From: a virus
Length of the DNA stretch: 16,031 nucleotides
Strand: one strand, 5' to 3'
IMG/VR virus record: IMGVR_UViG_3300045988_092906
Location: 1 to 16,031 of that record
In this document: positions 1 through 16,031 of the stretch, piece after piece
How positions within the stretch are numbered: position 1 is the first letter of the stretch
How the letters are laid out: each line of letters begins with the position of its first letter
The notes under the pieces: model-generated
Databases searched by the model: none
The model's input: only the letters and a program-made list of their open reading frames with translations
What the model was told of the DNA's origin: nothing
Program-made: the position numbers and the translations under genes

Positions 1-66
1 AAAAGGCTTACGTTATTCCCAATGAGAGCACGACACCCTTTTGATTAAAAAAGCACGAAAAAATAC

Positions 67-95
67 TTGACAAACGAACAAGCGTGTGGTATTAT
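67..95 (+). promoter_or_regulatory. Inward-reading sigma-A-type early promoter in ITR-L
   Basis: TTGACA (67-72), 17-nt spacer, TGgTATTAT (87-95, extended -10). It starts immediately after the ~66-nt segment shared with the buried terminus copy. Confidence 0.65.
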
Positions 96-165
96 AATTA
101 TAGAAACAAGGAAACCTAGTAAATATAAGGAGGGAAAAAAGATACTATGAAAAGGAGGAATAAAA

Positions 166-279
166 ATGAAGATTAAATATGACGAAAAAATATGGGATAG
201 CTTTGGTAAGGAACTTTGTGATATTATGAAGTCTAGCACTGTTGATGGTTTTATGTTAAAAAGGAGGTATAAAAAATGA
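166..279 (+). CDS. Small hypothetical early protein, 37 aa (MKIKYDEKIWDSFGKELCDIMKSSTVDGFMLKRRYKK); below the ORF-track size cutoff
   Basis: RBS AAAGGAGGA lies 7 nt upstream of the ATG at 166. The stop overlaps the next start (ATGA at 276-279), suggesting translational coupling. No recognisable family. Confidence 0.45.
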   Translation: MKIKYDEKIWDSFGKELCDIMKSSTVDGFMLKRRYKK

Positions 280-701
280 ACGAAGAAATTAATAGAGTTA
301 AAGTCGTTGTAATTAATTCTAATACAGGGCACATAGTTAGAAGTGAGGCGTTATACACAGACGAATCCTTATTAACAATAGTGCAGAGGTATAGCACTAA
401 AGATTCTATTGTTACGGCTTCAATAGATAATACTTGTTATTGTTTTTATATTAAAGATGAATTATATATATTTAGTACAAGTATTAGTGTAGAATTAATT
501 GAATTTTTTAAAGATGTGTTAGGGGGTTTATATGATAATGCTAGAGATAGTTTTCATATTCAATGGGGCAGAGTAGCAACATTATGTCAACAAATTAATG
601 ACGTAGACTATAGTAAATATGAGGTTATTTTAAATTCTATAGACAATATATGGGGAACAAGATATTATTCAAGATTTTTAAGGAGAGGTAAAAATGATTA
701 A
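276..701 (+). CDS. Hypothetical early protein, 141 aa (ITR copy 1)
   Basis: ORF with RBS AAAGGAGGT upstream. It overlaps the neighbouring genes at both ends. An identical copy lies at 15331-15756. No family recognised. Confidence 0.7.
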   Translation: MNEEINRVKVVVINSNTGHIVRSEALYTDESLLTIVQRYSTKDSIVTASIDNTCYCFYIKDELYIFSTSISVELIEFFKDVLGGLYDNARDSFHIQWGRVATLCQQINDVDYSKYEVILNSIDNIWGTRYYSRFLRRGKND

Positions 702-1158
702 ATACAGATTACATAATATCACAGATTTTGGGGTAGAAATACACGACTTTCACACTGAAAACTCACTAAACAACTACATAGCCTTATTTGTAGACGAACC
801 CTACTGGGTAGAAAATTTGTATACTAATAAAAACATTTATGTGGGTTTTGATGGAGAAGCCTATACCATTGATACTAAGGGAAATAAAGACTATATAGAG
901 ACATTTCAAAATCATAAAATCGATTCAGATAATGTTTCACGTGAAACATTGCATGAAACTCCTACAGAATGGATAACAAGACAAATACCTACAGAAGAAA
1001 AAGAGACATACACCAAATTAGAAAAAATATCATCTTTCTTAGGGGTCTTATCAGTCATAATCATGGCAACCTTTTTATTATATTTGTTCTTATCTTCTGT
1101 ATCATTTATAGCGGAACATTTCTCAGAGTTTACGTGGAAAGTGTTTAATATTTTATAA
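694..1158 (+). CDS. Hypothetical early protein, 154 aa, with a C-terminal transmembrane anchor (ITR copy 1)
   Basis: RBS AAGGAGAGG upstream and an 8-nt overlap with the previous ORF. There is a hydrophobic stretch ISSFLGVLSVIIMATFLLYLFLSSVSFI near the C-terminus. An identical copy lies at 14874-15338. It contains the 20-bp palindrome at 931-950 in frame (NVSRETL). Confidence 0.7.
   Translation: MIKYRLHNITDFGVEIHDFHTENSLNNYIALFVDEPYWVENLYTNKNIYVGFDGEAYTIDTKGNKDYIETFQNHKIDSDNVSRETLHETPTEWITRQIPTEEKETYTKLEKISSFLGVLSVIIMATFLLYLFLSSVSFIAEHFSEFTWKVFNIL
931..950. repeat. Copy of the conserved palindrome AATGTTTCACGTGAAACATT, inside a coding sequence
   Basis: Perfect 20-bp palindrome. The 18-bp core ATGTTTCACGTGAAACAT is identical to the copies at 8746, 9924, 10104, 11182 and 15083. 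Confidence 0.9.
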
Positions 1159-1170
1159 GGAGGAAAAAAT

Positions 1171-1212
1171 ATGGCAAAATTAACAAATGCGTTATTACGT
1201 TATTCCCAATGA
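1171..1212 (+). pseudogene. Truncated 5' fragment of the AbrB-like gene (MAKLTNALLRY + SQ*), created at the ITR junction
   Basis: The RBS plus the first 11 codons are identical to the start of the 14667-14861 gene. The frame then runs into the buried terminus copy and stops at TGA 1210-1212. Confidence 0.8.
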
Positions 1213-1254
1213 GACCACGACACCCTTTTGATTAAAAAAGCACGAAATAAATAC
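1195..1254 (+). repeat. Internal direct copy of the genome terminus (equals positions 8-66); candidate relic of the ancestral left end
   Basis: Aligned by eye. 1195-1247 equals 8-60 except C1215 vs G28. One extra T at 1248 follows, then AAATAC matches 61-66. Similarity ends where the terminus runs into the TTGACA promoter and the internal copy runs into the terminator. Confidence 0.85.
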
Positions 1255-1281
1255 CCCTCGTTTTTTCGAGGGGTATTTATT
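1246..1281. terminator. Bidirectional intrinsic terminator between the left-ITR operon (+) and the late operon (-)
   Basis: Perfect 15-bp stem AATAAATACCCCTCG / CGAGGGGTATTTATT with a TTTTTT loop. The A/T-rich arm ends give a U-rich tail in both directions. It lies between convergent genes ending at 1158/1212 and 1304. Confidence 0.75.
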
Positions 1282-1303
1282 AAATTTCTGCTACTAAATA
1301 TTG

Positions 1304-1990
1304 TTAGTATGTAATCATGTTATTTAATCTGCACCCAAAATAATTGTAAGGCGTAGAGGCGTTTGTATCATTAAAGACTACGTCACCATTAGTTTTTAGT
1401 CTGAATCCCTCAATTGCTAAGGTGCTTACAGCATTAGATTGGTCAACTACATTTCCAATAAAATCAACGTCTTTTGCAGGTGTAATATTTGGGATATTGA
1501 ATAAAACTCTTCTTGCTGAGCTACCACTTCCACCTAATACGGCGTTAAAAACAATAAGATGTGCTGTTCTATTAACACGGGCAATAACAGAGCCCGAATT
1601 GCCTGTAATTTCTTCCCACAAAGAAATATTATTGTTTAATTGTGCAATACTAGCTTGTGCGTCTTTTGCGTTATCATTTGCAACCGTTGCTGCTGCCTGT
1701 GCTTTTGAAATATTGCTATCTCTAGTTACGTTGCTAGAATTAATAGCGGAGACTGAGGATTGTAAATCGGAAATGTTCTTGCTATTTTGATTGGCTACTG
1801 TTGTTGCCTGTGTTGCTTTGGCTTCTGCGCTACCAGCTGTCTGATTAGCTGTTGTAGCTGTTTCTTGTACTTGATGAATACCTGCATCAATTTTAGACAT
1901 ATCAGAGTTATAATCTCCTAAATATGTCGGCTTGTCAGTACCAATGTACTGACTTAAATCATAGTAAGTTGTTTTGTTTGTTGAACTCAT
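1304..1990 (-). CDS. Tail fibre / receptor-binding protein, 228 aa
   Basis: Last gene of the late operon, with RBS AAGGAGGAG. The N-terminal YYDLSQYIGTDKPTYLGDYNSDMSKID motif is of the kind seen at N-termini of Firmicute phage fibres. An Ala/Gln/Asn/Ser-rich helical stalk is followed by a C-terminal globular part. Confidence 0.55.
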   Translation of the reverse strand: MSSTNKTTYYDLSQYIGTDKPTYLGDYNSDMSKIDAGIHQVQETATTANQTAGSAEAKATQATTVANQNSKNISDLQSSVSAINSSNVTRDSNISKAQAAATVANDNAKDAQASIAQLNNNISLWEEITGNSGSVIARVNRTAHLIVFNAVLGGSGSSARRVLFNIPNITPAKDVDFIGNVVDQSNAVSTLAIEGFRLKTNGDVVFNDTNASTPYNYFGCRLNNMITY

Positions 1991-2010
1991 TTTTGACTCC
2001 TCCTTAATAA

Positions 2011-2841
2011 TTATAATTTTAATGCTGTTTTAGCATTACTATCAAATGTGTAAGCGCTTAACGCTTTAGCTTCAAATCCCGATACTGTCAACAATAAAGC
2101 ATCAAATTCGCTTGTTGTGATAGGGTTGTTAAAGTGCAATTCTGCTAATTGATAGATAACATCTTGATAAAAGACATATTCGCCCGTAAACGGGTTGTTC
2201 ATGTATAAATTACTATCAACTCTAAATCTTTTTGCGCCGTATAAATCAAAATCTGTACAACTTAAAAGTAAATTATCAAACTCTGTGCAAGTTAAATTTA
2301 AAGAATCAAATTCAGTACAAGTTAAAGCATAATATCTTAGATTATCGTACATATCACCTAACGCTTGATTAAGGCTTGTATAATAACCTTTAACAGGGTT
2401 TAAAACTTGCATATTACTTGGAACAAAATTGTTAATATAATCATACAATTTTGCGATAGCAGAATCAATATATTCTCTTGTTTCAGTGTTTAACTGATAA
2501 ACGAGAATGTTTAATGTATTGATTCTACTAATTAAATCTTTTTGAATATTATCAATTTTCTTATCCAGTTCATCATCACGTTTATCCATATCATTTCTGA
2601 TATTTGCTTCTACTTCTGTGATATGTTTATAGATGTCTGCATTAAGACCGTCAACGTATTCTTTTAACTCTTTTACTTTTTTATCGGTGTACTGTTTATA
2701 TGCGTCTGTGAAACCATTAATTGCGTCAATACATTCATTGACTTTGTAATCAATATAGCACAAACATTCATAGTAACTCTGCTTATTGCTATATACACTT
2801 GGAACATCGCAACATATTAACGGTGTTAATTCTTTTGCCAT
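2011..2841 (-). CDS. Tail appendage/fibre protein, 276 aa, with a coiled-coil N-half and Cys-containing decapeptide repeats
   Basis: RBS AAGGAGGTG. It sits after the lower collar gene, as phi29 gp12 does. The N-terminal ~140 aa are charged and heptad-like. The repeats are LTCTEFDSLN/LTCTEFDNLL/LSCTDFDLYG, with a degenerate second block ITTSEFDALL/LTVSGFEAKA/LSAYTFDSNA. Confidence 0.5.
   Translation of the reverse strand: MAKELTPLICCDVPSVYSNKQSYYECLCYIDYKVNECIDAINGFTDAYKQYTDKKVKELKEYVDGLNADIYKHITEVEANIRNDMDKRDDELDKKIDNIQKDLISRINTLNILVYQLNTETREYIDSAIAKLYDYINNFVPSNMQVLNPVKGYYTSLNQALGDMYDNLRYYALTCTEFDSLNLTCTEFDNLLLSCTDFDLYGAKRFRVDSNLYMNNPFTGEYVFYQDVIYQLAELHFNNPITTSEFDALLLTVSGFEAKALSAYTFDSNAKTALKL
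2245..2334 (-). repeat. Three tandem 30-bp imperfect repeats encoding the fibre decapeptide repeats
   Basis: Plus-strand units start with ATCAAA at 2245, 2275 and 2305 (ATCAAAnTCnGTnCAAnTTAAA...). Confidence 0.8.
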
Positions 2842-2859
2842 TATATCACCTCCTTTTTT

Positions 2860-3567
2860 TTACCACACTTTTAGAAACAAATCTCTGCAAGCTTCTACAA
2901 GTTCTTTATTAATATTCTGTATTTGCTCACGATATTCTGCAATAGCTTCACTTGTTGATTTTCCTCTTAATCCTATCTCTTTTGTGTCTCTGTCTCTTTT
3001 GCTGTCTTTGTTGTCGTTTCCTGTATGTTTATTGTTTGCTGTTGTAGTCGTGTTATTGACAGTTTCGCCCCTACTCATAGCACTTGCGTAGTCTTGTGTA
3101 GCTACGGTGACTTGTGGATTGTCACTATCAATATTTTGGTAGTTTTGATTGTTTTTTACCTCGCTGTTTCCTGCATCTGTTGAGTTAGTTGTTGTTTTTT
3201 CATTTCCTTTTTCTGCTTCTGTGAATGTTACATATATATTTGTAAAAGGGTTATCGTTTTGAATTGCATTATACAGTTTTGTATAATATGGCGTCAATTC
3301 ATACATTTTTGCTATAAAAGCAGTTTTCCACATTCCTAGAGTTTCAAAACCAATATAATTATTCCAGTATCTTAACAAGAAATAGGTTTTAAAGGTGTAT
3401 AGGTCTTTTCTATCCTCTGAATAAAAAGGAAAATCAAAGTCAAAAAATTTGCTCTGTGTTTTATCGATTGTTCTTTGAACTGATAAGTCCATGCTCCACA
3501 ATTCCTGTTGCGGTATAAAACTTTCGCAAATGTCTTTTACAGTGGTAGTGTATTTACTCAATTTCAT
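2860..3567 (-). CDS. Lower collar protein (phi29 gp11 position), about 235 aa
   Basis: It lies directly downstream of the portal gene and overlaps it, and its size is similar to gp11. The central region is Asn/Thr-rich. The ORF-track start at 3570 is a GTG inside the RBS-like AGAGGGTG, so I prefer the ATG at 3567; the start remains uncertain. Confidence 0.5.
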   Translation of the reverse strand: MKLSKYTTTVKDICESFIPQQELWSMDLSVQRTIDKTQSKFFDFDFPFYSEDRKDLYTFKTYFLLRYWNNYIGFETLGMWKTAFIAKMYELTPYYTKLYNAIQNDNPFTNIYVTFTEAEKGNEKTTTNSTDAGNSEVKNNQNYQNIDSDNPQVTVATQDYASAMSRGETVNNTTTTANNKHTGNDNKDSKRDRDTKEIGLRGKSTSEAIAEYREQIQNINKELVEACRDLFLKVW

Positions 3568-4453
3568 CACCCTCTTTTCCTTTTTGCATATACTTGTCGG
3601 GGATATACCCGTTTAACATAGTAGGTAATTCACTATTGAAGTCCACCGACACATTAAGTCCCCATAATTTATTGATAGCTTTCGCGCATCTTCTTCTTAA
3701 TGTCAATCCAACATTTCGATTTGCTTCAACCTGTCCATTATTTCCTGCCGTTTCGCCAGTCACAAGGCGTTCACCTTTTTCTACTGGGTTGCTTTCATAC
3801 CCTAAAGAAGTTAATACTTGTGACCATAAATCCCTTAATTCCTGTTCGCATTTGTCTACTATGTAAGGCGCTCCCATGTTTAAGGCTTTAATGTCTTTCA
3901 AATTCAATGAATCTGAAACTTTAAGTACAGGCAAATAGTTATCGTACATTTCGCCTAATATTTCAAAGGACATTTTTTCATTATCAGAAGAAGAAAGTAC
4001 AACAGGTGTACGCTGTGCATACATATTAATACCTTTTGTTTTCCAAGTATTCGCCATAGCGTCTGCATACATTAATGCTTTGTAGTAGTATGGCATGGTT
4101 GAGTAATTGTTCCACAAGATACAACTATTTTCTTTCCCGTATTCTTCAATATAACCATTTGCCGTATAAGCAATTCTATCTTGAGGAATATTGTAAATAT
4201 CGGGCATACCCGAAAGTGTAACATTCATAAAAGCATACCCTGCAATATCATCCTTGATGAATACACCCAAACCACGCCAAAATAATGTTTGTTCAATGTA
4301 CATGGGCAATATTTCTTCGGGTAAGCCACGCCACTGGTATCTGTTTACAAATATATCGAAAATATCATAAAAATAAATAGATTTGATTATTTCAAAATCA
4401 TCTTTCATATTTTTATTTTTACATTTTTCAAAAACTCTTAAAGGGTTTCGCAC
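3554..4453 (-). CDS. Portal / upper collar connector (phi29 gp10-like), 299 aa
   Basis: Blocks match my recollection of phi29 gp10. These are YQWRGLP vs FEWENLP, NMYAQRTPVVL vs NQNAQKTPVLI, GAPYIVDK vs DAPYVVDK, EKGERLVTGE vs EKKERMVTDE, and INKLWGLNVSVDF vs INELYGLNVKVKF. GTG start at 4453 with RBS AAGGTGGTG. Confidence 0.85.
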   Translation of the reverse strand: MRNPLRVFEKCKNKNMKDDFEIIKSIYFYDIFDIFVNRYQWRGLPEEILPMYIEQTLFWRGLGVFIKDDIAGYAFMNVTLSGMPDIYNIPQDRIAYTANGYIEEYGKENSCILWNNYSTMPYYYKALMYADAMANTWKTKGINMYAQRTPVVLSSSDNEKMSFEILGEMYDNYLPVLKVSDSLNLKDIKALNMGAPYIVDKCEQELRDLWSQVLTSLGYESNPVEKGERLVTGETAGNNGQVEANRNVGLTLRRRCAKAINKLWGLNVSVDFNSELPTMLNGYIPDKYMQKGKEGDEIE

Positions 4454-4465
4454 GTTATCACCACC

Positions 4466-6082
4466 TTAATTATTTGACAATCCATAATTCCCTATGTCAT
4501 CAGTATGCCACAAAGTCACACCGTTGTCAAATATATTTCGCAATTTTTTTAATTGGTCTAAATCAATATCGCCTGTAAAACCACAATGTGATGTTTTTAC
4601 ATAATTCCATTGTGAACGAGAACGCAAATACGGTGTTGCAATTTTATTAATCGGATAACCAAATTGTTCGAAAAAACTATCTGCCATTTCAGCAAATTGT
4701 CTTTTGCACGACATTTCATAAAAATCAACACCACACTCTTTAATACCGGTCAACACATTTTCGGATAACGCTTTTCCATGTGTCACTCCTGCATTTCTCG
4801 CTCTGTCTGTCTGATTTGCTAACATTCCAAGAGCGTCCCAAAAAGCGTTCGTTGTTTTTCCTAATCCGTTAAGACCTCCTTGTAAACTTCCCCCAGCCAA
4901 TCCTGCTATTGCTGTTCCTGTTCCTATGGTAGCATCAACCGCTGTGTGAACTTGTGACAGAGCTATAGAACTTTTATTTTGCGCAAGCCATGCCCTGTAC
5001 GTATCAGAAGAAAAGGAACACATAGGAAAAGACGAGTTAATAAGCGCTTCATTCATTAGTCCGTGCCCTAATTCTTCGCGCGTCTTATAGTTTTTAGGCG
5101 CTGTGAGAACTTGTGGAAGTGTTGCAATTGTCCCGTAGCTGTCGAACTCAATCGACTTGTCTTGATTATAACTATATTCATACCTATAAATATGTGTGTT
5201 GCCTTGGTTATTATCAGCAAGACAAAATAACCACGGATAAGAATATAATTTTTTATTCTTCGGTTTATAACCCTCAAACACATTTTCGGATATCTGCATA
5301 CTTGTTATTTTTGGCTTAATTTCTTTTCCACCTAGTGCAAGCGTGCATAATTTTGGTGACATAAATAAACCTATAACAGCGTCTTGCGCTCCTTGGCTAT
5401 TATAATCTTGTAATAGCGTGTTTATTCCTTTTAGTCCATCATCTGTAGTAATATCATAATGGCCGATACTACCCCAACAGTACACTCCATTTTCCACTCT
5501 CCCCTCGAACCAACTTTGTTCCGTTGTACCACGTGTCACAAAAGCGCAACATTCAGTCGGTGTTAAGTCTAGTTTTTTATGCCGTGATACAATTGTCTCA
5601 CCTGTTTCGATATTAACAGGCGTTAAATTTACTCCTATCCCATCAGCACTTCTTGGGATATGATGATACTCTACAAAGCAAGGTTTAATATTCGCATCAT
5701 AAAAGTTATTCTGAAAAACATCAAGCGAAAAATTAATGCGTGTTGTTTTTTCAGACAACCATTCTATTGAATCGATAAAACAAAATACCCACTCGTTAGA
5801 AATGCCTGTATTCTGAAAAGCTAAATAATTGAGATTAAGTGCTTTCATTTCTGTGAACGGTACGCGAATGTCATAATTTCCTATTCGGATAGGCGCAAGA
5901 TGTGATAAATCAACCCCGTTGATATGTTTACGATAAGACTCTAAATGATTTAATAAGTCCTCTTTTGAGTTGTATAGTCTAACATGCTCGTATTCGTCCG
6001 ACCATGGCACTCCACTGTACAATCTTAATTTTGTTTCGGGGTTGCGTGGTGCAACCCCTCCCTGTGTTGGTAAATTTATCAT
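4466..6082 (-). CDS. Tail knob / distal tube protein (phi29 gp9-like), 538 aa
   Basis: The C-terminus FFEQFGYPINKIATPYLRSRSQWNYVKTSHCGFTGDIDLDQLKKLRNIFDNGVTLWHTDDIGNY closely parallels my recollection of gp9 ([37 protein letters not shown]...IFDNGITLWHTDNIGNY). The Gly/Ala-rich hydrophobic loop TGTAIAGLAGGSLQGGLNGLG resembles the gp9 membrane-active loop. Confidence 0.85.
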   Translation of the reverse strand: MINLPTQGGVAPRNPETKLRLYSGVPWSDEYEHVRLYNSKEDLLNHLESYRKHINGVDLSHLAPIRIGNYDIRVPFTEMKALNLNYLAFQNTGISNEWVFCFIDSIEWLSEKTTRINFSLDVFQNNFYDANIKPCFVEYHHIPRSADGIGVNLTPVNIETGETIVSRHKKLDLTPTECCAFVTRGTTEQSWFEGRVENGVYCWGSIGHYDITTDDGLKGINTLLQDYNSQGAQDAVIGLFMSPKLCTLALGGKEIKPKITSMQISENVFEGYKPKNKKLYSYPWLFCLADNNQGNTHIYRYEYSYNQDKSIEFDSYGTIATLPQVLTAPKNYKTREELGHGLMNEALINSSFPMCSFSSDTYRAWLAQNKSSIALSQVHTAVDATIGTGTAIAGLAGGSLQGGLNGLGKTTNAFWDALGMLANQTDRARNAGVTHGKALSENVLTGIKECGVDFYEMSCKRQFAEMADSFFEQFGYPINKIATPYLRSRSQWNYVKTSHCGFTGDIDLDQLKKLRNIFDNGVTLWHTDDIGNYGLSNN

Positions 6083-6103
6083 AGATATAAACCTCCATTA
6101 AAT

Positions 6104-7372
6104 TTACGCTTTTGTGAAACTTGCTGTTTTTGTGATAGTCTCGTTCGGTCTATAAATAGCTTTCAAGATAATAGTTCCTGTTTCGTCCGCTCCTGTATGA
6201 AGTAAATGTGTCCCTGGGATAACATAAGTCTTAGCTGACGTTGCACCGCTATCAACTTCCAATGTCACCAAATTCTGATGATATGTTCCCGTGCTACCTT
6301 TAACAGTAACTTCTACTTCCTGTGTCTGTCCTGCTGTGTATGTTCCTGCTGTTACTGACAAGGTTGGCGTTTCAACCACTGTGTCTGTGGTAAATACTCG
6401 AATTGGGTAGAACGGACTAGCACTGACCATTTCCACCTGTGTATAGAAGTAGTTCCATGAAAGCACATTTGCCAGTCTCTGGTCTGTCATTTCTTTGAAC
6501 TGGTCACGCACATTGAAGAATCGGACATCACACAAGACACCCTGAATAGCTGTGTTAGCGAATTTATCTACAATCACAGTCTGTACTTCCACTTCTGCTC
6601 TGTCCAAATGGAAAGCGTAAGCTAAAGCGTCAACACTGACCTGTGCGTTTACATTTGGGGTCGTTATCCAAATGAGATTGGACGGCATAGCGTGAGACGT
6701 TGCTCCTGCTGTGTTGTTTTCCGGTAATGGGAAACCAAACTCACCAACAGCTCTTTTTACTTCAATCAATAATTTTTTCGCTGTCGCTTCATCAACAACC
6801 GCGTCAACAGTCACTGCCGGAAGTACCTCTTTTTCATAACCAACATTAATCAAATCACGCATAGCAAGATACTCGTCCCAGTTCGCGGCTGTGATGGCAC
6901 TCTCCATTTTTGCCATAATCATGTCACGGATTCCATACTCGCTTGTAAAAGCTTTTCTCAAGTTGTCGTATGTCACAGTGACAGGGTACTGGATTTCAAG
7001 GTTTACATTGTGAAACACTGACATAATGTAGGATTGGTACTGCTGAAAGGCATACTTAAAGTCTGCCTGTGAGTCATACACGTGACCCTTGCACATATTT
7101 ACATATGTTTCCTCGTGTGTCTCCCCGTAACGCATTGGCTCTTTCTTGAAACGTGCTAACGGATTTCTCCACGCAATACTGTCTACGGTCTGCATACCAA
7201 TACGGTTAATTAATGACGGAACAATTTCGTTCCGAACAGGGGCAAAATTCAGAATGTTATCATAGACAGCCTGTAAATTGTCTGAGACTTCCACAGGCAA
7301 GTGGTTCTGAACCTCGAAAGAAAGCTCCTGTTTGACTGCTTTTAAAATGTTTTTATTTGTTGCGTCTGCCAT
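6104..7372 (-). CDS. Major capsid protein (phi29 gp8-like) with a C-terminal Ig-like domain, 422 aa
   Basis: [34 protein letters not shown] parallels gp8 [42 protein letters not shown] parallels LYWNYYYHV. The C-terminal ~90 aa are a Thr/Val/Gly-rich beta-type segment like the gp8 BIG2 domain. It follows the scaffold gene. Confidence 0.85.
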   Translation of the reverse strand: [422 protein letters not shown]

Positions 7373-7387
7373 TTGTTAAAACCTCCC

Positions 7388-7669
7388 TTATTCTGTTTTA
7401 CCATCAAAGTCCAAATCTTCGACAGTAATTTTTTCTTCTTTTTCGTCTTTCTTTTCTTCTCCGTCTGCATTAGTGGCGGATTCTTTCATGCGCTCTTTAA
7501 AGCGTTTTTTGTACTCACTTTCTAATTTCATATACTTGTCTTTCCATTCGCTGTCCGTTTCTCCACTTCTTTCGCTATCATAATTCTGTAAGAACTCAAT
7601 AGCGTCTCCGTGCTCCTCAACGTCTGCTACAGCGTCAATTAATTCGTTTAAAGCTTCATTAAAATCCAT
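7388..7669 (-). CDS. Scaffolding protein (phi29 gp7-like), 93 aa
   Basis: Small, acidic and helical, immediately upstream of the capsid gene. The C-terminal KITVEDLDFDGK resembles gp7 TITIEDLEAK. RBS AGGAGGAAT. Confidence 0.7.
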   Translation of the reverse strand: MDFNEALNELIDAVADVEEHGDAIEFLQNYDSERSGETDSEWKDKYMKLESEYKKRFKERMKESATNADGEEKKDEKEEKITVEDLDFDGKTE

Positions 7670-7711
7670 TCAGATTCCTCCTTTTTATTTATTACCCTTT
7701 TTACAGTTTCT

Positions 7712-7740
7712 ATTATATCACCATGGAAAGAAAAAGTAAA
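7712..7740 (-). promoter_or_regulatory. Candidate promoter for the structural (late) operon
   Basis: On the minus strand: TTTACT (7740-7735), 17-nt spacer, TGaTATAAT (7720-7712). It overlaps the tail-lysin stop codon, 43 nt upstream of the scaffold start. Confidence 0.45.
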
Positions 7741-8725
7741 GTGGCATTTTTCTTTTTCTTGAATGTGGGTGTATTGGGTACGGTGATAATGTTTGTAAGT
7801 AGGCATACCATTTTAACGCATTCTTTTTTCTTTCCTCTTCTTTTTCAACGCCTGCACGCTCGAAATTTTTTAAAAACACGGACGCGAGATAATCGGGTTC
7901 TTTTGTGGACTTTCGAAACTCTTCCCATGATATCGGATATTTCGTGGTCTCTATCCACTGTCCACTACTTGCTGTTTCTTCATCAAGCCAAACGCATTGA
8001 TAATACCCGTCTGTGATATCATAACCATGAGCGTTCGCCCAGTCTGTATAGTTTGTTGCGGGTGTCCATTGCACAAGACCATATCCACCATCATAGTTTC
8101 CCTCTTTTAATGACTGCCACAATCCAGGGTTGATATTAGATTCTATCTCTATATTCCCCAACATTCCTGCAATTGCATTTAATGTAAAATCTTTAAAAAA
8201 CATCGTGCTATAAAAAACATAGGCGTTATTTTTCATTTCATCTTCTGTAAGATATCTATTTCCATGTATCCATTCAAGGGGCATTCCTGCACTATCACCG
8301 TACCGATATAGTTTTGCCCATGCAGACGGTTTGGAAACGTAAGTATTAATGCTAACTTGTTCGGGCAAAGGATAGCGCCCACTATGTGCCCCCATAGTGA
8401 TACCACCCTGTCCTGCTCCTTCCCCTTGATACACCATTTCCGTATGACCACTTCTCCAAACGATATCCCCAGCCTGCCACGCTTCATTAATATCAATTTC
8501 TTTAAATCCTGCTTGTAATAGATACCCCTCTTCTGTTCTTGTTGTAAACCAAGGATTAACTGCAAAAAATCCGCCCTCTGTCAACGCTTTTGAAATAAAA
8601 GAGCTACAATCATAATAAGTAATACCGTTTACGGTCTGTCCGTACCGATATGCTTGTGAGTAACCGATATTTGGCGCATTACATGCATTTATCGCCCATT
8701 GGTATGATATATTAATATTTGGCAT
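7718..8725 (-). CDS. Tail-associated peptidoglycan hydrolase, 335 aa: N-terminal NlpC/P60- or CHAP-type peptidase plus a C-terminal phi29 gp13-type lysozyme domain
   Basis: The C-half [51 protein letters not shown] matches my recollection of the gp13 N-domain ([51 protein letters not shown]). The N-half has [12 protein letters not shown] ... [14 protein letters not shown], a Cys/His peptidase signature. Confidence 0.8.
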   Translation of the reverse strand: [335 protein letters not shown]

Positions 8726-8740
8726 TTCTTGTCACCTCAC

Positions 8741-8782
8741 AAAAAATGTTTCACGTGAAACATTTGTATTCACGTGAAACAC
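8741..8782 (-). terminator. Paired palindrome copies (full 8744-8765, degenerate 8769-8781) forming a hairpin plus U-tract after the endolysin gene
   Basis: Minus-strand RNA is GUGUUUCACGUG-13 nt-CACGUGAAACAU followed by UUUUU. That gives a 12-bp stem with one G-U pair. Alternatively it is two adjacent protein-binding sites. It lies 8 nt after the endolysin stop and directly before the tail-lysin RBS. Confidence 0.4.
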
Positions 8783-8789
8783 CTCATAA

Positions 8790-9641
8790 TTATTTTGTCG
8801 AATTTTTTTCGTACGTTTCTACGTCTGAACAAACCGCCTGCAAAATGCGTAAATCCCAAGGCGCTATATTATTGAATTCATAACAAGGTATATTGCGACC
8901 TGTACTGTCTAAATGAATCTTTTTTAAGATTTCAAGACACGCACCATCTTTAATGAGTCTGACTTTATCCCCATTGAACCAATACCAGTTACCACTTTCC
9001 GTATCTTTAAATAATGCATTCATACAATTAATACCCCCAATCATATTATTTATGATGTCATTAAATTCGCTTTTATATGTATAGTCTTTATACACATGGT
9101 TTACATCACATCTCCCGTTGATACCATCAACTCGCCCGTTACTGCTATACTGCCAAATATCAACGCCATTCATGCCTAATGAGTTTGAATATCGAGCAAT
9201 CCACAAATCATACCCCCATGTTTCGCCGATGTATTTCTCAAACCATGATTTACTGGCATAAATTCCTGCTTTATACCCATTAGTGTGCATCGCATCGCAA
9301 AAGCGCTTTGCGTTGTATTTTGCGACATATTGAGTGCCTTTTTCTTCGCTGTCAAAAAATACTGGTAGGGTAGGGTTATGTCCGTTTAGCAATCTAAGAC
9401 AGTGGTTAATCTCGCCCTCAATATTTGCTTTTGTTTTTGCGTATGAATAGAAATACACGCCATACGCTATAGACAGTCTTTCACATTCACGAACATTTCT
9501 TTCCCATTGTTCATCATCTTGTGATGTCTTATCTTGTCCATATCCGCATCTGATTATCACATAATCAACAGCGTTCTTTAACTTTTCAAAATCAACAACA
9601 CCATTGTGATAAGAAATATCAACAGCCTTTTTTACACACAT
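8790..9641 (-). CDS. Endolysin, GH25 muramidase N-domain plus an unassigned C-terminal (probably wall-binding) domain, 283 aa
   Basis: The N-terminus is typical of GH25 lysozymes: VDISYHNGVVDFEKLKNAVDYVIIRCGYG ... FDSEE ... LWIARY ... WQYSS. It follows the holin gene with a 1-nt TAATG overlap. Confidence 0.75.
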   Translation of the reverse strand: MCVKKAVDISYHNGVVDFEKLKNAVDYVIIRCGYGQDKTSQDDEQWERNVRECERLSIAYGVYFYSYAKTKANIEGEINHCLRLLNGHNPTLPVFFDSEEKGTQYVAKYNAKRFCDAMHTNGYKAGIYASKSWFEKYIGETWGYDLWIARYSNSLGMNGVDIWQYSSNGRVDGINGRCDVNHVYKDYTYKSEFNDIINNMIGGINCMNALFKDTESGNWYWFNGDKVRLIKDGACLEILKKIHLDSTGRNIPCYEFNNIAPWDLRILQAVCSDVETYEKNSTK

Positions 9642-9868
9642 TACTCTCCCTCCTTTTTCTGCTCAAATGTATCACAAATACGTTGAAGCGCAAGCGTGTT
9701 ATTGTTCAACGCTTCTGTAATATCTGCCATTTCCTGCTTATGTGCTTCATTCAGCTTGTCTAAGCGTTCATCGTTTTTATCTTCGCGATATTTCACGTAC
9801 CACATTGAAGCTATCGCAACAACTGTAGGAATGCCTAACGTGTTAATCATTGTCATGATTTCCTGCAT
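9641..9868 (-). CDS. Holin-like protein (BhlA/UviB-like architecture), 75 aa from the ATG at 9868
   Basis: One N-terminal TM segment (LGIPTVVAIASMWYV) is followed by a charged coiled-coil tail. It sits directly upstream of the endolysin and is coupled to it. RBS AAAGGAGGTGG precedes the ATG at 9868. The longer track ORF (to 9910) would run through the candidate promoter and has no RBS. Confidence 0.55.
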   Translation of the reverse strand: MQEIMTMINTLGIPTVVAIASMWYVKYREDKNDERLDKLNEAHKQEMADITEALNNNTLALQRICDTFEQKKEGE

Positions 9869-9888
9869 GATACCACCTCCTTTTTTAT

Positions 9889-9917
9889 ATAATAACACAT
9901 ATAAACACATTTGTAAA
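9889..9917 (-). promoter_or_regulatory. Candidate promoter of the lysis cassette
   Basis: On the minus strand: TTTACA (9917-9912), 17-nt spacer, TGtTATTAT (9897-9889). The holin RBS begins about 10 nt downstream of the -10, and the palindrome array abuts the -35. Confidence 0.5.
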
Positions 9918-9918
9918 T

Positions 9919-9956
9919 AAAAAATGTTTCACGTGAAACATTTTCACGTGAAACAT
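9919..9956 (-). terminator. Paired overlapping palindrome copies (24-bp perfect palindrome 9921-9944 plus partial 9942-9956) forming a hairpin plus U-tract
   Basis: Minus-strand RNA is AUGUUUCACGUG-AAAAUGUUU-CACGUGAAACAU followed by UUUUUAUUU. That gives a 12-bp perfect stem. It is positioned to end the transcript from the 10076-10104 promoter, and could equally be a tandem operator upstream of the holin promoter. Confidence 0.45.
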
Positions 9957-10069
9957 AATGCACGTTACAAAATAATCAAATCAAAGGGGACGCAAAACCA
10001 AAAATTGATATCAGACTACTTGTCTATGTGCGTGTATATCAATTACAATGTTCGTATTATTTTGGGTGC
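9957..10069 (-). ncRNA. Candidate structured non-coding RNA (pRNA-like?) next to the packaging ATPase gene
   Basis: A consensus promoter lies immediately upstream, and there is no RBS-preceded ORF. The predicted 5' end pairs with the 3' end. Plus-strand 10066-10070 GTGCA pairs with 9959-9963 TGCAC, and 10056-10064 ATTATTTTG pairs with 9968-9976 CAAAATAAT. There is an internal 9-bp hairpin (10003-10011 with 10036-10044). A terminator-like element follows at 9919-9956. Confidence 0.4.
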
Positions 10070-10075
10070 AATATT

Positions 10076-10104
10076 ATTATATCAAAGATATCTTAAATTG
10101 TCAA
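10076..10104 (-). promoter_or_regulatory. Consensus sigma-A-type promoter driving the ORF-free region
   Basis: On the minus strand: TTGACA (10104-10099), exactly 17 nt, TGaTATAAT (10084-10076). This is the best consensus match in the window. The -35 overlaps the palindrome at 10103-10122 by 2 nt. Confidence 0.7.
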
Positions 10105-10122
10105 TGTTTCACGTGAAACATT
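10103..10122. repeat. Copy of the conserved palindrome AATGTTTCACGTGAAACATT
   Basis: Perfect 20-bp palindrome. It overlaps the ATPase stop codon (10121-10123) on one side and the -35 of the downstream promoter on the other. Confidence 0.9.
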
Positions 10123-11167
10123 AAAAAGATATAACATCAAATATCATATCCTTACATTCTAAATTTTCAAATAATAGTAATCCTCTATTAAAATATTCGC
10201 GTAACATTGCTACAATATAATGCGTTGAGTTTACACGAATTGCCGTATTATCTATTACGTCGTTTTTTGTAAAACATATTCGTGTAGGGAAACTTTCGTC
10301 TGCCCCTGTTGCTATATACATAAAAGTGTCATATTTTCTTGCGTTATACATTTTCTCGTTAAATCTGATTGTACAAATATAACGTGATTGTCCTGTTGGT
10401 TTTCCAATTAAACAATCATTATCATTTAGATATTTATTTTCGCTCGCATATTCGTTATAAGATGCGCCTTGAAATGCTCGTGCAATGCCACTTTCCTTAT
10501 AGGCTGTTGAAGCATTTTCATTATAGGTTCGCTCAAATACCCAACCATCACCGCGCAATATTTTAGTGTTATATTTTAACATTTTATTGATGCCAAATAC
10601 ACTATAGTATGGGTTTAACAACGAGACGGTATTTGAAGCCATATATAGCATAACTCTACGATGTTGCTTCCCGTGTCCTGCACTAATAGTCGTAAGCAAA
10701 GATAAAAGCTTATTTACCTCATTCGTTAAATATACGTTATCCTCATCTTGATATTCGTCAAAAAATACAGAACGAATATTTACGAACAACCCACGCATTT
10801 TTTTATATTTTCTCGCAACGGATAAGGCTAAACAATATCCGCATGGCTCTTCGTTTAGAAATAGTTGAATCAATGAACCATTCATCAAACTCTTTTCAGT
10901 CATAACATACCCGTCAAATTTTTCAGATATATCGCCAAAATATGTGTCGGCACAATTCTTCATATCAACTACATTTCTATATAGATATATAAATTGGTTT
11001 TCGGGTCTATATTTATCTTTCAAAAAATCGGACACTTGTCTGCACTTGATAGAATAACTTTTGCCTGCCGTTCTATTCCCGTCAACAATATAAATATCGG
11101 GAATATTCCCATTTTTATCTTTTAAAGTTAATAATCTATCACAATGATAATAGCCATCATTTTTCAT
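10121..11167 (-). CDS. DNA packaging (encapsidation) ATPase, phi29 gp16-like, 348 aa from the ATG at 11167
   Basis: Walker A is GNRTAGKSY (gp16 GARGIGKSY) and Walker B is VFFDEY (gp16 IVFDEF). QFIYLYR parallels QFIYVRR, LTNEVNKLLSLL parallels IPNEVSALLNLM, and ASNTVSLLNPYY parallels LSNAVSVVNPYF. RBS TAGGAGGTG lies upstream of the ATG at 11167. Confidence 0.85.
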   Translation of the reverse strand: MKNDGYYHCDRLLTLKDKNGNIPDIYIVDGNRTAGKSYSIKCRQVSDFLKDKYRPENQFIYLYRNVVDMKNCADTYFGDISEKFDGYVMTEKSLMNGSLIQLFLNEEPCGYCLALSVARKYKKMRGLFVNIRSVFFDEYQDEDNVYLTNEVNKLLSLLTTISAGHGKQHRRVMLYMASNTVSLLNPYYSVFGINKMLKYNTKILRGDGWVFERTYNENASTAYKESGIARAFQGASYNEYASENKYLNDNDCLIGKPTGQSRYICTIRFNEKMYNARKYDTFMYIATGADESFPTRICFTKNDVIDNTAIRVNSTHYIVAMLREYFNRGLLLFENLECKDMIFDVISF

Positions 11168-11180
11168 TTTAACACCTCCT

Positions 11181-11200
11181 AATGTTTCACGTGAAACATT
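11181..11200. repeat. Copy of the conserved palindrome AATGTTTCACGTGAAACATT, abutting the ATPase RBS
   Basis: Perfect 20-bp palindrome located between the terminator (11208-11236) and AGGAGGTG (11179-11172). Confidence 0.9.
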
Positions 11201-11207
11201 TTTTATT

Positions 11208-11236
11208 AAAAAGTAGGGGTAGCATATTGCCACCCC
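11208..11236 (-). terminator. Intrinsic terminator after the p5-like gene
   Basis: Minus-strand RNA is GGGGUGGCA-AUA-UGCUACCCC (9-bp stem including one G-U pair) followed by UACUUUUU. On the plus strand the same position is an A-C mismatch, so the hairpin favours the minus strand. Confidence 0.55.
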
Positions 11237-11276
11237 CATTAAGAAATAGAGAATAAAACTTTCTCGCGTCGTTATA

Positions 11277-11627
11277 TTATAAAGTTGATACGTCCAAGGT
11301 GCAATTAATATAATCGCGTCCTGCTTTTGTCTTTCCGCTGATTTTAATGATAGAAAACTTTTCACCCTCCATCACATTTTCAATATCTTTCAATGACTGT
11401 CTAAATGTAGCAGACTGACCCGAATATACTTTTTTCTCTGGTGTGATAATACTCACAATTTCCTGCACATCGCCCTTATCCTTAATATCATCAAAGATAA
11501 TATATCCATCGACTGGGATTGATGCCCCGTCCTCAATGTTTTTTAAAGGCTCAATATCTGGTGCTGTAGTCATAAGATACTTCTCAACCTTTGTAAACTC
11601 TCTGCTCATTTCTTTAATTTCTACCAT
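11277..11627 (-). CDS. Putative single-stranded DNA-binding protein (phi29 p5-like), 116 aa
   Basis: RBS CAGGAGGTA. The size and position are as expected for p5. The pattern similarity to my recollection of p5 is loose: IVSIITPEKKVYSGQSATF vs VTTIFAADGSLYSAISKTV, and FSIIKISGKTKAGRDYINCTL vs FKVKVVQGTSSKGNVFFSLQL. This needs an HMM check. Confidence 0.4.
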   Translation of the reverse strand: MVEIKEMSREFTKVEKYLMTTAPDIEPLKNIEDGASIPVDGYIIFDDIKDKGDVQEIVSIITPEKKVYSGQSATFRQSLKDIENVMEGEKFSIIKISGKTKAGRDYINCTLDVSTL

Positions 11628-11651
11628 AATAATTTACCTCCTGTTTTCCTG

Positions 11652-11951
11652 CTAATCTTCCTTTTTCATTTCCTGTAATTCTGCTTCGGTGACAATTTTC
11701 TCGCTCTTAACATCTGAATTTAATAAGAACTGTTCATCTGTCATGACACGTTTTTCCAGTTTAAACTTGATATCAAGAATGGAAACAATATCGCCTTTGT
11801 GCTGTTTTTCAATCAAGATTTCTGCCTTTTCCCTTGTCTTGCAATTTGCTATTTTCTCATCAAAGCAATCTTTCTTGATTTCGCCTGTCTCCTTGTCCTT
11901 GTAAATTCTTTCAACAGATACTTCTGCCGTTACTAATGTCCTCGTAAACAT
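11652..11951 (-). CDS. Putative dsDNA-binding / histone-like early protein (phi29 p6-like), 99 aa
   Basis: RBS GGAGGAAAAAAG. It is small with an acidic C-terminal tail and precedes the p5-like gene, as gene 6 precedes gene 5 in phi29. Any sequence resemblance is weak (LVTAEVSVERI vs ITKTTVNVAKM). Confidence 0.3.
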   Translation of the reverse strand: MFTRTLVTAEVSVERIYKDKETGEIKKDCFDEKIANCKTREKAEILIEKQHKGDIVSILDIKFKLEKRVMTDEQFLLNSDVKSEKIVTEAELQEMKKED

Positions 11952-12022
11952 CTTTTTTCCTCCTTTTTTCTGCTTTCTTTGAGTGTGAATTGCAATGTAA
12001 TATGTTTATTTATTACACTATT

Positions 12023-12051
12023 ATAATAACACAACGACTAAATATAGTCAA
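12023..12051 (-). promoter_or_regulatory. Candidate promoter for the p6-like/p5-like gene pair
   Basis: On the minus strand: TTGACT (12051-12046), 17-nt spacer, TGtTATTAT (12031-12023). It starts 3 nt after the polymerase stop codon, in a 103-bp intergenic gap. Confidence 0.6.
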
Positions 12052-12054
12052 GTA

Positions 12055-13941
12055 TTATATTATAATTTTTTTATCTTTTTGTTCATGGATATTAAAGTCT
12101 TTATTTCTTAATACAATACCACCTTTCACGCGCTCTGCTTTCAAATTACAAGTTTCCATACTAAGACCAGTGGATAATTCTGAGATATCTCTCCCATCTT
12201 CCACAAACTTTCTTTTCGCTTGACTACTCATTCCACAAGCTTTTATATCAAGATAAGGTTCACAAGGCACATGATTCTCTTCAACAATATGTTCTGCATA
12301 AGTCTTTTGCCTTTCATAATAAGCAAAATCAAATGTACTTTCACATTTCCAACAACAAAAATTAGTAGGGTGTTCCACAACTTTATTCGCTTTATCAAGA
12401 CCTATCAAATGAATAGAATCAGTGTCGGCATAGCAAAATCGGTCATAATTAGCCATTGCGTGACGAATTGTAAAATTCATGGCATATGATGTAATAGCAC
12501 TCCCGATAGGGATATACCCTACTTTCTTATTATGCTCTTCATGTAGAATAAATCTAATAATTCCATCTTCATCAAGATAAGGCTCTTTATACGAGGAATT
12601 ATCAGACATAGCAAATTTGCCATAAAGATTATTTAAAAAGAGTTTAGCTTTTTGTCTTTTAAAGCCTTTTGATGTTCTTTTTTCTTCTCCGTATTTATTT
12701 ATATAATCGTCAAAAAACCCTTGTCTCGCGTAGAACCACACGTAATCATATATAACCAAATCAAAAATATCATAAGTTTCTTGAAATAATTCCCAATCAG
12801 TACAAGTCATTGTTATAGTAATATTAGTATCATGCATTTGTCCATCAATATCACGATAATATCTATAATATTCACCCTTATATCTGACATTAGAACTATA
12901 TAAATTTTCATTCGCCTTATATAATGCGTTATGTCTAATATGTAACCATGGAAATGCCCCTGCTTTTAACTGAAATCTACAATTGAAGCGGATAAAAAAA
13001 TATTTATTAGTAGAGCTTATAAGTTCATTAGGTGGCGCTCCCCTATGATATTCGCCATGTCCAAATGGGTATTTATTCCCACTAATACTATGCATCATAG
13101 ACGGGTACAAAGAGTTTACATCATATACCAAACCATTGCTCACCACCATGTGTGCATATCTTGGATTGACATAGCACCAACCACCGTGATATGATTTATG
13201 AATATAATCCCACTGATTCCACGATTCTGTAATAGATTCGTCAAGATAATCTTCTCTAATATCGGGGAATAACTTATCATATTGTTTACCATCATAAAAA
13301 CCTTTAAATTCTGATAAACAACATGAGCCTATGGTTAATTTATCATGCTTTTCATTAAACATCATTTCTAATGCTTCTTTTAAAACTAATACGTCATTTT
13401 CAATATATTTCTTTTCATTTTCTGATATCTCACAATAAGCATATCTTTCGCCCTCATAATTCATATCAAGCTTTTGGTGCTTCGTCCCAAATGATTTCCC
13501 GATATTTTTTAATGATGATGGCATAAGCTTTAAAGAATTTCGGATTTCTAAAAAAGTCTTATTCCATTTTAATTTAAGCCAATACCACGACCCCATATCT
13601 GATATACATGTTTGAAATTCTTTTGACCTCATTTCCTTGTCTTTACAATGTACCCATGTCCACCCCTCTTTTAACAGAAAATCTACTATAAAAGAACCGT
13701 CAAAAGCTAAGTTATGAAAATATAATATATTATTACCTTTCATAGTTAAAAATCTATTTAAAAAATCTCTTATCGAATGTGTGATTGTTACTGTCTCAGT
13801 ATCATCATATAAAGCCACGTCAGCGCCCGACCAAACTTCTGTAGTATCTTGTTTTTTATGATTTTCTTGCTCTACTTTTTCGCCCCATACTGTTGTCTCA
13901 AAATCACAAGCCCAAAAAGTGATATTCTTTTTACGTGGCAT
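12055..13941 (-). CDS. Protein-primed family-B DNA polymerase (phi29 gp2-like), 628 aa
   Basis: All signature motifs are visible: ExoI ACDFETT, ExoII HNLAFDGSFI, SLKLMP (S/TLx2h), ExoIII YIENDVLVL, motif A VYDVNSLYPS, motif B KAKLFLNNLYGKF, motif C YADTDSIHL and KxY RQKTYAE. It is colinear with phi29 DNAP as I recall it. I prefer the ATG at 13941 (RBS AGAGGTG 6 nt upstream) over the GTG at 13950, which lies within that RBS. Confidence 0.95.
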   Translation of the reverse strand: MPRKKNITFWACDFETTVWGEKVEQENHKKQDTTEVWSGADVALYDDTETVTITHSIRDFLNRFLTMKGNNILYFHNLAFDGSFIVDFLLKEGWTWVHCKDKEMRSKEFQTCISDMGSWYWLKLKWNKTFLEIRNSLKLMPSSLKNIGKSFGTKHQKLDMNYEGERYAYCEISENEKKYIENDVLVLKEALEMMFNEKHDKLTIGSCCLSEFKGFYDGKQYDKLFPDIREDYLDESITESWNQWDYIHKSYHGGWCYVNPRYAHMVVSNGLVYDVNSLYPSMMHSISGNKYPFGHGEYHRGAPPNELISSTNKYFFIRFNCRFQLKAGAFPWLHIRHNALYKANENLYSSNVRYKGEYYRYYRDIDGQMHDTNITITMTCTDWELFQETYDIFDLVIYDYVWFYARQGFFDDYINKYGEEKRTSKGFKRQKAKLFLNNLYGKFAMSDNSSYKEPYLDEDGIIRFILHEEHNKKVGYIPIGSAITSYAMNFTIRHAMANYDRFCYADTDSIHLIGLDKANKVVEHPTNFCCWKCESTFDFAYYERQKTYAEHIVEENHVPCEPYLDIKACGMSSQAKRKFVEDGRDISELSTGLSMETCNLKAERVKGGIVLRNKDFNIHEQKDKKIII

Positions 13942-13955
13942 TATAATCACCTCTT

Positions 13956-14663
13956 TTATTCTTTTTCAATAACAATATCCTGTTCTTGAAGAAATTCTTG
14001 AAAATCTTCTGTAGTGCTAAGCACACCCATTCTGTGCAAAATATTCCAAAAGACAGCATCAACTGTAGCTTTATCCATATATGGTTCGGTTGGAAATGCT
14101 TCGGGTTCTTTAGAATATGTATACGCAAATAACGCTCTTTCTTTATCTGATGCATTGTATAATAAAGCGTCTGTTTTTTCACGTAAATAATCAGCTGTTT
14201 TTGGTGCGAAACTTTCTAAAGAATCATACCATGAATCAATAATAGCTTCATAATCTAATACAGGTGTTGCTATATTAACTCTAATACCTTTCTTTAGTAT
14301 CATCTTTAATTCCTTTAATCCATAATCATGAATTCTTGCGTATTCCTGTTCTTGTGGTGTTAGTTTTATAAATATTCTATTTCTTTCAAGTGCTTTTTTA
14401 CGCCCGTACTCTTTAGCGGTTATTGCCTCGCCTGTAAGCATATCAATAACTGTCGCGTTTTTTCGTATTTCTTTAGCTGTCTGTTTTTTCAATCTTTCAA
14501 TAGAAGCTTGTGTTGGATTTTTAACACGCTTTATTATCTTTACTTGTACACCTTGTTTTTGCTGATTTCTAACACGTGCTAAATACTTATTATATTCTTT
14601 ATTGTATTGCTGTTGCAAAATAGAGGCTTTTGTGTGTTTCTTTTTTATTCGCTTATTTGCCAT
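13956..14663 (-). CDS. Candidate terminal protein (replication primer), 235 aa
   Basis: It lies immediately upstream of the polymerase gene, as in phi29 (gene 3 then gene 2), and its size is close to phi29 TP (266 aa). The N-terminus is strongly basic (MANKRIKKKHTK...RVRNQQKQGVQVKIIKRVK). The genome has ITRs and a protein-primed-type polymerase. I did not recognise direct sequence similarity. Confidence 0.55.
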   Translation of the reverse strand: MANKRIKKKHTKASILQQQYNKEYNKYLARVRNQQKQGVQVKIIKRVKNPTQASIERLKKQTAKEIRKNATVIDMLTGEAITAKEYGRKKALERNRIFIKLTPQEQEYARIHDYGLKELKMILKKGIRVNIATPVLDYEAIIDSWYDSLESFAPKTADYLREKTDALLYNASDKERALFAYTYSKEPEAFPTEPYMDKATVDAVFWNILHRMGVLSTTEDFQEFLQEQDIVIEKE

Positions 14664-14666
14664 GGT

Positions 14667-14861
14667 TTAATTGCCCTCCTTTTGTACTTTTCTTAACAAT
14701 AAGCCATGTGGAACACGGGTATACTCAATATAATCCCCCGCATGAATATCTAAGTCTTTGATTGCTTCTTTTGGGAGCATGACACGGGCGGTATAACCAC
14801 CCGAGCCACTTTTCGTGAACATTACTTTATAACGTAATAACGCATTTGTTAATTTTGCCAT
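14667..14861 (-). CDS. AbrB/SpoVT/MazE-type (looped-hinge helix) DNA-binding protein, 64 aa
   Basis: The pattern ARVMLPKEAIKDLDIHAGDYIEYTRVPHGLLLRKV fits the SpoVT-AbrB domain signature (xRVxIPKExRxxLgIxxGDxvEi...). RBS AAGGAGGAAAAAATATG. The first 33 nt lie inside the ITR. Confidence 0.6.
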   Translation of the reverse strand: MAKLTNALLRYKVMFTKSGSGGYTARVMLPKEAIKDLDIHAGDYIEYTRVPHGLLLRKVQKEGN

Positions 14862-14873
14862 ATTTTTTCCTCC

Positions 14874-15338
14874 TTATAAAATATTAAACACTTTCCACGT
14901 AAACTCTGAGAAATGTTCCGCTATAAATGATACAGAAGATAAGAACAAATATAATAAAAAGGTTGCCATGATTATGACTGATAAGACCCCTAAGAAAGAT
15001 GATATTTTTTCTAATTTGGTGTATGTCTCTTTTTCTTCTGTAGGTATTTGTCTTGTTATCCATTCTGTAGGAGTTTCATGCAATGTTTCACGTGAAACAT
15101 TATCTGAATCGATTTTATGATTTTGAAATGTCTCTATATAGTCTTTATTTCCCTTAGTATCAATGGTATAGGCTTCTCCATCAAAACCCACATAAATGTT
15201 TTTATTAGTATACAAATTTTCTACCCAGTAGGGTTCGTCTACAAATAAGGCTATGTAGTTGTTTAGTGAGTTTTCAGTGTGAAAGTCGTGTATTTCTACC
15301 CCAAAATCTGTGATATTATGTAATCTGTATTTAATCAT
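14874..15338 (-). CDS. Hypothetical early protein, 154 aa, with a C-terminal TM anchor (ITR copy 2)
   Basis: Translation identical to 694-1158. Confidence 0.7.
   Translation of the reverse strand: MIKYRLHNITDFGVEIHDFHTENSLNNYIALFVDEPYWVENLYTNKNIYVGFDGEAYTIDTKGNKDYIETFQNHKIDSDNVSRETLHETPTEWITRQIPTEEKETYTKLEKISSFLGVLSVIIMATFLLYLFLSSVSFIAEHFSEFTWKVFNIL
15082..15101. repeat. Copy of the conserved palindrome AATGTTTCACGTGAAACATT (mirror of 931-950)
   Basis: Read directly from the sequence: CAATGTTTCACGTGAAACATTATC. Confidence 0.9.
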
Positions 15339-15756
15339 TTTTACCTCTCCTTAAAAATCTTGAATAATATCTTGTTCCCCATATATTGTCTATAGAATTT
15401 AAAATAACCTCATATTTACTATAGTCTACGTCATTAATTTGTTGACATAATGTTGCTACTCTGCCCCATTGAATATGAAAACTATCTCTAGCATTATCAT
15501 ATAAACCCCCTAACACATCTTTAAAAAATTCAATTAATTCTACACTAATACTTGTACTAAATATATATAATTCATCTTTAATATAAAAACAATAACAAGT
15601 ATTATCTATTGAAGCCGTAACAATAGAATCTTTAGTGCTATACCTCTGCACTATTGTTAATAAGGATTCGTCTGTGTATAACGCCTCACTTCTAACTATG
15701 TGCCCTGTATTAGAATTAATTACAACGACTTTAACTCTATTAATTTCTTCGTTCAT
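15331..15756 (-). CDS. Hypothetical early protein, 141 aa (ITR copy 2)
   Basis: Translation identical to 276-701. Confidence 0.7.
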   Translation of the reverse strand: MNEEINRVKVVVINSNTGHIVRSEALYTDESLLTIVQRYSTKDSIVTASIDNTCYCFYIKDELYIFSTSISVELIEFFKDVLGGLYDNARDSFHIQWGRVATLCQQINDVDYSKYEVILNSIDNIWGTRYYSRFLRRGKND

Positions 15757-15866
15757 TTTTTATACCTCCTTTTTAACATAAAACCATCAACAGTGCTAGA
15801 CTTCATAATATCACAAAGTTCCTTACCAAAGCTATCCCATATTTTTTCGTCATATTTAATCTTCAT
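15753..15866 (-). CDS. Small hypothetical early protein, 37 aa (ITR copy 2)
   Basis: Mirror of 166-279 within the ITR. Confidence 0.45.
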   Translation of the reverse strand: MKIKYDEKIWDSFGKELCDIMKSSTVDGFMLKRRYKK

Positions 15867-15936
15867 TTTTATTCCTCCTTTTCATAGTATCTTTTTTCCC
15901 TCCTTATATTTACTAGGTTTCCTTGTTTCTATAATT

Positions 15937-15965
15937 ATAATACCACACGCTTGTTCGTTTGTCAA
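15937..15965 (-). promoter_or_regulatory. Inward-reading sigma-A-type early promoter in ITR-R, heading the replication operon
   Basis: Mirror of 67-95: TTGACA (15965-15960), 17 nt, TGgTATTAT. I found no other promoter before the polymerase gene. Confidence 0.65.
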
Positions 15966-16031
15966 GTATTTTTTCGTGCTTTTTTAATCAAAAGGGTGTC
16001 GTGCTCTCATTGGGAATAACGTAAGCCTTTT

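Follow-up and report, generated by a model that had tools for sequence, protein, structure and literature searches.

How can a phage of the phi29 type come to carry the same 1.2 kb, complete with genes, at both ends of its genome? The question is raised by a stretch of 16,031 nucleotides (IMG/VR virus record IMGVR_UViG_3300045988_092906), hereafter the window. It is very probably a complete protein-primed genome of the phi29 type, in which 1.2 kb from the early end have been copied in inverted orientation onto the late end of an ancestor with an inverted terminal repeat (ITR) of about 65 nt. Early denotes here the DNAP-side end, and late the structural-gene end.

Gene content of the window

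The phi29-type morphogenesis module was found entire in the window by Pfam. It includes the gp10 connector (PF05352, E = 1.4e-49), the C-terminal domain of the gp9 tail knob (PF20934, E = 2.4e-28), the gp8 capsid protein (Phi29_MCP, PF25622, E = 4.7e-77) and the gp16 packaging ATPase (PF05894, E = 1.5e-29). The DNA polymerase matches phi29 DNAP (1XHX) over nearly its full length (E = 6.3e-73, residues 33-620), and is 46% identical to the polymerase of CS229P and 33% to that of phi29. The Pfam core set, the 1XHX match and the contig ends shared with relatives support the sequence-only reading of the window as a whole phi29-like linear genome. It appears to be the complete linear genome of a human-gut podophage, for which protein-primed replication is predicted. 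The terminal protein (TP) candidate put forward in the same reading holds by position, being a 235-aa ORF beside the polymerase, but not by homology, as searches of Pfam, PHROGs, PDB sequences and the phage database gave no match.

The nearest isolates are the Clostridium symbiosum phages CS229P1-3, which are phi29-like protein-primed podophages (Salasmaviridae and allies). PolB, connector, tail knob, phi29-type capsid, gp16 ATPase, tail lysozyme and a small linear genome with ITRs are shared with this group. The window differs in having all long genes on one strand, a 1203-bp ITR with three CDSs, and no Rfam match for the pRNA in the window at E <= 1. Relatives form a clade abundant in the human gut. 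A conserved structured RNA (about 115-145 nt, seven covarying pairs), which has a promoter and a terminator of its own, adjoins the gp16 gene at about 9925-10069 on the minus strand. The features of the window are listed in Table 1.

Table 1. Coordinates of features in the window
Feature	Position	Strand	Remarks
Conserved terminal sequence, presumed protein-priming origin	1-66	+	Mirror 15966-16031; begins AAAA GGCTTACGTTATTCCC
Left ITR arm	1-1203	+	Derived copy, added at late end; crossed or bounded in three other assemblies
Early promoter, left arm	67-95	+	TTGACA-17-TATTAT, upstream TG; mirror 15937-15965 (-)
orf37, 37 aa	166-279	+	Mirror 15753-15866 (-); remnant of a 99-aa ORF of closest relatives
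orf141, 141 aa	276-701	+	Mirror 15331-15756 (-)
orf154, 154 aa	694-1158	+	Mirror 14874-15338 (-)
AbrB/MazE-like stub	1171-1212	+	13 codons, MAKLTNALLRYSQ*; read from sequence
Relic of ancestral late-end terminal repeat	1195-1253	+	Implied old terminus 1188
Junction microhomology, 9 nt	1195-1203	+	TTACGTTAT; mirror 14829-14837
Hairpin terminator, structural-gene operon	1246-1281	.	15-pair stem and T tail; called on minus strand only
Structural (late), lysis and packaging gene block	1304-11167	-	Pfam and PHROG matches
Fibre-like protein	1304-1990	-	Named from position after collar-like ORFs; no Pfam or PHROG match
ORF in late block	2011-2841	-	
ORF in late block	2860-3570	-	
Connector	3554-4453	-	
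Tail knob	4466-6082	-	
Major capsid protein	6104-7372	-	
ORF in late block	7388-7669	-	
Tail lysozyme	7718-8725	-	
GH25 lysin	8790-9641	-	
Holin-like protein	9641-9910	-	
gp16 ATPase	10121-11167	-	
Protein-primed family B DNA polymerase	12055-13950	-	PF03175, 4.3e-50; phi29 DNAP 1XHX
Terminal protein candidate, 235 aa	13956-14663	-	By position only, directly upstream of polymerase
Intact AbrB/MazE-like gene	14667-14861	-	PF04014, 7.3e-6; codons 9-11 are the 9-nt decoy site
Right ITR arm	14829-16031	-	Source copy at early end; gene order kept in about 55 relatives

The inverted repeat and its cargo

The two arms identified by a repeat finder are 1203 nt long and separated by 13625 nt. Together they account for 2406 of the 16031 bases (15.0%), in agreement with the exact 1,203-bp inverted ends, about 15% of the genome, described earlier. 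The arms are 100% complementary, but this identity is not independent evidence, because an assembler using one repeat node twice may have made them identical by construction. The consensus promoter and three ORFs previously attributed to each arm were also recovered. The promoter is sigma70-like and near-consensus (score 11/12) and is conserved in relatives; all three ORFs carry ribosome-binding sites of the AGGAGG type. Beyond these, the arm takes in 33 nt from the start of a fourth gene, namely the AbrB/MazE-like ORF.

The genome features now a second early promoter and second copies of orf37, orf141 and orf154, all presumably early genes, at the late end. The left-arm genes are transcribed inward, and are probably stopped by the old terminator of the late operon, as the hairpin next to the arm probably closes also the plus-strand transcription unit. 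In orf37, 30 aa can be aligned at 93-97% to 99-aa ORFs of the relatives L012, L028, L036 and L064. The orf141 family is restricted to the clade; the AF2 model of the protein (pLDDT 89) has no fold match, and neither Pfam nor PHROG matches were found for it. The orf154 product is predicted to have a small domain at its N-terminus and a transmembrane helix at its C-terminus; in the model the helix (residues 106-153) is confident, the overall pLDDT being 64. Among its 787 homologues, the best 120 are all devoid of a functional name, and the majority of these 120 reside on contigs of 14-16 kb.

The 1203-bp ITR is exceptional within the clade, since ITRs of about 55 close relatives measure only 40-156 nt. 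Those of the nearest database relatives are about 116-129 nt long. Published or annotated ITRs span 6-16 bp in Bacillus phages and 25-30 bp in C. perfringens phages, and reach 236 bp in Cp-1 and 577 bp in asccphi28, with a CDS in neither of the latter two. The window ITR is twice the longest one verified in the group. The sequence-only reading was therefore right in regarding a long gene-carrying ITR as atypical, while the ceiling of a few hundred bp set for the group has to be raised to at least 577 bp. An early promoter is present at both ends, as had been claimed, but this is not unusual, because many clade members have ITRs of 110-156 nt that include the promoter, and Cp-1 is similar. Both asccphi28 and Cp-1 resemble the window in having promoter-containing ITRs long for the group, and Cp-1 also in the inward early promoters and small ORFs found at both ends. 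In contrast, no CDS is annotated in either of their ITRs, and each end has genes of its own, whereas the window ITR is no less than double their length and gives the genome two copies of three complete genes and of the start of a fourth. No second complete long-ITR genome was found among the relatives, in which other long repeats are hinted at by truncated contigs only.

Genome termini

The same 65 nt or so are found at the contig ends of about 25 relatives (89-95% identity over 50-67 aligned nt), and both window ends coincide with these contig ends. In two relatives, L007 and L050, an Illumina adapter is directly followed by that same terminal base. A doubled dinucleotide makes up the first four bases of 29/29 termini scored; the tetramer is AGAG in 22, ATAT in four, GTGT in one, and AAAA at both ends of the window. 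Within the same lineage these bases vary by assembly, being AAAA in the window and AGAG in ERZ27260280. Terminal reiteration is required for sliding-back or jumping-back (PMC5175343). Conserved terminus, abutting adapters and doubled dinucleotide support the notion that the window ends are genuine priming ends, plausibly protein-capped.

The repeat in independent assemblies

The repeat is no one-off assembly artefact. Three further public assemblies, obtained from other samples with MEGAHIT k127, MEGAHIT k119 and SPAdes k55, show a break or a branch precisely at positions 1203 and 14829. In ENA ERZ920071 (MEGAHIT k127), a 13879-nt contig spans the unique part (13625 nt) and on either side continues into the repeat for exactly 127 nt; it diverges at the boundary of the window. 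ENA ERZ1745023 (SPAdes) includes a 3931-nt contig identical to positions 1-3931, which crosses 1203/1204 and has the same terminus, and a second contig starting 55 nt within the repeat from the other side. In ENA ERZ27260280 (MEGAHIT k119), a 1261-nt contig is identical to positions 5-1203 and ends exactly at 1203. The SPAdes k-mer coverage is 71.7 for the contig carrying the repeat and 2.7 kb of unique DNA, and 51.2 for the unique contig, a ratio, from these two contigs only, of 1.40 versus 1.31 expected at double repeat depth. The assemblies show both junctions in a sample, not strictly on the same molecule or on every molecule.

An old terminus inside the genome

The inner boundary of the left arm is marked by a second copy of the terminal sequence. 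This relic matches positions 8-63 over 56 nt (96%, repeat finder), and positions 8-66 at 96.7% over a 60-column alignment with one gap. At least 12 relatives have a homologous sequence whose distance from the late end of the contig is exactly 7 nt. The sister phage L164, which encodes a fibre-like protein 89% identical to that of the window, retains the ancestral layout. Its physical end reads AGAGGGC followed by TTACGTTATTCCC; the hairpin and the stop of the gene come next, as in the window. This end is colinear with positions 1188-1310 of the window, and its terminus is equivalent to 1188. The leftover of terminal sequence in the window therefore shows that one end has been copied onto the other.

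The new arm is an inverted copy of the opposite end, reaching the exact terminus. It meets the old sequence at a 9-nt match located 7 nt from the old end, and the old terminal repeat has been left internal. The 9-mer is common to the ITR, where it corresponds to AbrB codons 9-11, and to the relic terminal sequence; it occurs four times in the window versus 0.34 expected by chance. Copying took place from the early to the late end, because the AbrB-like ORF is whole in its right-hand copy, the left-hand one breaking off after codon 11, and the order orf141-orf154-AbrB-TP-DNAP is found at the early end in all of the about 55 relatives. In the left-arm stub codons 1-11 lie inside the ITR, and the frame then enters the relic. 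A second, independent junction of the same kind was identified in the relative L057, in which the repeat arm meets a relic of the ancestral promoter at a 10-nt match, GAAAAAATAC.

Origin of the long repeat

The ancestor would have had an ITR of about 65 nt acting as origin and all long genes on one strand, a layout still found in sister phages. The early promoter would have been present at the DNAP end only, the late end featuring the terminal repeat directly followed by the terminator hairpin. The 3' end of the strand terminating late, which would normally pair with the terminal repeat at the other end, may have annealed instead to the chance 9-nt match in the AbrB-like gene. Once the 7 unpaired terminal bases had been trimmed, the 3' end would have been extended up to the end of the template. 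The new end, being a perfect copy of the early terminus, would work as an origin, and the next protein-primed round would have fixed a duplex with a 1203-bp ITR. We infer that the likeliest copying route is mispriming of a 3' end at the 9-nt match and its extension by the polymerase, the partners being the two ends of a single strand (an illegitimate panhandle) or separate molecules.

Panhandle repair of adenovirus ITRs and mutants with an embedded ITR were reportedly described in the 1980s by Stow, by Hay and colleagues, and by Haj-Ahmad and Graham. There too the ends of a displaced strand are said to pair, the 3' end to be extended with the opposite end of that strand as template, and viable genomes to keep the old terminal repeat internally. 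Those genomes, however, were reportedly engineered or selected in the laboratory, and pairing involved true ITR copies, whereas the window would result from a natural event at a 9-nt match present by chance 1.2 kb from the end. Because pairing would have occurred so far inward, the ITR grew instead of being repaired. In vitro, as in multiple displacement amplification (MDA), phi29 DNA polymerase, a homologue of the window polymerase, generates mostly inverted chimeras, as displaced 3' ends prime at 2-21 nt of complementarity (PMC1855051). MDA chimeras resemble the window in the inverted junction and in the priming of a freed 3' end at such short matches on the same molecule. They differ in being in vitro one-offs, whereas the window junction is inherited, has been found in several samples, and is placed at an end, where it creates a functional origin.

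Alternative explanations

It is extremely unlikely that one arm is physically absent, the inverted copy coming from the assembler or from an in vitro chimera, as in MDA. Arms 100% identical are what an assembler reusing one repeat node would produce, MDA chimeras are typically inverted with 2-21 nt of microhomology (PMC1855051), as is the window junction, and neither IMG/VR nor the JGI metagenome contigs contain the exact junction string. De Bruijn assemblers, however, are unable to join sequences through a 9-nt overlap, and the junction must therefore have been present in the reads. Random MDA chimeras are moreover unique events, which would not recur identically across samples, and the artefact reading is largely refuted by three further assemblies, made from other samples with different assemblers, in which this junction or branch point recurs; one of them shows a single base difference from the window in 10.9 kb. 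Exact orf154 sequences are also found on no contig >5 kb in the 4/4 assemblies with a 10-20 kb TP contig, in spite of the mere 12 nt separating orf154 from the AbrB gene. A real molecule could still be a recurrent by-product or a defective subpopulation, remade at each infection by a short-ITR phage, rather than a heritable packaged genome. A fixed decoy site would yield the same junction repeatedly, bulk metagenomes include intracellular replicating DNA, and genome ends give no branch in assembly graphs, so that co-existing short-ITR molecules would be invisible. This is nevertheless very unlikely: the coverage ratio of 1.40 fits both arms on most molecules, and a molecule with two intact origins, all core genes and a length (16031 bp) within the contig range of the clade (14133-16058 bp) should replicate and be packaged.

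Host repair of double-strand breaks, by microhomology-mediated end joining or illegitimate recombination between two phage genomes, is an improbable source of the junction. A 9-nt microhomology and the loss of 7 terminal nt are its signature too, and the product alone does not distinguish mispriming from microhomology-mediated joining. Other boundaries in the clade fall at conserved ribosome-binding-site sequences (AAGGAGGAA, in L010 and L046), resembling short-homology recombination, and small genes occupy opposite ends in different genomes. Repair would need, however, a well-placed break in a second genome, removal of a protein-capped end, and ligation, whereas mispriming requires only phage replication intermediates and the enzyme, and regenerates a perfect terminus automatically. 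The junction is also just 7 nt from the old physical 3' end, as if that end had been the primer.

Possible growth of terminal repeats and gene movement

Across the clade, small genes that one genome has at one end are present at the opposite end in another. Growth and shrinkage of terminal repeats may be a regular evolutionary engine of these phages, a view that we advance tentatively. The strand-displacing phage polymerase would misprime displaced 3' ends at short matches, copying one end onto the other, and later deletions would drop one copy, small early genes thus shifting between genome ends. Variable terminal inverted repeats that carry genes are features of poxviruses and of the linear replicons of Streptomyces; in the kalilo plasmid the repeats are 1.3 kb. 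As in the clade of the window, the inner boundary of these repeats moves, and genes are duplicated and shuttled between ends. They are found, however, at a far larger scale, and poxviruses differ also in having hairpin ends and replication proteins without homology. Were terminal-repeat growth and shrinkage indeed such an engine, the window would be a duplicated intermediate caught intact. Because its ends are identical over 1.2 kb, it would also be a natural test of the need for different ends in the polar packaging and ejection of phi29-type genomes.

Identity of the genome and structure of its ends

The window carries the Pfam domains of the phi29 module, including connector (1.4e-49), tail knob gp9 (2.4e-28), Phi29_MCP (4.7e-77), gp16 packaging ATPase (1.5e-29), tail lysozyme and GH25 lysin. 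The polymerase is of the organellar/viral type B (4.3e-50), and matches phi29 DNA polymerase (1XHX) near full length (E = 6.3e-73). These matches, together with termini common to the relatives, bear out the phi29-like linear genome proposed in the sequence-only reading. The core gene set named there was found for DNA polymerase (DNAP), gp16, connector, knob and capsid; the terminal protein (TP) candidate, a 235-aa ORF directly upstream of the polymerase, is assigned by position only, and had no match in Pfam, PHROGs, PDB sequences or the phage database. All the long genes, from 1304 to 14861, are carried by the minus strand. The nearest isolates are the Clostridium symbiosum phages CS229P1-3 (polymerase identity 46%; phi29 polymerase, 33%), and a megablast search of the phage collection with the whole window found no nucleotide match. 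About 70 close relatives, with polymerase identity of 88-94%, are found in IMG/VR, and relatives in GenBank and ENA carry human faecal or gut sample labels.

The genome begins and ends with the same sequence in opposite orientation. According to the repeat finder, the two arms (1-1203 and 14829-16031) are 1203 nt long, 100% complementary, lie 13625 nt apart and make up 15.0% of the 16031 bases, as already noted from the sequence (exact inverted copies of 1,203 bp, about 15%). The earlier description of each arm as a consensus promoter plus three ORFs also holds: the promoter is near-consensus, and ORFs of 37, 141 and 154 aa (orf37, orf141 and orf154) each follow an AGGAGG-type ribosome-binding site. 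The inner edge of the repeat falls in a fourth, AbrB/MazE-like gene, the first 33 nt of which are included; the gene is whole at the right, or early, end next to the DNAP, and cut to a stub at the left, or late, end next to the structural genes.

Coordinates of features in the window
Feature	Position	Strand	Remarks
Early promoter, one per arm	67-95 and 15937-15965		TTGACA-17-TATTAT, upstream TG, near-consensus
orf37	166-279		mirrored in right arm
orf141	276-701		mirrored in right arm
orf154	694-1158		mirrored in right arm
AbrB-like stub	1171-1212		left arm; 13 codons, MAKLTNALLRYSQ*
AbrB/MazE-like ORF	14667-14861		64 aa, intact; PF04014
Hairpin ending the late operon	1246-1281
Terminator hairpin of non-coding stretch	9956-9924	-
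Non-coding stretch	9925-10069	-	between gp16 ATPase and holin-like genes
Promoter of non-coding stretch	10104-10076	-	TTGACA-17-TATAAT, 12/12, best match in the genome
gp16 ORF, mechanical call	10121-11365	-	414 aa, GTG start
Terminator-like hairpin in gp16 region	11238-11214
20-nt palindrome, six copies	931-950, 8745-8764, 9923-9942, 10103-10122, 11181-11200, 15082-15101

Length of the terminal repeats in related phages

Relatives with both termini present have inverted terminal repeats (ITRs) of 40-156 nt, arranged in two ways. In some, an ITR of about 62-66 nt is followed directly at the late end by a terminator hairpin. In others, an ITR of about 110-156 nt includes a promoter and leader, and the late end continues with different, inward-facing small genes. 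An early promoter at both ends, which had been listed among the atypical traits of the window, is therefore not unusual. Reported ITRs measure 6-16 bp in Bacillus phi29-like phages (PMC6266182), 25-30 bp in C. perfringens phages (PMC3362512), and at least 81 to over 100 bp in Rountreeviridae, where they are called 'long' (PMC9045211). The ITRs of Cp-1 (236 bp) and asccphi28 (577 bp, the longest verified value) contain no CDS, whereas the 1203-bp repeat of the window, twice the latter in length, holds three complete genes and is about eight times the longest found among close relatives. The sequence-only reading was thus right in calling a 1.2-kb ITR atypical, but its upper bound of a few hundred bp at most is exceeded by asccphi28.

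A relic of the old terminus at the junction

A second copy of the terminal sequence is found inside the genome. Bases 8-63 recur at 1195-1250 with 96% identity according to the repeat finder, and BLAST extends this relic to 1254 (96.7% over a 60-column alignment with one gap). Of the two arms, only the left one has such a copy lying across its inner edge. Repeat and relic overlap by 9 nt, TTACGTTAT (1195-1203), which in the right arm form codons 9-11 of the AbrB-like gene; the window has four copies of this 9-mer, where 0.34 would be expected. At least 12 relatives have the homologue of 1195-1254 at a distance of exactly 7 nt from their late contig end, and by this measure the relic places a former terminus at position 1188 of the window. 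The 15123-nt sister phage L164 (ENA ERZ28657525), the fibre-like protein of which is 89% identical, has this configuration. Its physical end reads AGAGGGC+TTACGTTATTCCCAATGA..., followed by the same CCCCTCG/CGAGGGG hairpin and gene stop as in the window, and is colinear with window 1188-1310. In every relative the order orf141-orf154-AbrB-TP-DNAP is kept at the polymerase end.

Because of the relic, the 9-nt overlap, the colinearity with L164 and the conserved gene order, the history read from these alignments is fixed: in an ancestor with an ITR of about 65 nt, 1.2 kb of the early end was copied, inverted, onto the late end. By the same reading the 9-nt match is the site of the join, and the old end was shortened by its last 7 nt. 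Copying from the late to the early end is ruled out, as the AbrB-like gene is intact only at the right and the relic lies inside the left arm only.

The junction in independent assemblies

Identical arms may arise when an assembler uses one node twice, so that the two arms may in fact differ slightly, and some molecules may lack one of them. The same phage was traced in public assemblies via exact protein sequence look-ups. In ENA ERZ920071 (run ERR1018289, MEGAHIT k127) a 13879-nt contig, differing from the window at 1 base in 10914, corresponds to the unique 13625 nt flanked on either side by exactly 127 nt of the repeat; its ends are identical over these 127 nt, and diverge exactly at the repeat boundary of the window. 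In ENA ERZ1745023 (SPAdes) a 3931-nt contig equals window 1-3931, has the same terminus and spans the 1203/1204 junction, and a 988-nt contig begins 55 nt (the k value) within the repeat on the AbrB side. The k-mer coverage of the two contigs is 71.7 and 51.2, a ratio of 1.40, where 1.31 is expected with double depth over 1203 nt and 1.0 without it. A 1261-nt contig in ENA ERZ27260280 (MEGAHIT k119) matches window 5-1203 identically and stops exactly at 1203. Exact orf154 is absent from contigs longer than 5 kb in all four assemblies featuring a 10-20 kb TP-bearing contig; the distance from orf154 to the AbrB gene is 12 nt. The exact junction string was not found in IMG/VR or JGI metagenome contigs.

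A graph assembler is unable to join sequences over an overlap of 9 nt, which is too short, and an assembler-made join is thus ruled out; the junction must have been present in the reads. Since it was, and since the structure recurs across samples and assemblers, assembly or amplification artefacts are rejected as well. The window represents a known kind of genome in a variant form that is real and looks heritable.

The physical genome ends

Two IMG/VR locus sets were merged into 55 near-complete contigs, the ends of which were compared. About 25 of these start or stop with the sequence of window 1-66, to within a few bases of the window's own ends (89-95% identity, aligned over 50-67 nt). In L007 and L050, two of the relatives, an Illumina adapter directly abuts the first base, AGAGGGCTT..., the pattern expected of a physical DNA end. 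Circular or hairpin-ended topologies are ruled out by the end base shared among relatives, in some cases with adapters, and by the protein-primed gene set.

Every terminus scored opens with a doubled dinucleotide over its first four bases: AGAG in 22 cases, ATAT in four, GTGT in one, and AAAA at both ends of the window. Position 1 covaries with position 3, and position 2 with position 4. Protein-primed initiation by sliding back or jumping back needs terminal reiteration (PMC5175343), and the doubled dinucleotide points to a start at template base 3 or 4 and a subsequent jump back of two bases.

An assembly of the same lineage (L155) has AGAG at 58-61 where the window has AAAA (1-4 and 16028-16031), the repeat being otherwise identical; 57 unrelated, foreign nucleotides precede this terminus (ERZ27260280 k119_60694, L155 1-57). 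The IMG/VR contig L044 carries GACAGAGCATGG at both ends (1-12 and the other end), outside the true terminus, as are the Illumina adapter remnants at the late ends of L007 and L050 (IMG/VR).

Origin of the inverted copy

Among precedents for the route set out here, adenovirus is known both for panhandle repair and for viable 'embedded ITR' mutants. Phi29-type replication displaces full-length single strands. A displaced strand terminating at the late end would have the 3' end ...ATAACGTAA plus 7 nt, able to pair with the terminal repeat at the 5' end of that strand, and also with the decoy TTACGTTAT, which the same strand carries within the AbrB gene. Annealing at the decoy would leave a 7-nt flap, to be trimmed by the proofreading exonuclease of the polymerase, and continued synthesis up to the template's 5' end would add 1194 nt. 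The new 3' end would be the exact complement of the early terminus, hence a working origin, and one further protein-primed round would yield the 16031-bp duplex. The same product could alternatively form between two molecules. Of the chimeras made by phi29 polymerase in vitro, more than 85% are inverted, and in more than 70% of junctions the 3' end had acted as primer at 2-21 nt of complementarity, mostly intramolecularly (PMC1855051).

Microhomology-mediated joining by the host would give an identical product, and is the less likely source of the inverted join, because only 7 nt separate the junction from the former physical 3' end, and the terminus created by the join is perfect. Mispriming by the polymerase is the likely route of copying. 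A second natural junction of the same kind was found in L057, in which a repeat arm joins an ancestral promoter relic at a 10-nt match, GAAAAAATAC. In this phage (L057+L079, IMGVR_UViG_3300045988_052618) the inverted repeat, seen in the first ~180 nt of both ends, stops at GAAGAAGAAAAAATAC; its continuation on the late side is TTGACAAATAATCGGGTGTGTGGTATTATAA, from the promoter portion of an earlier ITR, and the 10 nt are common to both.

Gene movement and hidden repeats in the clade

Several families of small genes are late in some genomes and early in others, with 94-100% identity. L014 has at its late end a 99-aa ORF that L064 has at its early end; for a 106-aa ORF the late-end genomes are L021 and L054 and the early-end ones L020 and L056; and orf154 is late in L060 but early elsewhere. 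A 63-aa ORF is likewise found at opposite ends (genomes compared: late, L014, L021, L053, L054, L056 and L060; early, L064, L020, L037, L056 and L032). As judged from these positions, genes move between the two genome ends in the clade.

Five contigs (L010, L014, L046, L053 and L057) begin and end with identical mid-gene sequence, 77, 99 or 119 nt long. These lengths are assembler k values, the signature of an unresolved inverted repeat, and suggest further long inverted repeats, which may stop short of the termini. The repeat boundaries coincide with ribosome-binding-site sequences in L010, L046, L014 and L053, and with the promoter relic in L057. The five have been left out of the count of complete long-ITR examples. 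Contigs of 0.9-1.7 kb encoding orf154 homologues were considered as repeat nodes of other long-ITR phages, but the three fetched all continue into AbrB and TP and are ordinary fragments. The pattern is compatible with rounds of terminal-repeat growth, each followed by the loss of a copy, and on this view the window would be the one complete intermediate recovered that still has the duplication.

Consequences of the duplication and cargo genes

At the late end of the window the early promoter, orf37, orf141 and orf154 now occur a second time, oriented inward. This unit runs into the hairpin that ends the late operon, which probably prevents antisense transcription of the structural genes. Genome length (16031) is within the range of the clade (14133-16058). 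Compared with the closest relatives, L012, L036 and L064, some 400 nt are missing from the early region (AbrB start at 1171 vs ~1574), and orf37 is a remnant of their 99-aa ORF. This shortening would halve the packaging cost of the duplication; selection for it is speculation. In the leader (121-170), what looks like the tail of an otherwise deleted upstream gene is fused to the first ribosome-binding site.

Pfam and PHROG gave no hit for the cargo genes. The orf141 and orf154 families are restricted to the clade; their listed homologues are without functional names, and mostly lie on 14-16 kb contigs of the clade. The orf141 model is confident (pLDDT 89), and gave no fold match in PDB and BFVD, the best hit (E = 0.013) being an uncharacterised 75-aa podophage protein. 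For orf154 a C-terminal membrane helix is predicted, and the model is too weak for a fold search.

A candidate structured RNA, palindromes and the gp16 locus

The non-coding stretch downstream of the best promoter match in the genome folds at -40.3 kcal/mol (z = -4.65), is 88% conserved across 54 genomes, and has seven base pairs kept by two-sided changes (e.g. UA in 44 vs CG in 9; GC in 35 vs AU in 14). It is a candidate small structured RNA, and possibly the packaging RNA of the clade; an Rfam search found no pRNA in the window.

A perfect 20-nt palindrome, AATGTTTCACGTGAAACATT, was found in all 55 genomes scanned, in five copies in 42, four in 11, three in one, and six in the window only. 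Its positions are syntenic in the seven genomes inspected (7/7). One copy lies inside orf154, so that the ITR duplication accounts for the sixth. Two copies touch or overlap the -35 element of the strongest promoters on the minus strand, and for this reason the palindromes look like operators for a phage regulator, with the AbrB-like protein as candidate binder.

Two copies also flank the gp16 ATPase gene in the window (10103-11200). In the annotation of CS229P1 and CS229P2, gp16 is the sole gene on the opposite strand (L001 5796-6830; L002 9493-10527), and the cassette may have been inverted. A public gene call gives gp16 372 aa. Upstream of an ATG at 11167 lie a terminator-like hairpin, a palindrome copy and a ribosome-binding site, and both this call and the mechanical one probably overrun the true start.

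Significance for protein-primed genomes

Contigs of such phages are routinely made of the unique part plus k bases of the repeat per end (k = 77, 99, 119 or 127; also in L152/L156). These k-length 'ITRs' can be mistaken for the true repeat, and completeness tools scoring them would misjudge both ITR and genome length.

Phi29 DNA is packaged and ejected with fixed polarity. With 1.2 kb of identical ends, either end-specific sequence is unneeded there or polarity is lost.

ITRs are required for replication in protein-primed genomes, including phages, adenoviruses, linear plasmids and Polintons, and their natural lengthening has so far been mostly inferred. Here the junction keeps the old terminus, the microhomology used and the cut gene, and a sister genome represents the state before the event, which can therefore be reconstructed base by base. 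The main interest of the window lies in this preserved record of ITR growth, and less in gene dosage.

What the first reader, a model, noticed from the sequence alone, without database searches (positions are those of the whole stretch)
931..15101. Exact 18-bp palindrome ATGTTTCACGTGAAACAT present six times, plus two degenerate copies
Full copies lie at 932-949, 8746-8763, 9924-9941, 10104-10121, 11182-11199 and 15083-15100. Flanking A/T bases extend the symmetry to 20-24 bp. Partial copies lie at 8769-8781 and 9942-9956. There are about 7x10^10 possible 18-mers and only 1.6x10^4 positions, so this cannot be chance. Four loci are intergenic: before the ATPase RBS, over the ATPase stop and the -35 of the next promoter, upstream of the holin promoter, and between endolysin and tail lysin. 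The two ITR copies are embedded in frame in the 154-aa ORF. Exact conservation of sequence, rather than only of pairing, points to recognition by a dimeric DNA- or RNA-binding protein (operator, activator or antiterminator site). Intercistronic RNA processing or stabilising hairpins directly 5' of Shine-Dalgarno sites is an alternative. The motif has a CACGTG core and does not match operator consensus sequences I know (LexA/Cheo, CRP/Rex, cre, CodY, TnrA). I do not recognise it from described phi29-like phages.
Basis: seen in the sequence. Interest (0 to 1): 0.8.

Follow-up and report, generated by a model that had tools for sequence, protein, structure and literature searches.

The report
Host centromere (parS) sites on phage
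The repeated palindrome is the bacterial chromosome's centromere sequence (parS, the binding site of the segregation protein ParB/Spo0J). This small gut phage carries six perfect copies, most likely to ride the host's chromosome-segregation machinery as phage phi29 does to get trapped in spores.

Summary
In detail: six exact copies, really a 20-bp palindrome AATGTTTCACGTGAAACATT, plus two degenerate neighbours. They represent five independent loci, because one lies in the 1203-bp inverted terminal repeat.

The 16-bp core TGTTTCACGTGAAACA is the canonical chromosomal parS, the ParB/Spo0J binding site. The same 20-mer occurs in at least 120 bacterial contigs across phyla, typically beside parB, parA, gidA and gidB.

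The window is a complete phi29-like phage genome that encodes no detectable ParA or ParB. Phage phi29 is already known to carry parS sites, and Spo0J is implicated in moving its genome into the spore.

In 14 relatives about 83% identical in DNA, the syntenic 16-mers are perfect in 53 of 67 cases, against 9% for background 16-mers. No compensatory changes were seen. This points to a protein-binding DNA site rather than an RNA hairpin.

A parS directly after the packaging-ATPase stop codon recurs from phi29 to gut phages. Two sites plus their partial copies also form terminator-like hairpins.

Verdict: a new member of a known kind, host parS used to hitchhike on host segregation. Binding and host are untested. 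Spo0A boxes are not enriched.

The parts
931..950 (.). Perfect parS (16-bp core 933-948) in the left ITR. It lies in frame (NVSRET) in the 154-aa ORF 694-1158 and is a duplicate of the 15082-15101 copy.
8745..8764 (.). Perfect parS between the endolysin stop (8790) and the tail-lysin start (8725).
   Evidence: Perfect in 14/14 relatives.
8766..8781 (.). Degenerate parS copy (3 mismatches, one arm intact). On the - strand it pairs with the full site to form a -22 kcal/mol hairpin followed by U6.
   Evidence: A degenerate copy is present at the same place in relatives.
9923..9942 (.). Perfect parS. It ends 5 bp upstream of the -35 of the holin promoter and forms the 3' arm of the terminator hairpin of the upstream non-coding RNA.
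9940..9956 (.). Degenerate parS copy (2 mismatches) that forms the 5' arm of the 15-bp terminator-like hairpin (-18.9 kcal/mol, then U6).
10103..10122 (.). Perfect parS whose 16-mer starts immediately after the ATPase TAA stop codon. It abuts the -35 TTGACA of the 10104..10076 promoter.
   Evidence: The same arrangement is seen in phi29, CS229P2 and other clades.
11181..11200 (.). Perfect parS between an intrinsic terminator (11238..11214) and the ATPase RBS/ATG (11167).
15082..15101 (.). Perfect parS in the right ITR, in frame in ORF 14874-15338 (-).
1..1203 (.). Left inverted terminal repeat, an exact reverse complement of 14829-16031. It carries two ORFs and one parS.
14829..16031 (.). Right inverted terminal repeat.
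10121..11167 (-). phi29 gp16-type packaging ATPase gene, flanked on both sides by parS.
   Evidence: PF05894, E 1.5e-29
10076..10104 (-). Perfect sigma-70-type promoter (TTGACA-17-TATAAT, 12/12 matches) for the non-coding RNA. Its -35 is contiguous with parS.
   Evidence: Conserved in relatives.
9920..10069 (-). Conserved structured non-coding RNA, a candidate prohead (packaging) RNA, bracketed by two parS sites.
   Evidence: No Rfam match.
9889..9917 (-). Promoter-like site (TTTACA-17-TATTAT) upstream of the holin gene.
11214..11238 (-). Intrinsic terminator-like hairpin ending the early operon, directly upstream of the parS at 11181-11200.

Best explanation
The palindromes are host-type centromere sites (parS).

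Shown here:
- The 16-bp core is identical to the chromosomal parS consensus.
- The phage encodes no detectable ParA or ParB.
- The same sequence sits beside parB/parA in bacteria of many phyla.
- The sites are under strong purifying selection at the DNA-sequence level in related phages.

From established knowledge: ParB/Spo0J dimers nucleate on parS, spread as CTP-dependent clamps and form the partition complex. This complex loads SMC and is moved with the replication origin.

Known for phi29 from the literature: its parS sites and host Spo0J are implicated in carrying the infecting genome into the forespore.

Inferred for this phage:
- After injection, host ParB loads at the five parS loci, one of which lies about 0.9 kb from each telomere.
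- The 16-kb linear genome then behaves like an extra origin region. It is co-segregated with the host chromosome into the forespore when the host sporulates, or to daughter cells during a delayed infection.
- Lytic growth resumes later.

Site placement may matter. Sites lie directly after terminators, after the ATPase stop, and against the -35 of two promoters. This may shield ParB complexes from transcription, or let ParB damp the packaging-RNA and lysis promoters. That step is speculative.

My estimates: ParB binding about 0.9, segregation hitchhiking as the selected function about 0.6, spore entrapment specifically about 0.45.
For: - Six exact copies; none of 200 shuffles reaches this count. 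All six are a 20-bp palindrome.
- The core TGTTTCACGTGAAACA is used as parS in 27 papers. The tabulated consensus for B. subtilis is TGTTNCACGTGAAACA.
- The exact 20-mer is in at least 120 bacterial contigs; about half of the 80 listed are Bacillota/Clostridia.
- The commonest neighbouring gene families in those contigs are ParB (48/120 loci), ParA (46), GidA (41) and GidB (41).
- The window is a phi29-like genome: polB, gp16 ATPase, phi29 MCP, portal, tail knob.
- No ParA/ParB was found in the window with Pfam, PHROGs or tblastn.
- phi29 is reported to have five parS sites, and Spo0J is implicated in prespore segregation. My scan finds four exact consensus sites in phi29, three of them with the same A...T flanks.
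- In 14 relatives at 80-85% nucleotide identity, syntenic 16-mers are perfect in 53/67 cases. The figure is 9.1% for other 16-mers.
- Flanking bases vary, and the mutated copies I inspected show no compensatory changes.
- The ITR copy is an island of identity inside a diverged ORF.
- In an unbiased capsid-based sample, all 15 genus-level relatives carry 3-6 sites and a sister clade carries 2-3. Most distant relatives carry none.
- Among 17 cultured phi29-like phages, 8/10 with spore-forming hosts have sites, against 1/7 with other hosts (Fisher p=0.015).
Against: - There are no binding or in vivo data for this phage.
- The host is unknown. It is only inferred to be a gut Clostridia member, so sporulation is not established.
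- The Spo0A arm of the phi29 mechanism is not evident: 3 TGTCGAA boxes against 1.9 expected, and none at early promoters.
- The link with spore formers is imperfect and not phylogenetically corrected. GA-1 and PumA1 lack sites, and an Enterococcus phage has one perfect site.
- Two sites plus partial copies look like intrinsic terminators, so part of the selection could act on RNA.
- Many sites lie in the few intergenic gaps, which may simply be where a 16-bp palindrome is tolerated.
Confidence: 0.75

Rival explanations
1. The palindromes act at the RNA level as intercistronic hairpins or intrinsic terminators. The match to parS would be secondary or coincidental.
For: - On the coding strand, 8741-8789 folds at -22 kcal/mol and 9919-9956 at -18.9 kcal/mol. 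Each is followed by a U-run.
- The second hairpin ends a conserved non-coding RNA.
- In other clades parS sits inside or directly after GC-rich terminator hairpins.
Against: - A single site folds at only -5.9 kcal/mol.
- Three of the five loci have no U-run on the coding strand, and one locus lies inside an ORF.
- In relatives the 16-mer is kept letter for letter, with no compensatory changes. The U-run after the 8746 site shrinks to 3-5 U.
- The identical sequence is the centromere of bacterial chromosomes.
- This reading is plausible only as an added role at two sites.
Confidence: 0.07
2. The sites are operators for a phage-encoded regulator, for example the 64-aa AbrB/MazE-like protein at 14667-14861. 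This regulator would control middle and late promoters.
For: - Sites touch the -35 of the non-coding-RNA promoter and lie just upstream of the holin promoter.
- The phage encodes a small SpoVT/AbrB-type DNA-binding protein.
Against: - The same 16-20-mer occurs in phages with no AbrB homologue: phi29, CS229P2, the C. perfringens phages and an inovirus. It also occurs in bacterial chromosomes next to parB.
- A private operator would not be expected to be letter-identical to the universal parS.
Confidence: 0.04
3. The sites do bind host ParB, but the selected function is not segregation. One option is control of phage transcription by ParB occupancy at promoter-proximal sites. The other is titration of ParB away from the host origin, by many replicating phage copies, to disturb host segregation, SMC loading or division.
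For: - Two of the four non-ITR sites are promoter-adjacent, and that geometry is conserved in relatives.
- ParB excess potentiates repression of promoters adjacent to parS in P. aeruginosa (title of PMC5521831, listed).
- Six sites per 16 kb, multiplied by the phage copy number, would far outnumber the roughly 10 chromosomal sites listed for B. subtilis.
Against: - Sites inside an ORF and after terminators do not fit a promoter-control role.
- The distance from parS to the -35 differs between the two promoters (0 and 5 bp).
- The only experimental precedent in this phage family is segregation into spores.
Confidence: 0.14

Closest known systems
parS sites of Bacillus phage phi29 and Spo0J-dependent spore entrapment (Meijer et al. 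2005 EMBO J 24:3647, as summarised in PMC2731898)
   Same: - Same phage family and same motif. phi29 sites read (A)TGTTTCACGTGGAACA(T), within the TGTTNCACGTGAAACA consensus.
- Several copies on a 16-19 kb protein-primed linear genome, with no phage ParA/ParB.
- One site starts directly after the gp16 ATPase stop codon in both phages.
   Different: - All sites here are the fully symmetric consensus. One locus is duplicated in a 1.2-kb ITR and lies inside an ORF.
- Two sites have adjacent partial copies that build terminator-like hairpins.
- Spo0A boxes, essential to the phi29 switch, are not enriched.
- The host is an unidentified gut anaerobe, and nothing has been tested experimentally.
Chromosomal parS-ParB(Spo0J)-ParA/SMC origin-segregation system of bacteria
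   Same: Identical 16-bp, and even 20-bp, sequence. In bacteria it clusters beside parB, parA, gidA and gidB.
   Different: - Here the sites are on a virus that supplies no partition proteins.
- Density is one site per about 2.7 kb, against about 10 sites per genome listed for B. subtilis.
Elements that carry only a centromere and borrow another replicon's ParAB (for example SGI1 using the IncC parABS, PMC10954446), and plasmid-prophages with dispersed centromeres (N15 sopC-like sites; from my own knowledge, not checked here)
   Same: Cis-acting centromere copies scattered over a small mobile genome, giving inheritance without (SGI1) or with (N15) the element's own partition proteins.
   Different: - SGI1 and N15 are stably maintained elements, whereas this phage has no lysogeny or plasmid-maintenance genes.
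- N15 encodes its own SopAB.
- The sites here are of chromosomal, not plasmid, specificity.
Rho-independent terminators
   Same: The full-plus-partial copies at 8741-8789 and 9919-9956 form long hairpins followed by U-runs on the coding strand.
   Different: Terminators are conserved in pairing, not in sequence. Here the sequence is invariant and equals parS. Three loci have no U-run.

Membership tests
Chromosomal-type parS (ParB/Spo0J binding site) | 16-bp palindrome matching tGTTNCACGTGAAACa | tested here: met
   All six copies match 16/16. Consensus taken.
Chromosomal-type parS (ParB/Spo0J binding site) | The same sequence serves as the centromere in bacterial chromosomes, clustered near parAB and the origin-region genes | tested here: met
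   The exact 20-mer is in at least 120 bacterial contigs. Neighbours are ParB 48, ParA 46, GidA 41 and GidB 41 of 120 loci, with Pfam confirmation.
Chromosomal-type parS (ParB/Spo0J binding site) | Specific binding by a ParB dimer and CTP-dependent spreading from the site | not testable with these tools
   Needs EMSA or ChIP-seq with host ParB.
Chromosomal-type parS (ParB/Spo0J binding site) | Conserved as a DNA sequence (protein site), not merely as base pairing | tested here: met
   53/67 syntenic 16-mers are perfect against a 9.1% background. The mutated copies I inspected are not compensatory.
phi29-type parS/Spo0J spore-entrapment strategy | phi29-like protein-primed podovirus with several parS sites and no partition proteins of its own | tested here: met
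phi29-type parS/Spo0J spore-entrapment strategy | Host is an endospore former with Spo0J/ParB | tested here: inconclusive
   - The host is unknown.
- The nearest cultured relatives infect Clostridium_Q symbiosum.
- Another parS-bearing phi29-like phage infects Hungatella.
- The endolysin is nearest to those of Butyrivibrio phages.
- Hungatella, Lachnospiraceae and Coprococcus genomes carry the 20-mer.
phi29-type parS/Spo0J spore-entrapment strategy | Spo0A boxes (TGTCGAA) at early/late promoters and near the ends that suppress the lytic cycle | tested here: not met
   3 boxes against 1.9 expected, with 57 of 200 shuffles reaching 3 or more. The boxes lie at 5140, 7418 and 8796, none at the early promoters. 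Only exact consensus boxes were scanned.
phi29-type parS/Spo0J spore-entrapment strategy | The phage genome is recovered from heat-resistant spores, dependent on parS/Spo0J | not testable with these tools
   Needs experiments.
Intrinsic terminator | Stable hairpin immediately followed by a U-run on the transcribed strand, with pairing maintained by covariation | tested here: inconclusive
   The hairpin-plus-U-run criterion is met at two loci only. No covariation was seen, and the U-run is variable in relatives.
Phage operator of the AbrB-like protein | The site co-occurs with the regulator gene across genomes and is private to the phage lineage | tested here: not met
   The motif is present in phages without an AbrB homologue and in bacteria.

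The most novel reading that the evidence does not exclude
Arrays of perfect host parS may be a general persistence device of small gut phages that lack lysogeny genes. I saw them in several phi29-like clades and also in an unrelated 5.8-kb inovirus. Under this reading, host ParB/ParA would partition the phage genome as an episome, into spores or into daughter cells. In this phage, ParB loading against the -35 of the packaging-RNA promoter and next to the holin promoter would at the same time hold back packaging and lysis. That would replace the Spo0A switch used by phi29.
Probability: 0.2. Interest if true: 0.7.

Novelty: new member of a known kind. Interest (0 to 1): 0.45.

Why it matters
phi29-like phages of gut Clostridia are abundant and have no lysogeny modules. 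How they persist alongside their hosts is unclear.

A conserved array of perfect host centromere sites predicts that these "lytic" phages can be carried passively. Carriage could be in spores ("virospores") or in dividing cells, using only cis-acting DNA.

That prediction would affect several practical questions:
- how gut viromes are transmitted between people, since spores survive oxygen and ethanol;
- how phage-host links are inferred;
- how safe such phages are for therapy against C. perfringens, whose podophages I found to carry up to six sites.

The finding also gives a simple sequence marker, the parS count, for predicting this lifestyle from metagenomes.

Finally, it offers a conserved landmark: a parS directly after the packaging-ATPase stop codon, shared by phi29 and distant gut relatives.

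Tried and rejected
- Megablast of the whole window against 50,697 phage records gave no match. Relatives had to be found by protein and by motif.
- An Rfam scan of the window found nothing relevant. The conserved non-coding RNA does not match the phi29 pRNA model, although the model finds phi29's own pRNA.
- Spo0A boxes are not enriched.
- A search for phage-encoded ParA/ParB or other DNA-binding candidates used Pfam, PHROGs and tblastn. Only the AbrB/MazE-like protein turned up.
- The AbrB-operator idea was rejected because the motif occurs without that gene.
- The pure RNA-hairpin idea was rejected as the main explanation, because there is no covariation and the sequence is invariant.
- The original phi29 paper (Meijer 2005) could not be read by DOI or PMC id. 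Its content is cited through PMC2731898.
- Four literature searches for parS in clostridial or gut phi29-like phages found no such report. The C. perfringens podophage paper PMC3362512 does not mention parS.
- The host could not be identified.
Full report
**Observation.** The 18-mer ATGTTTCACGTGAAACAT occurs exactly at 932, 8746, 9924, 10104, 11182 and 15083. No dinucleotide-preserving shuffle comes close to this count. All six copies are in fact the 20-bp palindrome AATGTTTCACGTGAAACATT. Degenerate copies adjoin two of them, at 8766-8781 and 9940-9955. The window has an exact 1203-bp inverted terminal repeat. The copies at 932 and 15083 are therefore one locus counted twice, giving five independent loci.

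**What the window is.** It is a complete phi29-like genome. Pfam finds a protein-primed type-B DNA polymerase, a gp16 packaging ATPase, a phi29-type major capsid protein, a portal, a tail knob, a GH25 endolysin, a tail lysozyme and a 64-aa AbrB/MazE-like protein. Nearly all genes are on the minus strand. Megablast finds no close relative among deposited phages. By polymerase protein, the nearest cultured phages are the Clostridium_Q symbiosum phages CS229P1-3 at 46% identity, followed by unannotated human-faecal contigs.

**Identity of the motif.** The 16-bp core TGTTTCACGTGAAACA is the chromosomal parS, the binding site of ParB/Spo0J.
- A full-text search for the string returns 27 papers, essentially all on ParB-parS.
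- A review tabulates TGTTNCACGTGAAACA for B. subtilis and the same or near-same sequence in other phyla.
- The exact 20-mer occurs in at least 120 bacterial contigs from Bacillota, Alphaproteobacteria, Bacteroidota, Actinomycetota and others. About half of the 80 listed are Bacillota, including Lachnospiraceae, Ruminococcus, Coprococcus and Hungatella.
- Unsupervised clustering of ORFs in those 8-kb loci gives, as the most frequent neighbours, families that Pfam identifies as ParB (48 of 120 loci), ParA (46), GidA (41) and GidB (41). This is the classical origin-proximal cluster.
- The phage itself encodes no detectable ParA or ParB.

**Precedent.** phi29 is reported to contain five parS sites. 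Spo0J is implicated in segregating the phi29 genome into the prespore, while Spo0A boxes suppress the lytic cycle (PMC2731898, citing Meijer et al. 2005). My scan finds four exact consensus sites in phi29. All read TGTTTCACGTGGAACA, and three have the same A...T flanks as here.

**Selection on the sites.** Six relatives first found through the motif scan keep parS at the same syntenic positions while the flanks diverge. The ITR copy is an island of identity inside an otherwise diverged ORF. In 14 genus-level relatives found independently through the capsid protein (80-85% nucleotide identity), the syntenic 16-mer is perfect in 53 of 67 cases. Only 9.1% of other aligned 16-mers are perfect (the relatives are not independent, but the contrast is large). 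The bases just outside the 16-mer vary. Decayed copies (for example TATTTCACGTGAAGCA in L068, or loss of one arm in L011/L099) show no compensatory changes. This is the signature of a protein-binding DNA site, not of an RNA helix.

**Distribution in the family.**
At least about 45 are phi29-like by protein similarity.
- In an unbiased capsid-based sample of 80 loci, all 15 genus-level relatives carry 3-6 sites and a clade at 43% capsid identity carries 2-3. Clades at 60-70% carry 0-2, and most distant relatives carry none. Overall 21 of 66 loci of at least 12 kb have at least one perfect site.
- Cultured phi29-like phages with sites: phi29 (4), Nf (2), DK3 (2 with one mismatch), C. perfringens phages CPS2 and vB_CpeB_CP1 (6 each, partly as tandem pairs about 25 bp apart), Hungatella phage CH17P1 (1), CS229P2 (1) and C. 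innocuum phage CI644P5 (1 with one mismatch).
- Cultured phages without sites: GA-1 and PumA1, and the phages of Curtobacterium, Arthrobacter, Microbacterium, Bifidobacterium, Rhizobium and S. pneumoniae.
- An Enterococcus phage has one perfect site.
- This is 8/10 for spore-forming hosts against 1/7 for others (Fisher p=0.015). The result is suggestive but not corrected for phylogeny.

**Placement.**
- A parS 16-mer begins 1-2 nt after the stop codon of the packaging-ATPase gene (TAA|TGTTTCACGTG...) in this window, phi29, CS229P2 and three further clades. Their ATPases are only 25-40% identical to this window's.
- Of 54 parS-bearing phi29-like genomes, 20 have a site within -20..+30 nt of that stop and 28 within +300 nt. 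Of 163 sites, 46 fall in the -20..+300 nt interval against about 4 expected (many of these genomes are close relatives).
- In other clades parS follows a GC-rich terminator directly (TTTTTAA-parS-TTTTTT) or is embedded in one.
- In the window, the 11182 site follows the terminator at 11238..11214.
- The 10104 site abuts the -35 of a perfect promoter.
- The 9924 site lies 5 bp from the -35 of the holin promoter.

**RNA-level role.** A single site is a weak hairpin (-5.9 kcal/mol). The full-plus-partial copies fold at -22 kcal/mol (8741-8789) and -18.9 kcal/mol (9919-9956), and both are followed by U-runs on the coding strand. A secondary terminator role at these two loci is plausible. It cannot explain the other three loci or the letter-perfect conservation.

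**Mechanism proposed.** Host ParB loads on the phage parS sites and the genome is handled like an origin region. It would be captured in the forespore if the host sporulates, as for phi29, or co-segregated during delayed infection. Established knowledge supports the background steps: ParB nucleates at parS, spreads in a CTP-dependent way and loads SMC (abstracts listed).

**Weak points.**
- There are no binding data.
- The host is unknown.
- Spo0A boxes are not enriched: 3 against 1.9 expected, and none at the early promoters.
- Exceptions exist in the cultured panel.
- ParB-dependent promoter control or ParB titration remain possible primary functions.

**Novelty.** This is a new member of a known kind. 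Four searches of the held literature, and the C. perfringens podophage paper that I opened, turned up no report of parS in clostridial or gut phi29-like phages. The conserved post-ATPase position and the ITR-borne in-ORF copy also appear to be new details.

Noticed in passing
window 10105-10123; L124 (phi29) 17240-17258; L120 (CS229P2) 5780-5798; L166 6136; L050 4843; L082 9920: A parS 16-mer starts 1-2 nt after the TAA stop of the packaging-ATPase gene in phi29, a C. symbiosum phage, this window's clade and other gut clades. Their ATPases are only 25-40% identical to this window's. 20 of 54 parS-bearing genomes show a site within -20..+30 nt of that stop. 46 of 163 sites lie within -20..+300 nt, against about 4 expected.
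   Followed up: yes
window 9920-10069 (- strand), promoter 10104..10076: This ~150-nt stretch has no ORF. It is 90-94% identical among 15 relatives whose genomes are about 83% identical, and its consensus fold has 5 compensatory pairs. It sits directly after the ATPase gene and is a candidate prohead (packaging) RNA. It has no Rfam hit. Other clades (L032, L116, L087, L122, L120, L082) have a different conserved RNA-like region at the same place, with a 5' GGUAUC / 3' GAUAU closing helix.
   Followed up: partly
window 1172-1250 versus 8-63 and 14829-14861: - The inner edge of the left ITR contains the first 11 codons of the AbrB-like gene.
- This is fused, through a 9-nt microhomology (TTACGTTAT), to a 96% copy of the genome terminus (1195-1250 matches 8-63).
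- The 1.2-kb ITR therefore looks like a duplication of the right end onto an ancestral left terminus at about 1188.
- The ancestral genome would have been about 14.8 kb with an ITR of about 63 bp.
- Relatives share the internal terminus copy.
   Followed up: partly
L339 (PQ006098.1, bajarodino virus 72, Inoviridae, 5843 bp) 712, 1182, 2767, 4108, 5764: An unrelated 5.8-kb filamentous phage from rodent faeces carries five perfect parS sites with the same AATG...CATT flanks. Three of them (712, 1182, 5764) start 1-2 nt after a CDS end. Host-type parS arrays are therefore not confined to phi29-like phages.
   Followed up: partly
L001, L003, L004, L005, L016, L049, L059, L062, L067, L078, L079, L090, L098, L103 (IMG/VR contigs of 4-14 kb): These small viral contigs show no detectable similarity to this phage's proteins but carry 4-6 parS sites each, often as pairs 24-35 bp apart. 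I did not work out what they are. They have no hit to the inovirus Zot/Rep proteins or to ParA/ParB.
   Followed up: partly
L326 (CPS2) 10564/10589, 13595/13620; L327 (vB_CpeB_CP1) 6390/6416, 13139/13165: C. perfringens phi29-like phages carry six parS-type sites each. Several form tandem pairs about 25 bp apart in intergenic gaps, for example between the polymerase stop and the ATPase start. The 2012 genome paper on related C. perfringens podophages (PMC3362512), which I opened, does not mention parS.
   Followed up: partly
window 5140, 7418, 8796: There are only three consensus Spo0A boxes (TGTCGAA), which is no more than chance (1.9 expected). None lies at the early promoters near the genome ends. 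The phi29-style Spo0A switch is not evident here.
   Followed up: yes
window 1246-1281 (- strand): A 15-bp-stem terminator-like hairpin lies at the end of the late operon. It overlaps the last 5 nt of the relic terminus copy (1195-1250).
   Followed up: no

Follow-up and report, generated by a model that had tools for sequence, protein, structure and literature searches.

A buried genome terminus and a 9 nt microhomology point to recent expansion of the inverted terminal repeats in a φ29-like gut podovirus

The inverted terminal repeats (ITRs) of the phage genome analysed here, a 16,031 bp stretch of DNA referred to below as the window, have very probably grown from ~66 bp to 1,203 bp by the copying of the right end onto the left. 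The lengthening is recent in the lineage of this phage: what appears to be the old left terminus is still legible just inside the new repeat, and a sister phage at ~98% identity retains the unexpanded end. The resulting natural before/after pair allows the old end, the acceptor site, a 9 nt overlap and the loss of 7 nt to be read directly.

A complete φ29-like genome with long terminal repeats

The gene set of the window and its closest isolates identify it as the real, complete linear genome of a φ29-like, protein-primed gut podovirus, and its size falls within the range of the contigs of its relatives (maximum 16,058 bp). All long open reading frames lie on the minus strand with the exception of the copies in the left arm, the early genes running inward from the right end and the late genes stopping at a hairpin close to the left end. 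The protein-primed family-B DNA polymerase (12055–13950, minus strand; PF03175, E = 4.3e-50) shares 33% identity with the φ29 polymerase over 98% of its length and 46% with that of Clostridium phage CS229P. Among isolates, the Clostridium symbiosum phages CS229P1-3 (~16 kb) come closest, human-faecal contigs also standing at ~46% polymerase identity, and a megablast search of GenBank phages with the whole window returned no match. CS229P1-3 were considered as comparators for the junction described below and dropped as too distant, given a polymerase identity of only 46%. Profile searches identified a φ29-type major capsid protein, connector, tail knob and gp16 packaging ATPase (PF25622, PF05352, PF20934 and PF05894, all well over cut-offs) together with two lysins. 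The reading frame directly upstream of the polymerase (13956–14663, minus strand) matched no family and is designated the putative terminal protein by this position only; the order of the two genes agrees with that of φ29. Despite the φ29-type connector and gp16 ATPase, no prohead RNA (pRNA) was detected, an Rfam search of the whole window yielding no family at gathering score; a divergent pRNA is possible.

The two ITR arms (1–1203 and 14829–16031) are 100% complementary, an identity which is in itself uninformative because short-read assemblers collapse such repeats. The right arm, on the minus strand, sits within a continuous early operon that runs on into an intact AbrB/MazE/SpoVT-type gene (14667–14861, minus strand; PF04014, E = 7.3e-6), the putative terminal protein and the polymerase, and we regard it as the source copy; the left arm would be the newly added one. 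The outermost 66 nt (1–66) constitute the active terminus, a family-wide minimal ITR and the presumed replication origin. An early promoter is predicted immediately inside it (67–95; TTGACA, a 17 nt spacer and TG-TATTAT), with an extended -10 element and 11 of 12 consensus positions matched, and is conserved in relatives straight after the 66 nt ITR. It is followed on the plus strand of the left arm by three duplicated early ORFs supported by gene calls, encoding 37 aa (166–279; called in contigs L149 and L164, no Pfam match), 141 aa (276–701) and 154 aa (694–1158), the last of which includes a copy of a 20 nt palindrome. Both ends of the genome thus now carry the early promoter, these three ORFs and one operator-like palindrome copy each.

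The buried terminus and its junction

At the inner edge of the left arm lies what we read as a buried copy of positions 8–66 of the ancestral left terminus (1195–1254, direct orientation). The computed alignment spans 60 columns with one mismatch (C1215 versus G28) and one gap, corresponding to an extra T at 1248, and the stretch up to 1250 matches 8–63 at 96% identity without gaps. In 16 kb, chance falls far short of accounting for a copy of 59–60 nt at 97% identity. The copy begins with the 9-mer TTACGTTAT (1195–1203), which is common to the last 9 nt of the ITR, to the start of the buried copy and to positions 8–16 of the terminus, and which in the right arm (14829–14837) forms codons 9–11 of the AbrB-like gene. 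The flanking bases differ on both sides (A1194 versus C7; T1204 versus A in the right arm) and the overlap is therefore exactly 9 nt. Reading across the junction creates a 13-codon stub of the AbrB-like gene (1171–1212, plus strand; MAKLTNALLRYSQ followed by a stop), the first 11 codons of which are identical to those of the intact gene (14861–14829). The preliminary description of this DNA, made from its letters and translations alone, had already located the repeat, the junction and the stub, and recomputation reproduced all of its coordinates, the single substitution and extra T of the buried copy, and the dual membership and exact length of the 9-mer.

When 2 million junctions joining the terminus to the early arm were drawn at random in a simulation, only ~2e-4 of them had an ambiguous overlap of at least 9 nt, which argues that the event was mediated by microhomology. 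A further 11 microhomologies of at least 9 nt exist between the 66 nt terminus and the remainder of the genome, so that the site of the junction is not one that could have been uniquely predicted.

Termini of related phages

Relatives were recovered from IMG/VR (~60, at 88–94% polymerase identity) and 75 full contigs were rebuilt. The ITRs of ~60 relatives measure 55–156 bp and fall into a short class that stops at ~62–66 nt, just ahead of the -35 box, and a longer class that takes in the promoter. Their contig ends carry the terminal core GGCTT[T/A]CGTTATTCCCAATGA, and in two contigs an Illumina adapter is joined directly to AGAGGGCTT..., marking the physical end of the DNA. When all of IMG/VR was scanned for this core, 42 of 42 matches were terminal, within ~65 nt of a contig end, and the 85+ contigs of relatives contained no internal copy of the motif. 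The strictly terminal placement of the motif in relatives argues that 1195–1254 derives from a terminus and is not an internal element resembling one. Neither a second buried terminus nor a second microhomology junction was found in these relatives, and an exact scan of IMG/VR for the terminus variant of the window gave 0 matches.

The extreme ends of complete termini begin with a reiterated dinucleotide, the first four bases being AGAG in 22 contigs, ATAT in four, GTGT in one and AAAA in the window (1–4 and 16028–16031; among the relatives, such ends are seen in, e.g., L004, L016 and L054). The preservation of this XYXY arrangement in four variants suggests that protein-primed initiation may occur at position 3 and be followed by a 2 nt jump-back. 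The otherwise identical collapsed ITR contig L164, which stops exactly at window position 1203, has AGAG (its positions 59–62) where the window has AAAA, and the extreme end of the window lineage is accordingly not settled. In several public records (L150, 1–138; L164, 1–58; ends of IMG 082053, 086993, 117093 and 013789), Illumina/Nextera adapter or foreign sequence runs straight into the phage terminus; such adapters help to place true ends, and yet they represent contamination of those records.

A sister phage with the unexpanded end

Homologues of the last late gene (1304–1990, minus strand, 228 aa), used as an anchor for finding sister genomes, led to a 15,123 bp ENA scaffold designated L162. 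This scaffold, which holds the late end, and L150, which holds the early end, represent one phage from two samples, being 100% identical over an overlap of 7.3 kb. The sister is 97.5–97.8% identical to the window (97.8% over 10.8 kb for L162), and the alignment of L162 with the window stops exactly at window position 1195. Its late end reads AGAGGGC-TTACGTTAT-TCCCAATGA...AATAC, passes at once into the hairpin CCCCTCG-TTTTT-CGAGGGG and then into the same last gene as that of the window, and the buried copy is collinear with this exposed terminus. The L162 contig ends 114 nt past the last late gene, and position 1188 of the window lies 116 nt past it. The sister has an ITR of 66 nt, both arms of which finish ...AATAC.

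The same succession of terminus, hairpin and last gene is found in L161 and in L204 (14,856 bp, 93% identity). The acceptor 9-mer TTACGTTAT is kept in the AbrB-like gene of all 10 relatives examined for it and therefore predates the event. A scan of JGI metagenomes for the hairpin retrieved only an unrelated contig, L160, the terminator of which is coincidentally identical. The preliminary description had predicted an ancestor with an ITR of ~66 bp, a left end at present position 1188, a length of about 14,844 bp and a terminus followed directly by the late terminator, and had proposed a search for relatives retaining such a left end; L162/L150 is an extant phage of this form, and the placement of the terminator recurs in L161 and L204.

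Proposed course of the expansion

The ancestor very probably had the layout usual in the family: a genome of ~14,844 bp (the length of the window minus 1–1187) with a 66 bp ITR at each end, the early promoter and early genes reading inward from the right, and a left terminus abutting the hairpin of the late terminator. Onto this old left end, 1,194 nt of the right end were copied in inverted form, the join falling within TTACGTTAT and thereby uniting terminus positions 8–16 with codons 9–11 of the AbrB-like gene. Only the outermost 7 nt of the old end were lost in this process, and positions 8–66 were buried at 1195–1254 beside the 13-codon stub. The left arm has the properties expected of such an expansion: it is a copy of the opposite arm that ends within a gene and leaves a truncated duplicate, it retains the former terminus at its inner boundary, and close relatives are unexpanded at the homologous position.

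As for how the arm was copied, we consider strand displacement followed by 3'-end pairing and extension the probable route. The free 3' end of the minus strand (...ATAACGTAAGCCTTTT-3'), exposed during strand-displacement replication, would pair through ATAACGTAA with TTACGTTAT on a minus-sense single strand, which could be a different displaced copy or the strand itself after folding back. The 7 nt flap would then be cut by the 3'-5' exonuclease of the polymerase, or the switch would have taken place 7 nt short of the template end. Synthesis up to the template's 5' terminus would give the left arm exactly as observed, in a panhandle of 1,203 bp whose origin is normal and capped by terminal protein and which replication could convert into a duplex. 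Polymerases of the φ29 type possess the exonuclease and strand-displacement activities needed, and the product's strand polarity fits a panhandle route of the adenovirus type. The specifically intramolecular fold-back put forward in the preliminary description is plausible, and has the same product as other microhomology-mediated routes.

Alternative explanations

A long perfect repeat at a contig end invites the suspicion of an assembly or library artefact, with an inverted amplification chimera or an ITR mis-join having been added to a true end at 1188. Collapse of a repeat would make the arms perfectly identical, multiple-displacement amplification is known to yield inverted chimeras at microhomologies, and the contigs of some relatives do have junk fused to their ends. 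The junction is, however, present in at least three other assemblies produced by two assemblers at three k values (SPAdes, MEGAHIT k127 and MEGAHIT k119; the donors are not necessarily different), one of them with a SNP relative to the window. ERZ1745023 NODE_6672 (ENA, SPAdes) equals window 1–3931 exactly, from the terminal base through the junction; ERZ920071 k127_50971 (ENA, MEGAHIT) matches 1077–14955 apart from a single SNP and thus comprises the core flanked on either side by exactly 127 nt of arm; and ERZ27260280 k119_60694 (MEGAHIT, two samples) is an ITR-only contig that stops exactly at 1203. Contigs of the form 'core + k' and contigs consisting of the ITR node alone are the shapes expected of a true inverted repeat longer than k, and the MEGAHIT contigs fit them. 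An overlap of 9 nt is moreover unable to cause a k-mer mis-join at k = 119–127, and a 66 nt ITR in a de Bruijn graph has no incoming edge for an assembler to cross. Since the junction is shared by other assemblies, we consider an artefact very improbable. Less credible still is the reading of 1195–1254 as a conserved internal regulatory or packaging element that merely resembles the terminus. Its inner 9 nt do form half of the terminator stem, yet the motif is confined to contig ends in IMG/VR and Rfam gives it no match. Both readings had been raised in the preliminary description as ones that would overturn it, and neither was borne out. It is likewise highly unlikely that the long ITR is ancestral and that the sister and the other relatives were shortened by terminal deletion. 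Contraction of ITRs is possible in principle, and embedded ITRs can regenerate ends in adenovirus, but a buried terminus requires an earlier terminus at that place, the stub duplicates, in truncated form, a gene that is intact at the other end, and the buried copy is without the first 7 nt found on the exposed ends of relatives. Short ITRs are also shared by ~60 relatives at 86–98% identity, the long form occurring in this one lineage only. On these sequence comparisons, the polarity from short to long reads clearly.

A product identical to that of replicative copying could instead have formed by breakage and joining, with two genome copies, or a genome and a fragment, united head-to-head at the microhomology. 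By microhomology-mediated end joining or illegitimate recombination, a left end resected by 7 nt would have been joined to a break in the AbrB-like gene. A 9 nt microhomology is typical of such joins and the ends of the relatives show much modular recombination, but for this course the terminal protein would have to be detached from the 5' end, and a double-strand break would have to coincide precisely with the 9-mer. Copying from a displaced strand would use routine intermediates, as known from φ29 and adenovirus, namely a displaced strand whose 3' end is free and a polymerase with exonuclease activity. Neither consideration is decisive; we regard joining of broken ends as a somewhat unlikely origin of the arm and favour its replicative copying through 3'-end pairing.

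The terminator hairpin and the two differences in the buried copy

The palindromic terminator hairpin (1246–1281; 15 pairs in a terminator scan) folds on both strands, with energies of -26.5 and -25.5 kcal/mol (z ~ -7 to -8), and the left half of its stem (1246–1254) overlaps the inner 9 nt of the buried 66 nt ITR. The hairpin now faces predicted convergent transcription from the duplicated early promoter; since the left-arm early copy would read into this palindrome, the late genes are probably insulated from it.

The two differences between the buried copy and the present terminus were taken in the preliminary description as the mark of a relic that is no longer corrected by homogenisation between the ends. 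This is unproven. The two arms of the sister L162/L150 themselves differ at 3 of 66 positions, so that the differences seen in the window could predate burial, and the extra T1248 extends the terminator stem from 12 to 15 bp (-19.9 to -23.2 kcal/mol). The stem of L162 has only 12 bp, and L161 and L204 attain 15 bp through a complementary A-to-T change on the 3' arm. Lengthening of the stem by different changes looks like a compensatory pattern, which would point to selection on the terminator rather than to neutral decay.

Comparison with other systems

Adenoviruses share protein-primed, strand-displacement replication with the window. In the adenovirus panhandle model, the two ends of a displaced strand pair with each other and the 5' arm serves as template for the 3' end, which makes both ends identical. 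In contrast, pairing in the window would have involved an internal 9 nt site in place of the two ITRs, and its outcome was growth of the ITR by 1,137 bp and not repair. Laboratory variants of adenovirus exist in which the sequence of one end has been duplicated at the other by illegitimate events; here the duplication is found in a natural, circulating phage lineage of which an unexpanded sister is still extant. Terminal transpositions and ITR expansion-contraction in poxviruses, in which inverted end duplication changes ITR length and the dosage of terminal genes, are alike in outcome in that one end is duplicated in inverted form at the other. Poxviruses differ in having hairpin ends and no protein priming, and the sequence of the receiving end is usually deleted.

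The terminal inverted repeats (TIRs) of protein-capped linear replicons in Streptomyces likewise change length when one arm is copied from the other (PMC5869714, refs 8-9 therein). In such arm replacement a double-strand break comes first, the homologous repeats involved are long (e.g. 1.7 kb, >99%) and the old arm is deleted (PMC5869714). Copying of the opposite arm is thus common to both systems, whereas in the window the old distal arm was not deleted (7 nt were lost and 59 of 66 positions of the old terminus kept) and the shared segment is exactly 9 nt, with no long homologous repeat.

The window shares its set of virion and replication genes, and the possession of ITRs at both ends, with φ29-like phages in general. 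ITRs of a few hundred bp occur in the Cp-1-type and lactococcal relatives of φ29. Those of the Bacillus φ29 group measure 6–16 bp (PMC6266182). At 1,203 bp, with three complete genes, the ITR of the window is unusually long for such phages. Our literature search yielded nothing directly relevant on microhomology-mediated ITR expansion in protein-primed phages, nor any φ29-like phage described as having its ancestral terminus buried in the genome. As reconstructed from these genomes, additive, microhomology-mediated expansion with the unexpanded sister still extant would represent a novel form of end duplication.

Implications for genome architecture

The growth and identity of ITRs in φ29-like phages, tectiviruses, adenoviruses, linear plasmids and polintons have so far mostly been inferred from laboratory adenovirus constructs. 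The window and its sister offer a concrete, testable substrate for the fold-back/template-switch model. They indicate that a single step can add whole genes and a promoter to an ITR at a cost of only 7 nt, a possible route for duplicating early genes or relocating them between genome ends. As assemblers split such genomes into 'core + k' and 'ITR' contigs, long ITRs are probably under-reported in viromes.

We tentatively raise the possibility that ITR expansion of this kind has repeatedly shaped genome architecture in the family rather than leaving a single scar. If so, each event would form a second, inward early operon, and later loss or divergence of one of the copies would move genes between ends, yielding the layout of φ29 itself with early genes at both ends. 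Hints in this direction come from other relatives. Inward-reading early-type genes occur at the late end of IMG 100370 (L055+L136, late end 1–760), IMG 14963_380 (L145) and L163 (10688–11207), in the first two of which they follow an ITR-borne promoter. IMG 100370 carries its homologue of the 154 aa ITR gene at the late end only, its early end passing from the promoter straight to the AbrB-like gene. Five further contigs, IMG 029659 (L005+L100), 079988 (L048+L119), 038604 (L041+L121), 052618 (L052+L075) and 104790 (L009+L139), have exact inverted-repeat ends of 73–119 nt that come from the internal early region and stop at an RBS or gene boundary. The lengths of 99 and 119 nt among them are typical MEGAHIT k values, which suggests that these contigs may be the 'core + k' of further long-ITR genomes; none of the five contains a buried terminus. 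Taken together, the late-end-only homologues of the 154 aa gene (IMG 100370 and 14963_380), the inward ORF of L163 and the five inverted-end contigs suggest that expansion may have recurred.

Other features of the genome

The C-terminal part of the last late gene (1304–1800) has no counterpart in ~75 IMG/VR relatives that are otherwise ~80% identical, and homologues of its protein fall into discrete identity classes (~81–96%, ~56–62% and ~39–50%). In these comparisons the region behaves like an exchangeable receptor-binding module. The neighbouring 276 aa late gene (2011–2841) contains three 30 nt tandem repeats at 73–77% identity (2245–2334). The perfect 20 nt palindrome mentioned above, AATGTTTCACGTGAAACATT, occurs six times in the window. 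Four copies (8745–8764, 9923–9942, 10103–10122 and 11181–11200) apparently lie between middle and late genes, and the 154 aa ORF of each ITR arm contains one (931–950 and 15082–15101), a single copy having been doubled through the ITR expansion. The palindrome resembles the operator of a dimeric regulator and is also found in the relatives L089, L124 and IMG 100370.

Follow-up and report, generated by a model that had tools for sequence, protein, structure and literature searches.

Directly downstream of the gene for the DNA-packaging ATPase of a small phi29-like phage of gut Clostridia we identified a gene for a small non-coding RNA, which is probably the counterpart, in clostridial and gut phi29-like phages, of the prohead RNA (pRNA) of phi29. 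Our analysis establishes the RNA gene itself, its fold, the covariation of its helices, the complementarity between a bulge and a hairpin loop within it, and its linkage to the ATPase gene. The prevailing view for nearly 40 years has been that pRNA is a peculiarity of phi29 and its relatives among the Bacillus phages. A 2024 review states this outright (PMC11476376), and a 2025 Infernal-based survey that used Bacillus-phage seeds added 12 more pRNAs, those named being from Bacillus phages (PMC12670572). Demonstrations of pRNA have so far come from Bacillus phages only.

Results

The phage genome and its RNA locus

The DNA analysed (IMG/VR record IMGVR_UViG_3300045988_092906, 16,031 nucleotides, hereafter the window) is the 16-kb genome of a phi29-like podovirus, which encodes, by Pfam matches (PF03175, PF05894, PF05352, PF25622 and PF20934), a protein-primed PolB, a nuclease-less gp16 ATPase, a phi29-type capsid protein, a gp10-type connector and a tail knob. 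No near-identical DNA was found in phage GenBank records. The virus that encodes phi29 pRNA is of the same type, a podovirus with protein-primed replication, a gp16 ATPase and a gp10 connector. The start of the ATPase gene (11167) is preceded by the ribosome-binding site AGGAGGTG. The N-terminus of the connector carries five basic residues among its first 15, a weak hint at prohead RNA binding. An initial annotation of the window had proposed a pRNA-like RNA in this region, and all of the features it described lie at, or within 1 nt of, the positions it gave. The locus comprises the following features:

10121-11167, minus strand: gp16-type DNA-packaging ATPase gene (Pfam PF05894, Podovirus_Gp16, E 2e-29, near full-length)
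10105-10120, no strand assigned: 16-bp perfect palindrome TGTTTCACGTGAAACA, six exact copies in the window
10076-10104, minus strand: RNA promoter TTGACA-17 nt-TG-n-TATAAT (12/12 consensus, extended -10)
9960-10069, minus strand: 110-nt RNA core, a pRNA domain-I-like three-way junction (fold z = -4.3, conservation, covariation)
10050-10069, minus strand: 5' strand of the A-like helix, composed of GCAC, C, CAAAAUAAU, A and CGAAC (pairs with 9960-9983)
10036-10044, minus strand: 5' strand of the C-like helix, AAUUGAUAU, 9 bp (pairs with 10003-10011; fold, covariation)
10026-10035, minus strand: 5'-side bulge ACACGCACAU, counterpart of the right-hand (CE) loop of pRNA (complementarity to the D loop)
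10012-10025, minus strand: E-like hairpin AGAC-AAGUA-GUCU plus G10012 (compensatory change in relatives)
10003-10011, minus strand: 3' strand of the C-like helix, AUAUCAAUU (fold, covariation)
10000-10002, minus strand: U-rich junction linker UUU (sequence; position of the phi29 U72-74 bulge)
9988-9999, minus strand: D-like hairpin GG-UUUUGCGU-CC (loop UGCGU, 9994-9990, complementary to the bulge)
9960-9983, minus strand: 3' strand of the A-like helix, including the conserved 4-nt internal-loop side UAAC (fold, covariation)
9918-9956, minus strand: intrinsic terminator made of a half palindrome, a spacer, a full palindrome (13-15-bp stem) and a T-tract (15 pairs scored)
9889-9917, minus strand: holin/lysis promoter TTTACA-17 nt-TG-n-TATTAT (10/12 with TG), outside the RNA and delimiting it

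A discrete transcription unit

The claim that the best promoter of the genome fires into this region held up: with its -35 hexamer at 10104-10099 and its -10 hexamer at 10081-10076 on the minus strand, the RNA promoter is the sole 12/12 match to consensus across the whole window, and in relatives the hexamers are kept while the spacer varies. The predicted start, which had been placed near 10069, is G10069, the base at which the closing helix begins as well. The terminator had been described as a 12-bp hairpin with a U-tract; a terminator is present, and its hairpin (9956-9924, followed by the T-tract) has 15 pairs and is built from 1.5 copies of the palindrome TGTTTCACGTGAAACA. It is 96.8% conserved in relatives. 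The same terminator design is repeated at 8741-8781.

The palindrome itself occurs in six exact copies in the genome against 0.14 expected, borders the RNA region at either end, and is found again at gene boundaries. The copy next to the RNA promoter adjoins the -35 box, and its 20-bp extended form (10103-10122) reaches both the -35 box and the stop codon of the ATPase gene; the stretch from 10122 to 10099 is 99.5% conserved among 78 relatives.

Having its own consensus promoter and a strong terminator, beyond which the holin promoter starts transcription anew, the locus reads as a discrete transcription unit, a conclusion that the sequence features support. The order of promoter, structured RNA, terminator and lysis genes in the window also fits a cis-regulatory leader (a riboswitch, an attenuator or a processive-antitermination RNA) that governs read-through into the holin and endolysin genes. 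Against such a leader, the holin gene has its own promoter past the terminator, conserved in relatives as TTTACA-17-TATGAT, and no Rfam cis-regulatory family was matched at threshold.

The region had been described as free of genuine open reading frames, and we found no minus-strand ORF in the RNA core. A 66-aa plus-strand ORF (9924-10124) was considered as a coding sequence and rejected as mechanical: both its start and its end fall in the palindromes, and indels of 1-2 nt break its frame in relatives.

Fold of the RNA core

The minimum-free-energy fold of the RNA has an energy of -40.1 kcal/mol (z = -4.3), which none of 200 shuffled sequences equalled, and it contains all of the helices claimed at the outset (GCAC/GUGC, the 9-bp closing helix, the 9-bp hairpin and AGAC/GUCU). 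The ends of the RNA pair in a long, bulged A-like helix that closes a three-way junction, the core being 110 nt long in the window and 107-113 nt in a second group of RNAs described below (group 2), close to the approximately 120 nt looked for in a pRNA core. The outer part of this helix (GCAC/GUGC, 10069-10066 with 9963-9960) is followed by a 1x4 internal loop and then by the 9-bp part (CAAAAUAAU/AUUAUUUUG, 10064-10056 with 9976-9968). The initial annotation had both parts right and stopped short of 4-5 further pairs, CGAA(C)/(G)UUYG, which covary, so that the full helix, backed by covariation, comprises 4+9+4-5 bp, interrupted by the 1x4 internal loop and by a bulge. The internal loop (C / U-A/C-A-C) is present across all lineages of the group that includes the window (group 1).

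Within the junction, the hairpin that had been assigned a 24-nt loop with a small stem does contain the AGAC/GUCU stem; the remainder of that loop is a 10-nt 5'-side bulge, which together with a 4-5-bp hairpin caps the C-like helix. The loop motif of this E-like hairpin, CARGYAG, is conserved throughout group 1. The linker that follows is U-rich in the window's clade, with up to 5-6 U in relatives. Beyond the 9-bp hairpin the domain holds a further GG/CC hairpin (9999-9988) that had been overlooked and whose loop is complementary to the bulge: ACGCA (10033-10029) in the bulge matches UGCGU (9994-9990) in the D loop. The GG...CC of this D-like hairpin is invariant in group 1, and its helix is just 2 bp long in the window's clade.

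Conservation and covariation in close relatives

Among about 75 close relatives used for the core, the RNA is conserved at the level of first and second codon positions: column conservation is 95.4% in the core, compared with 66-75% at the third positions of codons in the genes on either side and 0.83 across the spacer of the promoter. In the core helices 99.7% of cells are paired, and seven core pairs show compensatory changes, against 2.2 in shuffled alignments and at most 2 in slid controls. Fold energy in the window and covariation in relatives, two of the checks proposed for the candidate, both speak for it. In the A-like helix, covariation is seen as GC/UA at alignment columns 3-113, AU/GC at 10-103 and GC/AU/GU at 18-96, and the E-like hairpin has undergone a double compensatory change, from AGAC/GUCU to GAAC/GUUC, in three relatives (L010, L013 and L052). 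The variation includes many G-U pairs, where the plus strand would have C-A mismatches, which indicates that the minus-strand RNA is the selected molecule. These patterns support purifying selection on the RNA core, with helix covariation, across the roughly 75 relatives.

They also bear on the idea that the locus acts as DNA (as operator palindromes, promoters, or a packaging or replication signal) and that the RNA fold is incidental. The palindromes on both flanks, their recurrence at gene boundaries and the copy abutting the -35 box are what such an element would lead one to expect. However, none of the palindromes falls within the 110-nt core, variation in the core takes the form of compensatory changes and strand-specific G-U pairs, and in other lineages its sequence is completely different while the fold is retained. 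We rejected a DNA-level reading on the strength of the strand-specific compensatory variation and the position of the palindromes, and regard it as highly improbable.

Counterparts in other lineages

The ATPase gene is the invariable upstream neighbour of the RNA, which lies 3' of it in every relative, and in all lineages whose ATPases are at least about 36% identical a positional counterpart was found 3' of the ATPase stop codon, among them those of the cultured Clostridium phages HM2 and CS229P1. The architecture is common to all counterparts: the two ends form a long helix, the first arm carries a 5'-side bulge and ends in a small hairpin, and after a short linker comes a second hairpin with a loop that can pair with this bulge. 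A covariance model built on the window's clade (R1) places the RNA immediately beyond the stop codon of the ATPase gene in Clostridium phage HM2, in L115, L117 and L131, and in the L080 clade. Among these lineages the C-like helix has been wholly swapped for other complementary sequences (CCGCGCCCGG/CCGGGGCGG in L080 and CAAUCUCG/CGAGAUUG in L117), and the D stem is longer in some relatives (GGGUG/CACCC in L080, AACGG/CCGUU in HM2).

A model built on group 2 (R2) matches an RNA of 107-113 nt at the ATPase stop in about 30 loci, including that of Clostridium phage CS229P1, in which the ATPase gene and the RNA form an isolated plus-strand unit flanked by minus-strand genes. In a sequence-only MAFFT alignment of group 2, 16 of the 21 nested pairs show compensatory changes, and covariation is 0.51 as compared with 0.16 in shuffled and at most 0.15 in slid alignments. 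No promoter of their own was found for the group-2 RNAs, the best matches reaching 5-9/12, and these RNAs may be 3' UTRs of the ATPase mRNA. R1 misses group 2; R2 recovers the whole of group 2 and, even with filters off, misses group 1 including the window RNA. After the ATPase genes of phiCP7R, Eggerthella LE1-1, CI55P1, Enterococcus CUB-FM and Cp-1 there is no room for such an RNA.

Beyond the group-2 RNAs lie a bidirectional terminator and then a gene of convergent orientation, which leaves nothing downstream for a leader to regulate, and the conserved neighbour is the upstream ATPase gene as opposed to a downstream one. The leader proposed above is largely refuted by this gene order, and in the window read-through from a 5' UTR across the terminator is not the only route to the lysis genes; we give a riboswitch or attenuation leader very little credence.

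Complementarity of the bulge and the D loop

The complementarity of the bulge and the D loop is retained over approximately 20 distinct sequence pairs, among them ACGCA/UGCGU, CGUUA/UAACG, GUACA/UGUAC, UCACA/UGUGA, AGACA/UGUCU, GAAUCA/UGAUUC, GUAGU/ACUAC, CUGUA/UACAG, UAGGA/UCCUA and AACC/GGUU. In group 1, including the window, 91% of cells are paired and all five pairs show compensatory changes; this figure comes from a sequence-only alignment (A4) in which the A and D helices are out of register between clades, and which was used for the E helix and the bulge/loop pairing only. In group 2, 89% of cells are paired and four of five pairs are compensatory. Cognate duplexes have an energy of -4.9 kcal/mol versus -3.5 kcal/mol for non-cognate ones, and none of 20,000 permutations was as low. 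Automatic parsing of the C/E arm chose terminators when run on raw downstream sequence and worked once it was limited to the extents of the RNAs. It mis-parsed 5 of 29 arms, and the permutation test was significant with and without hand correction; its first version retrieved the known phi29 AACC/GGUU pair. As in pRNA, then, a right-hand bulge and a left-hand loop are complementary and covary between phages.

Three-way junctions locked by an intramolecular pseudoknot between a loop and a bulge are known from riboswitches of the THF type and from the SRP Alu domain. Both resemble the window RNA in combining a three-way junction with Watson-Crick pairing of a hairpin loop to a distant loop or bulge; they are cellular cis-regulatory or RNP domains, whereas the window RNA is phage-encoded, stands alone and is tied to the ATPase gene, and no family of either type was matched in Rfam scans. 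The pairing topology of our RNAs fits such a pseudoknot equally well, and by our reasoning an H-type arrangement with linkers of 2 and 8 nt would be sterically acceptable. On this basis the element, whether a small structured RNA or part of the 3' UTR of the ATPase mRNA, could serve a role other than bridging prohead and ATPase, such as control of ATPase synthesis or mRNA stability, sequestration of a host or phage protein, or counter-defence. That the group-2 RNAs begin at the ATPase stop codon, lack a recognisable promoter and, like the rest, have no detectable homology to pRNA agrees with such a role. It sits poorly with the very strong promoter that group 1 has of its own, with the confinement of the RNA to phi29-like phages, where its linkage to the ATPase gene survives rearrangements, and with helix lengths from junction to pairing partner that match those of phi29 pRNA, in which the loop pairing is intermolecular (PMC12670572). 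Taken as a whole, we consider this alternative unlikely and the pRNA counterpart the better explanation.

Comparison with phi29 pRNA and other proposed pRNAs

We compared the RNA with the pRNAs of phi29 and of phages of the B. subtilis and B. cereus groups (GA-1, B103/Nf, SF5 and Goe4/DLc1/LY3). Domain I of phi29 pRNA and the window RNA share the order A helix, C helix, 5'-side bulge, E hairpin, C helix, linker, D hairpin and A helix, and, when the Rfam consensus on phi29 is set against the window and its relatives, the C helix/bulge/E hairpin arm and the D hairpin are of similar sizes. The C helix has 9 bp in both, the bulge 9 nt in phi29 and 9-10 nt in the window, the E helix 4 and 4-5 bp, the E loop 6 and 5 nt, and the core 117 and 110 nt, respectively; the linker is UUU in both. 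Like phi29-type pRNAs, the RNAs of the window's clade have a strong promoter of their own and a 3' terminator hairpin.

Other traits set the two families apart. Loop pairing in Bacillus-phage pRNAs is GG/CC-based and involves 2-4 bp (PMC12670572), while in the clostridial and gut RNAs it involves 4-6 bp and is often AU-rich; the latter also have a very short D helix (2-5 bp), longer single-stranded joints at the junction and hosts among the Clostridia instead of Bacillus, and those of group 2 have no promoter of their own. In phi29 the pRNA (201-318) lies at the left genome end behind promoter A1, 16 kb from gene 16 (16244-17242), whereas the window RNA gene is directly 3' of the ATPase gene. 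Adjacency to the ATPase gene, which had been counted in favour of the pRNA candidate, is therefore a trait of the clostridial and gut RNA family, not of phi29.

The initial annotation had claimed no sequence similarity to phi29 pRNA, and none is detectable by Rfam or by reciprocal covariance models. The Rfam pRNA model (RF00044, Phage_pRNA), a scan with which had been suggested as a check, gave no match in the window at the gathering score, and none even at E <= 10 in 9600-10400, in seven relatives or in a single group-2 RNA. In the positive control it scored phi29 at 145 bits; LY3, a B. cereus phage with an accepted pRNA, fell short of the gathering score. No other Rfam family was credible (the best, gltS, reached 25.9 bits against a gathering score of 47.5), and R2 in turn did not match phi29 pRNA, even with its filters off. 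Since R1 and R2 fail to detect each other's RNAs and R2 misses phi29 pRNA, a common origin for the two groups and the pRNAs of Bacillus phages is unproven.

Pre-existing proposals of pRNAs outside Bacillus phages are predictions from secondary structure. A pRNA was proposed for Streptococcus phage Cp-1 (Martin et al. 1996, as cited in PMC6266182); our literature search found no demonstration of it. PMC7672431 mentions detection of a pRNA in archaeal ampullaviruses, and PMC6266182 reports that covariance models from Bacillus pRNAs fail on proposed non-Bacillus pRNAs too. In Cp-1, unlike the window, the ATPase gene overlaps the holin gene, and with no room after the ATPase gene any Cp-1 RNA would have to lie elsewhere. 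The case for the clostridial and gut RNAs is built on covariation over dozens of lineages instead of a single predicted fold.

Discussion

The candidate pRNA-like RNA has stood up as a discrete unit under selection, with covarying helices, a conserved position and a bulge/loop design, from which a function in packaging may be inferred. In the mechanism that we propose, host RNA polymerase would initiate at G10069 from the perfect consensus promoter and end at the palindrome terminator, giving a transcript of about 150 nt whose first 110 nt would form the three-way junction. Contact with the empty prohead, at its portal vertex, would be made by the junction-proximal arms, namely the D hairpin and the bulged C/E arm. 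Each RNA would be linked to the next through base pairing of its bulge with the D loop of the adjacent molecule, ACGCA to UGCGU in the window, and the ring would close around the connector. The long 5'/3' helix would project outward, and its distal end, which is conserved (G-C/U-UCCCC...ACGGGC with the 1x4 internal loop), would be the docking site for the gp16-type ATPase, the product of the gene just upstream; the ATPase would then pump the terminal-protein-capped DNA. Prohead binding, intermolecular loop pairing, ring formation, ATPase docking and a requirement in packaging are each suggested here by analogy with phi29.

We lean towards the further view that these RNAs represent a second prohead-RNA lineage, unrecognisable by sequence and encoded as the 3' neighbour or 3' UTR of the ATPase gene in phi29-like phages of Clostridia and of the human gut, and that RNA-bridged motors extend beyond Bacillus phages. 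The presence of the RNA family in the cultured phages HM2 and CS229P1 makes it directly testable how nuclease-less gp16-type ATPases attach to the prohead in other phi29-like phages. Annotation of gut Picovirinae-like genomes should treat the approximately 110 nt of 'intergenic' DNA 3' of the ATPase gene as an RNA gene. The family also provides independent data on which features of pRNA are essential, namely the helix lengths, the U-rich junction, the bulge/loop pairing and the conserved distal end of the A helix, and it offers RNA nanotechnology many three-way junctions and interlocking-loop pairs that are new and of natural origin. If our interpretation is correct, the ring would be specified by a loop-loop code with more than 20 natural specificities of 4-6 bp. 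Finally, the finding bears on whether pRNA is ancestral or was recruited, a question discussed in PMC7672431: if these RNAs are indeed prohead RNAs, pRNA would be either ancestral to the protein-primed podoviruses or convergently reinvented among them.

A separately delimited RNA gene follows the packaging ATPase gene

At 16,031 bases, the window looks like a complete phi29-like podovirus genome, with perfect inverted terminal repeats (ITRs) of 1,203 bp. Its minus strand specifies a type-B protein-primed DNA polymerase, a gp16-type ATPase, a holin-like protein, a GH25 endolysin, a tail lysozyme, a phi29-type major capsid protein, a tail knob and a gp10-type connector. A DNA-level search of GenBank phages with the window found no close phage, and among bacterial genome assemblies the sole match was a 13-kb contig binned into an uncultured Clostridia MAG. 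The closest cultured relatives by ATPase are the Clostridium phages CS229P1-3, whose host is Clostridium_Q symbiosum, and HM2 (36-39% identity, as for human faecal contigs); Bacillus phage ATPases share about 25-28% identity with that of the window.

The ITRs (1-1203 and 14829-16031, 100% identical) are very long for a phi29-like phage and contain two ORFs and one inward-firing 11/12 promoter. The inner edge of the left ITR directly repeats the terminal 56 nt (8-63 versus 1195-1250, 96%), so that the unique part of the genome starts with what resembles a genome end, as would result from copying of the right-terminal 1.2 kb onto an earlier left end with a short ITR; the arrangement is possibly an assembly effect. 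Beside the left ITR, inside the unique region, a strong 15-bp terminator (1246-1281, minus strand) ends the long minus-strand gene block.

The initial annotation had proposed a promoter-driven, structured, pRNA-like RNA between the ATPase and holin genes. Re-examination of the sequence confirmed every feature it had described, namely promoter, start, helices, terminator and ORF-free core:

10121-11167, minus: gp16-type encapsidation ATPase gene
10104-10076, minus: promoter, TTGACA-17-TG-n-TATAAT
10069-9960, minus: RNA core, 110 nt
9999-9988, minus: GG/CC hairpin within the core
9956-9924, minus: terminator, followed by a T-tract

No other promoter in the window genome matches the consensus at 12/12, the closing helix begins with the predicted start base (G10069), the terminator was scored at 15 pairs, and the minus strand of the core is without any ORF. 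A 66-codon plus-strand ORF over the core was rejected as mechanical, and indels in relatives break its frame. Three features had been overlooked: the closing helix is longer by 4-5 pairs, the loop of the GG/CC hairpin (UGCGU) is complementary to ACGCA in a large 5'-side bulge, and a 16-bp palindrome, TGTTTCACGTGAAACA, makes up the terminator in 1.5 copies. In all of about 80 window-clade relatives in IMG/VR (ATPases 85-97% identical) the ATPase-holin spacer measures about 255 nt, and every one carries a second promoter, TTTACA-17-TG-n-TATGAT, behind the terminator and before the holin ribosome-binding site. Because the holin has this second promoter, the structured RNA is bracketed by a promoter and a terminator of its own, and the locus is a real, separately delimited RNA gene.

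The palindrome (20 bp with flanks) occurs in six exact copies in the window, against 0.14 expected:

933-948, 8747-8762, 9925-9940, 10105-10120, 11183-11198, 15084-15099: exact copies
8766-8781: half copy, beside 8747-8762
9940-9955: half copy, overlapping the end of 9925-9940

Copies lie mostly at gene boundaries, one adjoins the -35 box of the RNA promoter, and both ITR copies fall within a listed ORF. Among relatives, the palindrome lies directly 3' of the ATPase stop in CS229P1, within a terminator loop in L082, 3' of the RNA terminator in L151, L152, L154 and L161, and as three tandem copies in the holin 5' UTR of the L080 clade; HM2 carries a symmetric variant, TGTTCCAC...GTGGAACA. It probably serves as an operator for a conserved regulator, as a hairpin terminator module used repeatedly, or in both roles.

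Selection acts on the minus-strand RNA

Folded by minimum free energy, 10070-9915 (-40.1 kcal/mol, z = -4.3; no shuffle out of 200 was as stable) gave back the helices of the initial annotation, and RNAalifold applied to 73 distinct sequences returned an identical fold with 99.7% of cells paired. Against 2.2 after column shuffling and no more than 2 with slid partners, 7 core pairs carry compensatory double changes; examples are GCAC/GUGC to GUAC/GUAC, AGAC/GUCU to GAAC/GUUC, CGAA/UUCG to CAAA/UUUG and CAAGAUAAU/AUUAUCUUG. Column conservation of the 110-nt core (0.954) equals that of ATPase first and second codon positions (0.95-0.97); third codon positions are far lower (0.75 in the ATPase gene, 0.66 in the holin gene), as is the promoter spacer (0.83). 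Much of the variation in the core goes to G-U pairs, and as these would be C-A mismatches on the plus strand, the minus-strand RNA is the molecule under selection.

The RNA is linked to the ATPase gene across lineages

A covariance model built from the window clade (R1) found matches directly 3' of the ATPase stop in a 58%-identity clade (L080 and about 15 others), L115, L117, L131 and HM2, which belong with the window clade to group 1. The helices of these relatives are rebuilt from wholly different sequences, as in the C helix (elements are named after phi29 pRNA): AAUUGAUAU/AUAUCAAUU in the window, CCGCGCCCGG/CCGGGGCGG in L080 and CAAUCUCG/CGAGAUUG in L117. In group 2, comprising CS229P1 and similar loci (ATPase about 40% identical), the RNA measures 107-113 nt; its 5' end, UAUC(U), sits at or overlaps the ATPase stop codon, and a terminator follows its 3' end, (A)GAUA. 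A sequence-only MAFFT alignment of 17 group-2 RNAs showed compensatory changes in 16 of 21 nested pairs (covariation 0.51, versus 0.16 shuffled and at most 0.15 slid), and the model built from it (R2) found the RNA in all of about 30 group-2 loci, each time directly 3' of the ATPase. There was no cross-detection between the groups by R1 or R2.

Within the ATPase-linked clade, the RNA lies 3' of the ATPase gene in every lineage examined. In CS229P1 the two form an isolated plus-strand unit among minus-strand genes, with a bidirectional terminator and then a convergent gene downstream; the constant feature is the link to the ATPase and not to any downstream gene. That the element is the leader of a lysis gene, or acts at the DNA level, is contradicted by this group-2 gene order, by the separate holin promoter and by the strand-specific G-U variation, and we regard each of these readings as very improbable. 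In L134 (2547-3343) an extra ORF separates ATPase and RNA, which lies intact about 650 nt further downstream, and in L055 (5045-5272) the insertion between ATPase and RNA is a partial duplication of 175 nt that takes in the 3' end of the ATPase gene, the palindrome and the promoter, the RNA again being intact. R2 also scored 10089-10131 (minus strand) of the window (15.9 bits, E 0.44), where UAUCU...AGAUA surrounds the palindrome and -35 region just upstream of the RNA; the match may be fortuitous or a remnant of an arrangement like that of group 2. Among other phi29-like lineages, C. perfringens phiCP7R, Eggerthella LE1-1, Clostridium CI55P1, Enterococcus CUB-FM and Streptococcus Cp-1 leave no room for such an RNA 3' of the ATPase; the ATPase-linked family is restricted to one clade.

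A bulge and a hairpin loop are complementary in every lineage

All lineages share one order of elements: a long bulged 5'/3' helix, a 5-12-bp helix, a 6-11-nt bulge on the 5' side only, a 3-6-bp hairpin, the return strand, a short linker (U-rich in the window's clade), a short G-C-rich hairpin with a 7-9-nt loop, and the 3' strand of the long helix. In each, a stretch of 4-6 nt in the bulge can form Watson-Crick pairs with the second hairpin's loop, the sequence differing from lineage to lineage.

Table. Bulge/loop pairs in part of the lineages; further lineages have pairs too.
Window: ACGCA / UGCGU
L080: CGUUA / UAACG
L115: GUACA / UGUAC
L117: UCACA / UGUGA
L132: GGAUA / UAUCC
L135: AGACA / UGUCU
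L128: GAAUCA / UGAUUC
HM2: GUAGU / ACUAC
CS229P1: CUGUA / UACAG
L165: UAGGA / UCCUA
L163: AACC / GGUU

The five corresponding column pairs are 91% paired in group 1, window included, with compensatory changes in 5 of 5 (covariation 0.76, versus 0.29 shuffled and at most 0.17 slid), and 89% paired in group 2, with compensatory changes in 4 of 5 (sequence-only alignment). Across 29 lineages, bulge duplex energy was -4.9 kcal/mol with the RNA's own downstream region versus -3.5 kcal/mol with non-cognate ones, and 0 of 20,000 permutations were as low. A first version of our automatic parse recovered the known AACC/GGUU pair of phi29.

The RNA resembles phi29 pRNA in architecture

Element order is identical in phi29 pRNA and the window RNA, and sizes are nearly so.

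Table. Elements of phi29 pRNA (as in the Rfam consensus) and of the window RNA.
A helix: present in both
C helix: 9 bp; 9 bp
5'-side bulge: 9 nt; 9-10 nt
E helix: 4 bp; 4-5 bp
E loop: 6 nt; 5 nt
Junction linker: UUU; UUU
D hairpin: 6 bp and 5-nt loop; GG/CC and 8-nt loop
Core: 117 nt; 110 nt
3' hairpin domain beyond the core: in the 174-nt transcript; the terminator

The genes differ in position: phi29 pRNA is encoded at the genome's left end, with gene 16 lying 16 kb away, whereas the window RNA is directly 3' of the ATPase gene. The Rfam pRNA model (RF00044) located phi29 pRNA (201-318, 145 bits) and gave no match on the window, seven relatives or a single group-2 RNA, even at E <= 10 on small search spaces. 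R2 with filters off found neither phi29 pRNA nor the window RNA. At its gathering score of 100 bits, the Rfam model also reported no pRNA in the whole genome of Bacillus phage vB_BceP_LY3 (L167), which belongs to a B. cereus phage group for which pRNA is accepted (PMC12670572, PMC6266182). The curated model is narrow, and since it also misses LY3, its failure here says little about function. Homology to phi29 pRNA is unproven.

In phi29, the right-hand loop (the bulge) pairs with the left-hand loop (the D loop) of a neighbouring molecule, forming a ring on the prohead. By analogy, the C/E and D arms of the window RNA would bind the portal vertex, bulge and D loop of neighbouring molecules would pair to close a ring, and the A helix would point outward and dock the ATPase. 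The distal end of the A helix is the most conserved part of the RNA: group 1 has G(C/U)UCCCC...ACGG(G/A)C and a 1x4 internal loop, group 2 UAUCU...AGAUA and a 3-nt bulge. The bulge/D-loop pairing could possibly form an intramolecular pseudoknot; helix lengths from the junction to both pairing sites equal those of phi29 pRNA, and the steric case made there for intermolecular pairing should therefore hold here too. Covariation between right- and left-hand loops is regarded as a hallmark of the pRNA family (PMC12670572).

A 2024 review regards pRNA, as far as is known, as confined to phi29 and its Bacillus-phage relatives (PMC11476376), and a 2025 Infernal survey seeded with phi29, GA1 and DLc1 added 12 pRNAs, the phages named there being Bacillus phages (PMC12670572). 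A Cp-1 pRNA was proposed in 1996, but covariance models failed to find one (PMC6266182); pRNA detection in archaeal ampullaviruses is mentioned in PMC7672431. In the literature we found no account of a pRNA-like family linked to the ATPase gene in phages of clostridia or the gut. The gene, fold, covariation, loop complementarity and ATPase linkage are all observed, and there is good support for the candidate being an RNA that resembles pRNA; a role for the family as a motor component is argued by analogy. The window RNA is probably a packaging RNA, a structured RNA with some other role being a rather unlikely alternative. For the group-2 RNAs (L081-L083, L138-L165) we could recognise no sigma-70-like promoter of their own (best 5-9/12), and they may arise as the 3'-terminal part of the ATPase mRNA, in which case synthesis of the RNA and of the ATPase would be coupled in cis.
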